DNA of 64,000 nt from a virus (IMGVR_UViG_3300037420_001796:1-64000); one strand, 5' to 3'; positions 1-64,000 are shown, counted from the first letter of the stretch. Numbers and translations: made by a program. The notes: a model not told the origin generated them from the sequence alone.

Positions 1-68
1 ATAGAAACGATTGCGGCAGCGGATCCCGATCGCCCACGTGATCCAACCGCGAAGCTTCACGAGCGGCT

Positions 69-275
69 TCATGGCTCGCGCGGAAGCTGAGGCTTGGGCG
101 CGAAGAACACCGCAAGCACTCCCACTACCGCAGCGAAGATGCCGAGACCCTCGGCCATCCCCAATGCGTTGTGCGCGCTTGCGATGGTCGCGCCCAGCAG
201 CGCCACCCACATCACGAGGATGCAGGCAGCGCTCAAGTTGCCGCGCCTGCGGCAGCTCGAGTCGCAGCCCGACAT
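69..275 (-). CDS. small membrane protein (2 hydrophobic segments)
   Basis: 68-aa ORF packed directly after 277..1734; two hydrophobic stretches. Confidence 0.5.
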   Translation of the reverse strand: MSGCDSSCRRRGNLSAACILVMWVALLGATIASAHNALGMAEGLGIFAAVVGVLAVFFAPKPQLPREP

Positions 276-276
276 C

Positions 277-1734
277 TCAGGCCTCGACCGGCTCTTCGAT
301 CGGATTGACGATCAGCGACAGCTTGGGCCTTTGCCAGTCAAGCTTGAAGCCCTTGACGCTGCTCGTGTCGTACACGGTCCCGTTCGAATCGTCGAACGCG
401 ACGACCATGCCCTGGTTGGACAGGCGATTGAGCTCGCGCGTTTGCAGGTACAGGTCCTGGCCGATCTCGTCGCCCGTCGGGTAGGGGCGATCGGTGTCCA
501 GCGGGATGAACGTGCCGTTGTCGCCGTGCCAGCGCGCGATGCCGTTTTCCAGCAGGTCGATGTGGTAGTTCACGCCGGTCACTTCGTCGCGCATCGGATG
601 CACGCCGGGCGCCGCACGGAAGCTGATCACCACCGGCACACCGGCAAACGGATCGTCGGCTTCGCTGTGCGCATGCGTCGTGTCCCACGAGTCGGGACCG
701 TCGTCATCTTGTGGCGCCTGCGCACCCAGCTCAGGCAAGCCGAGACCCTTGCGCACGAGCGGATCCTTCGGGTCGGCCAGATCTCGCAGCAGCTCGACGG
801 CGCCGGCCAGCGGGTGATCGGTTCCCTCGATGCCGTTGATCACGTTCAGGGCGTCGCGATGGACGCGGCGCGTGGCGGCGATCGCGAACGCTTCGTTCTC
901 GAAGAACTCGTCGGTGTTGTCGGGGATCGACACGTCGTTGCCCAGGCCCTGCACGGCGAGCTTTTGGTCCTTGCCTTCGCCCACGATCACCTTGTCCCAG
1001 TCCTCGGGCGACTCGGGATCGAACTCGACCCAGAATCCGTCCTTCACGTTCAGCTCGATGTCGTGCTGAGTGGCGTCCTCAGTGGCCAGCGTCGCACCGC
1101 CGATCGAGCGGATTTCCAGATCGTTGCCGATCACGGCGATGTAGTAGGGCGTGGTGCCGCTGTCGGACATGAACAGGCCGCGCTCACCGCGGAAGTAGCG
1201 CGGGCCGTTACCGGTAACGCAAGCCGCTTCGTCCAGCCCGATTTCCATCTCGTCGTAAGCGCGCTGGTCCTCGCCGCCCGGGTAGCCGTCGCCGCCGTTG
1301 GCTTGGGGGCTGTCGGGGTCGGGCAGGGTGGTGTCGGCCGGTGCCGGGTGCAGGACCACTCCGCCGCCGATTGCGATCAGCGAATGGGCGAAGGCGTTGC
1401 CAGTGGGCGGCGGGTTGATCGGGCCGAGCTCGGGCTTCGGAGCACTCACGCTCACGTTGTCGGGGGTGAAGGCGGTGAAGGTGCCGTCGGCCAGGGCCTG
1501 GCTGTCCCGCGGATTCAGGATCCAGCCCACGCCCGTCAGCGGGCGGCCGGACGCCGGGTCGTAGAACACGGCGTAGCCCTGCTCGACACGCATGTAGCGA
1601 TCCGGAGCTTGCGTGACGCGGTACGTCTGGCCTTCGGCGAAGGCGGCGGGGGTGGAAGTGGATTCGGCGGGGGCGCCGGCAGAGGCTTCGGATGCGGACT
1701 CGGCGCGGGCGCCGACGTTGTCGGGGTTTGCCAT
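277..1734 (-). CDS. hypothetical acidic protein, 485 aa
   Basis: Long ORF with phage-like codon use; ATG at 1734 preceded by GGAGTCC RBS; no motif recognised. Confidence 0.75.
   Translation of the reverse strand: MANPDNVGARAESASEASAGAPAESTSTPAAFAEGQTYRVTQAPDRYMRVEQGYAVFYDPASGRPLTGVGWILNPRDSQALADGTFTAFTPDNVSVSAPKPELGPINPPPTGNAFAHSLIAIGGGVVLHPAPADTTLPDPDSPQANGGDGYPGGEDQRAYDEMEIGLDEAACVTGNGPRYFRGERGLFMSDSGTTPYYIAVIGNDLEIRSIGGATLATEDATQHDIELNVKDGFWVEFDPESPEDWDKVIVGEGKDQKLAVQGLGNDVSIPDNTDEFFENEAFAIAATRRVHRDALNVINGIEGTDHPLAGAVELLRDLADPKDPLVRKGLGLPELGAQAPQDDDGPDSWDTTHAHSEADDPFAGVPVVISFRAAPGVHPMRDEVTGVNYHIDLLENGIARWHGDNGTFIPLDTDRPYPTGDEIGQDLYLQTRELNRLSNQGMVVAFDDSNGTVYDTSSVKGFKLDWQRPKLSLIVNPIEEPVEA
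1206..1219. promoter_or_regulatory. palindrome CGTTACCGGTAACG, copy inside a CDS (candidate operator)
   Basis: Exact 14-bp palindrome, identical to the copies at 4583 and 5415. Confidence 0.4.
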
Positions 1735-2071
1735 GTGGCTGGACTCCAAGGTTGTGACCCAAATCGGGTCGGGGACCGCTTGCGCGGCGATGAGGTTGGG
1801 AATGCTACGAAACAACCGGGCCTTGTCAAGCGTCGCTGTCGTTTAGAAACAACGGCGAAAACGCTCGATTTCAGGTGTCGAAAACGAGATGAATCGCTTT
1901 CGAATCAAGGGCTTAGCCGATTTCGATTTTCACGAAAATGCGACTTTCCAAACGTGGGCCCGGGGTCGGGGTAAAAACGCCGAGCACATAGATTTCGCAC
2001 AGTCGTCCGAAAAAACGAGCTGTTTTTGAAAACCATATTTCTCGGAAAGTTCTCCTCGGCTTCCCAATATG

Positions 2072-2135
2072 TAAATTCCAGAAGGTTCAAAATCAGCTAA
2101 CCGCTTGATCCGCTTGATAAACCTTCTGGAATTTA
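2072..2135. repeat. perfect 16-bp inverted repeat with 32-bp spacer
   Basis: TAAATTCCAGAAGGTT (2072-2087) / AACCTTCTGGAATTTA (2120-2135); spacer holds tandem CCGCTTGAT x2. Confidence 0.9.
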
Positions 2136-2505
2136 GGCCTCACTTGGTCGATTTCCAACATAATTATGGTGTGACCACTTGCAACAGAACGGTCGTACAG
2201 ACACGTCCTGTTGCAATGTTACAAAGTTGTAAGTGTTGTTTTTAACCTCAGGTTACAACTGTGGTTTGAAAACAACGCCGTTTTGTGACGTCTGCTTACA
2301 ACTGCCTGAGCCCGCTTGTACAACCAACTTCGTATTGTAAAGTTGTGTAAATCTGCTCAGGGCACGCTCGGAACCAGCTCCGGAATGAGCGGCAACTGCA
2401 GCCGAATAGGCCGGAAGTTCACTTCGCAGTACCTGGCCCGGCTGGCCATTGCCTCGATCATCGCGATTTTGACCGAGGCTCGGATCAGGTTCAGGCGCCC
2501 GGGCG

Positions 2506-2715
2506 TCAGAGATCGAACCCGCACAACAGCATGTCCTCGAGCTCCGTCACGAGCCCGTCAAAGTCTTCCTCAGGCCCGAGCAGGCACGCCAGCGCCCAGA
2601 CAGCGTCGTAGGACACGCCGAAGTCATCGGCAAGGGCTCGCAGGTACGCCTCGCGATTGGCGTGCCCACGCGCCTGATAGAGATTGGTGCCGATCGGCAC
2701 TATGTTGCGATCCAT
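2506..2715 (-). CDS. hypothetical protein
   Basis: 69-aa ORF in tightly packed leftward operon. Confidence 0.6.
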   Translation of the reverse strand: MDRNIVPIGTNLYQARGHANREAYLRALADDFGVSYDAVWALACLLGPEEDFDGLVTELEDMLLCGFDL

Positions 2716-2725
2716 GGCAGGCCTT

Positions 2726-3022
2726 TCAGTGCAAAACGAGGGGAAGGGTTGCGAACGAGCTCAGGTTGTCGAGGTAGCCCTCGACTTCGCTTTGCGTGGG
2801 TGTGTTCAGCTGCCAGGCGCTGATCTGGGACTGGAACGCGCCAGCCCAGTCGTCCTGCAGGAACACCTCTTTGTTCGTGCGCTTGTCGACGATCTCGAAG
2901 CCGTTCTTGCTCACGCTTCGAAACGCGATCGGCTTGTCGTATCGGACGTGAACGACAGCGAAGTTCTCGCTGTCGTAGAGCATGGTCATGCTCGAATTGG
3001 TGTGGGCCTGAGCGAGTTCCAT
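2726..3022 (-). CDS. DUF3567-like protein
   Basis: MLYDSENFAVV...GFEIVDK..KEVFL...PT..EV..YL...PLVLH pattern recalled from the betaproteobacterial DUF3567 family. Confidence 0.65.
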   Translation of the reverse strand: MELAQAHTNSSMTMLYDSENFAVVHVRYDKPIAFRSVSKNGFEIVDKRTNKEVFLQDDWAGAFQSQISAWQLNTPTQSEVEGYLDNLSSFATLPLVLH

Positions 3023-3445
3023 TCAGACCTCCGCGAAGATCGAGTGGGACACGGCCTGTGCGACCTGCTGCGCCTCCTGCGCAGTCACGGCGCCGCCGCG
3101 TCTTGCGATTCGGGTGACGCCCCGCTGCTCGCGCGCCCACTGCGGCACCTCGATGCGGCTGCGATGAGGCCAGCCGAGGCACACGAACGTGTCTCGCACG
3201 AACGGCTCGCACAGGATCCAGCCGTCGGGCAGTTGCGGAATCGCACCGGCAGCGTCGTGCGGTTCGATTGCGACGTCCACGTAGACGAGGTCGTCCGAGT
3301 AGAAATCGCCAGAGAGAGTGGTGTAGATGCCGAGATCGTTCAGCGCATCGACCAGAGGCGCGACCTTGGGATTGATCGGCTCGTCGGGCCAGAACGTGGC
3401 TACGTGTTGCGCGGTGAATTCGCGCGCAGAGAGGGATGAGAGCAT
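3023..3445 (-). CDS. hypothetical protein
   Basis: 140-aa ORF with GGAGTCC RBS; stop abuts the next ATG. Confidence 0.7.
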   Translation of the reverse strand: MLSSLSAREFTAQHVATFWPDEPINPKVAPLVDALNDLGIYTTLSGDFYSDDLVYVDVAIEPHDAAGAIPQLPDGWILCEPFVRDTFVCLGWPHRSRIEVPQWAREQRGVTRIARRGGAVTAQEAQQVAQAVSHSIFAEV

Positions 3446-3608
3446 GGGGACTCCAAAGAAAAAAGCGGCAATGCGCCGCGGAATGGCACCGCTGTCACAC
3501 GAGTGCCGAATTCAGTTTCGAATCGGATTTCGATTCGAATTCAGGTTCGAACCGGGACACCTGGCCCCGTCAACGTCAATGTGTTTCAAACACACCAACT
3601 TTTCTTTC

Positions 3609-3859
3609 CCTGTCGTGAGTCCCCGACAACGCCGACGGCCGAGGCCATCGCCCATGTGCGAAGTGGGAGACTCACGACAGGAAAAGCAGCCCCCGACAAC
3701 GTCGGTGACAGCAAAATCCTCCCCGCGCAGCATTCGTCGGCCGCGCCCTTTGATGTTGTCGGGGGCTGGGAAACCTTCATTCACGTCCCCCAGCTTTTCT
3801 TCTCGTGTGGACGACAGAACACCCTTGTCAAAGGCTGCGGTGTTGTCGTTGTCGGGGGC
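3609..3859. repeat. convergent CCCCGACAAC repeats plus 13-bp inverted repeat (candidate origin or protein-binding array)
   Basis: CCCCGACAAC at 3621 and 3691 (+), 3755 and 3848 (-); CCTGTCGTGAGTC 3609-3621 / GACTCACGACAGG 3669-3681. Confidence 0.7.
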
Positions 3860-3879
3860 GCAGCTCGGCCCCGGAAAAA

Positions 3880-4029
3880 TCAGCCGATCGCGATGTCGGC
3901 GCGCACGAAGTCGTCGCGGCAAAACCGCAAACGAGACACACGCTTGAGCTCTTCGAGCGTGGGCCAGTGATCCAGGCGCATGTCTTCGAAGATGCCGTTG
4001 GACCAGACGAGGCGAATGAGCACGAACAT
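3880..4029 (-). CDS. small hypothetical protein
   Basis: 49 aa from ATG 4029 with GGAGTCC RBS. Confidence 0.45.
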   Translation of the reverse strand: MFVLIRLVWSNGIFEDMRLDHWPTLEELKRVSRLRFCRDDFVRADIAIG

Positions 4030-4040
4030 GGCAAGGACTC

Positions 4041-4565
4041 CTAAAAAGCGCCGCAGGCAAGCGCTGCGGCAAGGTCTGAAACACTGGCCCACGTGATGGC
4101 GCGGCCCTTGTCGGGAATGGTTTTCACGCGCCCACCAGCGCCCAGCTGCACGACAACGTGCACGCCCTTGTGCACGAATTGGCCCTGCGTGATGGCGCGC
4201 TCGACTTGCATGCGGCAGGAAAACTCCGCATCCAGCCCGGCGCGCTCACGAAGGCGCTGGCGCTCATCAAGGCGCACCTCGCCGAAAAGCGAGTCGCGCG
4301 GCATGCCGCGCGAGCCGTCGGCCCGTTTGGGCCTCGTGCTGCGCAGCGTGACCTGGCCCAAGCCCCCTCGGCAGTGCTCGATCACGGCTTCGTGCAAGCC
4401 GTCGAAGCGATCCAGAAGCGCCGTGCCCTGCGAGACGCTTCCCCAAGGAATCGCCCGCTCAGGGGTAAAGCCCTTGCCGTGGCGCCGCTTCCTTGGCGGG
4501 ATGACGATTTCTCCTGCGTAGCGCGCGCCGGCAAGCTTGCGCGCGCTCTTGTTGGCTTCGTGCAT
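4041..4565 (-). CDS. hypothetical protein
   Basis: 174 aa from ATG 4565, AAGGAG upstream. Confidence 0.55.
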   Translation of the reverse strand: MHEANKSARKLAGARYAGEIVIPPRKRRHGKGFTPERAIPWGSVSQGTALLDRFDGLHEAVIEHCRGGLGQVTLRSTRPKRADGSRGMPRDSLFGEVRLDERQRLRERAGLDAEFSCRMQVERAITQGQFVHKGVHVVVQLGAGGRVKTIPDKGRAITWASVSDLAAALACGAF

Positions 4566-4582
4566 GGGGCACTGGCTCCTTT

Positions 4583-4596
4583 CGTTACCGGTAACG
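4583..4596. promoter_or_regulatory. palindromic operator candidate CGTTACCGGTAACG
   Basis: Just upstream of the RBS of 4041..4565. Confidence 0.6.
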
Positions 4597-4692
4597 GCTT
4601 GGTTCTGCCCGCCTGGAAGCGGGCACAACAAAGCCGCCGAAGGCTTGCGCCTTTGGCGGTTTGAAAAACCCGGCTTTCGCCGGGTGAAGGGG

Positions 4693-5370
4693 TCAGGCTT
4701 GCGCCGTCTCGCGCTGCGTTTGGCGCATCGCGGCGAGCGTCGCGTCGCGCTGCGCGAGCAGGTCGCGCAGTTCGGCGATTTCGCGCTTGAGAGCATCCTC
4801 GCGCGTCGCGGCTTGCGCCGCTTCGCTGGGACCCCAGAGGCGCTGCGATGCTTCGGCAATCGCAGGGTTCAAGGTCTGCTCCTGCGGCGCGAGCAGTTCG
4901 CCAAACTTGGCCAGCGCGCGGCGCGATGCGCCGACGGTTGCCGGAAGGCTCACCTGCGGATGCAGCGGCATCTCCTCGAAGGACTCCAGCGCGCGCTGCC
5001 ATGTATCGAGATGCTCGCGGCGCGCGCTGAGCATGTCCGAGACAAGCTTCGCGTACACGCTCGCCGTGCTGAAGTCAGGCGCCTTGCTTTCCTTGGCGCC
5101 CTTGGCCTTCACGGCAGGCAGACCCGCGGCTTCGCGCATCACGCGGCGCACGTCTTCCCGGATGATCGCACCGGCTTGGCGGATTTCCGTGATGCTTGCG
5201 CCCGTTGCGGCAAGCGCGAGGAAGCCGGAAAACAGGCTTTCCTGCATCCCCTTGCGCGCGTCGGCCGCGCGCTTGGCCTCTTGCACAACGACAGCCACGG
5301 CCTTGGCGTTGTCGCCTTGATAGCTGTTCAGAAAGGCGCGGATGGCGCCATCGATGTCATTGATTTGCAT
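4693..5370 (-). CDS. hypothetical Ala-rich helical protein (first gene of leftward early arm)
   Basis: 225 aa from ATG 5370 with TTTGGAGTCC RBS; C-terminal coiled coil. Confidence 0.7.
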   Translation of the reverse strand: MQINDIDGAIRAFLNSYQGDNAKAVAVVVQEAKRAADARKGMQESLFSGFLALAATGASITEIRQAGAIIREDVRRVMREAAGLPAVKAKGAKESKAPDFSTASVYAKLVSDMLSARREHLDTWQRALESFEEMPLHPQVSLPATVGASRRALAKFGELLAPQEQTLNPAIAEASQRLWGPSEAAQAATREDALKREIAELRDLLAQRDATLAAMRQTQRETAQA

Positions 5371-5413
5371 GGTGAGGACTCCAAAAAACGGCAGGTTTGC
5401 GCCCGTTGCCGCG

Positions 5414-5429
5414 CCGTTACCGGTAACGG
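5414..5429. promoter_or_regulatory. palindromic operator candidate CCGTTACCGGTAACGG (16 bp)
   Basis: In the divergent intergenic region, about 45 nt upstream of ATG 5370. Confidence 0.6.
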
Positions 5430-5793
5430 GGATTGCACCAGTATGGTGCATGGTGGCGGATGCCGCGCCATGCCGCGCAGCGTCCGCATGGTTGCCGCGC
5501 GCTGCATCCCCGACAGCGGCAGCACGCGCGGACAGGGCGAACCCATCCACGCGCGCAGCGCCACCGGAGTATGAACGTACATTAACCATGCATCCACTAT
5601 AAGGCAGTTAACAAGGTGATGTATTAGGATAAACCCTTAGAACAAAAGGATGACGTTGACGGGTAGCGTTTTCGCATCGTGGAATGGCCGGGGCGCCTTC
5701 CTGGTGGCTTCCACGCGGCGCAGGTTTTTTCAAACTTTGCATATAAAAGTTCTAATGTACCCATGTGTACCTGAAATGGGTACGATCCGACCC

Positions 5794-6030
5794 ATGAAGT
5801 ACCTCATCGCGAGCATCGCGCTGGCCGCCGCGGCCGCGCACGCAGCCCCGGGCGACTTGAAGGCCGACCAGGCTGCCACCGATCGGGCCGTCGCCAAGCT
5901 CGAGCAGGACGTCAAGGCGCAGCGCGCGCAGGAAGCCGCGCAGCCCGGCGGCCGGCCGCTGTGGCAGTGGTTCGCACTTGGCCTGCTGATCGCCGCTCCC
6001 GCGGTCGTCGTCGTGCGAAGGCGCAAGTGA
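5794..6030 (+). CDS. small exported protein with C-terminal membrane anchor
   Basis: Signal peptide MKYLIASIALAAAAAHA; C-terminus PGG-hydrophobic helix-RRRK. Confidence 0.7.
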   Translation: MKYLIASIALAAAAAHAAPGDLKADQAATDRAVAKLEQDVKAQRAQEAAQPGGRPLWQWFALGLLIAAPAVVVVRRRK

Positions 6031-6077
6031 CCTCGCGCCGCGCTCGGCAGCTGCGTCGCCCGAAGTCTGAAAGCCGG

Positions 6078-6111
6078 GGGATTGCTATTAAGACGCCTTC
6101 GCCCCTAGTTT
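6078..6111 (+). promoter_or_regulatory. late promoter motif copy 1
   Basis: GGGATT-N18-CCCCTAGTTT before the HNH/terminase block. Confidence 0.7.
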
Positions 6112-6120
6112 CGGGGTGCG

Positions 6121-6576
6121 ATGCCCAAGAAGAACGGCAACAAGCCGCCGGAGCTGACACCCGAGGAAAAGCGCCGCCAGCGCAACCGCCGCTACTACGA
6201 GCGGCACCGGGAAAAGCTCCTCGTTAGCCAGCGAGAACGCTACGCCGAGCAGACGGTCGTCGAGCGCGCCAAGCAGCAATTTCGCTCCGCGCGCTACCGC
6301 GGCCAGGCCGAGCACATCCCGGAGTGGAACGACCTGGAGGAAGCCGCGCGCACGTACGTCGCGGCCATGATCATGACCGAGCTGACCGGCGAGCAGTACG
6401 TCGTGGACCATGTCGTGCCCCTGAACCACCCGCTCGTGTGCGGCTTGCACAGCCACCAGAACATGGAGGTGATCACCGCGCGCGAGAACGCGCTGAAGAA
6501 GAACCTGTTCTGGCCGGGCATGCCCGCGATCACGTGGGAGAGCTGGAAAATGATCGAATCGACCCAATTTCACTGA
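6121..6576 (+). CDS. HNH endonuclease
   Basis: DHVVPL..PLVCGLH..QNMEVITARENALKKN HNH signature. Confidence 0.85.
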   Translation: MPKKNGNKPPELTPEEKRRQRNRRYYERHREKLLVSQRERYAEQTVVERAKQQFRSARYRGQAEHIPEWNDLEEAARTYVAAMIMTELTGEQYVVDHVVPLNHPLVCGLHSHQNMEVITARENALKKNLFWPGMPAITWESWKMIESTQFH

Positions 6577-6604
6577 AAATTGCCTTACAATCTAGCGAAA
6601 TTCA

Positions 6605-7033
6605 ATGAAATCAGGCAGTTTTCACGCGAAAATGAGTGAAAAAGACTCAAAAACGAGCAAAAAAGTCGTCGATTTGAAGGCTTTAGTGGCCGAAATCGAG
6701 GCTGGAAAGCTCACCAAAAAGCAGGCCGCCGAGTCGATCGGCAAGACCTACGCGCACTTTTGCGTGATGCTCTCGCGCGCCGGCCTGATCGATCGCGTGC
6801 GCACGCGCCGCGCGGCGGCCAAGTACGACACCGATGCGATGAAAACTGCCGTCAACGAGGCGGTTTCGACGCTCGAGAAGACCGCCTTGAGCGACATCGC
6901 TCGCAAACACGGCATCCCCGATGCGCAATACGCGGCCTTCGCGATGCGCGTCCTCCACATAAAAAGAAGCCGCATGAAAGCGGACATCCTCCATGGCCAA
7001 ACCCAAGATTCCGGAGCTGCCGCAGGCGGCTGA
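6605..7033 (+). CDS. helix-turn-helix DNA-binding protein
   Basis: TKKQAAESIGKTYAHFCVMLSRAG and LSDIARKHGI HTH-like segments. Confidence 0.6.
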   Translation: MKSGSFHAKMSEKDSKTSKKVVDLKALVAEIEAGKLTKKQAAESIGKTYAHFCVMLSRAGLIDRVRTRRAAAKYDTDAMKTAVNEAVSTLEKTALSDIARKHGIPDAQYAAFAMRVLHIKRSRMKADILHGQTQDSGAAAGG

Positions 7034-7433
7034 AGGCGCGCAAAAGCGCGTGACTCACTCGCTGCAGGTCAACCTCGACGGCATGCCCGTCGACGAGTTG
7101 CTCGAGCTGCGCACCCTGATCGACCAGAAGCTGCCCGCGCGCCAGCTCAAGGACATCGACCTTGAGCAAGAGCTCGTGCTGCAGCTGCTTGCCACGCAGG
7201 AGCTGCAGCGCAAGGTGCTCAAGGACGACGAGGCGCCGGCCAACCAGATGGCGCAGGTCTCCAACGCGGTGCAGGCAGCCTTGCAAAACCTCGTGAAGCT
7301 GCAAGGAGAGGTCTTCAAGAGCGAACGCCTGAAGCGCCTGGAGACGATCCTGCTCGAATGCATCAAGGACTTGCCCCACGAGGTGCAGGACCAGTTCCTC
7401 ACGCTCTACGAGCTGAGGCTGGAGGGGCTGTGA
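6993..7433 (+). CDS. putative terminase small subunit
   Basis: Helical Leu/Gln-rich 146 aa upstream of TerL; assignment by position only. Confidence 0.45.
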   Translation: MAKPKIPELPQAAEGAQKRVTHSLQVNLDGMPVDELLELRTLIDQKLPARQLKDIDLEQELVLQLLATQELQRKVLKDDEAPANQMAQVSNAVQAALQNLVKLQGEVFKSERLKRLETILLECIKDLPHEVQDQFLTLYELRLEGL

Positions 7434-7609
7434 TGCTGCGCGCGCGGGACCTCGAAGTCGTCAAGCTCGCCGGGCGCATCGCGCGCCGCACGCTTGCCCC
7501 GGCTCTGTGCCTCTTGAACCACCGAGAGCACCATCACGTGATCGTCGGCTACAGCAACCGGACGCACCGATGGCGCTGCTTCAAATGCAAGCGTGAATGG
7601 GACGACTAG
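7433..7609 (+). CDS. small His/Cys (CxxC) protein
   Basis: 58 aa, ATG overlaps preceding TGA; HHH and CFKC. Confidence 0.5.
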   Translation: MLRARDLEVVKLAGRIARRTLAPALCLLNHREHHHVIVGYSNRTHRWRCFKCKREWDD

Positions 7610-7734
7610 CCCCGACAACGTCAACGTCAGCCACAACGTCAGCCCCGAAGAAACAGAACATAGCTTTTCCAGTTTCCCGGCAATCGATCAACTTTATGTT
7701 GCGATGCCGATCCGCCAACAACAAGAAAAAGAAC

Positions 7735-7992
7735 ATGGCGACTCTCAAACAACTCCTGACCGACGCGCGCGTCGCATTCGAAAACCGCGACGAATACGCG
7801 CACCGCTTCGCGCTCGAGCGAATCGCGAAGGCCTTTCCGCAGTACGCGCCCGCGGATCCCAGTCGTCCCGCGCAGACAGCTAACGTGACCTTCGCTCCGA
7901 ACATCGTCGCCTGCCGGCTCGGCTCGGGCGTGCAGGGCCTGCGCCAGTGTGAGTGCGAGTGCGGCCAGTGCTCGATTCGGAGGACGACGTGA
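7735..7992 (+). CDS. small protein with Cys-rich C-terminus
   Basis: 85 aa, CAA-rich leader, CECECGQC; stop overlaps TerL GTG. Confidence 0.6.
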   Translation: MATLKQLLTDARVAFENRDEYAHRFALERIAKAFPQYAPADPSRPAQTANVTFAPNIVACRLGSGVQGLRQCECECGQCSIRRTT

Positions 7993-9779
7993 CCAGCGAA
8001 CTCGTCACCGAACACGTCAAGCGCCTTCGCGCGGCGACCACGCACAAGCTGCACATGGGCGATGTGCCCAAGTGGGTCGCCGAGAACACGACCATCAACG
8101 GCCGGGCGTACTCGTTCAAGGACCACGAGTACCAGATCCGCACGATGGGCGACGAGTCGCAGGAGATCGTGATTCGCAAGTGTTCGCAGGTCGGCATTTC
8201 CGAGTCGGAGATCCGCAAGGCGTTGGGCCTCGTGGCGATCATGCCGCGCTACAACATCATCTACACGTTCCCGACGGCGACGTTCGCGTCCAACTACGTC
8301 AAGACGCGTATCGACCCCGTGATCCTGGGCTCGGCTGCCTTGCGCACGGCGATGCACAACGGCGTGGACTCGGCTGACACCAAGCAGGTCGGCGACAACT
8401 TCCTGTACTTCAAGGGCGCGCAGGCGGGCAACGCCGCGATCTCGGTGGCCGCGGACCACTTGATCCATGACGAGCTGGACTTCAGCGACATGGTGATCAT
8501 CTCGCAGTACCAGTCGCGCCTGACGCACTCGCCCTTCAAGCGCAAGACCAAGCTGTCCACGCCCACGATTCCCAAGGGCCCGATCGACAAGGAGTTCGCG
8601 GCCAGCCGCCGCCACTGGCTGTTCGTCAAGTGCGATCACTGCAACCACCAGTTCGTGCCCAACTACTACGAGCACGTGCTGATCCCGGGCTACAGCAACG
8701 ACCTGCGCTACATCACGAAGGACAACCTTCACACGATCCGCTATCACGAAGCGAAGCTGCACTGCCCGCGATGCGGCAAGGTGCCCAGCTTGCAGGTCGA
8801 GCACCGCCAGTGGGTGTGCGAAAACCCGAGCGAGAACCACCTTGCGGTGGGCTATCAGATCCAGCCGTTTGACGCGCCGAACCTCATCACGATCCCGTAT
8901 CTGGTGGAAGCGAGCACGCAGTACGACCGCATCGTCGACTTCCAGAACTTCAACCTCGGCTTGCCGGCGGAGGACAAGGACAACGGCCTGACGTTGGAAG
9001 ACATCGAGCGCTGCAAGGTGAACCTGCTCACCTCGCCGTTCACCACGCACGTGCTGGGCGGGGACATGGGCTTGCTGTGCCGCGTCGTGATCGGCAACTA
9101 CCTGCAGACCGGGGAGTTCCTCGTCGTGCACAAGGAGCAGATCCCGATCGGCAAGTTCAAGGTGCGCTACCGAGAGCTGTGCGCGCAGTTCCGCTGTACG
9201 GCCAAGGTGCTGGACGCGCAGCCGTACGTCGAGACGGTGATGTCGCTGCAGGAGGAAGACCCGAACCTGTACGGCGCTGTGTTCGTGCGCAAGGAAAAGC
9301 TGGAGGTGTACGACATCTCCACGCGCGAGGAAAACGAGGAGGCGGGCAAGACCGCGCTGCGCCAGGTCTCGATCAACCGCAACAAAGCGCTTGATTTGCT
9401 GATGGATGACATCCGCTACCAGGACGCCACAGGCATCAACAAGCCCATGATCCGTGTGAACGCGTCGGAAACCGAGGGCGCGGGCGGTGTGCCTTGGAAG
9501 GTGTTCACCGACCAGCTCACCGACATGAAGCGGATGAAAAAACTCACCGACTCGAACGACTTCGAGAACGTGTGGGTCAAGTCCGACGCGAAGAACGACC
9601 ACTTCCACTTCGGCCTGCTGTATGCGTGGGTGGCCGCGAAGCTGCGCGCGACGGTGGTCGGCGGCATCGAGCCGGGGATGATGGGCGTGTCCACGTTCAA
9701 GCACAAAACCAAGGAAGACTCGACGGTCTTCGGCGGCGCGCAGGCCGGGCGGCGAGGCACCGGTTTGCGAAGGGATTGA
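7989..9779 (+). CDS. terminase large subunit (lambda GpA-like)
   Basis: IRKCSQVGISE Walker A variant, IHDELD Walker B, CxxC...CxxC zinc motif, LGGDMG and NDHFH nuclease motifs; GTG with GGAGG RBS. Confidence 0.85.
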   Translation: MTSELVTEHVKRLRAATTHKLHMGDVPKWVAENTTINGRAYSFKDHEYQIRTMGDESQEIVIRKCSQVGISESEIRKALGLVAIMPRYNIIYTFPTATFASNYVKTRIDPVILGSAALRTAMHNGVDSADTKQVGDNFLYFKGAQAGNAAISVAADHLIHDELDFSDMVIISQYQSRLTHSPFKRKTKLSTPTIPKGPIDKEFAASRRHWLFVKCDHCNHQFVPNYYEHVLIPGYSNDLRYITKDNLHTIRYHEAKLHCPRCGKVPSLQVEHRQWVCENPSENHLAVGYQIQPFDAPNLITIPYLVEASTQYDRIVDFQNFNLGLPAEDKDNGLTLEDIERCKVNLLTSPFTTHVLGGDMGLLCRVVIGNYLQTGEFLVVHKEQIPIGKFKVRYRELCAQFRCTAKVLDAQPYVETVMSLQEEDPNLYGAVFVRKEKLEVYDISTREENEEAGKTALRQVSINRNKALDLLMDDIRYQDATGINKPMIRVNASETEGAGGVPWKVFTDQLTDMKRMKKLTDSNDFENVWVKSDAKNDHFHFGLLYAWVAAKLRATVVGGIEPGMMGVSTFKHKTKEDSTVFGGAQAGRRGTGLRRD

Positions 9780-9782
9780 CGG

Positions 9783-9817
9783 GGGATTTACTTTCCGTTT
9801 GGCGCATCCCTAGTCTG
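9783..9817 (+). promoter_or_regulatory. late promoter motif copy 2
   Basis: GGGATT-N18-TCCCTAGTCTG directly before portal ATG. Confidence 0.75.
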
Positions 9818-9822
9818 GGACG

Positions 9823-11355
9823 ATGCTCGCGCGACTTGGAAAGCTTCTGCGGTCGATGACGGGGTCGGCTCGGCCGCAGGCCGGCTCGACCCTGCCGCCC
9901 ATTGTGGACCCGAAGGTCCCCAACAAGCAGCAGACGCAGCAGTCGTTTTCCAAGCGCACGAAGACGACCAACGCGGACATCCGCATCCTCGAGACCGACC
10001 GCAGCACGGCCAGTCTCGATCTGCTGTCGCTGCGCTCGGGCAGCACCACCAAAGGGGTCATTCGCGACCTCGCGAAGGTCTCGCCCGACCTGTCCGGCGC
10101 GCGCTGGGCCTACCAGCGCATGGTGGTCACGCGCGGCTTCAACGCCATCGCCTACAACCAGGACGGCACGCCCAATCCGCAGGCGACCTCGGCGCTGCAG
10201 CAGCTGATCGCGCGCTTTAACAACCTCACGGACTACACCGACGGCTTTTCCGCGGTGGCGTCGCTGTACTCGGTGGCCGAGCAGCTCACGAGCGAGTTCG
10301 TGACGTATGGCGCCGCGTCCATGGAGCTCGTGCTTGACAAGGCGCGCCTTCCCAACCGCTTGCAGCCGATCTCCACGACGCAGCTGGTCTTCTACGAAGA
10401 GAAGTCCGACGGGTACACGTACCCGATCCAGCGCATCAACGGCAACGAGATCAACCTGGACATCCCGACGTTCTTCTACGAGTCGATCGATCAGGATCTG
10501 CTGCAGCCGTACAGCGACAGCCCGCTCGAGGCGGCGCTGCAGGCCACGCTTGCCGATGCCGAGTTCACGAATGACCTGCGCCGCACGATCAAGCGCGCGC
10601 TGCATCCGCGGCTGAAAGCCAAGATCGTCTACGACACGTTCAAAAAGACGATTCCTCCGAACGTGCTCGGCGACCCTGTGGCGCTGAAGGCGTATCACGA
10701 AGAGTTCATCGCCAACATAGCGGCGACGGTGAACTCGCTTGAGCCGGACGACGCGCTCGTCACGTTCGACACCACCGAATTCGATTACCTCAATAACGGC
10801 AACGTCACTCTGAACAAGGAGTGGGAGGTGATCGCGAACCTGATCAACGCCAAGCAGGCCACCGGCACGCACACGCCGCCGGCCGTGCTTGGCCACGGAT
10901 CGGGTTCGCAGAACATCGCATCCACGGAGACGATGCTTTTCGTGCGCTACTGCGAGGGCATCCAGAACCACGTCAATTCGATGCTCTCGCGTGCGCTGAC
11001 GCTTGGCGTGCGCCTCCTTGGCTACGACGTGTACGTCGAATTCTCGTTCGACCGTATCGACCTGCGGCCCGACAGCGAGCTCGAGGCGTTCCGCGTCATG
11101 CGTCAGGAACGAATCCTCGAGCAGCTGTCGTGGGGCTTCATCAGCGACGAGCAGGCCTCGATCCTGCTGACCGGCAAGCTGCCGCCGCCCGGCTTCAAGA
11201 AGCTCTCGGGCACGCAGTTCCAGGTGCAAAAGACCGAGTTCGGCAACGCCTCGAGTAACACCAGCAACGGCTCGGGCAACAGCAACTCGCAGCCGCAGGA
11301 CCAAAACAAGCAAACCCCCACGCAATCGAAAGGGCCCGTCACGCGGGTGAAGTGA
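9823..11355 (+). CDS. portal protein
   Basis: 510 aa between TerL and protease; size and synteny. Confidence 0.75.
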   Translation: MLARLGKLLRSMTGSARPQAGSTLPPIVDPKVPNKQQTQQSFSKRTKTTNADIRILETDRSTASLDLLSLRSGSTTKGVIRDLAKVSPDLSGARWAYQRMVVTRGFNAIAYNQDGTPNPQATSALQQLIARFNNLTDYTDGFSAVASLYSVAEQLTSEFVTYGAASMELVLDKARLPNRLQPISTTQLVFYEEKSDGYTYPIQRINGNEINLDIPTFFYESIDQDLLQPYSDSPLEAALQATLADAEFTNDLRRTIKRALHPRLKAKIVYDTFKKTIPPNVLGDPVALKAYHEEFIANIAATVNSLEPDDALVTFDTTEFDYLNNGNVTLNKEWEVIANLINAKQATGTHTPPAVLGHGSGSQNIASTETMLFVRYCEGIQNHVNSMLSRALTLGVRLLGYDVYVEFSFDRIDLRPDSELEAFRVMRQERILEQLSWGFISDEQASILLTGKLPPPGFKKLSGTQFQVQKTEFGNASSNTSNGSGNSNSQPQDQNKQTPTQSKGPVTRVK

Positions 11356-11356
11356 C

Positions 11357-12832
11357 ATGAACGAACTGATGGACATCAAGTTCTGGGCAGGCACGGAGGA
11401 GTCCTTCGGGGTCTACCTGCTTTGCCTGAAGAAGATGATCGACAGCGGCGACTTCGAGAAGTTCGCCGCGGGCGCGTTCGCCTCGCAGCAGTCGCAGGCG
11501 AGCGAAGAAGACGTGCCGCGCCTTTTCTCGCAGCACGGCAACGTCGGCATCGTCAAGATCGCCGGCCCCTTGAACAACTCGAGCTCGTGGCTCAACCAGG
11601 TGTACGGCATGACCGGCTACCCGGAGATCCGCGATGCGATGGTGTACGCGGCCAAGAAGCCCGACGTCGGCGCGATCGTGCTGGACGTGGGCTCCGGTGG
11701 CGGCGCGGTGGCCGGCGTGTTCGACACCGCGAACCTGATCTCCACGATCGACTCGCAGGTCAAGCCGGTTCACACCTTCTCCTCGGGCGGCATCATGTCC
11801 GCGGCCTACCTGCTTGGCTCGGCCGCGCGCACGGTGAACATCGATCAGATGGCCGAGGCCGGCTCGATCGGTGTCGTCGCGGTGCACCAGGAGATGAGCA
11901 AGATGCTTGCCGACATCGGCATCACGCCCACCGTGATCCGCTCGGGCAAGTACAAGGCGCTGGGCAATCCGTTCGAGCCACTGAACGACACCGCGAAGTC
12001 GGAAATGCAAAGCCAGGTCGACCACCTTGCGGGCATCTTCGATCAGCACGTGGCCGATCAGCGCGGCACGACTGCGCAGATCGTGAACGAGAAGATGGGT
12101 CAGGGTCGCATCTTCATCGGACAGCAAGCCAAGGATGTGGGCCTCGTCGACGGCATCAGTTCGTTCGACGCAGTGGTGTCCAAAATCCAAGGGGGGATTG
12201 ACTCTGCAAAAGACCGCTCCAAGTATGGCGCGAATTCCACGAACAAGAACAACCAAGGAATTCAAGCAGTGAAAACTCCTCTGACCGAAAAGGACATCGT
12301 CGCTCTTGCCGCGGCGGGCTTCGCCGTCAAGGCCGATGCCGAACTGACCGCCGAGCAGACGCAAGCGCTCGAAGCTGCTCGCAAGGCCGAGAAGGAAGCT
12401 GCTGACAAGGCCGCGTCCGACGCCGCTGCCGCTGCAGCCTCCAAGAACGACAAGACGCCCACGGCGCTCGAGCTCGTGCAAGGCCAACTTGCTGCCGCGC
12501 AGGCGCAAGTCACCAACCTCACGATCGAGCTGCGCGACGAGAAGGCCGCCAGCGAGAAGGTCAAGGGCTCGCACGCTTCGATGCGCGCGATCGTCGTGGC
12601 ATCCGCAGGTCGCATGAAGGTCGCGCTCGGCCAGACGCCCGGCGGCGAAGACGCACTGGATGACGCCGCTCTGCTCGCTGCTCACGAGGCTCTCGTGACC
12701 GAGTTCCAGAAGAAGTTCCCGGCCGGCGGCGTTGCCGCGGTGGCCGCGGACAAATCGAACAAGAGCCAAGACGCGTCCGATCCCACGCGCGCGGCTCGCA
12801 TCGCGGCGACGCGTCCCACCGGCAAGAAATAA
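11357..12832 (+). CDS. S49 (SppA/ClpP-like) prohead protease with C-terminal scaffold region
   Basis: IVLDVGSGGG, SAAYLLGSAA, GSIGV, SGKYK motifs; Ala/Lys-rich helical C-terminus. Confidence 0.9.
   Translation: MNELMDIKFWAGTEESFGVYLLCLKKMIDSGDFEKFAAGAFASQQSQASEEDVPRLFSQHGNVGIVKIAGPLNNSSSWLNQVYGMTGYPEIRDAMVYAAKKPDVGAIVLDVGSGGGAVAGVFDTANLISTIDSQVKPVHTFSSGGIMSAAYLLGSAARTVNIDQMAEAGSIGVVAVHQEMSKMLADIGITPTVIRSGKYKALGNPFEPLNDTAKSEMQSQVDHLAGIFDQHVADQRGTTAQIVNEKMGQGRIFIGQQAKDVGLVDGISSFDAVVSKIQGGIDSAKDRSKYGANSTNKNNQGIQAVKTPLTEKDIVALAAAGFAVKADAELTAEQTQALEAARKAEKEAADKAASDAAAAAASKNDKTPTALELVQGQLAAAQAQVTNLTIELRDEKAASEKVKGSHASMRAIVVASAGRMKVALGQTPGGEDALDDAALLAAHEALVTEFQKKFPAGGVAAVAADKSNKSQDASDPTRAARIAATRPTGKK
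12194..12227 (+). promoter_or_regulatory. late promoter motif copy 3 (inside protease gene)
   Basis: GGGATT-N17-CTCCAAGTATG. Confidence 0.6.
12269..12832 (+). CDS. nested scaffolding protein (in-frame internal start)
   Basis: In-frame GTG (codon 305) preceded by AACAAGAACAACCAAGGA leader and the internal promoter motif; analogous to lambda Nu3 within C. Confidence 0.65.
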   Translation: MKTPLTEKDIVALAAAGFAVKADAELTAEQTQALEAARKAEKEAADKAASDAAAAAASKNDKTPTALELVQGQLAAAQAQVTNLTIELRDEKAASEKVKGSHASMRAIVVASAGRMKVALGQTPGGEDALDDAALLAAHEALVTEFQKKFPAGGVAAVAADKSNKSQDASDPTRAARIAATRPTGKK

Positions 12833-12844
12833 GGAGAACAAGAA

Positions 12845-13372
12845 ATGCCGAAGTTCCAGATGGGCGTCACGATCGCGCCCGACCAAATCAACGATACCGC
12901 GCGTATGGGCGGCGCCTCCGGCGCGAACCCCATGACGCAGAGCGACCAAGGCAAGTTCGTCAAGCTCGCTGGTGGCAGCCGCTATGACCTGTGCGACGCG
13001 GGCGACAAGATCGAAGGCATCGCGCAGACCGTGCAGGACCCCGACAAGGGCACCTACGACGGCTACACGCTTGGCGGCGTGCAGAAGGAAGGCCGCGCGA
13101 TCGCTTACGCCGATGGCTCTGAAGCCGCCGGCACGGGCTCGCTTGCCGTGGGCGACTATGTCGTGTGCGGCACCGTCGTGGCCAAGGGCACGGCCCTGAC
13201 CGACTACCCGAAGGTGCGCAAGGCGACGAACCAGCCCGGCTCGGTTCCTGCCGACCTGACTGCTGCGGCAGACCAGGTGAAGAACGCGATCTTCGCGTGG
13301 CGCGTCATCGAGATCCTGTCGGGCACCGGCGCCGTCGGCGACAAGGTCCTCATCGAACGCGTGACCGACTAA
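12845..13372 (+). CDS. head decoration / capsid cement protein
   Basis: 175-aa Gly-rich beta protein between protease and MCP. Confidence 0.6.
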   Translation: MPKFQMGVTIAPDQINDTARMGGASGANPMTQSDQGKFVKLAGGSRYDLCDAGDKIEGIAQTVQDPDKGTYDGYTLGGVQKEGRAIAYADGSEAAGTGSLAVGDYVVCGTVVAKGTALTDYPKVRKATNQPGSVPADLTAAADQVKNAIFAWRVIEILSGTGAVGDKVLIERVTD

Positions 13373-13405
13373 GCGGCCCGCCACCACAAGAACAAGGAGA
13401 AAAAA

Positions 13406-14587
13406 GTGGCAAAAGAACTGGTTTACGTCGCAGCTAACGGCGACAAGCTGCCGATGGACCTCTCGCTTGCGATGGTCAAGGAGGCGTGCGACGCTGGTGT
13501 CGGTCTGCGCGAGTGGATCAACGCCAAGTACCCCACCAACGCTGAGCGCGACGGCACCGCCTTCGAGCAGGCGATGGAGCAAGCGGGCCTGTTCATCGGC
13601 GGCAACCGCGCGATGGGCATCCGCAAGACCAACTTCGCGGACATCCTGAACCCCGCCAACGAGGCTGCGGGCTCGGTGATCACGCGCGACAACGTGCCGG
13701 CTTCGCGGATTCTGTTCCCGCCGGCCATCCTGTCGGTCATCGAAGACAAGCTGAAGGTCGACTACAGCGAGTCCACCGCCGCCATCAACTCGATGGTCGC
13801 GTACGAGGACTCCATCCAGGGCACGCGCTTCGAGCGCCCGGTGCTGAACTTCAGCAAGCCCGAAGCCGCTCGTTCGGCACCGGTTGCGCAGCTCTCGCTG
13901 CCCAACTCGATGCTCTCGATCACGGCGTCGGACAAGCCGATGGTCGTGCCGAGCTGGTCGCTGGGCATGGAGATCTCCGAGCAGGCGCTGCAGATCACCT
14001 CGGTGGACCTGGTAAGCCTTGCCCTCGGCCGTCAAGCCGAAGTCGAGCGAAGCGAGCGTTCGTTCACGCAGATCCTCGCGCTGCTCCAAGGCGACCCCGA
14101 CAACGGTCAGGCTGCATTGAGCGCCACCGAGGCGAAGACCCTCGACGCGTCGATCACGACCGACGGCGTGCTCACGCAAAAGGCGTGGGTGGCGTGGCTG
14201 TCGCGCAATGCGAACAAGCGTCGCATCGACACGATCGTGACCGACCTTGCCACGGCCATCGCGATCGAGAACCGCACTGGCAAGCCGGTGATCACGGGTG
14301 ACAACCCGAACAGCAAGCGCATCGACACGCTGTTCGAAGTGATGAACCCGCACTGGCCGGATCGCGTGAGGATCTTCCTCACGACCGACCCGAACTGGCC
14401 GGCCAACACGATCCTCGGCCTGGACACCCGCTACGGCGTCCACCGCGTGACGAGCCTGTCGGCGCAGTTCTCGGCGATCGAGCAGTTCGTGCTCAAGCGC
14501 TCCACCGCGATGCGCTTCGACAACGGCGAACTCCTGTATCGCCTGTTCGATGAGGCGTTCGACGTCCTCACGCTGACGACCGCGTAA
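13406..14587 (+). CDS. major capsid protein
   Basis: 393 aa, strong RBS, highly biased codons, followed by terminator; synteny. Confidence 0.8.
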   Translation: MAKELVYVAANGDKLPMDLSLAMVKEACDAGVGLREWINAKYPTNAERDGTAFEQAMEQAGLFIGGNRAMGIRKTNFADILNPANEAAGSVITRDNVPASRILFPPAILSVIEDKLKVDYSESTAAINSMVAYEDSIQGTRFERPVLNFSKPEAARSAPVAQLSLPNSMLSITASDKPMVVPSWSLGMEISEQALQITSVDLVSLALGRQAEVERSERSFTQILALLQGDPDNGQAALSATEAKTLDASITTDGVLTQKAWVAWLSRNANKRRIDTIVTDLATAIAIENRTGKPVITGDNPNSKRIDTLFEVMNPHWPDRVRIFLTTDPNWPANTILGLDTRYGVHRVTSLSAQFSAIEQFVLKRSTAMRFDNGELLYRLFDEAFDVLTLTTA

Positions 14588-14607
14588 TCCACGACTGGTC
14601 AGTAGAC

Positions 14608-14642
14608 AGGGCGGGCCGCCATGAGCGAACCCGCCCTTTTTC
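14608..14642 (+). terminator. rho-independent terminator after MCP
   Basis: AGGGCGGG...CCCGCCCT stem followed by T run. Confidence 0.75.
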
Positions 14643-14662
14643 AAGCCCCCAAGGAGAACTTC

Positions 14663-14959
14663 ATGAGCGAAAGCAACGCCAACACCAACAAGAACGCGCA
14701 GCCCGGCGCCGGCTCCAACCAAGACTCCAAGAGCGACCCGGTTCCCGGCTCGCAGCTTGCCGCCAAGATGGGCGTCGAGCCCCCGAAGGTCGAGAAGAAG
14801 GAGTGGCCGAAGGTCGCGCGCGTGCGCTCCGTCGTGGGCCGCATGGTCCACCTGATCACCGGCCAGGTGATCGACGGCGAGAGCGACAAGAAGATCACCA
14901 TCGACGGATTCGCCCGCTCGCAGCTCGATGCGGGCAAGTGGGTGGTGGTGACAGACTGA
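14663..14959 (+). CDS. hypothetical virion-associated protein
   Basis: 98 aa, AAGGAG RBS. Confidence 0.7.
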   Translation: MSESNANTNKNAQPGAGSNQDSKSDPVPGSQLAAKMGVEPPKVEKKEWPKVARVRSVVGRMVHLITGQVIDGESDKKITIDGFARSQLDAGKWVVVTD

Positions 14960-14978
14960 TTCCGCAGGGGCCTTCCGC

Positions 14979-15482
14979 ATGGCTTTGACGGACTACGCCG
15001 AGAACGACGAAGTTCGCGCCGCCCTCGGCGTGAACAGCAAAGAGCTGTCGGACACGGTGCTGGCATTGCCCGTCTATTTGATGGGCTTGACTCGAGAGCT
15101 GAACAAGATCTCGACGTCACTGCCTGCGGCTTTTTCCACGGTCAACGGGATCGCGGTCGATCAGCGCACCGCGATCCAGGAGGCCCTGTACGAGGCGACA
15201 CGCTTGTTCAGCGTGTACGCCGTCGCGCGTCAGGTGGGCGTGTCGCTTGCGAGCTTCATGCCCAAGGACATCACCGACGGCAAGGCCGCGCTGGGCCGCT
15301 TCGCCGGCACGCCGTGGGAAGACACGATGGCCGATGTCGAGCGCATGTACACCGATGCGCGCGACGGCCTGGTGGCCACCTACGCCGCGTACACGAACGC
15401 GGACGTTCCCACTTCCGTGAGCTCTCCGCCCACGACGTTCATCGCGTCGAAGCGAAGCTCGGATCCGGTGACCGGAACATGA
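14979..15482 (+). CDS. putative head-tail adaptor
   Basis: 167 aa, position after MCP. Confidence 0.55.
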   Translation: MALTDYAENDEVRAALGVNSKELSDTVLALPVYLMGLTRELNKISTSLPAAFSTVNGIAVDQRTAIQEALYEATRLFSVYAVARQVGVSLASFMPKDITDGKAALGRFAGTPWEDTMADVERMYTDARDGLVATYAAYTNADVPTSVSSPPTTFIASKRSSDPVTGT

Positions 15483-16306
15483 TGACGCTGGCCGACGCGG
15501 CCGCGTACTTCGACCGTACGCCGGTCCTCAATCCCGACAACGACAGCTTCCTGTTCAACGGGCAGCTGGAGCCATACGACGACTCGCGGCGCGACGCAGG
15601 CGCCGCGTATCGCCGCATCCTCAGCGTCGCGCCGGGCACGGCCGTACCCGAGACGGTCAAGACGCTTGGCCAGGTGTGGCTTGTCGGAAAGAGCGAGAGC
15701 GACGCGCTGGAAGACGTGCTTCGCGACAAGTACGTGCTGCAGCCGGTCACCACGAAGGTGAGCGTCAGCCGCCTGAACGACTTCCTTGCCGGCACGGCAA
15801 CGTCGTCGGTGTGGCTGTCCATCGAGTGGCTCAAGGACGCCAAGGAACTCGAGGTGTCCTCCAACACGGTGCCGATCTACAACGTCATCGCGCCGCCCTC
15901 GGCCGATCTGCGTGAGCACGACGTGCTCTGGTACGCCGGGCGCGCGCTGCTGGCGCAAAAGCCGCGGCATCACCCGTCCGGTTACGTGGAGGTCGAGGCG
16001 GTGGAGCTCGATCAGGTCTCGCCGGCCGCGGCCACCCTCACGGCTCGCACGTTCGACCCTGTCGCAAGCGCCTACACCACGAGCGGCACCGCCTCGGCGC
16101 AGTGCCTTCGCATTCGCTGGCAGAGCCTGTACCTGTACGAGTCGCAGGCGAGCGCGCGGTACCGCGAGGGCGATGCAACCCTTGCGCTTCCCACCGGCAC
16201 GGCGATCAAGGCTGATGACCGTATCACGCTTGCGGGAGCCGACTGGAAGGTGATCGCCGTGCAGACGCTTGCGGGCGTCGTGTGCGTGCATGCGCGGGGC
16301 GTGTGA
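15479..16306 (+). CDS. putative head closure / head-tail joining protein
   Basis: 275 aa, ATGA overlap, beta-rich; synteny. Confidence 0.55.
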   Translation: MMTLADAAAYFDRTPVLNPDNDSFLFNGQLEPYDDSRRDAGAAYRRILSVAPGTAVPETVKTLGQVWLVGKSESDALEDVLRDKYVLQPVTTKVSVSRLNDFLAGTATSSVWLSIEWLKDAKELEVSSNTVPIYNVIAPPSADLREHDVLWYAGRALLAQKPRHHPSGYVEVEAVELDQVSPAAATLTARTFDPVASAYTTSGTASAQCLRIRWQSLYLYESQASARYREGDATLALPTGTAIKADDRITLAGADWKVIAVQTLAGVVCVHARGV

Positions 16307-16869
16307 TGGGCCTCGTCAAGAACCTCACCGAGTTCGACTTGGGCATCGACCTGTTCATGAAGAAGGTCGAAGACGCGCCCGTGCAGCAGTTTCGCCAGCT
16401 GGTGTGGATGGTGTTCTGCGAAATCCTCGAGCAGACTCCTCAGTGGTCAGGCAAGGCCGTGGCCAACTGGAACATCGGCGTCGGCTCGCCCGACTACAGC
16501 TGGGACGACACGCTTGGCGAGCCGGACGTGGGCACGACCGCGCTTCACAACGAGCCCCTTGAAAAGGGCAATCAGGAGTGGATCGAGGTCGCCAAGTTCC
16601 GCAATGCCGACAAGATCAAGCTGATAAAGCGGCGCGAGAAGGTCTACATCACCAACAGCGTGTTCGGTGACGACGATCACGGCCGCTCCTCCAATTTCTA
16701 CCTCGCATCGCTGCAGGACCCGGGCTACTGGCAGCAAAAGCTTCGCGAGGTCAACAAGCCTTACGAGATCGCCACCGAAACGATGATCCGCGTGATCACC
16801 GAGTACGGGCGCGGCGGCGGCCTGGCGCTCACGAACGTCGGCGGCCTGTCTTTCGGAGACGAGATATGA
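16306..16869 (+). CDS. neck / tail completion protein (HK97 gp10-like)
   Basis: TPQWSGKAVANWN and YITN motifs typical of this family. Confidence 0.6.
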   Translation: MGLVKNLTEFDLGIDLFMKKVEDAPVQQFRQLVWMVFCEILEQTPQWSGKAVANWNIGVGSPDYSWDDTLGEPDVGTTALHNEPLEKGNQEWIEVAKFRNADKIKLIKRREKVYITNSVFGDDDHGRSSNFYLASLQDPGYWQQKLREVNKPYEIATETMIRVITEYGRGGGLALTNVGGLSFGDEI

Positions 16870-17273
16870 GCTTTGACGCATTCCGCTCGGCCGTCGTATC
16901 GCAGATCAAGACGTGGATGACCGACAACTACCCGGCCGTTCCTGTGCAGTGGGAAAACGGACCACCGCTTGACCAGGATACGTGCGGGCCGCTGTGGCTG
17001 GACGTGTCCGTCAAGGTTCTCACCGGCAAGAACGTCACTTCCGGTGTCCGCGCGCGCGGGCGCGAAAACGGCGTGATCTCCACCAACTTGTATGTCAAGG
17101 CCGGCGAAGGCCTGCAGCAGGCCGATGCGATCGTCGAAGGCTTGCGAGAGCTGCTGCGCAACTGCCGCGTGGGCGGCGGCGTGCTGTTTTTCCCGGTGCG
17201 CGGCAACCCGCCGCAGATGCTTGGCTGGTACCAGCTGGCCCTGAAAACCCCCTTCTACCTCGACTCGGCGTAG
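16866..17273 (+). CDS. tail terminator protein
   Basis: 135 aa immediately before tail tube gene. Confidence 0.6.
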   Translation: MSFDAFRSAVVSQIKTWMTDNYPAVPVQWENGPPLDQDTCGPLWLDVSVKVLTGKNVTSGVRARGRENGVISTNLYVKAGEGLQQADAIVEGLRELLRNCRVGGGVLFFPVRGNPPQMLGWYQLALKTPFYLDSA

Positions 17274-17308
17274 GGGATTGATTTTTCGGAGGGCCTGTCC
17301 CTAGTCTG
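17274..17308 (+). promoter_or_regulatory. late promoter motif copy 4
   Basis: GGGATT-N18-TCCCTAGTCTG before tail tube gene. Confidence 0.75.
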
Positions 17309-17349
17309 GCCCGAACCTCCCAGAACAACAAGAACAAACGGAGAGAGCA

Positions 17350-18579
17350 ATGGAATTTTCGTCGAGCGCTTCCGGTCAGCTGCGCTACATCGAGGAGGTG
17401 ACGCCGGGCACCACCCCCAACACCGGCAACGGAGTCGAGCTGCGTATGACCAGCCCGACGACGAAGGCTTCCGTCACCACCACGAAGTCCAACGAAATCC
17501 GCAAGGACCGACTGTCCACGGGTTCGACCAACACGGACATGAACCTGGACGGCGGCTTCAACTTCGAGCTCTCGGGCAAGGAGTACGACCCGTTCATGGA
17601 AAGCCTGCTGTGCGACGCGTGGGCGCACTACGGCACCTCGGGTCTGGGCACGACGTTCGGTGCCACGACCACGGCCAACACGATCACCGCCGACGTGGCT
17701 CCCACGGGCTCGAGCGCCTTCACGGGCATCTCTGAAGGCTCGTGGATCAAGCTTGTTCCTCCGGTGGGCGCGAGCCAAGCCGTGAAGGACTACTTCGCCG
17801 ATCGCTGGTTCAAGGTCGACTCGACCACGGCGCCGACGGCGACGGTTATCACGCTGGATGCGTCCACGCCGATCGAAGCACCCGGCCTTGTGACGGCGCA
17901 GGCCGGCTACAAGATCAGCCAGTCTCTGATCGTCAACAGCACGACCAAGAAGTTCTTCACGCTCGAGTACGAGCTGAGCGACGTGGCCGAATTCCTCGCG
18001 TTCCGCGGCATGCGCGCGAACACGATGGACCTGTCGGTCGATGTCGGCGCGATCATCACGGGCTCGTTCGGCTTCATCGGCCTGGGTCACAGCAGCGTGA
18101 CGGCCACGACGCTGCCGGGCACGCCCACCGCTTCGAACACGCTCGAAGTGATGAACGCCGTCACCGACGTGGGCACGATCTACGAAGGCGCAACGGACCT
18201 GCTTGCCAACGGCAGCTTCATCAAGAGCGCCAAGTTCTCGATCAACAACAACCTTCGCGGCCAGAAGGCGGTTGCCGTGTACGGCAACGCTGGCATCGGC
18301 GAAGGTGAGCTGGCGCTGTCGGGCACGCTGGACGTGTACTTCCCGGACGGCACCTACTACCGCAAGTGGCTTGCCGGCACGAACACGAGCCTGACGTTCG
18401 GCATGGCTGACGCCGCAGGCAACGGTTACCTGATCGAGCTGCCCAAGATCAAGTTCAAGGACGTCGCGCTGAACTCCTCCGGCAAGAACGACGACGTGAT
18501 GCTGTCGCTGCCGTTCGACGCGTTCTACGACTCGACGATGGGCAAGGGCATCCGCATCACTCGTGCCATCGCCGCGTAA
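17350..18579 (+). CDS. major tail (tube) protein
   Basis: 409 aa Thr/Gly-rich with internal inserted domain; precedes chaperone and tape measure; no sheath gene seen. Confidence 0.8.
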   Translation: MEFSSSASGQLRYIEEVTPGTTPNTGNGVELRMTSPTTKASVTTTKSNEIRKDRLSTGSTNTDMNLDGGFNFELSGKEYDPFMESLLCDAWAHYGTSGLGTTFGATTTANTITADVAPTGSSAFTGISEGSWIKLVPPVGASQAVKDYFADRWFKVDSTTAPTATVITLDASTPIEAPGLVTAQAGYKISQSLIVNSTTKKFFTLEYELSDVAEFLAFRGMRANTMDLSVDVGAIITGSFGFIGLGHSSVTATTLPGTPTASNTLEVMNAVTDVGTIYEGATDLLANGSFIKSAKFSINNNLRGQKAVAVYGNAGIGEGELALSGTLDVYFPDGTYYRKWLAGTNTSLTFGMADAAGNGYLIELPKIKFKDVALNSSGKNDDVMLSLPFDAFYDSTMGKGIRITRAIAA

Positions 18580-18662
18580 TGAATCCGCCGGCTAACGCCG
18601 GCTGGTAAGCGAGCCCCTTCGTGGGGCTCTTTCCCCACCCTGCAGAAAAACAAGAACAGAGC

Positions 18663-19058
18663 ATGGATATTTTCAACACCTACGCGACCGACGAAGTCGC
18701 AGAAGTCGAAGGCCGCTGGCAAAAGATCGGCAAGGACGCCAAGGTCCTTGTCGCGCGTACCGGCAATGCGCGCTACCAGAAAGAGTTCCGCAAGGCACTC
18801 GAGCGCCACGAGGGCGACCTGGGCACCGGTAGCGAAGAGGCCGACAAGCTCGCCGAGGAGATCCTGATCGAGGTGATGGCCAAGACCATCCTGCTCGGCT
18901 GGGAAGGCCTGTCCTACCAAGGGCAGACGGTCGAATACAGCGTCGACATGGCCAAGACGCTGCTGCGCGTGAAGGACTTCCGTAAGCGCGTGATGGCGAT
19001 CGCTGACAACCTGGAGAACTTCAAGATCCAGGCGGAGGTTGCGCAGGGAAACGCCTGA
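18663..19058 (+). CDS. tail assembly chaperone (G-like)
   Basis: 131 aa ending at slippery GGGAAAC. Confidence 0.8.
   Translation: MDIFNTYATDEVAEVEGRWQKIGKDAKVLVARTGNARYQKEFRKALERHEGDLGTGSEEADKLAEEILIEVMAKTILLGWEGLSYQGQTVEYSVDMAKTLLRVKDFRKRVMAIADNLENFKIQAEVAQGNA
19046..19052 (+). other. programmed -1 frameshift site G GGA AAC
   Basis: X XXY YYZ in chaperone frame; -1 frame open to 19411. Confidence 0.8.
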
Positions 19059-19411
19059 CGGCGTACCTCTCCTGGAATTTGAAGTGGGGCGACAGCCTCA
19101 AGGCATTCAAGGAGAGGGCGCGCAAGACAGGGGTCAAGCCTGCTCCCCTGCTTGCCAGGCCGAAGATCAAGCGGCATGACGTGTGGTATCTGGAGGCCTT
19201 CCAGAGCCTGTCTGCCGCTCGGTCTAACGGCTTCTCCGGCGCGGAGCCCATCGCCATCTCCGAGATCGTCGCCTACCTCAACCTAGAGGGCGTCACAGAC
19301 CCGCAGGAGAGACGCCGCTTCCTGAACCTTGTGCAGCTGCTCGATTCCGAGTGGATGAAGTTTCACAGGGAGCGGGCCGAAGCGGCCCGACAAGCAGCCA
19401 AAAGAGGCTAG
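19049..19411 (+). CDS. tail chaperone frameshift extension (T-like part of GT fusion)
   Basis: -1 frame KRLTAYLSWNLKWGDS...AEPIAISEIVAY; no good independent start. Confidence 0.75.
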   Translation, partial: KRLTAYLSWNLKWGDSLKAFKERARKTGVKPAPLLARPKIKRHDVWYLEAFQSLSAARSNGFSGAEPIAISEIVAYLNLEGVTDPQERRRFLNLVQLLDSEWMKFHRERAEAARQAAKRG

Positions 19412-19445
19412 GGATTGCGCCCTGTCAAGGGGCGTCCCTAGTCTG
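19411..19445 (+). promoter_or_regulatory. late promoter motif copy 5
   Basis: GGGATT-N18-TCCCTAGTCTG before tape measure gene. Confidence 0.75.
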
Positions 19446-19490
19446 TGCTTTCCGAGGCCAGCCCTCGCATAAGAACAACAAGAGCGGGCG

Positions 19491-22400
19491 GTGAGCGACA
19501 ACCTCAACATCCAGCTTGACGGCAGTCAGATCATCAAGGGCGTCGACGACGTCCTTTCGGCGCTGCGCGAATTCAAAGCTGCGGTCGCCGACTTCTCCCG
19601 CAACGATCCCACCGGCCGCGTGCGCGCCGAGGTGCAGCAGCTCAGCACCGCGGCGGTGACGGTCGTGCAAAGCGTCGAAAGGACGCTTGGCGGCGTGCGC
19701 AGCGCCGTCGACAAGGCCATGAACGAGGTCGCCTCGTCGGCCAAGGCCGGCGGCAAGAAGATCGGCCAGGAGATGGCAGACGGCCTGAAGCAGGGCGTCG
19801 ACGAGCTTCGCGCCAAGGCGGCGAGCAACATCGACCCGCGCACTCTGCTCGGGCTTGACTCGGATCGTGTGCGCAAGTCGGCAACGGCTTCCGCCGAGAT
19901 CTTCATGGAAGCTTTCCGCTCGCAGTCCGCGGGAAGGCTTGATCCGCGCGAGCTGCTCGGTCTCACGCCGGAAGCGCTGGTAAAGTCTGCGGCGCTGTCC
20001 GCGGAGACTTTCAAGGAAGCCTTCGCGCTAGAAGCTTCGCGCGCGAAGAGCGCTTCGAACATCGATGCACGCACGCTTCTGGGGCTCACTCCAGAGGTGA
20101 TGGCCAAGGATGCCGCAGCGTCCGCTGCGGTGTTCATGCAGGCATTCGAGACCGAGGCCATGCGCGCTCGGTCGGCATCGAACGTTGATGCGCGCACTCT
20201 CCTGGGCCTGACGCCGGAGAACCTCGCCAAGTCGGCACGAGCGTCCGCAGAAGTATTCGCCGCCGAGTTCGACGCGAGCATGGCGCGGCTCGCCGGCACG
20301 GCCCGCGCGCAGTTCAACGCAGCGCTTGCATCGGCTGCTCCCGGCAGCTTCCAGCTGCTCGGCGGCGGTCGGCAAGGCCTCGTTCCCCCGAACGCGAAGC
20401 CCGAGCTTGACTCGCTGACCAGCTCCATGAAGGAGGCGCACTCCGCTGCGCGCGGCCTGGCCTCCGGCTTCGATGCGATCTGGTTGACGTGGGGCATGCT
20501 CGGCCCGTTGCTCGCGGGCGCGGCCGTGTCCAACGCCTTCGTGCAGTCCATCAAGAAGGGCTCCGAGTTCGAAAAGACGCTCGAGACGATCGGCTACGTG
20601 GCCGGCGCCTCGGCGCAGGATTTGCAGGACCTGTCTAAGGCGTCGCTGGACATGGCCAAGGACAGCCAGTTCGGGCCCAACGAAATCGCCAAGGCGCTCA
20701 AGTCGATGGCGCTTGCGGGCCTTGACGCAAGGCAGCAGCTCGAGGCGCTAAAGCCTGTTGTCAACTTCGCGATCGTCGGCGAGATGTCGCTGGAAAAAGC
20801 GGCCGAGAGCACCGTGGCGATCTCTACGGCGTTCGGCTACGCCGCGACCGGCTACAGCGCGGTGCAGGACGTCATCGCGAAGGCTGCTGCGGTGTCGATG
20901 TCGTCGATCGAGTCGATGACGCAGTCGTTCCGCACGGCCTCCGTCGTCGCTCAGCAATACGGCGTTTCCGTCAAGGATGCTGCGACGTCGCTCGCGCTTT
21001 TGAGCCAGATGGGCATCAAGGGCCAGGCCGCGGGTACCGCGCTGCGCAACATGTACAACGAGCTGATCGGCTCGTCGAAGAAAGCGCGCGAGACGATGCA
21101 GGACCTGCTGAAGGTCGAGGTCATCGACAACGCGACCAAGGCGATGAAGCCGCTCGCGCAGATTCTGACGGATATCTCCAAGTCTCTGTCGCAGTACGAC
21201 TTCAAGAGCCAGCTGGCGATCCTGCAGCAAATGGGCAACGAGCGCGGCATGAAGGCGCTCTCGGCCGACTTGACTGCGTTCGTCACCGCCGCGCACGACG
21301 CAGGCAAGGATGTCACCACCGAATTCCAGCGCATCCAACAGGAGCTGGAGGACGCGCCGGGCTTCGTCGCGCTGGCCGCGGCCGGCATGATGACCACGAC
21401 CTCCGCGCAGATGAAGTCGGTGGGCGCCGCGCTCGAGGCCGCGCTTGTCAGGTCGTTCAACAGCGTCAACAGCCAGGCGCAGATCACGGCGCAAAAGTTG
21501 AAGGAGATCTTCAACTCCGACCAGTTCCAGCAGCTGCTGCAAAACATCATCTCCTCACTGGGCCGTCTCGTGGAGGCGCTCGCAGAGAATGCGACGAGCG
21601 TTGCCGCCGTGGCCTCGGGCTACGTGCTCGGCAAGGCGGCGCTCATAGGCTACGAAGCGGCCGCGGGACTTGCGGCCACCGCCAGCGCCGTCCTCGGTGA
21701 ATCCGCGCTCGGCGCAAGCGTGGGCGTGCGTGCTCTCATGGCATCACTCGGCCCCATCGGCGCGCTCCTCGCGCTGGGCGCGACGGCCTGGATCATCTTC
21801 GGCAATTCCAGTGAGAGCGCGCTTGAGAAGGCGCAAAAAGCTGCCGACGCGCACAGCAAGTCGATCACCGAAGGCATCGACAAAGAGATCGAGCGCCTGC
21901 AAGCGCAGATCGCAGCCCGCAAGGAAGGCCTTGACGGTGCGATCGCGCAGCGCAAGGCCGAGGCCGACCTTCAGGTCTCCCGCTTGATGGAGCTCGATGA
22001 GGAGCAGCTCAAGATCGAAGAGGCGCGCCACGCGCAGGTCCTGTTCAATCGCGAGAAGCTCGCGGGCTCGGAATACGCGAAGACCGTCGACGGCGAGAAG
22101 GCCCTGAAGGCAGCCGACGTCCAGGTCGAGCAGTCGCGCCTTCGCATCGCCGAGCTGGTGGTGAACAACGTCGAGAAGGAAAACGCGCTGCGCGAAAAGC
22201 AGCGTCAGCTGATCAACCTCGCGAAGCAAGACGCGCAGGAAGCCGAGCAGGCCGCGGAGAAAGCCCGCAGCGTGATGACGGGCAACCTGAAGTACACGCC
22301 GCCCGATTACACGGGCGCGGGCTCGGCGTATGCCAACGAGCTCAAGCAGATCAACCTGATCATCTCCGCCGCGCGCGAGAAGGCGCAGGCGATCGATGAA

Positions 22401-25400
22401 TCGTCTCGCGTGCAAGAGGCGTTCCTCAAGCAAAGCTACGACCGCGGAGTCATCTCGTATTCGGAGTATCAGCAGCAGCTGAGCACGCTGCAGTCGGATC
22501 ACGAGTCTCAGCGCCTTGCGCTGCTGGACGACGAGAAGTCCAAGGTCGAAGCGAAGATCAAGGACCTGCAAACCAAGATCGAAGGCATGAACCCGAAGAC
22601 GGGTCCTGCCGACCGCCTTCGCAATGATCTCGAGCAGCTTCGCCAGGAGCTCGCGCGCGTCAACGGCGAGATCACGAAGATCACCGACGACGGGCAGATT
22701 CGTGCGGAGCAGGCTCTGACGAAACTGCTTGCGCCGGCCGCCGAGATGGTGCGCAACGCCGAGAAGGAAGGAGCGCAGATCCAGAACAACTACCAGCAGG
22801 AGCTTGCCCGGCTGGCGGTGAAGAACAACATCGTGCAGCTCTCCGAGCGCGAGCAGTTCGTGCAGGCGGAGATCGGCAAGGCGGTGAACAGGCAGGAAGA
22901 CGAGCTGGCCAAGTACATGGCCACGCTCAAGGACCTGCTGGCCAACGTCAGCGACGCGGACTTGATGACCAACCCCGACGTGGCCGGGGCGATCGCCAAC
23001 CTGATGAAGGTCATCGCCGATGCTTCGCAGCGCCTCACCGACATGAAGGCCAACGTCGCGAAGGCGGCGAGCGAAGCATTCGACGCGCAAAAGATCAACG
23101 AGATGGCCAAGAGCCTGGACACCGGCATCGCCGATGCGATCGTCCAGGGTGGCCGCGACGGCCGGCAAAAGCTGCGCGACGTGCTCGAGGAGGAGCTGCT
23201 GCGCAAGCCGTTCAAGATGGTCATCGAGGCCATGCTGCAGCCCGTCACCAACGGACTTGCGAGCGCGGCCTACGGCATGTTCGGCCTGAACCAGTCCGGC
23301 ACGGGCCCGGCCAACAGCGCAGGGGCAGGCGGCGGCGGCGCGAACGGCCTTGGAATGGCCACTCAGCTGTTTGGCAGCTCCTTCGGGGCCAGCAGCATCG
23401 GCTTGAACAGCACCCTCACGCAGGCCACGATCTCCAACGGCTTGGTTTCGGGCTTCGGCGCGAACATGGCCAACATCGGCACCGCGATCGGATCGGGTGC
23501 ATTCGCTGATGCAGCGGCCATGGCGATCCCGTACATCGGCTGGGCGATCGCGGCCTACGAACTCTTGAAGGGCTCGTTCAAGGGCGAGACCCGCTCGGGC
23601 GGCCAGTACGGCTACAGCTTCGATGGCACCTCCGTATTTAACCCGCGTCGCGACATCACGCAAAGCGCCAATGGCATCGGCGCGACGTTCCTCGAGGGGC
23701 CGAGCGGTGGCGACCAGAATCAGGAAGCCGCGAAGGCCGCGCTGAACGGCACGTACGGCATCATCAACAACATCTTCGAGGGGCTGGGCACCAACATTCG
23801 TGTGACCGCTCTGCAGGGCGGCTACGAAAGCTCCGACAAGGGCCGCGGCGGTGTGTTCACCGGCGGCACGCTCACGGGCGGCATCAACTTCGGCGAATCC
23901 GGCAAGGGTGACAACTACGCCGGCACGCTATACGAAAAGACCAGCCCCCAGAGCCTGAGCGTCGAGCAGGCCTTCCAGAACTTCCTGACCGACCAGAAGC
24001 AGTCGGTCATCGAGGCGCTGCAGGCGTACGCGCAAAGCGTCGGCGCGCAGCTGCCCAACGCGATCCGCAAGCTCATCTCCGGCGTGGACGCCGAGTCGCT
24101 GTCGGACACCGACGCGCAGGCGCTGGTCGACAAGATCAACGCGACGATCCAAGGCGTCAAGGGCTTTTGGGATGCGGTGAACGGCGCGCCGGTGCAGCAG
24201 CTGAAGAACCTTGCGTTCGACGTTGCTGATGCCCTCGTGCAGGCCAGCGGCGGCCTCGAGCAGTTCAAGTCGAACCTGCAGTCGTTCGTGCAGAACTTCT
24301 ACTCGCCGGCCGAACAGCGCGCGGGCATCGTGTCTTCGATTACGAAGACCCTGCAGAACGCGGGCTTCAACGTCACCGAGAATCAGATCGCCTCGGCAAC
24401 GCGCGACCAGTTCCGCCAGCTTGCCGAATCGATCGACGTCACCACCGATTCCGGTGCTAAGGCGTACGCAACCCTCCTCAGCGTCGCCGGTGCGTTCGCT
24501 TCGATCACTACGTCCTCGCAAGATGCGACGCAGCAGCTGCAGGACCAGACGAAGAACCTGCAGGACCAGATCAAGACGCTGCAGGACTCGCAGGACACGT
24601 GGAAGTCGACCGAGCAGCGCTTGACCGACTTCATGAAGAGCCTTACGGACTTCCGTGACTCGCTGCTTCAGGGTGACCTGTCGCCGCTCACGCCGGTGCA
24701 AAAGTACCAGCAGGCGGGCAGTGACCTGCAGCAGCTGTTCGCGAAGGCGATGTCCGGCGATGCCGATGCGCAAAGCCAGTTCCAAGCGAAGGCACAGGAG
24801 TTCCTCAAGGACAGCCAGGCCGTCAACGCCAGCAGCGACACGTACACGTCTGACTTCAACATGGTCATGTCCATGTTGAGCCAGCTGAGCACCTCCGCGA
24901 CCTCGCAGCTGACGGACGCGCAGCAGCACGAAGCGGACTTCCAGCAGCAGATCACGATCCTGCAACAGCAGCTTGATGCGACGCAGACGCAGATCGACGC
25001 GATCCATAACGCGTCCGACACGATCACCACCGCCGTGCAGGGCTCCGGCATCGACATCGTGTCGGCGCTGCAGACCATCAACTCCACAGCGCAGTCCATC
25101 GTGGCGGCGGTGCAGCAGGTTGTGATTCCGTCGACGACGCCTAGCAGTACGAGTGGCGGCGGCAGCACGACGCCGGACAACAGCGGCGGCGGCCTTTACT
25201 ACGACGGTGTCACCCCCGACGGCCAGGGCGGCGCGTTTGCCGCGGGCGGCCTTGCCTCCGGCTGGTCGCTCGTGGGTGAAGAAGGCCCCGAGCTCGTGAA
25301 CTTCTCGAACCCGGGTCGCGTGTACACGGCCGCGCAGACGCGCGCCGCGCTTGGCGGCGGGATGAGCGATCAACTGCTTGCGCAGCTGCTCGATGCCGTG

Positions 25401-25547
25401 AACCGTCTCGTCGAGCAGCACGGCGCGGGCACCAACGCTTCGATCACCGCGACGCTGCAGGCCGCCGACAAGATTTCTGACGCGGTGGGCAGCGGCGCCA
25501 GCCGCACCCGCTGGTCGCAAAACGCCTCTTCGAGCATTGCCCAATGA
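19491..25547 (+). CDS. tape measure protein, 2018 aa
   Basis: Ala/Gln-rich, TP901-type core (FGPNEIAKALKSMALAG), C-terminal FAAGG..VGEEGPEL motif. Confidence 0.92.
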   Translation: MSDNLNIQLDGSQIIKGVDDVLSALREFKAAVADFSRNDPTGRVRAEVQQLSTAAVTVVQSVERTLGGVRSAVDKAMNEVASSAKAGGKKIGQEMADGLKQGVDELRAKAASNIDPRTLLGLDSDRVRKSATASAEIFMEAFRSQSAGRLDPRELLGLTPEALVKSAALSAETFKEAFALEASRAKSASNIDARTLLGLTPEVMAKDAAASAAVFMQAFETEAMRARSASNVDARTLLGLTPENLAKSARASAEVFAAEFDASMARLAGTARAQFNAALASAAPGSFQLLGGGRQGLVPPNAKPELDSLTSSMKEAHSAARGLASGFDAIWLTWGMLGPLLAGAAVSNAFVQSIKKGSEFEKTLETIGYVAGASAQDLQDLSKASLDMAKDSQFGPNEIAKALKSMALAGLDARQQLEALKPVVNFAIVGEMSLEKAAESTVAISTAFGYAATGYSAVQDVIAKAAAVSMSSIESMTQSFRTASVVAQQYGVSVKDAATSLALLSQMGIKGQAAGTALRNMYNELIGSSKKARETMQDLLKVEVIDNATKAMKPLAQILTDISKSLSQYDFKSQLAILQQMGNERGMKALSADLTAFVTAAHDAGKDVTTEFQRIQQELEDAPGFVALAAAGMMTTTSAQMKSVGAALEAALVRSFNSVNSQAQITAQKLKEIFNSDQFQQLLQNIISSLGRLVEALAENATSVAAVASGYVLGKAALIGYEAAAGLAATASAVLGESALGASVGVRALMASLGPIGALLALGATAWIIFGNSSESALEKAQKAADAHSKSITEGIDKEIERLQAQIAARKEGLDGAIAQRKAEADLQVSRLMELDEEQLKIEEARHAQVLFNREKLAGSEYAKTVDGEKALKAADVQVEQSRLRIAELVVNNVEKENALREKQRQLINLAKQDAQEAEQAAEKARSVMTGNLKYTPPDYTGAGSAYANELKQINLIISAAREKAQAIDESSRVQEAFLKQSYDRGVISYSEYQQQLSTLQSDHESQRLALLDDEKSKVEAKIKDLQTKIEGMNPKTGPADRLRNDLEQLRQELARVNGEITKITDDGQIRAEQALTKLLAPAAEMVRNAEKEGAQIQNNYQQELARLAVKNNIVQLSEREQFVQAEIGKAVNRQEDELAKYMATLKDLLANVSDADLMTNPDVAGAIANLMKVIADASQRLTDMKANVAKAASEAFDAQKINEMAKSLDTGIADAIVQGGRDGRQKLRDVLEEELLRKPFKMVIEAMLQPVTNGLASAAYGMFGLNQSGTGPANSAGAGGGGANGLGMATQLFGSSFGASSIGLNSTLTQATISNGLVSGFGANMANIGTAIGSGAFADAAAMAIPYIGWAIAAYELLKGSFKGETRSGGQYGYSFDGTSVFNPRRDITQSANGIGATFLEGPSGGDQNQEAAKAALNGTYGIINNIFEGLGTNIRVTALQGGYESSDKGRGGVFTGGTLTGGINFGESGKGDNYAGTLYEKTSPQSLSVEQAFQNFLTDQKQSVIEALQAYAQSVGAQLPNAIRKLISGVDAESLSDTDAQALVDKINATIQGVKGFWDAVNGAPVQQLKNLAFDVADALVQASGGLEQFKSNLQSFVQNFYSPAEQRAGIVSSITKTLQNAGFNVTENQIASATRDQFRQLAESIDVTTDSGAKAYATLLSVAGAFASITTSSQDATQQLQDQTKNLQDQIKTLQDSQDTWKSTEQRLTDFMKSLTDFRDSLLQGDLSPLTPVQKYQQAGSDLQQLFAKAMSGDADAQSQFQAKAQEFLKDSQAVNASSDTYTSDFNMVMSMLSQLSTSATSQLTDAQQHEADFQQQITILQQQLDATQTQIDAIHNASDTITTAVQGSGIDIVSALQTINSTAQSIVAAVQQVVIPSTTPSSTSGGGSTTPDNSGGGLYYDGVTPDGQGGAFAAGGLASGWSLVGEEGPELVNFSNPGRVYTAAQTRAALGGGMSDQLLAQLLDAVNRLVEQHGAGTNASITATLQAADKISDAVGSGASRTRWSQNASSSIAQ

Positions 25548-27148
25548 CGGACGCACAGTTCCTTGCATGGTTTCAAACACCCGCCTCGCTGCGCGTGGTG
25601 CTGGTGGAAGCCGTCGCCAACGTGAGCGGCGTTGAGACGACGTTTTACATGTCGAATCGCCCGTATGTCACAGGTTCGACGGACACGCCAGCCAGCACGG
25701 CGTACGTGACCTGCATCACCGGCGGGCTGGGGTTCAGCGAAAGCCTCGACCTTGGAGGCGGCGCCGCTTCCATGAGCTGGGGTGACATCGAGATCGAGAA
25801 CAACGGAGGCGTGCGCGACACGTGGCTCAACTACGTGTGGGCCAACCGGCAAGTGCAGGTCTTCGTCGGCGACGTGCGTTGGGCGCGCTCTGATTTCCGC
25901 AAGGTCTTCGACGGCGTCATCGGCGACATGGGAAGCCGCGATCAGGACGTGTTGAACCTCAAGCTGCTGGACAAGCTGCAGCGGCTGAACAACCCGCTCA
26001 CCGAGACAACGCTTGGCGGCACGACAAACAACAAGGACCGACTGCTTCCGCTCACGTTCGGCGAGGTGTTCAACGTCACGCCGCTGCTGACTAACCCCGC
26101 GACGCTGGAGTACCAGGTCCACAACGGCTCGATCGAAGACATCATCGAGGTGCGAAGCAACGGCGCCGTGCCGGTGTCGATCACGAAGAGCGTGGGCACG
26201 GGCAAGTTCACGCTCAGCGCCGCTCCCAACGGCGCGATGATCACTTGCAGCGTGCAGGGCGACAAGCTGGGCGGCACGTACACGAACAACATCAGCACGC
26301 TGGTTCAGCGCATCGTGCAGAACTACGGGCCGGCGTACGCGCGCTTCACCGCGGGCGACCTTGACTCGACCAACCTGAGCGCGTTCGCCACCGCGAACAC
26401 GCAGCCTGTGGGCCTGTACGTGCCCGATCGCATGACGGTGCTCGAGGCTTGCCAGACGCTGGCGGGCAGCGTCGGCGCACAGGTCGTGATGACCTCGACG
26501 GGCCTGCTGCGCCTGATCAAGGTCGACCTGCCCGCGAGCGGCACGCCGACGGTCGTCACGCAGAACGACCTCGAATACCACGGCATCAGCATTGACTCGC
26601 GCCCGCCGGTTGTCGCGACGGTAAAGCTCGGGTACTGCAAGAACTGGACGCCGCAGGAAGCGCTTGCCGGCGGCGTCGCGATGAGCTCCATTCCGCTGTA
26701 CCAGCAGGAGTGGCTCACGGTCACGGCCAACGACTCGACTACCGAGACCACGTACAAGAGTCCGCGTCGAATTCGCGACCAGAACAAGGGCCGAAACCAC
26801 GGCTCTCACGCGCCGGCTCCGCCTCCGCCTGTTGCACCGCCGCCCGCGTCGGTGGGCTCGTCGGTGTCGCAGCTGTACAAGCTGCACGGCGAGCCCGAGC
26901 AGCAAAACACGATGCTGCTAGTTGCCTCCGACGCGACGACGGAAGCGAACAGGCGCCTGACGTTGTGGAAGACGCCGCGCACCGTGTTCCGGCTTGACTG
27001 CCGCCCGCATCTGCTGCTTACGGAGCTGGGCGACGCGATCACGATCCAGCACCCTCGCTACGGTCTTTCCGCGGGCAAGACCGGCATCGTCGTGAGCATC
27101 GAGCGTGACTGGGTGAACGGCAAGGTCAGCCTCGGAGTGCTCGTCTAA
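25544..27148 (+). CDS. tail tip / hub protein
   Basis: 534 aa directly after TMP; contains Pro-rich insert. Confidence 0.65.
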   Translation: MTDAQFLAWFQTPASLRVVLVEAVANVSGVETTFYMSNRPYVTGSTDTPASTAYVTCITGGLGFSESLDLGGGAASMSWGDIEIENNGGVRDTWLNYVWANRQVQVFVGDVRWARSDFRKVFDGVIGDMGSRDQDVLNLKLLDKLQRLNNPLTETTLGGTTNNKDRLLPLTFGEVFNVTPLLTNPATLEYQVHNGSIEDIIEVRSNGAVPVSITKSVGTGKFTLSAAPNGAMITCSVQGDKLGGTYTNNISTLVQRIVQNYGPAYARFTAGDLDSTNLSAFATANTQPVGLYVPDRMTVLEACQTLAGSVGAQVVMTSTGLLRLIKVDLPASGTPTVVTQNDLEYHGISIDSRPPVVATVKLGYCKNWTPQEALAGGVAMSSIPLYQQEWLTVTANDSTTETTYKSPRRIRDQNKGRNHGSHAPAPPPPVAPPPASVGSSVSQLYKLHGEPEQQNTMLLVASDATTEANRRLTLWKTPRTVFRLDCRPHLLLTELGDAITIQHPRYGLSAGKTGIVVSIERDWVNGKVSLGVLV

Positions 27149-28518
27149 TGGCCACGATCGTCAACGCACGGGACGTGCAGCTGCAGGCGACGAGTCCGCG
27201 CATGCAGACGGTCTCTCTCGGCTCGAACACGACCGTCGATTTTTCCAACGTCAACGGATCCACGAAGCCGTCCGACAACGCCGACGTCACCGTCACCGTG
27301 GTCAACGGTGGCCTGGTGCTGACCAGCGGAGGCATCACGATGTCCGGCGGCGGCTCGGTCAAGGGCGGCCAGACGGCCTTCGACACCGGCACGGGGTTCT
27401 TCCTCGGCTACTCGAGCACGACCTACAAGTTCAGCATCGGCAACAGCTCCGGCAACAAGCTCACGTGGGACGGCTCCAACCTTGCCATCGTCGGCAACAT
27501 TTCCGGAGCATCCAATCTGGATGTCACCGGCACGGGCCGCTTCAACGGTAGCAGCGGAACGATCGGCGGCAGCTCGTGGACGGTCACGGTCAACGACGCG
27601 GGCAACATCCGCGGCGGCTTGTACGCGCGCGGCGGGTCCTCGATCGCGGGCGTCTACGGCACAAGCGATTCCGGCATTGGGGTGATGGGAGAGACCACGT
27701 CCACCAGTTCGTCCAACGCGGTGTACGGCCACAACCAAGGAACGGGCGGCGCCGCAGGCAGCTTCGTCGCGGAGAACTCCAACGCGCGTGCGGTTGACGC
27801 GTTCCACAACGTCAACTCAGGGACCAACTCCGGCTATGCCCTGCGCGCGCAGGGGCGCTACACGCAGACTTGCTCGGGCACCAGCGACATCGGCATGTAC
27901 GTCGAGACGCGTGGCTCTTCGTCGGGCGCTGCGCAGTTCTTCAACTACCTGGGCGGCTCCAGTACGAGCAAGGAATTCTGGGCGGCGCCGGGCTCGTATG
28001 CGGCGTATTCGCCCAGCGGCAAGGGCAAGTACTACTTCCCCGACGGCGCGGGCCCGTTCACGGGCTTTCACCCGGCATTCGTCGCGCGCGATTGCCCCGA
28101 CAACTTCGAAGTTGGCGACATCGTCGTCGACGAGAAGATGGTCATGAAAGAAGACATCAGCAACGTCGTGGGCACGGCGCGGCTTTCCTCCAAGCCGAAC
28201 CAGCGCGGCGTGCTTGGCGTCGTGAACGAGATCAAGGACATCACGATCGAGTTCACCTACGAGCAGTTCTGGACGTTCGCTCCGGACTACAAGCTGATGG
28301 ACGTCAACGCCTTGGGCGAGGGCCAGATCAATGTTTGTGGGGAGGGGGGTGACATAGAGCTGGGTGACTTGCTAGTGTCTTCCTCCATTCCCGGAAAAGG
28401 GATGAAGCAACAGGACGACATCGTGCGCTCCTACACCGTGGCCAAGGCCCGGGAGCCGGTGACGTTCAGCAGTCCGAGCGAGGTCAAACAGATCGCCTGC
28501 ATCTACCTTGCCGGATGA
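27148..28518 (+). CDS. tail fibre/spike with C-terminal autocleaving chaperone-like domain (peptidase G2 type)
   Basis: Gly/Ser/Asn-rich body; FTGFH...VNALGEGQINV...GDLLVSS..PGKGMKQ.DD...YTVAK C-terminus. Confidence 0.65.
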   Translation: MATIVNARDVQLQATSPRMQTVSLGSNTTVDFSNVNGSTKPSDNADVTVTVVNGGLVLTSGGITMSGGGSVKGGQTAFDTGTGFFLGYSSTTYKFSIGNSSGNKLTWDGSNLAIVGNISGASNLDVTGTGRFNGSSGTIGGSSWTVTVNDAGNIRGGLYARGGSSIAGVYGTSDSGIGVMGETTSTSSSNAVYGHNQGTGGAAGSFVAENSNARAVDAFHNVNSGTNSGYALRAQGRYTQTCSGTSDIGMYVETRGSSSGAAQFFNYLGGSSTSKEFWAAPGSYAAYSPSGKGKYYFPDGAGPFTGFHPAFVARDCPDNFEVGDIVVDEKMVMKEDISNVVGTARLSSKPNQRGVLGVVNEIKDITIEFTYEQFWTFAPDYKLMDVNALGEGQINVCGEGGDIELGDLLVSSSIPGKGMKQQDDIVRSYTVAKAREPVTFSSPSEVKQIACIYLAG

Positions 28519-28545
28519 CCGGTTGGCAGAAAAGAAGAACAAGAA

Positions 28546-29376
28546 ATGCCGAACCTTCGAATCATTTACGACAACGCCGCCGATCGGGCGACCTCGATCG
28601 CTGCCGACTCGACGTCGGGCAGCCTCGTTGCGTCCAATATGCAGACCGACTTGAAGGGCCAGGTGCATCGATCCACGGCCACGAGCGTGAAGTACACGCT
28701 GACGTGGACCAACGGAGAGTCCATCGGGGGCGCCGCACTTCCCGCGGTCAATCTCACCGCGTCCGCGACCATCCAGGTCAAGGCATACAGCGATACCGCG
28801 GGTATCACGCTGATCGGTGACACCGGCGTTGTGAACGCCTGCCCAGGCGCGGACCTTGGATCGTGGGACTGGTCGATGCCGCTGAACGCCAACGCCTTCG
28901 CGTTCGGCGGCGCCGCGAAGACGGCCGTGTGGTTCGACAGCCAGCTGTTCGTCAAACGTCTGGAGATCTACCTCGTCGACACGAGCAACGCCGCGGGCTA
29001 CATCGACTGCGCACGCATCGTCGCTGGCCCTTACTGGGAGCCGAGCGTGCAGGCCGATTACGGCGTGACGCCGCAGACCGTCGACACGACCGACTCGCGC
29101 CGCAACGACGCGGGCGACTTGATCCCCGACGCAGGCACGCTGCACGACCATCTCGAGCTTGACTTGAAGATGATGGACGAGACCGATCGTGCGGGTCTCA
29201 TGCGCATCATGCGCTCCGTCGGCACGCGGGGAAACATCTTCCTCAGCGTCCTGCCCGGCAACGGCCTGTCCGTCCAGGAGCAGGACCACATGATCTACGG
29301 CAAGCGGCAAAACGCCGGCGTGCCGTTCGACTTCTACAACTCTTTCTCGAACAAGCTCGTAGTGGAGGGCTGGTAA
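28546..29376 (+). CDS. tail protein (distal-tail-like)
   Basis: 276 aa, A-rich leader, within tail module. Confidence 0.6.
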   Translation: MPNLRIIYDNAADRATSIAADSTSGSLVASNMQTDLKGQVHRSTATSVKYTLTWTNGESIGGAALPAVNLTASATIQVKAYSDTAGITLIGDTGVVNACPGADLGSWDWSMPLNANAFAFGGAAKTAVWFDSQLFVKRLEIYLVDTSNAAGYIDCARIVAGPYWEPSVQADYGVTPQTVDTTDSRRNDAGDLIPDAGTLHDHLELDLKMMDETDRAGLMRIMRSVGTRGNIFLSVLPGNGLSVQEQDHMIYGKRQNAGVPFDFYNSFSNKLVVEGW

Positions 29377-31359
29377 ATGACCGCGCCGTTTGCGACCAAC
29401 ACACCCGGCCCTCAGGCTGTCCAATACCTCAATGACCTGTGGGACCGAGTTACCACTGGCTTTCAGGGAACGAGCACGACCAGCAACACCATCGGGCTGG
29501 GCACGCTGAATTTCACCATCGAGGTCGACAAGTCTTTCGCGACGGGCAATGACGTTCGCCTTGCTGTCACTGCCGATCCTACGAAGTACGTGCAAGGCAC
29601 GGTGCTGTCGTACAACTCGACGACCGGCGCGCTGAGCGTCAACGTGACTTCCACTTCCGGCACCGGCACGTTCGCGGCGTGGAGCATCACGCTCGAGGGC
29701 GGCGCGGGACCGCAGGGCGACCCCGGCCCCGGCTACAAGGCCACCAGCACGACGAGCCTTGCAACAGCGGGCACCGGCTCGAAGGTGTTCACGACGCAGT
29801 CCGGCCTTGCGTACTCCACTGGCGCGCGCGTGCGCGCGACGTCGGCGGGCACTGGCGAGTGGATGGAAGGTGTCGTGTCTGCGTACAGCGGCACGACCCT
29901 GACCGTCACCATGGACTCGAACTCGGGCACGGGCACGCACGCGGACTGGAACCTGAACGTCAGTGGCCAGCAGGGCGCGCCGGGAACCAACGGCACGAAC
30001 GGCACCAACGGGACGAATGGCACGAACGGCACCGACGGTGTCAACGCAGGCGTGGGCTTCGTGTTCAGCACGACGACCACGGACACGGACCCGGGCAACG
30101 GCAACGTGCAGGCGAACAACGCGACGTTCGCCTCGATCACGCAGTTGTTCTTCGACAACCTCGATTCCGGCGGCAACGATGTCACGGCCTGGCTTGACTC
30201 GTTCGACGACAGCACCAGCCCCACCATCAAAGGCAACATCGTTGTTCGGGGCGCCTCGCCCTCGTCGACGGCCCTTGCGCTATTCAGCGTCAACGGCACG
30301 GTCGTGAACGGCACGGGATATCGCAAGGTTCCTGTCACACCTGTCAGCGGTGCGCTTCCCGCCAACGGCACGGCTCTTCGTGTCACGTTCTCGCGCGCAG
30401 GCGACAAGGGCGCTGACGGCGCGGGTTCCGGCGACGTCGTCGGCCCTTCCGCTTCCGTTGACGGGGAACTCGTTCAGTTCAGCGGCACGACCGGCAAGTT
30501 GATCAAGCGGGCGACGGGCACAGGCCTTGTGAATATCACGTCGGGCGTTGTCTCGACGATCACTCTCGACACGGACAGCACTCTCGCGGCAAACAGTGAC
30601 ACCGCGGTTGCTACTCAGAAGGCGGTGAAGACGTACGCCAACTCGCTGTTTGGGGCCAACGACGCGATGGTGTACAAGGGTGTCATCAGTTGCTCGGCGA
30701 ATCCGAATTATCCGGCCGCGGATGCGGGTCACACGTACCGCGTGAGCAGCGCCGGCAAGATCGGCGGCGCGTCTGGCATCAACGTCGAAGTGGGCGACAT
30801 TCTGCTGTGCGCGGTCGACGGCACTGCTTCGGGTACGCAAGCTGCGGTGGGTGCGAACTGGGACATCATCCAGACGAACATCGATGGCGCAGTGACGCTC
30901 ACGGGCGCGCAGACGCTGCAAAGCAAGACGCTCGGCACAGGCACGACCCTCGGCGACAACGTCACCGGCGGCGACTTCCAGCTTACGCGCACTATGTTCA
31001 AGGACTGCGCCGTCGCTTACTACGACAGCGGCAGCACGAGCGCGCTTGACTACACGAACGGGTCCCACCAGCGATGGGCACCGACGGCGTCGAGCAACCC
31101 GACGTTGAGCATCTCCAACTGGCCGCCGACAGGCAACCTCGGCGCGCTGTTGATCGAAGGCATCAACCTCGGCGCCGCTGGCACGATCACGATGCCTACG
31201 ATCAACTGGGTCAAGCCCGACGGCACGACGACCACGAGCTTCAGCACGTGGCTGGCAGCCATGACGGGCCGCACTTCGCTTCAGTCGTCGGGAACTGACT
31301 GGATCAAGGTCTGGACGCGCGACGGAGGTACCACACTTTACGGGACGTTCGCAGCATGA
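29377..31359 (+). CDS. tail fibre protein with collagen-like segment
   Basis: 660 aa Thr/Gly-rich, two tandem ~75-aa domains, (G-T-N)n run at 29965-30045. Confidence 0.75.
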   Translation: MTAPFATNTPGPQAVQYLNDLWDRVTTGFQGTSTTSNTIGLGTLNFTIEVDKSFATGNDVRLAVTADPTKYVQGTVLSYNSTTGALSVNVTSTSGTGTFAAWSITLEGGAGPQGDPGPGYKATSTTSLATAGTGSKVFTTQSGLAYSTGARVRATSAGTGEWMEGVVSAYSGTTLTVTMDSNSGTGTHADWNLNVSGQQGAPGTNGTNGTNGTNGTNGTDGVNAGVGFVFSTTTTDTDPGNGNVQANNATFASITQLFFDNLDSGGNDVTAWLDSFDDSTSPTIKGNIVVRGASPSSTALALFSVNGTVVNGTGYRKVPVTPVSGALPANGTALRVTFSRAGDKGADGAGSGDVVGPSASVDGELVQFSGTTGKLIKRATGTGLVNITSGVVSTITLDTDSTLAANSDTAVATQKAVKTYANSLFGANDAMVYKGVISCSANPNYPAADAGHTYRVSSAGKIGGASGINVEVGDILLCAVDGTASGTQAAVGANWDIIQTNIDGAVTLTGAQTLQSKTLGTGTTLGDNVTGGDFQLTRTMFKDCAVAYYDSGSTSALDYTNGSHQRWAPTASSNPTLSISNWPPTGNLGALLIEGINLGAAGTITMPTINWVKPDGTTTTSFSTWLAAMTGRTSLQSSGTDWIKVWTRDGGTTLYGTFAA

Positions 31360-31976
31360 ACCTCCTCGACATCATGATGATGAAGAGGCCGGCGATCAAA
31401 TCTGGGCCCACATTCCGGTCGGTTGGTACGGCAGTAGCCGGATCGAATCCAACAGTCGGCACTCCCCCCGGGTTTCAGGCCGGCGACTTGCTCGTGCTCG
31501 CGGGAACAGGCGGGCAGAATGCGTACTCGCTGCCAGCAGGTTGGTCCAACGGAGAATCCGCAGGCAACGCGCCACGTGAAGCCTTGTTCTATAAGTTTGC
31601 GACGGGCTCTGAAACTTCGGTATCCGTTAGCAATGGAGGCGGAAGTGGGCAGATAGTGATGCTCGCGTACAGCGGCGTTACCGCTCTGGATGTGCTGGGT
31701 ACTCGCAAGACAGCATCGACCGCGACCGCGTCGACTAATTCGCTCACCACGAGCGTTCCCAATGCGCTCGTCATCAGCCTGTTCTCGGAAGACACCACGG
31801 GCACCGTACCGGGCACTGTCACTGGCACGACTATCCGCTACGCAGACAACACGACTGGCCGTTCGCTCGTGGTAGTCGATGAGATCCAGGCTGTTGCTGG
31901 AGCTAGCACTTCCCGCTCGTGCACCTTTGGTTTAGCCGCCAGTAACGCAGGATTTTCAGCCGCCTTCAAGCCATGA
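31356..31976 (+). CDS. putative fibre-associated / receptor-binding protein
   Basis: 206 aa beta-rich; visibly more A/T at third codon positions than neighbours. Confidence 0.55.
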   Translation: MNLLDIMMMKRPAIKSGPTFRSVGTAVAGSNPTVGTPPGFQAGDLLVLAGTGGQNAYSLPAGWSNGESAGNAPREALFYKFATGSETSVSVSNGGGSGQIVMLAYSGVTALDVLGTRKTASTATASTNSLTTSVPNALVISLFSEDTTGTVPGTVTGTTIRYADNTTGRSLVVVDEIQAVAGASTSRSCTFGLAASNAGFSAAFKP

Positions 31977-32539
31977 AGTACATCAACACACAGACACTCG
32001 AATACCCGTTTACCGAGTTGCAAATCAAAGTGCTGCCGCAATTCGACAACTGCGCGTTCGGAGATCCGTTCGTACCTCCGCCGCCGTTCGAAAAAGTAGT
32101 CGACACGGAGCCCCCGACGTACGACCCCGTCACGCAACTGCTCGTCGAGGTGACGCCTGTCGCAGACGCCTCTGGGGTGTGGTCTCAGCAGTGGTCGGTG
32201 CAGGCGCGGCCGCTCGCCGACGTACAGGCTGCAGTGTCGAACGACATCGTCGACAAGGTGCAGCAACGGCTTGACGACTTCGCGCGCACGCGCGACTACG
32301 ACGGAATCGCGAGCCTTGCGGGCTACGCAGGAGACGACGATCCTGTCTTCAACGTCGAAGGCACATACGGCAAGAAGATGCGCAGCCAAACGTGGCGCAA
32401 GGTCTATCAGATCCAGTCCGATGCGAACGCGGGCAACTGGCCGACGGCCGGCGCCGGGCAGATGCCGATGTCCTACGCAGACATCGAGTCGTCGCTTCCG
32501 GCACTCGCCTGGCCGAATCAAGTGGGGCAGACGACATGA
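31973..32539 (+). CDS. tail fibre assembly-like protein (DUF4376-like)
   Basis: P.YDPVTQ.L.E..P and VQQRLDDFARTRDYD.I.S motifs. Confidence 0.6.
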   Translation: MKYINTQTLEYPFTELQIKVLPQFDNCAFGDPFVPPPPFEKVVDTEPPTYDPVTQLLVEVTPVADASGVWSQQWSVQARPLADVQAAVSNDIVDKVQQRLDDFARTRDYDGIASLAGYAGDDDPVFNVEGTYGKKMRSQTWRKVYQIQSDANAGNWPTAGAGQMPMSYADIESSLPALAWPNQVGQTT

Positions 32540-32871
32540 CGTGGGAACCCGCGCTCATCCTCGCGTACCTGTGGGTCTTCTGGGGCATGTACGTGCTCGT
32601 CATGGGACTGTATCGCGCCTACCTCGACAACCGCTTGAGCCGGGCCGCCAAGGTCCTCGGCTTTCCGTACCTAGCCTTCGGCTACGTGATGGACGTCAGC
32701 TGCAATCTCACGATCGCCACGGTGGTGTTTCTGGAGCTGCCGCGCGAGGGGCTCGTGACACAGCGCCTCACGCGCCTGCAGCGCAGCTCCGGCTGGCGCC
32801 AGAAGGTCGCTTTCTGGGTGTGCACGAAGCTGCTTGACCCCTTCGATCCGAGCGGAAAGCACTGCTCGTAG
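32536..32871 (+). CDS. conserved phage membrane protein
   Basis: 111 aa, hydrophobic N-half, LVTQRL..WVC..LLDPFDPSGKHC. Confidence 0.65.
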   Translation: MTWEPALILAYLWVFWGMYVLVMGLYRAYLDNRLSRAAKVLGFPYLAFGYVMDVSCNLTIATVVFLELPREGLVTQRLTRLQRSSGWRQKVAFWVCTKLLDPFDPSGKHCS

Positions 32872-32893
32872 GAGTCAATCCCCGACAACGACG

Positions 32894-32928
32894 GGGATTC
32901 CATTTTGCCCAGCGTTCCCCCAAGTATG
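32894..32928 (+). promoter_or_regulatory. late promoter motif copy 6
   Basis: GGGATT-N18-CCCCAAGTATG before lysis cassette. Confidence 0.65.
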
Positions 32929-32955
32929 GGGGCCTGTCCGACAAGGAAAAGAACA

Positions 32956-33171
32956 ATGGACCAGGGTAACGTGTCGGCCGCAGGCCTGAAGTTGTGTGTG
33001 GCGTGGTTGGGGGTGTGTGCCAGCTACGTGATCTCGTGGCAGGACATCGCGGGCATGCTCGCTTCCCTGTACACGGCTCTCCTGATCGGAGAGTGGCTGT
33101 GGAAGCACGGCGTTCGGTATCTTCTTGAGCGCACCGGCTGGCTCAAGCCGAAGGCTCCGAAGTCCCCATGA
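32956..33171 (+). CDS. holin (possibly pinholin)
   Basis: 71 aa, 2 TM segments, basic C-terminus, overlaps endolysin start. Confidence 0.7.
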   Translation: MDQGNVSAAGLKLCVAWLGVCASYVISWQDIAGMLASLYTALLIGEWLWKHGVRYLLERTGWLKPKAPKSP

Positions 33172-33722
33172 GCTACGTTCCTGACGCGATCCGCAAGCGG
33201 GTTGTCGTCGGCCTGCTTTCGTTCTCCGCCGCGGGCCTGGTAGGCCTTGCCGGCCACGAGTACTACACCGATGACGCCGTGATCCCCGTCAAGGGCGACG
33301 TGCCCACGTACGGCTTTGGCATGACGCATCACCCCGATGGCACGCCGGTCAAGGTCGGTGAGAAGACGACGCCACCGAAGGCCCTGAGAGAGACACTGGA
33401 CCACATCAAGACAAGCGAGACGGAGCTGAAGAAGTGCGTCACCGCGCCCTTGTTTCAGGAGGAGTACGACGAGCTCGTCGACCATTCCTACCAGTACGGC
33501 GCGCGCGTGACTTGCAACTCCAGCATGGTCTCGCGCGCGAATGCCGGTGACTACGCCGGCTCGTGCAAGGCTTACCTAGAGTACCGCTACATCCACAAGG
33601 GCAAGCCCAACGAATACGACTGCTCGACGACCGTGAACGGGCAGCGCAATCACGTGTGCTGGGGGGTGTGGGAACGCTCCAAGCAGCACTACGACAACTG
33701 CATGGCCGCTCAGAGTAAGTAG
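33168..33722 (+). CDS. SAR endolysin, GH24 lysozyme
   Basis: N-terminal weakly hydrophobic Gly/Ala-rich helix; HE-x8-D-x5-T type catalytic region (GHEYYTDDAVIPVKGDVPTYGFG). Confidence 0.88.
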   Translation: MSYVPDAIRKRVVVGLLSFSAAGLVGLAGHEYYTDDAVIPVKGDVPTYGFGMTHHPDGTPVKVGEKTTPPKALRETLDHIKTSETELKKCVTAPLFQEEYDELVDHSYQYGARVTCNSSMVSRANAGDYAGSCKAYLEYRYIHKGKPNEYDCSTTVNGQRNHVCWGVWERSKQHYDNCMAAQSK

Positions 33723-33752
33723 GCCGAGAACAACAAGAAAGGCCCGCATGCC

Positions 33753-34319
33753 ATGGAAGCAATCGTCCTCGCCCTGCGGGGCGTCTGGGGACTCATCCCA
33801 AAAGGCCTGATCGCCGCGGCACTCGTCGCGGCTCTTGCCCTGAGCGCATACACCGGCGTGAAGCTGGTGCACACCGAACACGAGCTGTCGAAGCAAACGA
33901 CGGCACTTGCCACTGAACGCGCCGACCGTGCGCGAGAAAACGCGCAGCGCGCGGAAGTCGCCGCAGCTGCTCAAGACAACTTCCGAAAAGCGGAAATCTT
34001 GGCCTTCAACAAGGCCCAGGAGAACGACCTTGCCCTCAAGAAAGCCCTCGCTGCTCGCGACGCTGCTCATCGCCGCGAGCTTGCCGATCATGACGAGCTG
34101 CTCCACAACGTCGAAGCTTTCCTCGCCGCCGGTGGTGGTGACGTGCCCTCGACCTGCGCCGCTGACCTCCGAGCTGAGCGCAATCGATCTGCCACCCTCG
34201 GGAAGCTATTCCTTGAAGCTGACACAGCTGCGGGAGAAATGGAAGACGCAGCTGAGCGCCACCTCGAGCAAGCCCGCGGCCTCAAGCGCCAACTCGAGCT
34301 CGATCGCGAGGTGAAATGA
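33753..34319 (+). CDS. i-spanin (Rz-like)
   Basis: N-terminal TM plus long coiled coil after endolysin. Confidence 0.8.
   Translation: MEAIVLALRGVWGLIPKGLIAAALVAALALSAYTGVKLVHTEHELSKQTTALATERADRARENAQRAEVAAAAQDNFRKAEILAFNKAQENDLALKKALAARDAAHRRELADHDELLHNVEAFLAAGGGDVPSTCAADLRAERNRSATLGKLFLEADTAAGEMEDAAERHLEQARGLKRQLELDREVK
34030..34314 (+). CDS. o-spanin lipoprotein (Rz1-like), embedded in +1 frame
   Basis: TTG with AGGAG RBS, signal ...LLATLLIAASLPIMTS-C, Pro-rich mature part. Confidence 0.75.
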   Translation: MPSRKPSLLATLLIAASLPIMTSCSTTSKLSSPPVVVTCPRPAPLTSELSAIDLPPSGSYSLKLTQLREKWKTQLSATSSKPAASSANSSSIAR

Positions 34320-34492
34320 TGGACAAGGTCGCGATGTACCTCGGGTACGGGCTGATGGCGGCTTCTGGAGTCGCCGCGTTCGCCGGCATTGTGTATCTCG
34401 TCACTGAGGTCGCATGGCTTCAAGTGCGCCGCGTGAACGGCTTGAAGAACATCGTCAGCGCGCTGCGAGCACACGCGGACGGAGGCGAGTGA
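34316..34492 (+). CDS. small membrane protein
   Basis: 58 aa read manually (MMDKVAMYLGYG...), overlapping starts and stops on both sides. Confidence 0.6.
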   Translation: MMDKVAMYLGYGLMAASGVAAFAGIVYLVTEVAWLQVRRVNGLKNIVSALRAHADGGE

Positions 34493-34896
34493 TGGCCTCG
34501 AAGAAGACGGCGGAAAAGAGCGTCGAGAAGGCGCCGAACGACATCTTCAAGGGCCTGCCTCGTCGCGTCCACATCGGCCCCCGCACGTACCGCATCAAGA
34601 TCGAGAACCCCGACACGGATCCCGACATGATCGAGAACTACGGCATGACCCATCACGAGGACTTTCGCATCGTCCTCGCTGACAACATGCCGGCAATGCT
34701 TGCGGCGGAGATCGTGCAGCACGAAGTCAGCCACTGCATCAACGCCGTCTACAACGTGGAGGACGGCGCCGATGAGGAATTCGCGGTGACGCAGCACTCC
34801 CGCGGCTTGACCGAAGTGTGGTTACGCAATCCGCGCTTTCACAACTGGATGATCAAAACGATTCGCCGCGCTCGCAAGGAAGCGGCTCAAGACTGA
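34492..34896 (+). CDS. small HExxH metallopeptidase-like protein
   Basis: IVQHEVSHCIN motif, 134 aa. Confidence 0.65.
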   Translation: MASKKTAEKSVEKAPNDIFKGLPRRVHIGPRTYRIKIENPDTDPDMIENYGMTHHEDFRIVLADNMPAMLAAEIVQHEVSHCINAVYNVEDGADEEFAVTQHSRGLTEVWLRNPRFHNWMIKTIRRARKEAAQD

Positions 34897-34905
34897 AAGG
34901 ACGAA

Positions 34906-35103
34906 ATGACTCTGGTGGATCTGGTGCGCAAGCTTGGCAAGGTGGAGTTGAGCCTGGAGTTCGACGATCCGGAAAAGCCGGTGCTGAAGGTGGCACGCGG
35001 CGGTCGCGAAGCGCTTGTGCAAGCGGACGTGGTGCAGTTTGCAACCGGCGGGTCCGTCGTGCTGGTGCACGCGGTGCCGGAGAACCCGACAACGTCGGTG
35101 TGA
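34906..35103 (+). CDS. hypothetical protein
   Basis: 65 aa, AAGGA RBS. Confidence 0.6.
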   Translation: MTLVDLVRKLGKVELSLEFDDPEKPVLKVARGGREALVQADVVQFATGGSVVLVHAVPENPTTSV

Positions 35104-35114
35104 AGGAGAGGGCG

Positions 35115-35414
35115 ATGGATTGTGTTTTCGCGTTTACCGAGATGGGCGTCTCATCGTTCCCGGGCTACGTGAACCTGAGCGATCGAGACGGGGTAGCGGA
35201 GCTGACTGTCCGCACGCGCGGGCACGATGGTATGCAGTGCGCTGTGATGCCTGTGCCAGATGACCAGCTGTGGGTGCTGGTCGAGAGTGTGAAGTCGTAC
35301 CTGCAGAAGAAGGGGTTCAGGCCGCACGTGGGCCTCGCGGCGGAGGACTTCGAGCTGCCGCCCGCTTGCCCGCTGCGTAACGAGGGCGACGACACTTGCG
35401 AGGCCTGCCAATGA
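35115..35414 (+). CDS. small protein with NrdA-like C-terminal CEACQ tail
   Basis: 99 aa, AAGGAG RBS, ends ACPLRNEGDDTCEACQ. Confidence 0.7.
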   Translation: MDCVFAFTEMGVSSFPGYVNLSDRDGVAELTVRTRGHDGMQCAVMPVPDDQLWVLVESVKSYLQKKGFRPHVGLAAEDFELPPACPLRNEGDDTCEACQ

Positions 35415-35674
35415 GCGTGCACACGGCCCTGCTGTGGTTCGGCACGTTCTGCGCGACCTTCGCGCTGGACCTGTGCTGGGTCTACTACATCCGCCAGGTC
35501 GAGCGCGGCAATCCGGTCGCCGCGGCGAGCTGGGCTGGCTTCCTTTACCTCACCGCGGCCGGCGCGACGGTGGGCTACGTCGAGAATCCGTGGCTGCTGG
35601 TGCCATCGACGGCCGGTGCGATCCTTGGCACGTTCACGGCGGTCACCTACGCGAAAAGGGTCGTGGAGGATTGA
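35411..35674 (+). CDS. small multi-pass membrane protein
   Basis: 87 aa, 3 hydrophobic helices. Confidence 0.65.
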   Translation: MSVHTALLWFGTFCATFALDLCWVYYIRQVERGNPVAAASWAGFLYLTAAGATVGYVENPWLLVPSTAGAILGTFTAVTYAKRVVED

Positions 35675-35677
35675 CCT

Positions 35678-35788
35678 ATGATGGCCTTCACGTTGTGGTG
35701 TTTGACGCAGCTCTTCTGGCTTGCATTGCTTGCCGTCGGTGTGGCTTTGTTCGGGGCCTTCGTCGGCGCGCTACTGGGCTACGAGTAG
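35678..35788 (+). CDS. hydrophobic peptide
   Basis: 36 aa MMAFTLWCLTQLFWL..., GGAGG RBS. Confidence 0.45.
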   Translation: MMAFTLWCLTQLFWLALLAVGVALFGAFVGALLGYE

Positions 35789-35839
35789 CAGAACCAGTAG
35801 CGCACCCCGGAGAGCGAACATTGGCGCGGGTTCCGACGC

Positions 35840-35884
35840 ATTGCAAATCCGTTTAGCTCGGTTCGACTCCGGGACGCGCCTCCA
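35840..35884 (+). mobile_element. attP core = 3' half of tRNA-Cys(GCA)
   Basis: ATTGCAAATCCGTTTAGCTCGGTTCGACTCCGGGACGCGCCTCCA: anticodon loop, T-arm, acceptor 3' strand and CCA; no D-arm; 150 nt upstream of integrase. Confidence 0.85.
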
Positions 35885-35963
35885 AGAATCCCACTGAAAT
35901 CAGACAATTAACATGGCACCGAGAGGTGCCCGTTCCGTCGTTTTCTGCTCAAATTCCGTGCAT

Positions 35964-35998
35964 TGCTACTGAAAATCAGTAGCAGCTGCTACTGATTT
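35964..35998. repeat. three alternating TGCTACTGA copies including a 26-bp perfect palindrome (candidate Int arm sites or operator)
   Basis: TGCTACTGA-AAA-TCAGTAGCA and AAATCAGTAGCAG/CTGCTACTGATTT (35973-35998). Confidence 0.75.
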
Positions 35999-36037
35999 CG
36001 GATGGGGTTGTGCGTTGATGTGGGTATGATGCCCGCC

Positions 36038-37201
36038 ATGAGTGTCAATGTTCAACAGCGCGGCGCTGAGCGGCACCAGCTGCGCGTGATCCACAAGCTG
36101 CTGCCGAAGCCCTTCTTTTTCACGTTCAAGAGCGAGCCCGAGGCACGAGAATACGGCGACCGGCTGCACGCGCTGCTCGAGCGCGGCATCGTGCCGCAGG
36201 AGCTTCTCGCGAAGCCGGCGAAGGGCGACGACCCGATGGTGCCGGACTTGATCGAGGCGTACCGCAATGCGCAACCCGTGGCGCCGAGTGACGAGTCGGT
36301 GCTTGACCTGCTGGAGCTGGAGACCGCAGGCTTGCGAGTGAGTGGTCTGACGTTCGCGTGGGTGGAAGCGTGGGTGAGGGGGATGAAGGTGAAGCAGAAC
36401 CTGGCGCCGTCGACGATCCGAAAGCGCGTCGGATCGCTGGCCAGGGTGCTCGATTGGCACCTTGCGCACATGGCGGAGAAGGACCCCGACAACGTCAGGG
36501 CCAACCCGCTGCGGCTGCTGCGCGTGGGCTACAGCCAGTACAGCAAGGCGGAGGGGAAGGCGGCCGAGGCCGCTGGTGGCGCTGCGAAGGAAGACGTAGA
36601 GCGCGATCGACGCTTGAGCCCCGACGAGGAGACGAGGCTGCAGCTGTCGTTGTCGGGTTTCAAGAGGCCCGACCGCGAGCGCCCGCTCGAGCGGGATCCG
36701 GACTTCGAGACTCTCGTGTATCTGATCCTGGACACCGGCATGCGTTTGCGCGAGGCGTACCGCTTGCGCGTCGCACAGTTCGATTTCGAGCGCGGCATCA
36801 TCAACGTCGAAGGCACGAACAAACGCGGCGGAGCTCGCAAGCGGCGCGTCGTTCCGATGAAGCCCGCGGTGCGCGAGCGGATGAAGAAGTTCGTGAAGGG
36901 GAAGAAGCCCGAAGAACTCGTCTTCTCGTTTTGGAACGGAAACGATGAGACCCTTGCGAAGACCACCACTCGGCTGTCGCAGCGCTTTAAAACGCTGTTC
37001 GAATATGCACAGGTGGAGGACTTCACCGAACACGACCTGCGTCATGAGGCAACGTGTCGGTGGTTCGAGCTGAAGAATGCGAAAGGCGCGTGGACGTTCA
37101 GCGACCTGGAGATCTGCAAGATCATGGGCTGGACGTCCACGAAGATGGCGCTGCGGTACCTCTCCCTGCGGGGAGAGGACCTTGCGTCACGACTTCTTTA
37201 G
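36038..37201 (+). CDS. int: tyrosine recombinase / integrase
   Basis: LDTGMR, HDLRH, IMGW, LRY catalytic motifs; next to attP; start could be 36002-36038. Confidence 0.93.
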   Translation: MSVNVQQRGAERHQLRVIHKLLPKPFFFTFKSEPEAREYGDRLHALLERGIVPQELLAKPAKGDDPMVPDLIEAYRNAQPVAPSDESVLDLLELETAGLRVSGLTFAWVEAWVRGMKVKQNLAPSTIRKRVGSLARVLDWHLAHMAEKDPDNVRANPLRLLRVGYSQYSKAEGKAAEAAGGAAKEDVERDRRLSPDEETRLQLSLSGFKRPDRERPLERDPDFETLVYLILDTGMRLREAYRLRVAQFDFERGIINVEGTNKRGGARKRRVVPMKPAVRERMKKFVKGKKPEELVFSFWNGNDETLAKTTTRLSQRFKTLFEYAQVEDFTEHDLRHEATCRWFELKNAKGAWTFSDLEICKIMGWTSTKMALRYLSLRGEDLASRLL

Positions 37202-37383
37202 GGTTTGGCCACGCGGGCCTGAATGCACTGCAATGCCTGACTCCTGCGTGAAGCCAGCATCACCTCCTGAACACGCACGCACTCTTCGCGAGTCGCGAAG
37301 CGTTCGATCAGTGTCGCTGGCACGGAGCTGTTTCCGGCGTCCCAGCCAAGGCTGACCAGCATCCAAATGAGCACTGTGTTCAT
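37198..37383 (-). CDS. hypothetical protein
   Basis: 61 aa, overlapping stop/start with Xis-like gene. Confidence 0.55.
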   Translation of the reverse strand: MNTVLIWMLVSLGWDAGNSSVPATLIERFATREECVRVQEVMLASRRSQALQCIQARVAKP

Positions 37384-37682
37384 GTCGGCAGCTCCGGGAG
37401 CTGCGGTGCCACACGCTTGCCGAACGGCACGTTCACGACGGATGCAAGCGGGCTGCCCGACTTGCGCTGCTGCAGGCGCTCGGCGGCGTTGATCATTGCG
37501 ACCTCGTTGACGCGTTGAAGGAAGGCCCCGGTCGGAATGATCCAGCCCGTGCCGAACTTCTCACCGGGCAACGTGCCCGCGCGCAGATGGTCTTCGACAG
37601 TCTTGGGCTCGCACTCGAGCATGAGCGCTGCGTACTCGGGGTTGATGATCGGCGGAAGTTCCGCTGTCGCAAGGTCGATCAC
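37380..37682 (-). CDS. excisionase-like (MerR-type HTH) protein
   Basis: EYAALMLECEPKTVEDHLRAGTLPGEKFGTGWII; converges on integrase. Confidence 0.75.
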   Translation of the reverse strand: MIDLATAELPPIINPEYAALMLECEPKTVEDHLRAGTLPGEKFGTGWIIPTGAFLQRVNEVAMINAAERLQQRKSGSPLASVVNVPFGKRVAPQLPELPT

Positions 37683-37873
37683 GGCCGACCTCCTTGCGTT
37701 GCCGGCGGGTTCACGCGCGGCCGGTGATAGATCGGCTCGCGCGCGCTGCCGTCGTCATCGCCGTCGGCGGGGCCGTTGTGGAAGATCCATGCGATCGCCA
37801 GCAGGCAGCAACCGATGTCCGGCTCGCCGCAGAACCATGCGATGAGACCTGTGATGAAAAGGCCTGTACTCAA
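37679..37873 (-). CDS. small membrane protein
   Basis: TTG start with GAGG RBS and CAA-rich leader. Confidence 0.55.
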   Translation of the reverse strand: MSTGLFITGLIAWFCGEPDIGCCLLAIAWIFHNGPADGDDDGSAREPIYHRPRVNPPATQGGRP

Positions 37874-37916
37874 TGCTCACCTCTTTGTTTTTGTTGTTGT
37901 CGGTGAAGGCTGAACT

Positions 37917-38270
37917 TTACTTCTTCTCGGTCAGGCTTGCCCAGAACGCTGCGGGGTCCGTGCCGGCCGGCGTGAACTTTTCTGCGGGTTCGTCGCTTTC
38001 TTCCGGCTCCTCACCCAGCTCTCGCATGCCGCCGCGTGGCGTGCCGCGCCACGAGCGCAGCACCTGCATCGGAACGCTCATCCATCTGCCGTTGAAGGCA
38101 TCGACGAAGTTGTCGACGTTCGCTTTGACTTCGCACAGGTCGACCTGAATCGACGTCCGAGCACTCTGGTCGCTCACACGCTTGATGCACTTGCCGGCAT
38201 CGCCCGCGGTCTTCGTAAATTCGACAGGCCACTCGCCATTGTCTGGGTCGTAGACTTTGTAAATCCTCAT
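37917..38270 (-). CDS. hypothetical protein
   Basis: 117 aa, GGAGTCC RBS. Confidence 0.7.
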   Translation of the reverse strand: MRIYKVYDPDNGEWPVEFTKTAGDAGKCIKRVSDQSARTSIQVDLCEVKANVDNFVDAFNGRWMSVPMQVLRSWRGTPRGGMRELGEEPEESDEPAEKFTPAGTDPAAFWASLTEKK

Positions 38271-38488
38271 GCAGGACTCCTAGATTCCCCGCGCTGATCA
38301 GGGAAGAAGATGAAGTAAAGAAGGACGGTCAGCGCGTCGCATACCGCGTCCTTGGCGTGCTGATGCCACTCGGTGCCGCGACTGAGCGCGAGACCGAGTT
38401 GTATGGAGTCGATGAGCAGGTAGCACACCGACATGCCGAAGATGATCGCGACTAGCGCGACAACGATGTTGGTGAGACTTCTCTTCAT
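38267..38488 (-). CDS. small membrane protein
   Basis: 73 aa, 2 TM, GAGG RBS. Confidence 0.55.
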   Translation of the reverse strand: MKRSLTNIVVALVAIIFGMSVCYLLIDSIQLGLALSRGTEWHQHAKDAVCDALTVLLYFIFFPDQRGESRSPA

Positions 38489-38847
38489 CTCGTTTCCTCG
38501 AAGTGTTGGTCCACCAGCTCGGAGAGGGTGATTTCGCCGCGCAGTAGCGGCCCCTTGTGCACGTGGCCAAGCATCAGACCGCGCCTCAGCCCGTATAAAT
38601 CGTCTCGACTGATTTCGACTGCTTTTCCCTCCAGGACGATGTATCCGCAGCCCCACCCGATTTCGCTCATGCCGCAGCTTCGACAAACGCGCATGGGCTC
38701 AAGCGCGCCGCCGAAGTTGAGTGACTGGTAGTCACACTCCGCGAGATCGAGATGCTTGCAGGTCTTCTGAGCTCGCCGTACTGCGGCGTTGAGGCGACGC
38801 TGTGCGTCGGAGACATCGCTGAGCGCTTTTTGGATGCTTGCACGCAT
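38485..38847 (-). CDS. hypothetical CxxC protein
   Basis: 120 aa, CRSCG. Confidence 0.65.
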   Translation of the reverse strand: MRASIQKALSDVSDAQRRLNAAVRRAQKTCKHLDLAECDYQSLNFGGALEPMRVCRSCGMSEIGWGCGYIVLEGKAVEISRDDLYGLRRGLMLGHVHKGPLLRGEITLSELVDQHFEETR

Positions 38848-38855
38848 GTGGCCTC

Positions 38856-41009
38856 CTACAGTGTGATCATGTTGTCAGCCACCGCCTGCGAGATGTCCTC
38901 GTGCGTGACCAGCAGGACCTGCTTGAACCCGGCCGTCGCGAGGAAGCCGAGCATGTTGTTCGTGCGTCCGTCGTCGCACGCCGCGGCGGGCTCGTCCAGG
39001 ATCAGGAACGGCGACATCGGCATGAACGTGCGAACGAGAGCAACTCGAATCGCAAGGCCGAGGATGTCAAGCGTCGAACCGGAAATCGTCTCGCCTGTGA
39101 CGGGGTGACCGTCGACGGTGAAGGCGTCCGTCGTCTTGCGCACCTTCGAGGGCACGCCGCGCATGTCGCTGAAGTACGTCGACACGGCGTTGAGCACGAG
39201 GTTCCAGAGTTGGTCCGCGATGAGAGGACGGCACTGGCGCACACGCTTGAGAAGCGCATTGTTGAACTCGAGTTCGTCGAGCTCCTCACGGCGCTCGCGC
39301 AACGCGGCTTCTGCGGCCTTGACTGAAGCCTTCGCACGCTCGTAGTTGGCGATCGCATCGGTCTTGGCTCGCACGGCTTGGTCGTACTCGCGCTGCGCGG
39401 CAGTCAGGGCGTCCTGAAGTGGTCTCAGTGCATCACGAGCAGCTTCCGCAGCGGCGCGAAGTGCATCGATGTCGACTCGGTTCGGCCCACGTGCGCGCCG
39501 GCCGTACGCGTCCTCGCGCTCGGTGTACAGGCGAGCTCGCTCCGCGGTAAGCGTTTCGATCTTCGCGCTCGCGCGCTCGAATGCACGCTGCTGGTCTTCT
39601 GCATCCTTGATCTTCAGCTTCAAGTCGAGGATGGTGTCCTCAACGTCGTCCTCCTGATCGGTGATTTCCGGACCAGTCCACACGAGGAACGGCGGGAGAA
39701 CGTCGTCCTCGAGTCGCGCCACGTCGCCGACAACGTCAAGGACCTTGAGAACCGGGCGGGACGCGGCAAGGATTCCCTGCAAGCGTTTGATCTCTGCATC
39801 AGCGAGCGAGATCTGCTGCTCGGCGAGCCGCGCCTTACCGTCGGCCTCCTCGGCCTGGCGAGTCAGGTGCGCGTTCTTTTCCTTTACCTCAGGCACGTTG
39901 CTGAAGTCCTGACCGCAGAAGCTGCAGCTGCCGTCGGCGATCTGCTGACGCAGAAGACGAGCGTCGGTAGAGGCCTTCTCACGCACTTTGACATGCACCT
40001 CGCGAGCGGCGCGAACATTCTCGATGTCCTGCTCTAGGGCCTCGATCGTGCCCTTGAACTCGTTGGCAGCGAACTTGTCGTGGCTCTTGGTGCGGATGTA
40101 AGGCTCTACCTTCTCAAACTTCTTCCGCAACTCGCCTATGCGCTTGGCATCGTCGATCTGCTGGCGCAGAGCTGCGATGTCGACGTTGTCGGGCGCGGGC
40201 GTTGCCTTCAACTCCTTCAACTCAGTTTCGACGTCGATGATCCGGTCGCTCAGCCCGTTCACTTCGCGATCGAGTGCGGCGACTTCCGCCGCTGCCACCT
40301 TGCCATCGTTGTAGGCCTTGTTCGCGGCGTCGGCCTTCTCCTGCGCTTCCTGCTGCAGCTTGGTGGCGATGTCGATGTCTTCCGTCGCGCGTTCGATGTC
40401 CGCGTTCAGGTCCTCGAGGTCCGGCTCGACCGCAGCCGTGCGAGCTTCATCGAGCTGGCGCTCCGCCGCAGCGATCGCAGCTTCTACCGTCGCCGTGCTG
40501 CCAAGCGTGAGCTCCTCCTGCATCTGCTCGATGAGGTTGTCGATCTGGTCGAACTCCGCGAGGCGCTCGATCAGCTTCGTCGTCTCCGCCGCGCCGGCTT
40601 CCAGCGCCCCGCGGATGCCGCCTTGCTTGGCCAGGATCAGGCGAGTCGCGGCAACAGGGTCTGCCTTGAGCAAGCGGCACACGAAAGCGGTGACTTCGTT
40701 CTGGCCGGTCACGGTGCCGCCGTCGTAGTTCACTTCGGCGCCCGACTTGCCCCGCTTGATCGTGTAGACGACGCCGTCGACACCGAGCTCGAGCTCGACC
40801 TTCAGGCTCTTGGGCTCTTCGCCCCACGTCACGAGGTCTTCGAGCGTGGCGCCAAGTCCTTTCACGCCGAACAGGGCGTAGCAGATGGCGCGAAGGAGGG
40901 TGGACTTGCCTGCCTCGTTCGCGCCGCGCAGGGCTGTGAGCCCTCCGTTGAACACAACTTCCAGATGCCGATGGCGTTGGAAGTTGGTGAGTCGGATCTT
41001 ATTCAGCAA
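38856..41009 (-). CDS. SbcC/Rad50-like SMC ATPase
   Basis: GANEAGKST Walker A, coiled coils, CSFCG zinc hook, ISGS signature, LILDEP Walker B, VTHE; TTG start. Confidence 0.9.
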   Translation of the reverse strand: MLNKIRLTNFQRHRHLEVVFNGGLTALRGANEAGKSTLLRAICYALFGVKGLGATLEDLVTWGEEPKSLKVELELGVDGVVYTIKRGKSGAEVNYDGGTVTGQNEVTAFVCRLLKADPVAATRLILAKQGGIRGALEAGAAETTKLIERLAEFDQIDNLIEQMQEELTLGSTATVEAAIAAAERQLDEARTAAVEPDLEDLNADIERATEDIDIATKLQQEAQEKADAANKAYNDGKVAAAEVAALDREVNGLSDRIIDVETELKELKATPAPDNVDIAALRQQIDDAKRIGELRKKFEKVEPYIRTKSHDKFAANEFKGTIEALEQDIENVRAAREVHVKVREKASTDARLLRQQIADGSCSFCGQDFSNVPEVKEKNAHLTRQAEEADGKARLAEQQISLADAEIKRLQGILAASRPVLKVLDVVGDVARLEDDVLPPFLVWTGPEITDQEDDVEDTILDLKLKIKDAEDQQRAFERASAKIETLTAERARLYTEREDAYGRRARGPNRVDIDALRAAAEAARDALRPLQDALTAAQREYDQAVRAKTDAIANYERAKASVKAAEAALRERREELDELEFNNALLKRVRQCRPLIADQLWNLVLNAVSTYFSDMRGVPSKVRKTTDAFTVDGHPVTGETISGSTLDILGLAIRVALVRTFMPMSPFLILDEPAAACDDGRTNNMLGFLATAGFKQVLLVTHEDISQAVADNMITL

Positions 41010-41877
41010 AGTCTTTCTCTCCGAAAACAGGAACAGGTTGTCTCTCGAGGAGCCAGCGGAACTGCACCCACCCCACGAAGTTGTTGAAGGGCACCTCTGG
41101 CTTTCCAGAAGGGAACGCCTGATGCTCAAGCGGTGACGCGTGCATCGGCTTGGCCGTCGCCAAACGCTTGAACAGCTCGATGTCCTTCACCGCGTCGGGG
41201 ATCGTGCCGTCGTGGTTCAGGTAGCTCACGCGAGCGCAGCGCGCCGCCGACAGGCGAGCGAGGAACAAGCCGCCGTCCTGGCCCTTGTCAGCGACGACCT
41301 CGCGTTCGAAGTCGCGCACGTAGGGAAGGTGCCAGTTGTAGACGTTGTTGGAGTCGGTGCCTCGCTTGGTCGGCGTCGCGTTCGCGATGGCTTCACGAAT
41401 TGCTTTTGCCAATCGTTGGAAGTGCGGCTCCGCCGCGGGGTGATCGCGCAGCCCGAAGAAGTTCTCCCACTCGGTCGCAGTGACGATCGTGCGCATCCAC
41501 TGGAACGGCTCCAGCAAACGGTTGACGATCTGCTTGTGCAGGCCGAGATCGTGAAGGCTTTGTGCGAAGTACGCAGCGTGCTGCGCGGCGCGCCGCCACT
41601 CGTGCTCGGCTTCCGCGCGCTTGCCGATTGGAATCTCGGCGCCGGACTGCATGCCCGGCTGGTTCGATCCCCACTCCAGCGGCACGAACGGATCGCTCTT
41701 GACCTGCTCGATCATCTTCATGACCGGAACAGCGCGCGATGACATCGCGTTGCGCGAGAAGACGCGGTGCGTCATCAGTTCGCCGTGAATGCAGCGCGGA
41801 TATTCCAGAGCGAGCGTGGGCAGCGGAGGGTGACCGTCGCACACGCTGTACTCGATAACTTCTGCCTTGATTGCCAT
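40999..41877 (-). CDS. thyX: flavin-dependent thymidylate synthase
   Basis: THRVFSRNAMSSRA, ARCARVSY, HASPLEH motifs. Confidence 0.9.
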   Translation of the reverse strand: MAIKAEVIEYSVCDGHPPLPTLALEYPRCIHGELMTHRVFSRNAMSSRAVPVMKMIEQVKSDPFVPLEWGSNQPGMQSGAEIPIGKRAEAEHEWRRAAQHAAYFAQSLHDLGLHKQIVNRLLEPFQWMRTIVTATEWENFFGLRDHPAAEPHFQRLAKAIREAIANATPTKRGTDSNNVYNWHLPYVRDFEREVVADKGQDGGLFLARLSAARCARVSYLNHDGTIPDAVKDIELFKRLATAKPMHASPLEHQAFPSGKPEVPFNNFVGWVQFRWLLERQPVPVFGEKDFAE

Positions 41878-41887
41878 GTTGTTCTTC

Positions 41888-42511
41888 TTATTCGGCGGGG
41901 GTGTTCAGGACACGGTGCAGGAACTTGTGGTACTTGCGCTGGTCCATGAGTTGGTTGAAACGATCGAGGAATCGCTCGCGCGCTTCTCTCGGCGTCATGC
42001 GCACGATCTGGATGCGTGCGGGCTCGCCCTTGATCAACCACGGCGCGGGACTTTCTCCGACGATCTGCTCCTTCTCGGCAAGCAGCACCGCGTTGTCGGC
42101 GTGCGTGATCAGCTCGGGCAGCTCGCGCGCCAAGTCGAACTTCTCGGCGACGGCGCCCCACACGGCGTCCTCGATCGGGCCGTATTCCTTCAGGTGACGC
42201 TTGAGCGGCCGGTGAATGTCCTTGAGGTACGCTTCCGGCGCGTCGTGCAGCAGGCCCTCGAGCGCCCATTCCGCGGGCACTTCGTACGACACGTACACGC
42301 TGTGCTGCGCGACGCTGTAGTGGTCCTCGATCTGGCCGGCGTAGCGGCACTCGTTGCTCAGGCCCACGGCGATGTCGTAGATGTCGACCTCGTCGGCGCG
42401 CGGGTCCAGCGGCCAGAACATCCTGCCGCTCACGGTCTGCATCCAGTCACCCTTGCGCCCGCGCTCTTGAGCGAAAGCTGCTCGTGCGGGTTGCTCGAAG
42501 TCGTGGCTCAT
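41888..42511 (-). CDS. HD-domain 5'-deoxynucleotidase (YfbR-like)
   Basis: YSVAQHSV and LLHDAPEAY motifs. Confidence 0.85.
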   Translation of the reverse strand: MSHDFEQPARAAFAQERGRKGDWMQTVSGRMFWPLDPRADEVDIYDIAVGLSNECRYAGQIEDHYSVAQHSVYVSYEVPAEWALEGLLHDAPEAYLKDIHRPLKRHLKEYGPIEDAVWGAVAEKFDLARELPELITHADNAVLLAEKEQIVGESPAPWLIKGEPARIQIVRMTPREARERFLDRFNQLMDQRKYHKFLHRVLNTPAE

Positions 42512-42732
42512 TGCTGGGCCTCCTCGGCGGGGGCCTTCGACGAAGGCGTGACGATCCATTGCACGAGCTTCTGCCCGACGTTGCCGCCGTAGTACAGGCC
42601 TACGATCCACTTGATCAGGGACGCGAGGTCCGGGTCGATCTTCAAGTGGGTGAAGACCATGACCTCGATCGACGTCAGGACCGCCACAGCGATCAGGAAT
42701 TTGCGGGACTCGAACGAACGGGGGATGCGCAT
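42508..42732 (-). CDS. small 2-TM membrane protein
   Basis: SRKFLIAV...YYGGNVGQK, 74 aa. Confidence 0.6.
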   Translation of the reverse strand: MRIPRSFESRKFLIAVAVLTSIEVMVFTHLKIDPDLASLIKWIVGLYYGGNVGQKLVQWIVTPSSKAPAEEAQQ

Positions 42733-42733
42733 G

Positions 42734-43030
42734 TCAGGCCTCCACCCGGCCTTCGGCCTGTGCGCGTTTGAGATACCTCTGGATCTTCTCGCGGCGTGCC
42801 GCTCGATGAACCTCAAGGTCCGCGGGCAGCTTGATGTAGCCGCCTTCGAGCAGCTCGTCGACCGACTCGTACAAGTCGATGATCTCGCCGACGAGTCGTT
42901 CCGCGTTGCTGTATGGATTGCCGGGCTGGCGCTCGTCCAGACCGAATCGAATCGCCTTGGAGGCGCGCTGCGACACTTCGTCGCATTCCTCCATGACTAG
43001 CGTCAGGAGGTATTGATCCTTGGTCAACAT
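42734..43030 (-). CDS. MazG-like NTP pyrophosphohydrolase
   Basis: MEECDEV...GEIIDL (ExxE...ExxD). Confidence 0.75.
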   Translation of the reverse strand: MLTKDQYLLTLVMEECDEVSQRASKAIRFGLDERQPGNPYSNAERLVGEIIDLYESVDELLEGGYIKLPADLEVHRAARREKIQRYLKRAQAEGRVEA

Positions 43031-43114
43031 CTTTCTCTTTCTTCTTATCGTGTTGATCTGCGCGCCGGCCCTCGCCGGTCGCGGATGGTTTAGATCAGGT
43101 CGTGGCCTGAAAAG

Positions 43115-43405
43115 TCAATGGATTCCTCCGCGCAGGTTCTTCGGGATCTCGTACACGGTGATGAGCACGTTGCCCTTGAAAAAGTACAGGTGCTCGCCGT
43201 AGATCTTCGGCACCGAGCCAGGGTGGTCCTTCCACTGCCCGTCCAGATACCGCTTCAGGCGTCCACGCGCGTCAGCGTGGCCCTTGCCAAGCTCGTACGC
43301 GCGCTGCGCTGCCGCCTCGTGCGCTTTCTTCGGCAGCCCAAGGCGCTCTTTCATTCGGTCGTGCGCGTGCGCGGTGAGGGAGACGACGTCTTCAACTTGC
43401 GACAT
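43115..43405 (-). CDS. hypothetical protein (DUF4258/RelE-like fold possible)
   Basis: LTAHAHDRMKER...VLITVY. Confidence 0.55.
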   Translation of the reverse strand: MSQVEDVVSLTAHAHDRMKERLGLPKKAHEAAAQRAYELGKGHADARGRLKRYLDGQWKDHPGSVPKIYGEHLYFFKGNVLITVYEIPKNLRGGIH

Positions 43406-44516
43406 CTGCTTCCTCCTCCGGTTGCGCCTCCGTGCGTCCAGTCAGTTCCCTGATCTTTGCGGCCTGGCGCTCGTCAAGCATGCCAAGCAGCAGCCCGATC
43501 ACGTCGATGCGCCGGATGTCTTCCTGCGTCACGATCTCGTCGTCGGTTGTGTCCAGTCCCTCGACCTGCACCGCGTTGGTCACGACGAAGGAGTGGCTGC
43601 GCTGGCGGAACTGCGCGATCGCCTTCACGACGTCGGCGGCTTGCGTGGCCGCTGCTTCCCCGACAACACGTACGAAACCGCGTCCGTCTTCGCTCAGCTC
43701 TCCGAGCTCTTGCCAGTCGGCTTCTGCGAACCAGCCGTCGTCATCGTCCTTGGACCACGTCTGGATGTGATCGAACGAGCCGTCCTCGTTGACGATCAGC
43801 GCGTACTTCTTGCCGTCCTTTTGTGCGTCGCCGTGCGCAAGGCAATCGACGACCGACGTCGGGAACTGGTTGCCCACGATCACGAGGTGGCCGTTCATCA
43901 GCGTGCGGGCCAGGTGCTCGTGGCCGAGCACGACGGTCATGCCGCGATCGCGCAGCTTTCGGACCTGCTCGCGCGAGACGTTCAGGCTGTGGTCGAGTGC
44001 GCCTGCGAACGTGTTCTCGTAGTTGCAGTGAAGCAGCACGGTCTTGGCTTCGTCGGGCACTTGCGACAGGGCCAGATCGAACTGCTCCTGATTCACGAGG
44101 TGCGGAATCATGTACACGCCCGCAGAGAGCAGCGTGGGCTTTCGGATCAGGCGGAAGCGCCCGGGAAACCATCCTTCGAGGATCACGCCGAGGAACGCGA
44201 CGATGCCCAGCTTGCTGGAGTCCTTCGCAAGGTCGTGGTTGCCCAGACCCCACTCGAGCTCTTTGTCGGGGTTGCCCTCGAGGAACAGCTTCGCTGTCGC
44301 AAGGATCTCGATGCCCTCGGACAGTGGGATGTCGTACTGGTCGGCGAGGTCCCCGTTGACCGTCACGACGTCGCAGTTGTGCTTCACAGCCAGCTGCAGC
44401 AAGGCGGCGTGCTTGTCGTGCGCGAACTTGCGCAGGGCTTCGGCGCTGGAAATCGTCGTGCCGCCGGAGCGTTGCACGCCCAGGTGCAAGTCGTTGATGA
44501 TCAGTCGTCGAGTCAC
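43392..44516 (-). CDS. SbcD/Mre11-like metallophosphoesterase nuclease
   Basis: NDLHLG, NGDL.D, GNHD, GHEH motifs. Confidence 0.9.
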   Translation of the reverse strand: MTRRLIINDLHLGVQRSGGTTISSAEALRKFAHDKHAALLQLAVKHNCDVVTVNGDLADQYDIPLSEGIEILATAKLFLEGNPDKELEWGLGNHDLAKDSSKLGIVAFLGVILEGWFPGRFRLIRKPTLLSAGVYMIPHLVNQEQFDLALSQVPDEAKTVLLHCNYENTFAGALDHSLNVSREQVRKLRDRGMTVVLGHEHLARTLMNGHLVIVGNQFPTSVVDCLAHGDAQKDGKKYALIVNEDGSFDHIQTWSKDDDDGWFAEADWQELGELSEDGRGFVRVVGEAAATQAADVVKAIAQFRQRSHSFVVTNAVQVEGLDTTDDEIVTQEDIRRIDVIGLLLGMLDERQAAKIRELTGRTEAQPEEEADVAS

Positions 44517-44755
44517 GCTTCTTCCTTTCGTTTCTCAAGGGCCGCGCGCGAGGCCGCGTGGCGCGCCGCACGGCGCTGCGCGTTCTCTTCGGCGGTCAGC
44601 TTGTCGATCTGCTCTCTCGACATGCGACGCTTGGGCGCGCACGTCACGCAGATCCATGTAGGCGGCGAGCCCGGGGGCTTCGGGACTCGCCGTGCCCGTT
44701 CAAGCGGCACGAAGTGCCGCCCGTACGAGCAGTACTTTTCTTTTGCAGCGCTCAA
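44513..44755 (-). CDS. small putative zinc-binding protein
   Basis: TTG overlapping upstream stop; CxxxxH...CxxC, basic tail. Confidence 0.5.
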   Translation of the reverse strand: MSAAKEKYCSYGRHFVPLERARRVPKPPGSPPTWICVTCAPKRRMSREQIDKLTAEENAQRRAARHAASRAALEKRKEEA

Positions 44756-45246
44756 GGTTTCACCTCGAACACGTACGGGTGTGCGTCGTTCAGCGCTTCG
44801 TCCGCGCCGTCGAACGTAGGAAATCCACGCAGGTCCCACGAACCCTTGTCGCCGAACTCCATCAGCATCGAGGCGCGCGGAATCACGCGCCACTTCTCAA
44901 TGGTCGAGTGGTAAACGAGGATGGGGCACACGCCGCCGCACTTCTCCCGCTTGCGCAGCCGAGGCAGCTGGCTGATCTTGTCGCGTGAGAGCCGATATTC
45001 GTGCTCGGTCTCCTTTGCTTCGATCAAACCGAAGGCGGGCGGGTTGCCCGCCAACGAGCCCATGTAGTAATCGAAGTCCGCAGGAGCGGCCTTGATGATT
45101 CGACCCGCTGCCTTCGTGTCCGGCAGCCGGTTGAACTCGCGATACACGCTGCGCTCCTGCCACCACCCGAGGTAGTCCTGGACCGCGTTTTCTGTCTCTT
45201 TGCCTCGATCGGCGAAGCGATTTGTCTTCTTGAACTTCATTTGCAC
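44752..45246 (-). CDS. RecU-like Holliday junction resolvase (PD-(D/E)xK)
   Basis: PADFDYY...LIEAKET motifs. Confidence 0.75.
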   Translation of the reverse strand: MQMKFKKTNRFADRGKETENAVQDYLGWWQERSVYREFNRLPDTKAAGRIIKAAPADFDYYMGSLAGNPPAFGLIEAKETEHEYRLSRDKISQLPRLRKREKCGGVCPILVYHSTIEKWRVIPRASMLMEFGDKGSWDLRGFPTFDGADEALNDAHPYVFEVKP

Positions 45247-45283
45247 CCTTTGTTTTTGTTGTTGGTGGGTTGCAGGGGAAAGG

Positions 45284-45571
45284 TCAGGCCGTCATGAGCC
45301 TCGCTCTTCGCTGTTCGTCACGAGCCGTCGAAGTTGCGGCCGCCGCAGGAGATGGCGACTTCGCGAAGACGCGCTCCATCGCCTGCGAGTGCCGTTTCTT
45401 CAGTTCGTGACCGCACGAGCGGCTCATGCCGCTGGTGATGTTGGTGCCTCGCACTTCCCGCGTCACGCCGCAGGAGCACCGGCACTTGAAGTACCGTGAA
45501 CCCTTGCCGCGCTTTTCAGTTTCCTCGAGGATCGTCCATTGACCGATGGTGTTGCCCGGTTCAAGCGTCAT
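45284..45571 (-). CDS. isolated N-terminal domain of HNH/AP2-type endonuclease (possibly truncated)
   Basis: GQWTI...FKCRCSCG...SGMSRSCG without a following nuclease domain. Confidence 0.55.
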   Translation of the reverse strand: MTLEPGNTIGQWTILEETEKRGKGSRYFKCRCSCGVTREVRGTNITSGMSRSCGHELKKRHSQAMERVFAKSPSPAAAATSTARDEQRRARLMTA

Positions 45572-48500
45572 GCAGCGACCGCCTCCCCGGTGATCTCTTC
45601 GATCGCTTTGCTGATCACTTCGGCGTCGAATTCTTCGCCGCACTCCGTCTGCTCGCCGTAGGACGGGCCGATGGAGATGGAGCCAACGATCGGGATCTGC
45701 ATGTTCGCGTAAGGCCCGGTCATGCACTGGTGCACGATCCGTGTGACATCGACCAGATGCTCCGGCACAGCGGAGAAGACCAATTCATCGTGGACCGGGA
45801 AGTAGAACTGGCAGTCGAAGCGGCCGTCCCAGAACACACCGGAGTCCCACACGCGAGACATGGCCAGCTTCGTCATCTCACCGGCGGAGCCTTGGATGTA
45901 GAAGTTCGGACCTTGACGCGCGGCCTTGTCGGCCTCCCAGCGGTTCTCGGACGAGAGCGCCTCGGCAAGGTGGCGCCGCGCGCCCATCATCGTGACGGCG
46001 TAGCCAGTCTCTTCGACGGCCTGTCGAACCTCGTCCTTCCATGGGGCGATGCCCGGGAATGCAGCTTCCTTCGCGTCGATGAACAGCTGCGCGGTCTCAG
46101 GCTCGACCAGAAGCGACTTGCTCACGGTCTCGGCCTGCGCGTCGTACTGCGTCGCGAAGTTCGTCGTCTTCGCGTCCTCGCGCAACTTCTTCGCCTTCAG
46201 CGCCGCCTCGGGGTCCGGGGACTTGCGCATGGCTTGGAACTCCTCGTACGTGATCGTCTGGCCGTTCCACATGAGCGGCGCGGCCTGCACTGCGGTGAGG
46301 CTGTGAACGTCACGCAGGTTGTCGCCTACGTAGCAAGCGGTCAGCGCCTCGTCGCCGGACATTTCGGCCATCAGGCGCAGCTCCTGGCCGGCGAAGTCGA
46401 TAGAGCCCACCAACGCGCGGATGACGTGCGCCAGCACGATTTCTCGGAACTCCTTGCCTTCGCCGCGCTTGGGCAGCTGCTGCACGTTCGGGTTGCTCGC
46501 GCTGTATCGGCGCGTGACCGCACGGGACTGGTTCAGGTGGGCGTGCACGCGCCCGTCTTTCCAGTGCGGGATGACGCGATACGTTTTGTAGAAGAGCTTT
46601 CGGCGCGTCATCACCGTCTTGACGGTCTGCAGCGCCTTGAGCACCTTGCGCTGCTCGTCGGTCAGGTCCTTGTCCAAGGCGAGGGCCAGATCGATCGCCG
46701 TGTCGTCGCCGGCAGCCTTGGCCTTCAGAGCGGCGCGCTCCTCGTCGGTGTACGTCACCGACTTGCCTTGCTTTTCCTTTCGGCGCTTGCGGAAGGCTTC
46801 GGCCTTGACGGGATCGTTGCGCTCCTTGTCGGTCAGCTTGATCAGGATGCGCGGCGTGATGCCGATCACGTCGTACAGCAGGCGCTTGATCTGCACCGGG
46901 CTGTCGAAGTTAATGACGGGATCGCCGGTGAAGTTCGCCGCGACTATGCTGTTGACGAAGCCGACCTGGTTCTTCTCTACTTCGTCAGCCAGAAGCAGTG
47001 CGCTTTGGTAATCGGGGAACTGCTCACGGATGTCGTGGGCAAGCGCGTCCAGCTTCTTCTTGCGCGTATCGAGGTTGCAGCCCCCGGTGACAATCTCCAC
47101 AGCCTCCTTGACGTTGGCGGGAGTCAGCTCGGTGTACTCGGGGCAGACGGTGCCCGCCCAGCCGTGACCCATCAGGAACTCACGCAGCGTCTTCCACGCC
47201 TCGTCGTACCGCTCGTCGTCCTTCTTCTCCATGCCGACGAGCTTTTCCATCGAGATCGGGAAGCCCTTCACGAACGCGAGGCTTGTCAGGTACTCAGGCT
47301 TTTGCTCCACGGCGAGATACACGTCCCACGTGTTCTCGATTTCCATGATCACCTGGTGATAGGTGAAGAGAGCAGCCGTGCAGATCGGGTCGTCGCAACC
47401 GTAGTTGAACGCACGCTCGGCGGTGAGCTCGTTCATCTTGTATTGCTTGCCGTCGATCGTCGTGACGTGCTCGTACGTTTCCTGCTCGTAATCGAGCTCG
47501 AGCTTGCTGCGGTCCTTCAAGCCGAGCGGCAGGTTCTCGTTGGTGTAGCTGGAAGACTGAAGAGTGTCGATCGCGTTCGGCCACATGCCCGCCCAGCCGT
47601 TGTCCTTCCACACTTCGCCCCAGTGCTGATAGAGCACCGGAAATTCGTACGCGCGGTTGTGGATCACCGTGTACAGGCGCTTGCTCGGGATCTGCTCGCA
47701 CAGCTGGCGGCACTGGTCCAGCGTGATGTTCTTGACCTTGTCCGTCTCCTTGTGGTCGACGGTCATGTAGATCGTGTGCTGAGTGTTGTCGCCGAATGTG
47801 ATGCCCATGCCGGTGAGCTCGGCACCCAACACGTCGATCTTCTCGGTGGTGGACTTCTCCGAGATCGCCATCAGCTTTTCGAGCCACTCGTCTGACTCAT
47901 CAGGAGTGGAAGCTTCGATGTCCATCGCGACGAAGGGCGAGGTCTGCACCGCGCCCTTGAACCGACGCAAGATCTCTTCGTAGTTGCCGGCGTGCACCAG
48001 CGTCTTCGTGCCGTAAAAGCGGCGCAAGTCGTGCACGCGGTTCTCCGGAGCAAGGCTTTCCCACTGCTTGACCATGCCCGCTTTGATCGTGAGCGGGCGG
48101 CGACGCGTGTTCACCTCGTCGGCCATCAAGCGCGCAACGCGCCAGCTGGTCGCGACCTGGTCCTTGCTGTCGATGATGCGTTGCAGCTTGGGCATCTGAT
48201 CGATGTCCTCCCGCAGGCGGTGCAGCTTGTCGGTCTCGATCAGCTCCTGCATCACTTCGAGGCCCTCGAGCCCGAAGGTGCGCACCAGCTCCACGAAGGC
48301 GGCGTCACCGAAGTTCTTGGCGCCGGGAATCTTGTCGGAGTTGTCGCCGACGAGCGCCTTGTACAGCGTGATGTACTTGTGCGGGAACATGCCGAACGGG
48401 TTCTTGTTAAGGTCGGACCCGTTCCACACGTCTGTGTTGTCGTCGACAAGGACGGACATGTCGCCGTCGCCGGAGCGCACGACGTTGCGGCTCTTGCGAA

Positions 48501-48906
48501 GGTGCTTGGCGAAGTAGGCCAGCACGTCGTCGGCTTCCATGCCGTCTTGCCACGCGACTGTCATGCCCAGATCGCGCGCCTGCTGCGTGATCCGATCGCG
48601 CGCGATGTTCAGCTGTTCGCTGACGGCTTCGTGCTTGTCGCGGCCTGCCTTGTACGTCTCGAGGAACGTGCGACGGCGCGCCTTGGCGTTGCGACCGTCC
48701 CACACCAGAATGCACTGGCGCGGGGCAAGGTCGAAATGGTCGAGGTCAAGTGCGACCTTCTCCCAGAAATTGTCGATGCCGTACTGGGCACCGTTGACCT
48801 GTACGTCCTTGCCGTTCTCGTCCTGGACGACACGGCCTTCATCGTGATCAACGCCGCGCAGAAGCGCGGCGTTCAGAATCGAGTTGCCGTCGATCAGCAA
48901 TCTCAT
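45568..48906 (-). CDS. polA: DNA polymerase family A with 5'-nuclease and 3'-5' exonuclease domains, 1112 aa
   Basis: LIDGNS, EADD, GDNSDKIPG; DIE exoI; DFAGQELR motif A, AKTTNFATQY motif B, VHDEL motif C. Confidence 0.95.
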   Translation of the reverse strand: MRLLIDGNSILNAALLRGVDHDEGRVVQDENGKDVQVNGAQYGIDNFWEKVALDLDHFDLAPRQCILVWDGRNAKARRRTFLETYKAGRDKHEAVSEQLNIARDRITQQARDLGMTVAWQDGMEADDVLAYFAKHLRKSRNVVRSGDGDMSVLVDDNTDVWNGSDLNKNPFGMFPHKYITLYKALVGDNSDKIPGAKNFGDAAFVELVRTFGLEGLEVMQELIETDKLHRLREDIDQMPKLQRIIDSKDQVATSWRVARLMADEVNTRRRPLTIKAGMVKQWESLAPENRVHDLRRFYGTKTLVHAGNYEEILRRFKGAVQTSPFVAMDIEASTPDESDEWLEKLMAISEKSTTEKIDVLGAELTGMGITFGDNTQHTIYMTVDHKETDKVKNITLDQCRQLCEQIPSKRLYTVIHNRAYEFPVLYQHWGEVWKDNGWAGMWPNAIDTLQSSSYTNENLPLGLKDRSKLELDYEQETYEHVTTIDGKQYKMNELTAERAFNYGCDDPICTAALFTYHQVIMEIENTWDVYLAVEQKPEYLTSLAFVKGFPISMEKLVGMEKKDDERYDEAWKTLREFLMGHGWAGTVCPEYTELTPANVKEAVEIVTGGCNLDTRKKKLDALAHDIREQFPDYQSALLLADEVEKNQVGFVNSIVAANFTGDPVINFDSPVQIKRLLYDVIGITPRILIKLTDKERNDPVKAEAFRKRRKEKQGKSVTYTDEERAALKAKAAGDDTAIDLALALDKDLTDEQRKVLKALQTVKTVMTRRKLFYKTYRVIPHWKDGRVHAHLNQSRAVTRRYSASNPNVQQLPKRGEGKEFREIVLAHVIRALVGSIDFAGQELRLMAEMSGDEALTACYVGDNLRDVHSLTAVQAAPLMWNGQTITYEEFQAMRKSPDPEAALKAKKLREDAKTTNFATQYDAQAETVSKSLLVEPETAQLFIDAKEAAFPGIAPWKDEVRQAVEETGYAVTMMGARRHLAEALSSENRWEADKAARQGPNFYIQGSAGEMTKLAMSRVWDSGVFWDGRFDCQFYFPVHDELVFSAVPEHLVDVTRIVHQCMTGPYANMQIPIVGSISIGPSYGEQTECGEEFDAEVISKAIEEITGEAVAA

Positions 48907-48916
48907 TGTTGGACTC

Positions 48917-49264
48917 CTAGTTGTAGACGGACCTGCCGTCGATGTAGGTGTGGCGGCCGCACGCTTGCGGCAGCACACGTGGCTCGAGCCACGACGGGAA
49001 GCCGAGACCCTCGGAAGGCTTCTCGACGACGATCGCGTCGGTGGCTTGGTACTGCACCGGGTTCGTGCTGCGCAGCATCGTCACGACGCCTTCGCGTTGC
49101 TGCTGCGAGAGGAACCCGTAGACGAAGTTCTTCGTGACGCCGCTGGACGCCGCGGCGGCGATCAGGCCGGCGCGGGTCTTGGGCGTGCGAAGGAGGGCGA
49201 GAAGCATCTTCTCGGCAGCCTCCCTGCGCTCTTGGCGTGTAGGTTGTCCAGCGCGCCGTCTCAC
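48917..49264 (-). CDS. putative winged-helix DNA-binding protein
   Basis: 115 aa, helical basic N-half. Confidence 0.5.
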   Translation of the reverse strand: MRRRAGQPTRQERREAAEKMLLALLRTPKTRAGLIAAAASSGVTKNFVYGFLSQQQREGVVTMLRSTNPVQYQATDAIVVEKPSEGLGFPSWLEPRVLPQACGRHTYIDGRSVYN

Positions 49265-49494
49265 AGCAAGCCTCGCTCACGGTCTTGCTGGCAAGCCACG
49301 CAGCGTATCTTCCCGAGCGCCAGGCGGCCCGCGGGGATCGGGTCCCCACAGTCGCACTGCGTCTTCGGCCAGGTGCCGTCGGCGTTCTGTACCTGCTCGG
49401 GCTTGGCCTTGGCGCGTGCGTTGTTCACGTACGCGTCATTCAGCTGCTGCGTGAGCTCGCTCGCGGCGTCGAGTTCATCTGCCTCTCGCGTCAT
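49261..49494 (-). CDS. TraR/DksA C4 zinc-finger protein
   Basis: DELDAASE acidic N-terminus; CDCG..IP..RL....RCVACQ. Confidence 0.85.
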   Translation of the reverse strand: MTREADELDAASELTQQLNDAYVNNARAKAKPEQVQNADGTWPKTQCDCGDPIPAGRLALGKIRCVACQQDRERGLL

Positions 49495-49721
49495 GCGGGA
49501 AGCTCCTCCGCGGGCACCAGCTTGTAGCGCGACACCTCTGTGAGCACCGGCTCGAGATCACCATTCGTGACCTCGCGGTGCACCGTGACTTCCACCAAAT
49601 TGGTGCCCTTCACGTCGATGACGACGCGTGAGACAAGCTGTCCTTTGAGGCCGAGAACATCGAGCAGGCGTTCGCCGATGGACGCGCCAGTGGCCAGAGC
49701 CATAGGATCGTCGTAGCTCAT
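49491..49721 (-). CDS. hypothetical protein
   Basis: 76 aa, overlapping start/stop. Confidence 0.6.
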   Translation of the reverse strand: MSYDDPMALATGASIGERLLDVLGLKGQLVSRVVIDVKGTNLVEVTVHREVTNGDLEPVLTEVSRYKLVPAEELPA

Positions 49722-49930
49722 GCCGCGCCCCACTTCTTGTATGCCCAGTCGGTCGCGATTCGACCCACCAGTACGATCAGCGCCGCTGCGAGCGCGCCCG
49801 AAAGCGTGGAGGATTCGTAGTTCGCCACCGCAGCGGAGACGTTGGCTGCTATGAAGATCAGTATTACGTCGAGGGTCGAGAAGTCCCTCTCCGAAAGGAA
49901 CTTCAAGACGAGGTTCAGGGGTGCGTTCAT
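49718..49930 (-). CDS. small 2-TM membrane protein
   Basis: 70 aa hydrophobic. Confidence 0.55.
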   Translation of the reverse strand: MNAPLNLVLKFLSERDFSTLDVILIFIAANVSAAVANYESSTLSGALAAALIVLVGRIATDWAYKKWGAA

Positions 49931-50475
49931 GCGGCACCTCCGAGTGCCTCGAGAACCTTGAGAGCTTCCGCGTGCAGATCCCCGACAGAGCCGTTGTTCG
50001 TGATCTCGACGTCGATCAAGTCGTCGGACACGCCCCGCTCGGACGCATGCACCGCAGCTTCGCCGGTCAGGCCGGTGTTGTCGGGGCGAATGATTCTGAC
50101 CACGATGCCACCGGCTTCGCGGATCAGGCGCGCTTCGTTGTCGAAGCGGCAGTCGGCGCTGACCAGCGGCGGTCGACCTTCACGCACCCAGCGCCGCAGC
50201 ACGCGATTGACCCACACGTCGGGGCCGAACACCGCGCGCACGCCTTCGGTGCCGAGCTTTTGCAGCGCCTGCCGGCGCGTCATGCCGAGCGCCTCGCAGT
50301 ACTCTTCCTTCGAGACGTCGTCGTAATACAGATGAACAGGTTCATCTGCGATGAGCGCCGTCACTTCCTTGAGCGCATCGGCGAATGAAACTCGCCTGAA
50401 TCCCTTCTGCACGAGGGCCTGCGCAAATGTGTCTTTACCGGCTCTAGCCTTGCCGGTGATTGCAACCAATCTCAT
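49927..50475 (-). CDS. deoxynucleoside monophosphate kinase
   Basis: ITGKARAGKDT P-loop, SFADALK, LQKLGTE, DCRFDNEA. Confidence 0.9.
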   Translation of the reverse strand: MRLVAITGKARAGKDTFAQALVQKGFRRVSFADALKEVTALIADEPVHLYYDDVSKEEYCEALGMTRRQALQKLGTEGVRAVFGPDVWVNRVLRRWVREGRPPLVSADCRFDNEARLIREAGGIVVRIIRPDNTGLTGEAAVHASERGVSDDLIDVEITNNGSVGDLHAEALKVLEALGGAA

Positions 50476-50524
50476 GTTGACCTCTTTGTTTTTGTTGTTG
50501 TCGGGTCGGTTTGAAATCTCTACA

Positions 50525-51475
50525 TCACTTGTGCTGCAGGTCCTCCACGATCTGGTCGATGCGTTCGGCCCACTCGCGACGCGTCTCTGGACGCACGAAC
50601 CTGTTCGACTTGGGGCCGAACGGGTTGCCGAAGTGGGACTTGAAGTAGCGCGATGTCATCAGCGTTGGCACCGCGGCTTGGTACAGCGCAAGGACCAGCC
50701 CGTCGGGCGGGCCCTGCAGAAGCTCTTGGCAAGTCAGGCCCGCGCCGAGGACGTCCACCGCAAGGGCGCGGCGCCGTTTCGGCAGAGGGTGCGGGGCTGG
50801 CTGGTTGAAGTGCAACCGAGGGATCAATTTGAATCGTTCACCCTGGATTGCTACGTTCGCGAGCCAAAGCACGTCGTCCCCGACGCGGCCTGACAGGTAG
50901 GAGGCAAGCGGGTGCGACGTCTTGATCGGCGCCACGCTCACCTCGTCGTATCCGAGGTCGACGGCGGGCTTCTTCGCCTCCACCGTTCGACCGTGCAGGT
51001 TGCTCCATGCGCCTCGCGGCGAAACTTCGAGCAGCGCGTCCTCGAGCTGCACGCGCACGCGATCGCGGCGCACGTCTACTTCCACTGGCGAGCAGTGAAG
51101 GCCGACGGCCGCCAGCTTGACCAGTGGGATGCGCCAGCGCGTTGCCGATCGCTTCGTGCCGAAGTAGGCGATGCCGGAGCCTCTTCCAACCGCGCTGCGT
51201 GCGACCTTGCCGGGGTTGGGTACGAGGCCGAGGTTTCGATCCACGTACTCTTCCCACGTATTGATCACATCCGCCTCGTCGAATCGAGGCCGGGGCACGC
51301 ACCACTGGTAGGGCGACACCGTGTCTCCTCGATCGAAGATCGAGAAGCCCGGCAAGTGCGTGACTGCGCCCTTGCCGTTCATCGCGGCATTCACTTCATC
51401 CAGCATTTTGTGTCTGGCCAAGATTCTCTCGAGACGGTGTACAGCGCGGTGTGGATCGATCCACTCAGGCAGCAT
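50525..51475 (-). CDS. hypothetical protein, ~316 aa
   Basis: Long ORF in operon; start uncertain. Confidence 0.7.
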   Translation of the reverse strand: MLPEWIDPHRAVHRLERILARHKMLDEVNAAMNGKGAVTHLPGFSIFDRGDTVSPYQWCVPRPRFDEADVINTWEEYVDRNLGLVPNPGKVARSAVGRGSGIAYFGTKRSATRWRIPLVKLAAVGLHCSPVEVDVRRDRVRVQLEDALLEVSPRGAWSNLHGRTVEAKKPAVDLGYDEVSVAPIKTSHPLASYLSGRVGDDVLWLANVAIQGERFKLIPRLHFNQPAPHPLPKRRRALAVDVLGAGLTCQELLQGPPDGLVLALYQAAVPTLMTSRYFKSHFGNPFGPKSNRFVRPETRREWAERIDQIVEDLQHK

Positions 51476-52088
51476 GCTGCTCGAGCAAGGTACGCTCGGC
51501 CGCTGTGTCGCGGTTGATCGCACGCTCAGCGTCGAACTTCAGGCCCTTGTATCGATCGATCAGCTTCGCGACGTTCGCCAGCAGGATCAGAGGATCCTCG
51601 TGATCCCACGGGGTTTGCTCGACGGCGAACGAGATCAGGCCGAGGGCTTCCCGCGTCGTTTGCACGAAGTCTTCCGGTTTGCGGCCGTAGCCTACCCACC
51701 GCTTGGCTTGGTCCAGCAAATGCGTGACTGCGTCGTCGATGAAGTCGAACGGGTCGATTTCGTTGATCGCGCACTGCTCGTGGATCTCGTCGACGTACGA
51801 GGTGAAGCTCTCCCACTGGTCGTCGGAGAATGCGAGGCCGATGATGTCTTGCACGACAACTGCCAGCGCGATGCCGTAGAAGACAAGGTCTCCCTTTTCC
51901 TCGAGGGCATTCACGTCGTCCGTTGCGTTGCGCAGCTCGCGCACTTCGGTTGCGATGCCGAGTACGGCATGCGTGAAGTCTTTGGAGAGATCGCCGCCCT
52001 TGTCCCTGCTGAACAGACCGGCGACGAATTGGGGATAGCCGATTTCGGCTAGGACGCGCTCAGGCGTCAGATCCTGCTGTGTGCTCAT
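51465..52088 (-). CDS. MazG-like NTP pyrophosphohydrolase (second copy)
   Basis: HAVLGIATEVREL...LEEKGDLVFY. Confidence 0.75.
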   Translation of the reverse strand: MSTQQDLTPERVLAEIGYPQFVAGLFSRDKGGDLSKDFTHAVLGIATEVRELRNATDDVNALEEKGDLVFYGIALAVVVQDIIGLAFSDDQWESFTSYVDEIHEQCAINEIDPFDFIDDAVTHLLDQAKRWVGYGRKPEDFVQTTREALGLISFAVEQTPWDHEDPLILLANVAKLIDRYKGLKFDAERAINRDTAAERTLLEQHAA

Positions 52089-52824
52089 TGTTTTTCTTTT
52101 TGTACAGAGCGGTTTCGAGAGAGTACTTCAGATCCTGATCCAGATCCATGTTGTTCAACATCCACACGACATAACGACGGTCTTCGCGGATGACGTCGAC
52201 GATCTTTTTGTCTTTGTGTTTGCCGAACGGAATGGTGTGAACGAGGAACGGCTCGGCAGAGGCCTCAGCAAGCTGCTGAAGGTTCATGCCTGTGCGGTCG
52301 CTGATGTGGCGAACGAGGTGGTAGGCGGTCATCACGTCTGCCATGGCTCGGTGGGCGCCTTCGGAAATCGGCAGGCCCAGCGCGTAGATCATGGTGGACA
52401 GCTGGTGGTTCTCGCTGTCGGGGTACATGCGACGGACCCAGCGCAGCGTATCGATCTCACCCACCACGTTGGTGATGAATGGCTCAAGGCGCTTGCGATC
52501 GAACCCGATCCGGTGCCCCACGAGAACCACCGGCTCAGTGATCTTGCGCCCGTAGCAAGCTTCGTGCTCCATCGAGAAGAACTCCTCGATGGTTGGAGCC
52601 CCTTCAACGTCGGCGTTCGTGAGACCGTGAACGCCCGACGCGGCCGCGGAGATCAGCTGCTCAGGGTCGATCAACGCCTGCACTCGCTCAGTGATCGAGA
52701 AATCCTCGATCAACGGAGAGCCGCAGGACACACGCACCCAGGCCACTTCGCAGATCTTGTTGTGATCGTCCTTGCCGGTTGTCTCCGTGTCGGCAACGAT
52801 GAAACTGACGTTGTCGGGGATCAT
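52060..52824 (-). CDS. DEDDh 3'-5' exonuclease with C-terminal PFGKH domain
   Basis: ADTETTG, GHRIGFD, AHRAMADV, IPFGKHK. Confidence 0.88.
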   Translation of the reverse strand: MIPDNVSFIVADTETTGKDDHNKICEVAWVRVSCGSPLIEDFSITERVQALIDPEQLISAAASGVHGLTNADVEGAPTIEEFFSMEHEACYGRKITEPVVLVGHRIGFDRKRLEPFITNVVGEIDTLRWVRRMYPDSENHQLSTMIYALGLPISEGAHRAMADVMTAYHLVRHISDRTGMNLQQLAEASAEPFLVHTIPFGKHKDKKIVDVIREDRRYVVWMLNNMDLDQDLKYSLETALYKKKNNEHTAGSDA

Positions 52825-52831
52825 CGGCCTG

Positions 52832-53086
52832 TCAGGAAACGAGCGACTGCAGCTTCTGGCCGACGGAGGCCGCCTTGGCAGCTTCTGAGTCCGCTTTGTC
52901 AGCGGCCGCCTGCGAAGCCGCCGCAGCGTTCAGGTGTGCCTGAGCCTCTTCGGTCTTGCGCTGCTCGAGCGCCTTCAAGCGCGCGATCGACGCGTGCACG
53001 GCGCCCATCACGGAGTCCACGTCCCTGTGGACCACGACGCCCAGGTTGGCGAAGAAGTTGCGGATGGAGTTGAAGAAATTCGACAT
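52832..53086 (-). CDS. small coiled-coil protein
   Basis: 84 aa, GAGG RBS. Confidence 0.6.
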   Translation of the reverse strand: MSNFFNSIRNFFANLGVVVHRDVDSVMGAVHASIARLKALEQRKTEEAQAHLNAAAASQAAADKADSEAAKAASVGQKLQSLVS

Positions 53087-53088
53087 GT

Positions 53089-53295
53089 TCAGGCCTCGAT
53101 GAGATAGTTCCACAGGGTCGCTGCGGAGGTTTCCGCGGAGCGTTCGGCGGTCTTCTCGCCGGGGTTGTACGGCTTCATCTCTCCAAGCCGGTACGCGGTC
53201 TCCCACTTCAGGAAGGCCGCTTTCAGGTCGTTGGGGTCGATGACGATCGTCGGGACCTGTACGACGACGTCTTTATTTGTGATCTCTCTTGCCAT
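53089..53295 (-). CDS. hypothetical protein
   Basis: 68 aa, CAA-rich leader. Confidence 0.6.
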   Translation of the reverse strand: MAREITNKDVVVQVPTIVIDPNDLKAAFLKWETAYRLGEMKPYNPGEKTAERSAETSAATLWNYLIEA

Positions 53296-53322
53296 GTTGT
53301 TCTCGTTGTTGTTGGCAGGGAT

Positions 53323-53351
53323 GGGGAAAGGGCGGGCCCTCAGGCCCGCCC
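53323..53351 (-). terminator. GC hairpin, probable terminator
   Basis: GGGCGGGCC-loop-GGCCCGCCC followed by short T run on - strand. Confidence 0.5.
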
Positions 53352-53362
53352 CTCGGCGCCGA

Positions 53363-54199
53363 TTACAGCTTGTTCGGCAGGGTCTGCTCGATGCGCAGCT
53401 TGGTCCACTTGTCGGTGCCCTTCGTCGCCACTTCGCGAACGAAGTAGAACGTGAAGGGATCCTCGGGAACCGTGAAGCCAGGCAGGCCCATCTCGACGCA
53501 CCGTGCGGTGGTCTTGAGTTGCTCCTGGTACTTGCTGAACGCGGGGATGCTCGACTGCGACAGGGTGATCTGCACCACCTTGCCGACGCCGGCCGCATCT
53601 TCCGTGTCCGCACCGAGCACCGCGCAAGCGATGTCGATGAAGCGGCGGCTGCCGGCCTTCTCGAACTCCTCGTCCTCGCGCAGGTACGTCACGTACTCGT
53701 CGATCGTCTTGCCGACGAAGCCGCGTTGCTCCTCGCCGATGACATGATCGATGGTCTTGCCGTCCTTCGAGTAGGCCACGTAGTCCTTGGACTTCTGGTC
53801 CTTCTCGCCGGGGGAGACCTCGTAGTGCTCGTCCCAGCCGAGCATGCGCACCTTGACCCAGCGGCCGAACGAATCGTCGCCGCCTCCGGTCTGTGCGATC
53901 TCGCCGTTGTTGCCCTTGTAGGCGTCGAAGTTTCCGTAGTCGAAGCTGAAGGCGCCCTTCATGGCTTCGACTTCCTTCTGGAAACCCTTGGCCTTCGCGG
54001 CCGCATCCGCGACGCTCACCGCGCTGGCTTGCGCCGTTGCGATGGCAGTCGTGGCCGTGGTCTTCGCGGCGGCATCGGGGGCTTGGGTCGAGGCGCCGCT
54101 GGCGGCTTCACCGCCTGCGGTCTGGGTGGCTGCACCACCCTCGACGCCCGTCTCTTCGAATGCCGGCTTCTGTTCACCCTTGTGCTTATTCAGTGCCAT
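53363..54199 (-). CDS. abundant replication-region protein (SSB-like by position only)
   Basis: 278 aa, strongly biased codons, followed by hairpin; no motif recognised. Confidence 0.6.
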   Translation of the reverse strand: MALNKHKGEQKPAFEETGVEGGAATQTAGGEAASGASTQAPDAAAKTTATTAIATAQASAVSVADAAAKAKGFQKEVEAMKGAFSFDYGNFDAYKGNNGEIAQTGGGDDSFGRWVKVRMLGWDEHYEVSPGEKDQKSKDYVAYSKDGKTIDHVIGEEQRGFVGKTIDEYVTYLREDEEFEKAGSRRFIDIACAVLGADTEDAAGVGKVVQITLSQSSIPAFSKYQEQLKTTARCVEMGLPGFTVPEDPFTFYFVREVATKGTDKWTKLRIEQTLPNKL

Positions 54200-54254
54200 T
54201 TTTCTTGTTCCTTTTCGAAATCAGGCTTCACTATCACGTTTCAAAATGCCGTCC

Positions 54255-57152
54255 CTACTGCCAGGCTTCGTCCTTGTTTCGGAACGGCTCCACTCCTTCG
54301 GTCGTCATCTTTTGAATGGCGAACCGAAAGACCCTTGACTGCCCGCTTTTCTTCAGCGGGCTTTGCATGCCGAGCTTGTCCACGATCGGGGGAAACTTTC
54401 CCATCGCGCTCATGAACGCATCGGCACTTGAATACAGCGGTGTAAAGCCCTTGGCTTTACACCAGCTCGAATACTTCACGTACGTCTCGCGCATCAACAG
54501 GTGCAGCTCGTTGTTGATGACTGCGTACTCGATGCCCTCTCTCATCGCGTAGGGGCTCTCGGGGTCTTCTGTCCTGGACATCAGCGACAGATCGTTCATC
54601 AGCTTGGCCGCCTCGCTCATAGCCGCCACGTTCACTTCAAGCCGTGCGCCGTAGAGCTCTCCCTTCAGTCGATCGAGGTCCGCTTTGAACTCCGAGTCGA
54701 ATACCGATGTGAGGGCCATGTCGAGGAAGTTCAAGCCTTCCAAAATCACCGCGAGGTTATAGACCTGACGGTCGTGTACGTGCACGTCGACGTACTCGGC
54801 TCGCAGCGTATCCACTAGCGGGCGAATCGATGCGGCACGCGACTCCACTGTCTCCATCATGGAAAAGCGTAGAAGCAGGGAGCCAAGTTGCGGCATGAAG
54901 TCCGACCCAGCTTTAGCGAGGTTGAAACTATCGGTGTGCTGCCGTGCGAAGTCAGGATTGAACGACACCGGGATCGAGCGCTGCACGATCGCGGTCTGCA
55001 TCTCCTGCGACTCGGCGAGGAACGCCGTCGGCGCGGAGAAGGTGTAGTCGGTCACGTCTCGGAACGAGCTCTCCGCGGCGCCCTTGCTCATGCCGCCGGA
55101 AGCGCCAGCGCCCTGGTTGTAGAGCATGCGGAAGTGCTGCAGCAAGAACTCGGTGCGCATCGGCCCCATTTCCGCTGGCTTGTACTCGTCCAGCAGCAAC
55201 GGAACCGAGGCCGAGCCCGCCCACGCAGCCTTCAACGAGAAGTTGGTGGACGAGCCCGGGGAGCACCCTCGGATGATCGGTTGCGTCGTGTTGTGGAACA
55301 TACGACCGAGCAGCGTTGTCGTCAGCGTCTTGCCGCAGCCGGCAGGCCCGTTCGGGTGCAGCAGCGGGAACTGGTCGAACGACGCGTGATAGAACTGCCG
55401 GTGAAAGCAGGACACGAACCAGCCGAGCATCTGCGCGACGGTTACTGGATGGTTGATGTCAAGCAGTGCATGCAGCCAGCGCCTCGTGTCCTCTGTGTTT
55501 TCGATCGGTTGGCAGTTGTGGATGTCGGTGTTGAACACCGGCTGCGTGGACACGATCGGCTGGAACTTGTACTTGCCAGCCATCGCCTCGTTGTGCGTGA
55601 GCACTGAGTCCGGCGCGGACCAGATCACGTCCTTGCTCACACGATCCCTGATCTCCGGGTTCTGGATAACGTCCAGCCCCTCCTTGCGCACGATGTACAG
55701 CACCCTTCCGCCTTTCTTTGCGCTGCGCGAGAGCATCACCTGGATGACCCCGGCCTGCGTATCGCTTCCAGAAAACACAGCGCCGAAGCCCGCGCAATAG
55801 TTGCTCAGGGCGCTGCGTGATGTGAAGTTCTTCAGGGCGACCATGTGTCTGCCCTTGGCCTCGTTGTCGGCGCGAATGTCGCACTCGAACCCGACGACGA
55901 GGCCCTCATCAGCCTCGATCAGGACGCTCGGCTTGCGAAACGCCATGTTCGAAAGCGACTTTGCGCCATCGGCTGTTCGTTTGTAAATCCCCGAGTTCGT
56001 GATCATCATCCCCTCGAGCAGTGAGTTCTGCGCCGCGGAGACTTCAGCCTCTACCTCCGAGGGGAGGTTGTCGTTTTCATCGTCGCTGTCGGGGACGTGC
56101 CCGATGCCGACGGATTCCGACACGCCGTCAAGGTCGCTCGTGGGAACGTCGACGTCGCACAGCGAACGGATCGCGCCTCGCGAGTACACGTAGCACGGGT
56201 TGTCGTGCGTGTAGTCCCACATGCGGCGCAGCTCCTCCTTGCGCTTGCGCGGGGAGTTGTAGCGGCTGCCGTCGCTCTGGTGGTTCTTGACCAGACCTTC
56301 GCTGGCTTCGACGAGCTCGTCGGCTGTTTTGCCGAGCGCGTTCGCCGCGATCGCCAGCTGCATCGAGATCTTCTGGAATCCAACGCCTGGCGCAAGGCCT
56401 TCGCCGGCCATGATGCGTTTGATGGTCGGCGGGAACTCGCCTTTGTAGCGAGCGAGCAGCTCTTCGTCCTTGCCCGCCTTGGCGCGGCGCTTGACCGCCT
56501 CCTCAAGCCTGCCTTGCGCCTTGATGAACGTGGCGGCAAGTTGAGGGCACAGCTCCGGAAGCTCGCGCTGGATCTCTGCGCGCGGCTCGGAGCAGATGCG
56601 GTTGTACTCCTCGGGCGTCATCGTGAACGCTTCGTCCACGGTGATCGGCACCTTGTACTTGCCGTTGCTGCGCTGCACGTTCGGCACGCGCCACATGCGC
56701 CCGCGTCGTCCCGTGTACACGCGCATGTCCATCGTGTCGACCACGAGGTCCATCGCCATTTCACGATAGATGTACGGCAGCTGCGCCACGCCGCCCTTCA
56801 TTGCCTTGGGCATGAAGATCGGCTCGGGCACCTCGCAGTGGAAGCCGCGGCCGCCCGTTGCATACAGGCGCACGCTATTAAGGTTGACTCCGAGGTCCTG
56901 CAGCTTCGTCAGAAACTGCTGGAACTTCGGAATGGTCTCGCTGACGTCTTCCGCGTCCCAATCGAAATACAGCGGGCCGCTGTATTTCATCTTCGCGTAG
57001 TCGTCGCGAGTCCAGCTGTCGTCGGGGGAGGAGTAAGCGTCAAGGACGGTAACGAAGGCCGGCTTGACTTCCTCAATGATTCGCGCTCGGTGCGAGGCAA
57101 TGGCTTCAACCCATTGGTCCTCACCTCCGGTACGCTGGTACCAGAAAAACAC
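54255..57152 (-). CDS. AEP primase fused to P-loop helicase
   Basis: YFDWDAED, TGGRGFH, RMWRVPN (AEP); GPAGCGKT and LLLDEY (ATPase). Confidence 0.88.
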   Translation of the reverse strand: MFFWYQRTGGEDQWVEAIASHRARIIEEVKPAFVTVLDAYSSPDDSWTRDDYAKMKYSGPLYFDWDAEDVSETIPKFQQFLTKLQDLGVNLNSVRLYATGGRGFHCEVPEPIFMPKAMKGGVAQLPYIYREMAMDLVVDTMDMRVYTGRRGRMWRVPNVQRSNGKYKVPITVDEAFTMTPEEYNRICSEPRAEIQRELPELCPQLAATFIKAQGRLEEAVKRRAKAGKDEELLARYKGEFPPTIKRIMAGEGLAPGVGFQKISMQLAIAANALGKTADELVEASEGLVKNHQSDGSRYNSPRKRKEELRRMWDYTHDNPCYVYSRGAIRSLCDVDVPTSDLDGVSESVGIGHVPDSDDENDNLPSEVEAEVSAAQNSLLEGMMITNSGIYKRTADGAKSLSNMAFRKPSVLIEADEGLVVGFECDIRADNEAKGRHMVALKNFTSRSALSNYCAGFGAVFSGSDTQAGVIQVMLSRSAKKGGRVLYIVRKEGLDVIQNPEIRDRVSKDVIWSAPDSVLTHNEAMAGKYKFQPIVSTQPVFNTDIHNCQPIENTEDTRRWLHALLDINHPVTVAQMLGWFVSCFHRQFYHASFDQFPLLHPNGPAGCGKTLTTTLLGRMFHNTTQPIIRGCSPGSSTNFSLKAAWAGSASVPLLLDEYKPAEMGPMRTEFLLQHFRMLYNQGAGASGGMSKGAAESSFRDVTDYTFSAPTAFLAESQEMQTAIVQRSIPVSFNPDFARQHTDSFNLAKAGSDFMPQLGSLLLRFSMMETVESRAASIRPLVDTLRAEYVDVHVHDRQVYNLAVILEGLNFLDMALTSVFDSEFKADLDRLKGELYGARLEVNVAAMSEAAKLMNDLSLMSRTEDPESPYAMREGIEYAVINNELHLLMRETYVKYSSWCKAKGFTPLYSSADAFMSAMGKFPPIVDKLGMQSPLKKSGQSRVFRFAIQKMTTEGVEPFRNKDEAWQ

Positions 57153-57197
57153 TAAGCCCTCTTTTTTGTTTTTGTTTTCGGGGCCCAGTTACGGGAC

Positions 57198-57674
57198 TCA
57201 GTATCTCAATTTGAGATCTGGGAACCGCTCCTGGAATTTATTGAAGGTCACGCAATACGTGTGTCCTTCAACCTGGTGGATCTCTTTGCTGCGAGTCTTC
57301 ACCAGTACTGCATAGTGGGGTACGAATTGTACCTTGCCATCGGGAGTTTGTTTACCCTTCCAGTGAAATGCAAAATTCTGCGGGACATGCAAAAACAAGT
57401 CCCGACCCCGATAGCGTGTCGGAGTCATTCCAATGGAAAATTCCCCGTGCTGGTCGCTCACCAGCACCGCGGGCCCTCCGATTCGCTCCATCACGAGATC
57501 CCCGAAGTTGAGAATCTCAATGTTCTCCGGTCGGCCCCCGCGCAGCGTGTAGACCACCATCTTTCGATTCGGAAAAGCAGCCTCCACGTTCAAGGCGCCG
57601 TACGACTTGTACGCTTCCTTTTCCACCCTCGGCATTTGCTCCACCAGAGCCATTAAGCTCTCGCGGTCGTCCAT
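57198..57674 (-). CDS. hypothetical protein
   Basis: 158 aa, lower GC than neighbours. Confidence 0.65.
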   Translation of the reverse strand: MDDRESLMALVEQMPRVEKEAYKSYGALNVEAAFPNRKMVVYTLRGGRPENIEILNFGDLVMERIGGPAVLVSDQHGEFSIGMTPTRYRGRDLFLHVPQNFAFHWKGKQTPDGKVQFVPHYAVLVKTRSKEIHQVEGHTYCVTFNKFQERFPDLKLRY

Positions 57675-57723
57675 GAACTGACCGCCCCTCCGTGAGCCTT
57701 CAGAGGTGCCGGAACCTCTCATT

Positions 57724-59142
57724 TCAGCGGCCATAGATTGCATCTCTTAGATCCTCGAACCCGCCTTGAATTGAATTGACCATCGCGTCGTTGTTAAGCA
57801 GATCTCGGAATAGCCGGACCTGAATAGTTTGCTGAGCGATCGCAATACGACACACCACCGGGTTCTCCTGTCCATCCCGGTCGAGTCGCGCAATCGTCTG
57901 GTGAAAGTGCAACGCTAGGGGAGGGGCCTCCACAACTAGCGCGTCGGAGCAGACATGTTGCAAGCCGTCCACTCCCATCCCCGCTGCCTGTGGCTGTACT
58001 AGGATACACTGACAACGGTCGTCTTCGACGAACTTTGCAATGGCTTCCTGCTTGTCCTTGGGGGACACTTCGCCGTAGATGGCCACAGCGCCATAAGGCT
58101 TCAACCTCTCCAAGAGGTAGCGGTTGGTCATCTGGAAGTTGGCGACGATCATCAGCTTCTTACCCGGCCCGATTTCCTCAAAGGTGTTCTCCACTACCTT
58201 GAGGACGGCCGGGCGCCGGTCTGGGTTCTGTTCAAAGTGGGCCCAGTTGCAGACGATCTGCTGCAGCATCGCACGAAGGCGCTGCTCGCTCAGGGCGTTG
58301 ATTTCCCCGCCGTGCTCAAGCTCCACCAACTTCTCTTCGGCTAGCCTCTTATAGAGCTTTAGGTGAGCGGGCTCGAGCTCGTACGGAATAGGTACGTACG
58401 TCAGCGCCGGCAGCTCACTGCGGACTTGGCGGCGAATGATACGAGAAGTCTGGACCTTCATGTTCTGCGCAAGCAGGTCCAGGTTCGCCCACTTCTTCAC
58501 GTTGCCGTAGTCGTCCACATCGAGTACGTGCAGCTGATCGAAGTGCCGCTGATTGCGGTATATCTTGTTACCGGTCAGAAGGCGTATGTATGCATATCCA
58601 TCCCCCGGCTTCGCGAGCGGCGAGCCGGTGAGTAGCAGCAGAGGGCGGTTCTCGAAGAAGAGCTTGATCGCCTTGTGGTTGTCCGACTTCGTGTTCTTCA
58701 CCGAAGTGGCTTCGTCCACCGCGCCGCCGACCTTGCGGTCTTTGAACGTCTCGTACAGCGAGTCGAAGTCGTTCTTGAATACCCCCATCGTCGTGAGGAT
58801 GAATTCGCTGTCGAGACTGACTTCCTTGCGCTGCTTGGGCGTGCCGTAGTAGACAGAAACGCTCACCGGTTGATCATCGGATGTGCGTTTGACTTTCTCA
58901 AGCCAGCGCTTCCATTGCAGAAGCAGGATCTCGTTGGGAAGAACGAACACCCACTGCTCGATGCCCGCAGTGAGCTTCCAGTACAGCGCGTGGTGCGTCG
59001 AGCCCGCTGTCTTGCCGGTGCCCGGGTCCCAGTAGTACCCGGCCCTGTCGTACTGAGCGAGGAAGTTGAACTCCTCGATCTGGTAATGCCGAAATTCGAA
59101 CGGGAAAGCGTACTGCTCCCGGACTGTCTCGTAAGGGGTCAT
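57724..59142 (-). CDS. SNF2-like SF2 helicase
   Basis: DPGTGKT, VDEA, LLTGSP, GMGVDG, ARLDRDGQ. Confidence 0.88.
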   Translation of the reverse strand: MTPYETVREQYAFPFEFRHYQIEEFNFLAQYDRAGYYWDPGTGKTAGSTHHALYWKLTAGIEQWVFVLPNEILLLQWKRWLEKVKRTSDDQPVSVSVYYGTPKQRKEVSLDSEFILTTMGVFKNDFDSLYETFKDRKVGGAVDEATSVKNTKSDNHKAIKLFFENRPLLLLTGSPLAKPGDGYAYIRLLTGNKIYRNQRHFDQLHVLDVDDYGNVKKWANLDLLAQNMKVQTSRIIRRQVRSELPALTYVPIPYELEPAHLKLYKRLAEEKLVELEHGGEINALSEQRLRAMLQQIVCNWAHFEQNPDRRPAVLKVVENTFEEIGPGKKLMIVANFQMTNRYLLERLKPYGAVAIYGEVSPKDKQEAIAKFVEDDRCQCILVQPQAAGMGVDGLQHVCSDALVVEAPPLALHFHQTIARLDRDGQENPVVCRIAIAQQTIQVRLFRDLLNNDAMVNSIQGGFEDLRDAIYGR

Positions 59143-59214
59143 TCAAATGGGGGCGGCAAGCCGCAGCCCGCTCAGTGCGAGACCGAGTGGCTAGGGCCTG
59201 CCGCCCAAACTGGT

Positions 59215-59658
59215 TTAGGAAAGCTGCTTGAGCAGCGCCGAATACACCTCTGCCGTGAACGGGCTGTTGCCCACGGCATGCATGGAGCCGCGCCAACGCG
59301 TGCGCAGGATGCGGCCGTGCAGGAGGTCCACCATCTGCTTGATGATGACGTTGTCGTGTGCGTGATCGACGAGCCACTCAGGCACATCGCTCACGCGGAT
59401 GTCTTTGGGAAGCGCCTGCAGTCGCAGCGCTTCGTCGATGCTCAGCATGCGCGGGATCGCGTTCTCCGCGGCCTCGAGGTCGTACTTAACCTCGGAGTTG
59501 AACTTGAGAAGTTCGTTGAGCGACTCGAGCGGATCGTTCACATCGGGCGTGCCTTCGACGCCCTCTTGTTTCAGGATCCAGGACGCGCAGTCGTAAAGGG
59601 TGCCGAATACGCCGTTGTCGAAGTCTCCGCGCTTGGAGACGTAGAAGATATTTTCCAT
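59215..59658 (-). CDS. hypothetical protein
   Basis: 147 aa, GAGG RBS with CAA-rich leader. Confidence 0.7.
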   Translation of the reverse strand: MENIFYVSKRGDFDNGVFGTLYDCASWILKQEGVEGTPDVNDPLESLNELLKFNSEVKYDLEAAENAIPRMLSIDEALRLQALPKDIRVSDVPEWLVDHAHDNVIIKQMVDLLHGRILRTRWRGSMHAVGNSPFTAEVYSALLKQLS

Positions 59659-59700
59659 GTGACCTCTTTGTTGTTTTTGTTTTCGGTCTGGAGCCGCCGG

Positions 59701-59970
59701 CTACTTCCAGCGGTCTCGGTTCGCGCTCTTTTCTCGGAACGCTACACGCCTGCCTCGCGTGACTTCGCCTTTCGGAGGCTTGGTTTTCACTGGCTCGCGA
59801 AGACTCAGATAACCCAGCGAGCCCACCTCTATCTCGTGCCCAGCTTGCAGGCCCATGTCCATGACGAAGTCGAGATCGTCAAGCACCTTGCGCACGTCGG
59901 CCGTCTTCATGGAAAGCCGTCGTGCGACGAGTTCGGCGAGCATCGCCGTGGTCATCTTAGATGTGGGCAT
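59701..59970 (-). CDS. HU/IHF-like DNA-binding protein
   Basis: Helical N-terminus, EIEVGSLGYLSL, shortened arm, RVAFR. Confidence 0.7.
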   Translation of the reverse strand: MPTSKMTTAMLAELVARRLSMKTADVRKVLDDLDFVMDMGLQAGHEIEVGSLGYLSLREPVKTKPPKGEVTRGRRVAFREKSANRDRWK

Positions 59971-60445
59971 CGCTGTATTTTCGCAAGAGCTCTGAGGCCT
60001 GGTCGATGTTCAGACCGCTCTCATGGTAAGCCTGTTGCCACGGAGCCTGCGAGCGCACCATCACCGTGTTCAGCCACTTCTCGCCGTAATAGCGATAAAG
60101 CGGCGTGCGACGCGCGATGTCGCCGTTGATCGCGAACCAGAATTCCTTCGGCGGCAGGCGCAGCAGGCCCCTCACGGTGAGCCCGGGCAGCCGCTTTTCC
60201 TGCACGTCGATCTCTCCGCTGTTTCGGATCATGTTGACCGTGTGGCCCACCAGGACGGTGAACTTCTCGTCGTCATGCTCGGGATGTCTCTCGTAAGGGT
60301 GCGACACCCATGCGAGATTCCACGCCTCTGCATCCGATCGAAGGATTCTCGAGTACGCGGGGCCGACCCAGCTGTGGCCGGCCTTGACGCTGTAGTCCTC
60401 GATGGGCTTCGGTGAATAACGCGGAATGAAAAGTTGATCGCTCAT
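59957..60445 (-). CDS. hypothetical protein
   Basis: 162 aa in operon. Confidence 0.7.
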   Translation of the reverse strand: MSDQLFIPRYSPKPIEDYSVKAGHSWVGPAYSRILRSDAEAWNLAWVSHPYERHPEHDDEKFTVLVGHTVNMIRNSGEIDVQEKRLPGLTVRGLLRLPPKEFWFAINGDIARRTPLYRYYGEKWLNTVMVRSQAPWQQAYHESGLNIDQASELLRKYSDAHI

Positions 60446-60464
60446 CTGAAAGTGCTTTGGTTGA

Positions 60465-61085
60465 TCAAGGGACAGAAACTGCTTTCCTCACCTCCTCGCG
60501 AATGACGTCATTGCCCTTCGCTGTGAAGTGCAAGCCGTCCGTGAGGTCGCTGTTGTCGGGGACTGCCTTTTCGACGTCGATGAGTTCGTCGTACAAGGCG
60601 GGCGAGGACCTGATGAATGCGTTGAGCTGCTCACGCCGGTCCCTGACCGGCTCCTGAACGGGGCCAACGGTCGTTGCCACCACGCGAAAGCCGTCGGCGC
60701 GGGCCTTGGCCCACAGCGCAGACAGCGCCGCTTCCGCATCGAGCAGTGGGACGCCTCGCACGACGTCGTTCGTGCCGGCGAACAGCACATACGAGCCGCG
60801 CCGTCCGGCAAGCGGGTGCACGTCTGCCGGATAGCGCTGGATCACTTCGACGGCAGCGCGGGAGGACGCCACAGCGACGAGGGCGAAGTCGTCGGTGGGC
60901 ATCTCCTGCTCGAGACTTGTGGGCCAAGTCGTCGCGGGGAAGGCCGGGTCGGCTAGCGAGTCGCCATCGACGACCACCACCGGACGCGTATCCAGAGTTG
61001 CTTGTTGGGCGGGAGCGCTTGCGCCTCCACCGCCGCCGCAACCGACAAGAACCGTTGCAGCCAGGATCGTGAGCAGCTTGTTCAT
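60465..61085 (-). CDS. SGNH/GDSL hydrolase lipoprotein
   Basis: Lipobox LVG-C plus Gly linker; DGDS, GTND, DGLH catalytic blocks. Confidence 0.85.
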   Translation of the reverse strand: MNKLLTILAATVLVGCGGGGGASAPAQQATLDTRPVVVVDGDSLADPAFPATTWPTSLEQEMPTDDFALVAVASSRAAVEVIQRYPADVHPLAGRRGSYVLFAGTNDVVRGVPLLDAEAALSALWAKARADGFRVVATTVGPVQEPVRDRREQLNAFIRSSPALYDELIDVEKAVPDNSDLTDGLHFTAKGNDVIREEVRKAVSVP

Positions 61086-62440
61086 GCTGACACCGCCTGT
61101 TCGAACTGCGCCTGCACCTCCTCGAGCGTGTCGGCCTTGATCTTGTCTCGTCGCAGCTCCGCGAAGCGTGGCGAGAAGAGCGAGAAGATCTTGTCTTCGC
61201 CGGTGGGCTCCATCACGCCGTTCGCCTTCACGGCAATGACGGTGTCCAGCAGCTCGTCGCGATGCTCGTGGATGTATTGCTCGATGTCACGCTTGAAGCC
61301 GGACACTCCGACCTCGAGCCTGTCGTCCAGCGTGCGCGCAACCACCGCGCCGAACGTCTTCTCGGTACGCTTGCCCGGCGTGCCGGGTCGGTAGCCGACG
61401 ATCTTCAAGTCGACCGTCACCTCCAGCTTGAACTTGACCTGGTCTCGGCTGTCGCCGTCGCGCCAGATGGTCGACGGGTGCTTGCAGATGACGCCCTCGA
61501 GCCCGCGAGCGAGGTAGGACTTGTAGATCGCAAGAGCCTCGGCGCGCGAGTGGACGACCTTGGTGTCTATCACGCGCACGGCTGCCTGCTGGCCGGCGCG
61601 CGTGATCTGGTCTTGGAGCTGCTCGAATCGCTCGTCATAGCGCGCTGCGTAGGTGCCCTTGGCGACCCACGCGTGAATCGGAATCTGATCCCACGCGTCG
61701 AAGTGCACCCAGTGCCCTTCAGGAAGGGCGCCGCCTTGCGCGAGGCTGTTGAGGATGCCGTTGCCGATCTGTCTCTCGCACAACTCGCCGCGGTTGTAGA
61801 CGGTGAGTTCGCCCATCGTGACGGTGCCGGGCTTGAGGATCGATGCCAGCTGCTGCTCGAGATGATCGAGCGCGCCATGCGGGAAGGGCGAGCCTTGCCT
61901 GCTCGTGATCAGCACCTCACGCGCGTCGTTGACCTGCACGTTGGCGAACATGCCGTCGGCCTTGAGCTGCACGAAGATGCCGTCGCTCCACGCCCACTTG
62001 TCCATGTGGCTGTCCTTCGGAAGCGAGCAGCGCATGTAGGGCGGATCGAACACGAGGTCGGGGAACGCCGTGTTCACGATCGTCACGCCCACGCCGCAGC
62101 GCAGGTCCTTGAGCAGGATGCGCCGCAGCACTTCCTGCGACTTGGGTGTGAGGACTTTCAGGCGCTGCAGCACGGCGTCGATAGCCAGGTCTCCGGTGAC
62201 GTGCCGATCGGACAGCGCGTGAATCAGATCCCGATCGGCATCGCCGAGTACCTCGATGCCGCTGTAGCCGGCGTTGTCGGGGAACGTGTCTTCGCTCAAG
62301 AAGTAGACGAAGCTTGCGTCGAGAGCGAATCGCAACCACTCGCGCACGTCGCCTAACGTCTGCACGATGGCAAGCTTGTCCTTCTTGCTGTTGGTTGCAG
62401 CTGCGCGCTGCAGGGCGTCGAAGAGATCGTCAGATGTCAT
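61082..62440 (-). CDS. ATP-dependent DNA ligase
   Basis: QLKADG (KxDG), GEL, FDAW, EGVICK, KFK, OB-fold VGVSG; ATG 62440 with GGAGTCC RBS. Confidence 0.92.
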   Translation of the reverse strand: MTSDDLFDALQRAAATNSKKDKLAIVQTLGDVREWLRFALDASFVYFLSEDTFPDNAGYSGIEVLGDADRDLIHALSDRHVTGDLAIDAVLQRLKVLTPKSQEVLRRILLKDLRCGVGVTIVNTAFPDLVFDPPYMRCSLPKDSHMDKWAWSDGIFVQLKADGMFANVQVNDAREVLITSRQGSPFPHGALDHLEQQLASILKPGTVTMGELTVYNRGELCERQIGNGILNSLAQGGALPEGHWVHFDAWDQIPIHAWVAKGTYAARYDERFEQLQDQITRAGQQAAVRVIDTKVVHSRAEALAIYKSYLARGLEGVICKHPSTIWRDGDSRDQVKFKLEVTVDLKIVGYRPGTPGKRTEKTFGAVVARTLDDRLEVGVSGFKRDIEQYIHEHRDELLDTVIAVKANGVMEPTGEDKIFSLFSPRFAELRRDKIKADTLEEVQAQFEQAVSA

Positions 62441-62463
62441 GTGGACTCCAAAGTTTTCGTTGG

Positions 62464-62829
62464 TCAATGAAGCTCGTTGTTCAAGCGAGCGGAAAGGTGT
62501 TCGAGGAAATCCTCGAAGTCGAGGTCTTCCACTTCTCGACGTGGCCAGTTGAAGCGACTCAGGTACTCATCGCTTTCTGCGCACAGGCTCTCAGCCATGC
62601 GAAGGGCCTCCTCTTTCGAGGTCCAGTGGTATCGCCAAAGCTGCGGAGGTGATGGCGGCGTGGTCAGGTGCGAATACAACAGCACCGCACCCGGATACAT
62701 CGCATAGCCGAGCGACACCGTAATCGGACCCACCGCGGACTTGAACCCGAACACGTTCGCGATGGGAGGTTCTGACTCCCACGGCAATTCGTTGGGCGCC
62801 TTCACGGCCACGTTCGATGCGTGACTCAA
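62464..62829 (-). CDS. hypothetical protein
   Basis: TTG start with AAGGA RBS and CAA leader. Confidence 0.6.
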   Translation of the reverse strand: MSHASNVAVKAPNELPWESEPPIANVFGFKSAVGPITVSLGYAMYPGAVLLYSHLTTPPSPPQLWRYHWTSKEEALRMAESLCAESDEYLSRFNWPRREVEDLDFEDFLEHLSARLNNELH

Positions 62830-62855
62830 TTGAGTTCCTTTCTGTTTGTTGTTAT

Positions 62856-63179
62856 TCACGTCGCAGAGACGCGTCCACCTTCGACAAGGCGAACGCGACT
62901 CAGGCCGGAGCTGCGGCGTGGCGGGGGCGGCAGCGAACGAAGATTCGCCGCGACACCCAGTTGGTTGAGGACCGTACGATCGAGCAACTGCGCGACCTCG
63001 AAATCAAGGCCGTGCACAGCGAGGATGTAGCCCTCGACGGTTTTCTTATCCCTCGACACGTGCGTCGCATCGACCACTGCTTGATCGATTGACACGCGAA
63101 CGCTCGCATCTTTCGGATCCACGATGAACCATCGTTGATCCACTGTCTCCATCCGGAACTTCATTGAGTTCTTACTCAC
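62856..63179 (-). CDS. hypothetical protein
   Basis: 107 aa, GGAGTCC RBS. Confidence 0.65.
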   Translation of the reverse strand: MSKNSMKFRMETVDQRWFIVDPKDASVRVSIDQAVVDATHVSRDKKTVEGYILAVHGLDFEVAQLLDRTVLNQLGVAANLRSLPPPPRRSSGLSRVRLVEGGRVSAT

Positions 63180-63261
63180 AATAGGACTCCAAAATTTGTT
63201 TCACAAAGAGTCCTCCCTAATGCCTGTTGATTCCGGCGTTTCGCCGGTTGCGCGAATCGCG

Positions 63262-63519
63262 TTATGCGGTCGCTAGTTGTTCTGCGCGCGCGAGCAAGTC
63301 GGCCTGGCGCCACGCGCGCATTTCATCTGGGTCGTACCAGTCGCCACTCGAGTTCGCATGAAGCCGCGGCTTGGGCGGAGGCACGGGGCTGCGCAGCATG
63401 TACTGCGCCAGAGACTGTGCGTTCTTGAAGCCGAACTCCTCGGCGAGCTCGCGCTTGTTGCGCAGTGGCTTGCGTGGCTTATGCGGCTTGAAAGGCCTCG
63501 GCAATGCGTAGTGGTTCAT
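63262..63519 (-). CDS. AlpA/Xis-like winged-HTH protein
   Basis: NKRELAEEFG...PPPKP...WYDPDEMRAW. Confidence 0.65.
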   Translation of the reverse strand: MNHYALPRPFKPHKPRKPLRNKRELAEEFGFKNAQSLAQYMLRSPVPPPKPRLHANSSGDWYDPDEMRAWRQADLLARAEQLATA

Positions 63520-63590
63520 GGTTGGACTCCAAAGTTGTGAACGCAGTCCTAGATGGACGAGCGCTCGACGTCAAAGGTCGAGGGGTTTTG

Positions 63591-64000
63591 TCACGCAGGC
63601 TCCGCGATGCGTTCTCCGCGCGCGACGATGGACACCTTCTTGAATCCGGAGCCGTGCGCAGGGAAGCCGACGATCGTGTCTCGGTATCCGCGCTGGCAGA
63701 GCTGGCAGGTCGCACAGCTCACATCGTCATGCGTGGTTGCTGGGCATACGACGACGGTTCGGCCTTCGGGTGTCTTGGTGTTTTGGGTCTGGTCTGAAGG
63801 AAGCACGACGACCACGGGCGCGATGCCGAGGCTCGCGAACGCGTCGGCCTCCTCCAGGTTGTTCGCAGACAAATTGGTGGTCAGGCCTCGGATGTTCGCC
63901 CACGCGATTGCCGCGCGGTTGTGCTCAGAGTTCGGGCGGTAGTGGGTGTAGGTGAACCCACGCTTGCCGAAATTCGCGTCCAGGAGCTTCTCGAGCGCCG
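63591..64000 (-). CDS. partial Cys-rich phage protein (Gp88/DUF7227-like), 5' end outside window
   Basis: GFTYTH..TTNLSANNL.EAD..PVVVVLP..VVCPA..SCATCQLCQ..IVGFPAHG. Confidence 0.65.
   Translation of the reverse strand, partial: ALEKLLDANFGKRGFTYTHYRPNSEHNRAAIAWANIRGLTTNLSANNLEEADAFASLGIAPVVVVLPSDQTQNTKTPEGRTVVVCPATTHDDVSCATCQLCQRGYRDTIVGFPAHGSGFKKVSIVARGERIAEPA

Follow-up and report, generated by a model that had tools for sequence, protein, structure and literature searches.

A conserved two-part signal at six predicted late-gene promoters of an uncultured temperate phage

RESULTS AND DISCUSSION

Late gene blocks and their upstream sites

The analyzed window comprises 64,000 nucleotides (IMGVR_UViG_3300037420_001796:1-64000) of an 85,254-bp viral record. 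Six matches to the exact pattern GGGATT-N19/20-CCnAGTnT, in which N19/20 corresponds to the N17/18 plus YY of the first-pass annotation, all on the + strand, were found at 6078, 9783, 12194, 17274, 19411, and 32894. The first, P1 (6078..6111, +; 29 bits on the weight matrix described below), heads a block comprising an HNH/endonuclease VII-like gene (6121-6576), a tandem helix-turn-helix (HTH) gene, and the genes for the small and large (7953-9779) terminase subunits. Its -10-like hexamer, TAGTTT, ends 9 nt upstream of the ATG of the HNH gene, and equivalents of P1 precede small-terminase or HNH genes in the related records G004 and G063 and in the Variovorax prophage L063. P2 (9783..9816, +; 36 bits) occupies the 43-nt gap between the terminase and portal (9823-11355) genes, with its -10-like hexamer TAGTCT ending 6 nt upstream of the portal ATG. 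An orphan second GGGATTGAC box (9772..9777, +), which has no matching -10 half, lies 11 nt upstream of P2.

P3 (12194..12226, +; 37 bits) lies in frame within the open reading frame of the S49 protease (11357-12832), just past the protease domain (amino acids 133 to 277). Downstream of it, a CAA-rich leader and then AAGGA precede an in-frame GTG (12269), the start of a nested scaffold frame (12269..12832, +) that forms the C-terminal part of the protease reading frame in a lambda C/Nu3-like arrangement. The in-frame scaffold start and the preceding AAGGA are kept in relatives, where the start codon varies among ATG, GTG, and TTG; P3 itself is kept at the same place in G001 to G004, G056, G057, G062, G063, and L063 and is degenerate in the divergent relative G065. 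The major capsid protein is encoded at 13406-14587. P4 (17274..17307, +; 36 bits) starts right after the TAG stop codon of the preceding gene and is followed by a 42-nt CAA-rich leader and the major tail protein gene (17350-18579), with syntenic copies in all full relatives. P5 (19411..19444, +; 22 bits) overlaps the TAG stop codon of the second tail-chaperone-like gene, 46 nt upstream of the GTG of the tape measure gene (19491-25547); its syntenic copies in relatives sit inside coding sequence. P6 (32894..32927, +; 32 bits) heads the lysis block and lies 28 nt upstream of the probable holin ATG at 32956 (holin, 32905/32956-33171; endolysin, 33168-33722). The gene blocks behind the six copies are those named in the first-pass annotation, with the exception of the "decoration" label given to 12845-13372, for which no family match was obtained. 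A terminator scan detected no terminator-like sites above chance between the late blocks.

Specificity of the motif within the genome

No match to the exact motif occurred in 100 dinucleotide shuffles, and the whole 85,254-bp record contained six forward and no reverse matches; a control in which the pattern was read backwards gave none. On a two-block weight matrix derived from 50 sites of the family, the six copies scored 22 to 37 bits; except for readings of two of them displaced by one base, no other position on either strand exceeded 15 bits. Given this clear separation of scores and the absence of copies on the minus strand and in early genes of this genome, the six-copy motif proposed from the initial reading of the sequence is real, and its copies behave as a single strand-specific late regulon. 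Two details of that proposal were likewise borne out: three copies share TCCCTAGTCTG exactly, and five have the longer spacer, the copy at 12194 having the shorter one.

A literature search on the motif and on late promoters of Variovorax phages returned nothing relevant. Fourteen kilobases of the late arm had no nucleotide match among 50,697 cultured phage records, and a search with the portal protein recovered only distant relatives (≤32% identity, the nearest cultured relative being at 32%). The signal is undescribed, although the kind of switch is familiar.

Conservation in relatives and occurrence in host genomes

The motif recurs at syntenic positions in ten related phage or prophage records of 56 to 86 kb, one of them a Variovorax paradoxus prophage, with 4 to 10 sites in each. 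Across these relatives the boxes are fixed and the spacers have diverged. A lack of conservation in relatives, like frequent minus-strand or early-gene copies, had been named at the outset as evidence against the motif, and neither outcome was seen, the second being judged in this genome. About 94% of strong sites are on the late strand; for sites above 24 bits in the first seven genomes, the share is 40/43, with three strong copies on the other strand in relatives (G004 at 55329; G056 at 71660 and 73300). In G065, GGGATT persists 21 to 22 nt from the hexamers TAGCCT, CAGCAT, AAATAT, and TATATT, in which A-11 and T-7 alone are retained. This pattern suggests recognition of the -10 half by a sigma70-type factor, with the GGGATT box as the special part of the signal. 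Two collection-wide scans of IMG/VR yielded multicopy contigs that each carry all of their copies on one strand; those examined belong to this phage clade. Single hits in ten contigs checked from the first scan, where the matched stretches looked AT-rich, were treated as chance occurrences, and three further contigs from the second scan also had one copy each. As the six sites front virion and lysis blocks and recur at the same places in relatives, they are almost certainly late-gene promoters of a temperate phage, a prediction made at the sequence level.

The 41 Variovorax genomes searched contained 7 exact matches, 4 of them in the ISL-3 prophage, compared with 5 matches to a control pattern with the wrong spacing (N17/18 directly before CC); a relaxed half-pattern occurred 2 to 4 times per genome. 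The motif is thus at chance level in Variovorax chromosomes and is not a host regulon signal there, with the proviso that Variovorax was the only genus sampled and may not include the true host of this phage.

The phage is temperate: it has an integrase gene (36002-37201), and its relatives are classed as proviruses or located in Variovorax genomes. Promoters fronting the holin and endolysin genes must therefore be silent in the lysogen. No operator-like sequence common to the six sites was found beyond the promoter boxes themselves.

Promoter geometry

The geometry of the sites was examined in 49 strong sites and their base composition in 34. The spacer between the two hexamers is 17 nt in 36/49 sites and 18 nt in 13/49, so that the long spacer ascribed to the motif at the outset does not hold for the family. 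The same applies to the proposed GGGA...TCCC dyad, as TCCC occurs in only 6 of the 49 strong sites and only its CC is fixed. The most frequent -35-like hexamers are TTGACT (9 sites), TTTACT (8), TTGCTT (6), TTCCAT (4), and TTGACA (2), besides others; none has A in the third position, and the fourth position holds A or C in 33/34 sites. In the -10-like hexamer nAGTnT, A-11 and T-7 are invariant and G-10/T-9 are fixed, and hexamers such as CAGTAT, AAGTAT, CAGTCT, and TAGTCT match TATAAT at 2 to 4 of 6 positions. The base right after this hexamer is G or C in all 34 sites, and A is enriched 7 to 8 nt downstream of it.

The portal ATG lies 6 to 7 nt past the hexamer, leaving no room for a ribosome-binding site, in nine genomes (among the relatives, G001, G002, G003, G004, G057, G062, G065, and L063); G056 has 11 nt instead. 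This spacing points to a likely transcription start and would make the mRNA leaderless: judged from the sequence, transcription probably begins about 7 nt downstream of the hexamer, which in P2 would be at the portal ATG.

Three features of the sites are fixed, namely, GGGA at about -39 to -36, CC at -14/-13, and G-T at -10/-9, and none of them is needed by ordinary sigma70 promoters. None of the six sites passed a loose sigma70 consensus filter. Scans for the sigma70 consensus and for terminators found nothing above chance in either arm; in the late arm, the filter gave one hit, located elsewhere, against 2.1 expected, and then none against 2.2.

These observations bear on an account of the sites in which no phage factor is involved, the housekeeping sigma factor of the host or an alternative one, such as a heat-shock or stationary-phase sigma, reads them, and timing is set by repression, read-through, or gene dosage. 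Several sites have good -35 hexamers (TTGACT, TTGACA, TTTACT) and an optimal spacer, A-11 and T-7 are kept, and the CC upstream of the -10 hexamer recalls the -10 regions of sigma32- and sigmaS-type promoters. Against this stand the failure of all six sites to pass the consensus filter, the lack of a role for GGGA, CC, and G-T in a plain sigma70 promoter, and the absence from Variovorax of a host regulon of either the motif or the relaxed half-pattern. Furthermore, constitutive holin and endolysin promoters would be lethal to a lysogen, and the sites share no operator. We therefore regard control by host sigma factors alone as unlikely.

It is very improbable that the sites are something other than promoters, such as processing or antitermination signals, binding sites for a nucleoid or packaging protein, or translational signals. 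Some copies can fold (mean z-score of the local folding energy, -0.84; 9/43 sites below -2), and both P3 and the tape-measure copies of relatives are inside coding sequence, as such functions might allow. However, the sites have no shared structure, their spacer sequences are unrelated, and no Rfam family matched. The two boxes, the 17- or 18-nt spacer, the G/C-rich discriminator, and the fixed 6- to 7-nt distance to a start codon lacking a ribosome-binding site fit a promoter, and the copies within coding sequences sit exactly ahead of internal or downstream gene starts.

Search for phage-encoded specificity factors

The first-pass annotation had recognized no phage sigma factor or RNA polymerase, and none was detected in our Pfam searches. 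Sigma70_r2 and Sigma70_r4_2 gave no match at an E value of ≤1 in a six-frame Pfam search, a type of search that could miss a very divergent factor, and the single Sigma70_r4 match (12 bits, below the cutoff) was inside an SbcD-like gene. The T7-type polymerase family PF00940 also gave no match, in a search whose control was itself positive in 0/14 control genomes; the variable spacer of the motif argues against a contiguous T7-type promoter of about 20 nt. Mor (PF08765) had no match at an E value of ≤1 in the six frames of the 85-kb genome, and there was no Q-like protein among the proteins scanned.

Other proteins considered included conserved unknowns of 278 and 332 amino acids, which had no sigma-like signal, a 965-amino-acid protein without Pfam hits, which is the primase, and a small protein near the dNMP kinase gene, kept in relatives, which is a two-helix membrane protein. 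The conserved unknowns examined are a winged-helix protein, a Pam3_Gp34/DUF5895-like protein, and a weakly replication-like protein. A conserved 162-amino-acid protein (59957-60445) is absent from G056, which carries the motif.

These results also weigh on the idea that a very divergent or split sigma-like factor encoded by the phage takes the place of all or part of the host sigma and reads the sites, one part recognizing GGGATT and another CCnAGTnT. Invariant bases dispensable to sigma70 occur in both halves (GGGA, CC, and G-10/T-9), the two halves keep a rigid spacing, Variovorax chromosomes carry the signal at no more than chance level, and small conserved core proteins without assigned function exist (the 115-amino-acid winged-helix protein and the 162-amino-acid protein). 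Yet no Sigma70_r2, r4, or r4_2 signal emerged from the six-frame searches, the unknowns examined belong to the three classes listed above, and the 162-amino-acid protein is missing from a genome with the motif. The relaxation of the -10 half to a generic nAnnnT in G065 is what would be expected for sigma70. A sigma-like factor is accordingly quite doubtful.

Candidate readers of the GGGATT box

The best candidate for the reader of the GGGATT box, with a putative role in late transcription, is a 115-amino-acid winged-helix protein (48917..49264, -) with a conserved C-terminal YPxWLEPRxLP tail. Homologues with 40 to 51% identity and invariant helix residues are present in all 11 family genomes, and the AlphaFold model has a pLDDT of >90 over residues 10 to 60. 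Its best fold matches were PadR/MarR/ArsR winged helices (E value of about 7e-3); fold searches gave only generic winged-helix matches, and the family profile had no hit against PDB sequences. The protein belongs to an orphan family of 112 clusters, which includes members in Variovorax prophages. Its gene belongs to the replication module and moves together with that module; the shared occurrence of gene and motif is therefore not distinctive, and the protein could instead be a replication protein or another DNA-binding protein.

The adjacent gene (49261..49494, -) overlaps the start of the winged-helix gene, is kept in all family genomes, and encodes a TraR/DksA-type zinc-finger protein (zf-dskA_traR, 28.8 bits, above the cutoff; PHROG 54). 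Members of the TraR/DksA family bind polymerase rather than DNA, and this protein is a probable RNA polymerase secondary-channel binder. Both genes had been listed among the possible activators from the start and are retained in all relatives, while a further candidate, 63262-63519, is not conserved in relatives and is an unlikely reader. The gene just upstream of the first motif copy (5650-6030), considered because of its position, likewise lacks conservation, and its product resembles a small membrane or secreted protein.

The second candidate is the tandem-HTH protein (6605..7033, +) at the head of the late arm. It was also named at the outset. Positional homologues are present upstream of the small terminase gene in G001 to G004, G056, G057, G062, and G063 (profile-profile comparison, 78% probability; E value of 1.8e-5), and two relatives match HTH_psq above the cutoff. 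These homologues are very divergent, with 12 to 24% identity to the protein and no invariant column. Although late activators are classically encoded at this location, the protein is far too divergent to be expected to read an almost invariant box. The domain is fused to Peptidase_S24 in G003 and G004, and the G002 copy aligns over its full length including the S24 part; the S24 fusion in three relatives points to a repressor. The gene lies downstream, not upstream, of P1 in this window.

Comparison with known late-promoter systems

[quoted passage not shown] The sites described here resemble that system in being dispersed late promoters of a temperate phage that would be switched together by a small phage DNA-binding protein acting on the sigma70 holoenzyme. 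Unlike in Mu, the sites have a good -35 hexamer, the unusual part is the -10 half, and the invariant element is GGGA(TT), short and asymmetric, directly adjoining the -35 element; in addition, this phage has no Mor/C-family gene. The binding site of Mu C and Mor is a dyad between about -30 and -55, whereas inspection by eye revealed no obvious shared dyad in the 60 nt upstream of the six sites, and the site alignment carries little information upstream of the extra G.

Phages P2, 186, and P4 have four late operons, each with an activator-dependent promoter, and use the small zinc-finger activators Ogr, B, and Delta. The present phage is similar in having a promoter for each late block and a gene for a small zinc-finger protein, but the only such protein found belongs to the zf-dskA_traR family and not to Ogr/Delta. 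The Ogr site TGT-N12-ACA, at about -55, was not found within 80 nt upstream of any site. The putative box of F116-like phages is different, being of the CCCTGTAGGG type and 22 to 24 nt from the hexamer, compared with GGGATT at 21 to 22 nt here. In sigma appropriation by MotA and AsiA, T4 middle promoters combine a sigma70 -10 element with a phage box at a fixed distance that is read by MotA, with sigma70 retained. The likeness lies in the sigma70-type -10 element and the phage-specific upstream box at a fixed distance; the difference is that the MotA box replaces the -35 element at about -30, while a -35-like hexamer is kept here and the box is just upstream.

As with lambda Q, late virion and lysis genes of a temperate siphophage are to be expressed, but lambda relies on one late promoter and one long antiterminated transcript, whereas six or more separate promoters are predicted here. 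This contrast was drawn when the motif was first described; no excess of terminator-like sites was seen between the blocks. Multiple late promoters that depend on an activator are an established design, familiar from Mu, P2, and P1.

Proposed mechanism

On balance, we consider it probable that host RNA polymerase uses the six sites as late promoters and that this use requires a phage factor reading GGGA(TT) at about -39 to -34. The sites would serve as promoters of packaging, portal/protease, scaffold/capsid, tail, tape measure/distal tail, and lysis units. Their geometry would be that of a sigma70-family promoter, with TTGACT, TTTACT, or TTGCTT followed after 17 or 18 nt by nAGTnT, which the host holoenzyme alone would use inefficiently. 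A phage protein made in lytic growth would bind GGGA(TT) next to or overlapping the -35 element and recruit or stabilize polymerase, turning on all late units together. The reader may be the winged-helix protein, possibly with the adjacent TraR-like protein; the tandem-HTH protein would be the second choice. Dependence on a phage factor appears to be the most economical explanation, as this is a temperate phage whose lysis genes bear the same signal.

An activator positioned at -35 leaves the fixed CC and G-T of the -10 half unaccounted for, which could indicate a different, sigma-like reader. A more speculative variant, which we judge a long shot, is that the winged-helix protein, perhaps with the TraR-like protein, is a new kind of subunit conferring promoter specificity. 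In that case it would substitute for sigma region 4 or remodel it, dock on polymerase through YPxWLEPRxLP, and read the GGGATT box, with CC-nAGTnT read by a remodeled sigma region 2/3. If true, this would be a case of sigma appropriation unrelated to that of T4 MotA/AsiA (PMC6070864), in a temperate phage of soil Betaproteobacteria.

Implications

Activation of host RNA polymerase by a phage factor at these sites would be of interest for the new signal and its reader and not for the principle. For an uncultured clade of temperate siphophages of about 75 to 86 kb in Variovorax-like soil bacteria, the six sites provide a precise map of late transcription that lends itself to testing, with six predicted start sites and a predicted leaderless portal mRNA. 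The promoter embedded in the protease gene would set the dose of scaffold and capsid independently of the protease. A host-silent promoter with its cognate phage factor, once that factor is identified, may offer an orthogonal expression switch for Burkholderiales. In metagenomic fragments, the motif is a marker by which members of the clade may be recognized and their late arm oriented.

Six motif sites and the genes that follow them

The first-pass annotation had described a bipartite motif, and its pattern was indeed found six times in the window (6078, 9783, 12194, 17274, 19411, and 32894; sites P1 to P6), always on the + strand, compared with no match in 100 dinucleotide-preserving shuffles. 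The window is the first 64 kb of its source record, an IMG/VR virus record of 85,254 bp with 127-bp terminal repeats, which contained the identical six sites and none on the opposite strand. We adopted the more convenient notation GGGATT-N19/20-CCnAGTnT, with GGGATT referred to as the box and nAGTnT as the −10-like hexamer. A weight matrix of two blocks, derived from 50 family sites, gave the six sites scores of 22 to 37 bits when both strands of the 85 kb were scanned. No other position on either strand exceeded 15 bits, except where two of the six were read one base out of register, and the set is therefore closed and sharply set off from the background. The observation of a six-copy motif is thus confirmed, and the interpretation given with it is partly supported.

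A + strand arm from approximately 5.6 to 37.2 kb bears the virion, lysis, and integration genes, as judged from third-position GC and family searches, and a − strand arm of replication and accessory genes makes up the remainder. The hexamer of P1 (6078) ends 9 nt before the start codon of an HNH/endonuclease VII-like gene heading the packaging block. P2 (9783) fills the 43-nt gap between the terminase and portal genes, its hexamer ending 6 nt before the portal start codon. P3 (12194) sits in frame within the S49 protease open reading frame (ORF), right after the protease domain. Downstream of it come a CAA-rich leader, an AAGGA sequence, and then the in-frame GTG (12269; 42 nt past the hexamer) that starts a nested scaffold gene, the same kind of nesting as in lambda C/Nu3. 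The major tail gene, the tape measure gene, and the holin gene (probable ATG at 32956) start 42, 46, and 28 nt past the hexamers of P4 (17274), P5 (19411), and P6 (32894), respectively. The first + strand ORF (5650 to 6030), just upstream of P1, has no conserved counterpart in relatives; from MKYLIAS on, it appears by eye to be signal peptide-like, followed by a C-terminal hydrophobic stretch.

Conservation in related phages

A portal protein search retrieved five related IMG/VR records (60 to 64% identical) as well as a Variovorax paradoxus ISL-3 contig carrying a related prophage. Scanning the entire IMG/VR collection for the motif and searching with the winged-helix protein discussed below yielded further relatives, and ten records (G001 to G004, G056, G057, G061 to G063, and G065) were compared in full. 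Contigs with a single match in the collection-wide scans had, where checked, one copy each and were treated as chance. Neither lack of conservation nor strand symmetry, both of which the first-pass annotation had named as contrary to its reading, was observed. All records covering the late arm had 4 to 10 sites, with fixed boxes and spacers unrelated in sequence. Their positions are syntenic: sites precede the small terminase or HNH gene, the portal gene, the major tail gene, and distal tail and lysis genes, whereas others lie within the protease gene ahead of the scaffold start and ahead of or within the chaperone/tape-measure junction.

Among the first seven genomes, 40 of the 43 sites above 24 bits were on the late strand; the others were one antisense site in G004 and two sites in G056. 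The G004 copy (30 bits; minus strand, position 55329 in portal-plus orientation) lies at the portal-protease junction and may be either an antisense promoter or a match arising by chance within a CAA-rich leader. Both G056 copies (L195; record positions 71660 and 73300, minus strand) are of full strength and face early-strand accessory gene blocks, so the regulon in this phage extends past virion and lysis genes. Each is followed by a hairpin and then a ribosome site.

Anatomy of the motif

An additional G preceded GGGATT at 27 of 34 sites. Together with the next four bases, the TT of the box forms a −35-like hexamer (TTGACT at 9 sites, TTTACT at 8, TTGCTT at 6, TTCCAT at 4, and others), separated from the −10-like hexamer by 17 nt at 36 of 49 sites and by 18 nt at 13; the 18-nt spacer is the minority form in the family. 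Within the −10 half (CAGTAT, 15 sites; AAGTAT, 11; CAGTCT, 11; TAGTCT, 5), A−11, G−10, T−9, and T−7 are invariant, and CC precedes. The first base past the hexamer is G or C at 34 of 34 sites, the following five are G/C rich, and A is enriched 7 to 8 nt downstream of the hexamer. The GGGA...TCCC dyad proposed earlier did not hold up. TCCC immediately precedes the hexamer at only 6 of 49 sites, and the dyad is an accident of three copies in the window.

The box is very often directly abutted by the TAG stop codon of the preceding gene (TAGGGGATT; window positions 17271 to 17279 and 19409 to 19416). As this overlap occurs at many sites in G001, G056, G057, G062, G063, and G065, stop codon choice seems to be coupled to the promoter. 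A second GGGATTGAC box at 9772 to 9782, 11 nt upstream of P2 and without a −10 partner, may offer the predicted factor an additional place to bind. At P6, an inverted repeat (AATCCCCG-N9-CGGGGATT; 32871 to 32899) ends in the box, and its first half is GGGATT in reverse complement.

Predicted transcription starts and leaders

The portal start codon lies 6 to 7 nt past the hexamer in the genome studied here, G001 to G004, G057, G062, G065, and the Variovorax prophage, and 11 nt past it in G056. In the window, it is the earliest possible start codon in the ORF, and as the promoter fills the terminase-portal gap, a ribosome-binding site has no room. We infer that the portal mRNA is leaderless, and the fixed −10-to-AUG distance is what such an mRNA predicts. 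This distance is also the strongest indirect evidence that nAGTnT would be a true −10 element.

Leaders fall into two classes: none or almost none (P1 and P2) and approximately 20 to 40 nt rich in AAGAACAA-type words. The AAGAACAA/CAACAAGA words occur in the leaders after four of the six sites (12227 to 12268, 17308 to 17349, 19445 to 19490, and 32928 to 32955) and ahead of the major tail gene in relatives, and they may act as a translational enhancer in this GC-rich genome.

An RNA-level role for the sites, or a function as non-promoter binding sites, is unlikely, since the late arm has no match to any Rfam family, terminator-like sites are no more frequent than expected by chance, and local folding at the sites exceeds that of shuffled sequence only slightly, with no common structure. 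Exact matches with the correct spacing numbered seven in 41 Variovorax genomes (approximately 265 Mb), four of them in the ISL-3 prophage, compared with five matches to a wrong-spacing control pattern. The relaxed pattern GATT-N19/20-CCnAGTnT occurred only 2 to 4 times per genome outside the prophage. Thus, the motif marks no host regulon in Variovorax, which is the sole nameable host genus, although the host of the phage studied here may differ.

Recognition of the motif

Six-frame searches of the genome bear out the earlier statement that no phage sigma factor is recognizable. Sigma70_r2, Sigma70_r4_2, and Mor/C protein had no match, and the single Sigma70_r4 match (12 bits) lies within the SbcD-like gene. 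The search for a T7-type polymerase was also without a match, but it was likewise silent in all control genomes. A loose sigma70 consensus filter rejects the six sites on account of their −10 halves.

The divergent relative G065 (L222 to L224) has a lower GC content (56%). It keeps the GGGATT box at the same distance at the portal, tail, and tape-measure positions, with hexamers (TAGCCT, CAGCAT, AAATAT, and TATATT) that retain only A−11 and T−7 and are ordinary nAnnnT −10 hexamers; the copy within the protease gene, ahead of the scaffold start, is degenerate in this genome. This pattern is as expected if phage specificity resides in the GGGA(TT) box and an ordinary sigma70-type region 2 reads the −10 half. 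G057 tolerates the box variants GGGGTT and GGGCTT, and G063 also has a relaxed −10 half. Such a model does not account for the CC and G-T that are fixed in the main clade.

Late control in phages Mu, P2, and P1 is of the same functional kind as that predicted here, with several dispersed promoters that the host polymerase cannot use unaided. Mu late promoters have a recognizable −10 and a missing −35 element (PMC2582627). In contrast, the unusual half here is the −10, a short asymmetric box abuts a good −35 hexamer, and there is no Mor/C gene. The sites also differ from Ogr-type promoters in that the upstream Ogr element is absent. Searches of the literature and of cultured-phage sequences yielded no account of the motif or the clade.

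Candidate regulators

The conserved core, defined by comparison of all ORFs in the first seven genomes and extended to four more records by tblastn of the window-genome proteins, consists of the virion module and a replication module. The latter includes SbcCD-like proteins, a RecU-like protein, an exonuclease, a dNMP kinase, a MazG-like protein, a family A polymerase, a primase, an SNF2 helicase, and a ligase. Of the small core proteins, only two that could plausibly act in transcription occur in all genomes. The first (115 aa; 48917 to 49264) is 40 to 51% identical across the family, with invariant helix residues and a conserved YPxWLEPRxLP tail. Its AlphaFold model is a winged helix, confident over residues 10 to 60, with PadR, MarR, and ArsR regulators as best fold matches (E of approximately 7e-3). 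The protein family comprises 112 clusters, including Variovorax prophage proteins, and has no Pfam domain and no distant relatives. The second, encoded by an overlapping gene (49261 to 49494), is a TraR/DksA-type zinc-finger protein, a family that binds polymerase rather than DNA.

At the head of the late arm, downstream of P1, lies the gene for a tandem helix-turn-helix protein (psq-type; 6605 to 7033, + strand). All relatives have a counterpart by position, upstream of their small terminase gene (L055:17282-18190 and L059:13382-14188 among them). Homology of the window copy to the others is only moderately supported (hhalign 78%, E of 1.8e-5), and two relatives' proteins match HTH_psq above the cutoff. 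In G003 and G004, the domain forms the N-terminal part of a fusion with an S24 LexA/CI-type peptidase, and the G002 copy aligns over the whole length, S24 part included. This suggests that the fused form is an SOS-cleavable repressor encoded beside the terminase genes. The family has no invariant column and only 12 to 24% identity to the window copy, a divergence that fits badly with an almost invariant DNA box. Due to these drawbacks (moderate homology, S24 fusion, divergence, and location downstream of P1), the winged-helix protein is ranked first, as a tentative candidate for the reader of the motif. The tandem helix-turn-helix protein, ranked second, is a doubtful one, and the remaining probability falls to some factor not yet recognized.

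Proposed late control in a temperate phage

The phage is temperate, as indicated by its integrase gene (36002 to 37201) and by relatives that are classed as proviruses or lie inside Variovorax genomes. As the identical signal precedes the holin and endolysin genes, the promoters must be off in the lysogen. No shared sequence usable as an operator was found among the sites, and activation by a lytic-program product would be the simplest solution. Overall, we propose that such a phage product switches on the late promoters, rather than their being repressed through a shared operator.
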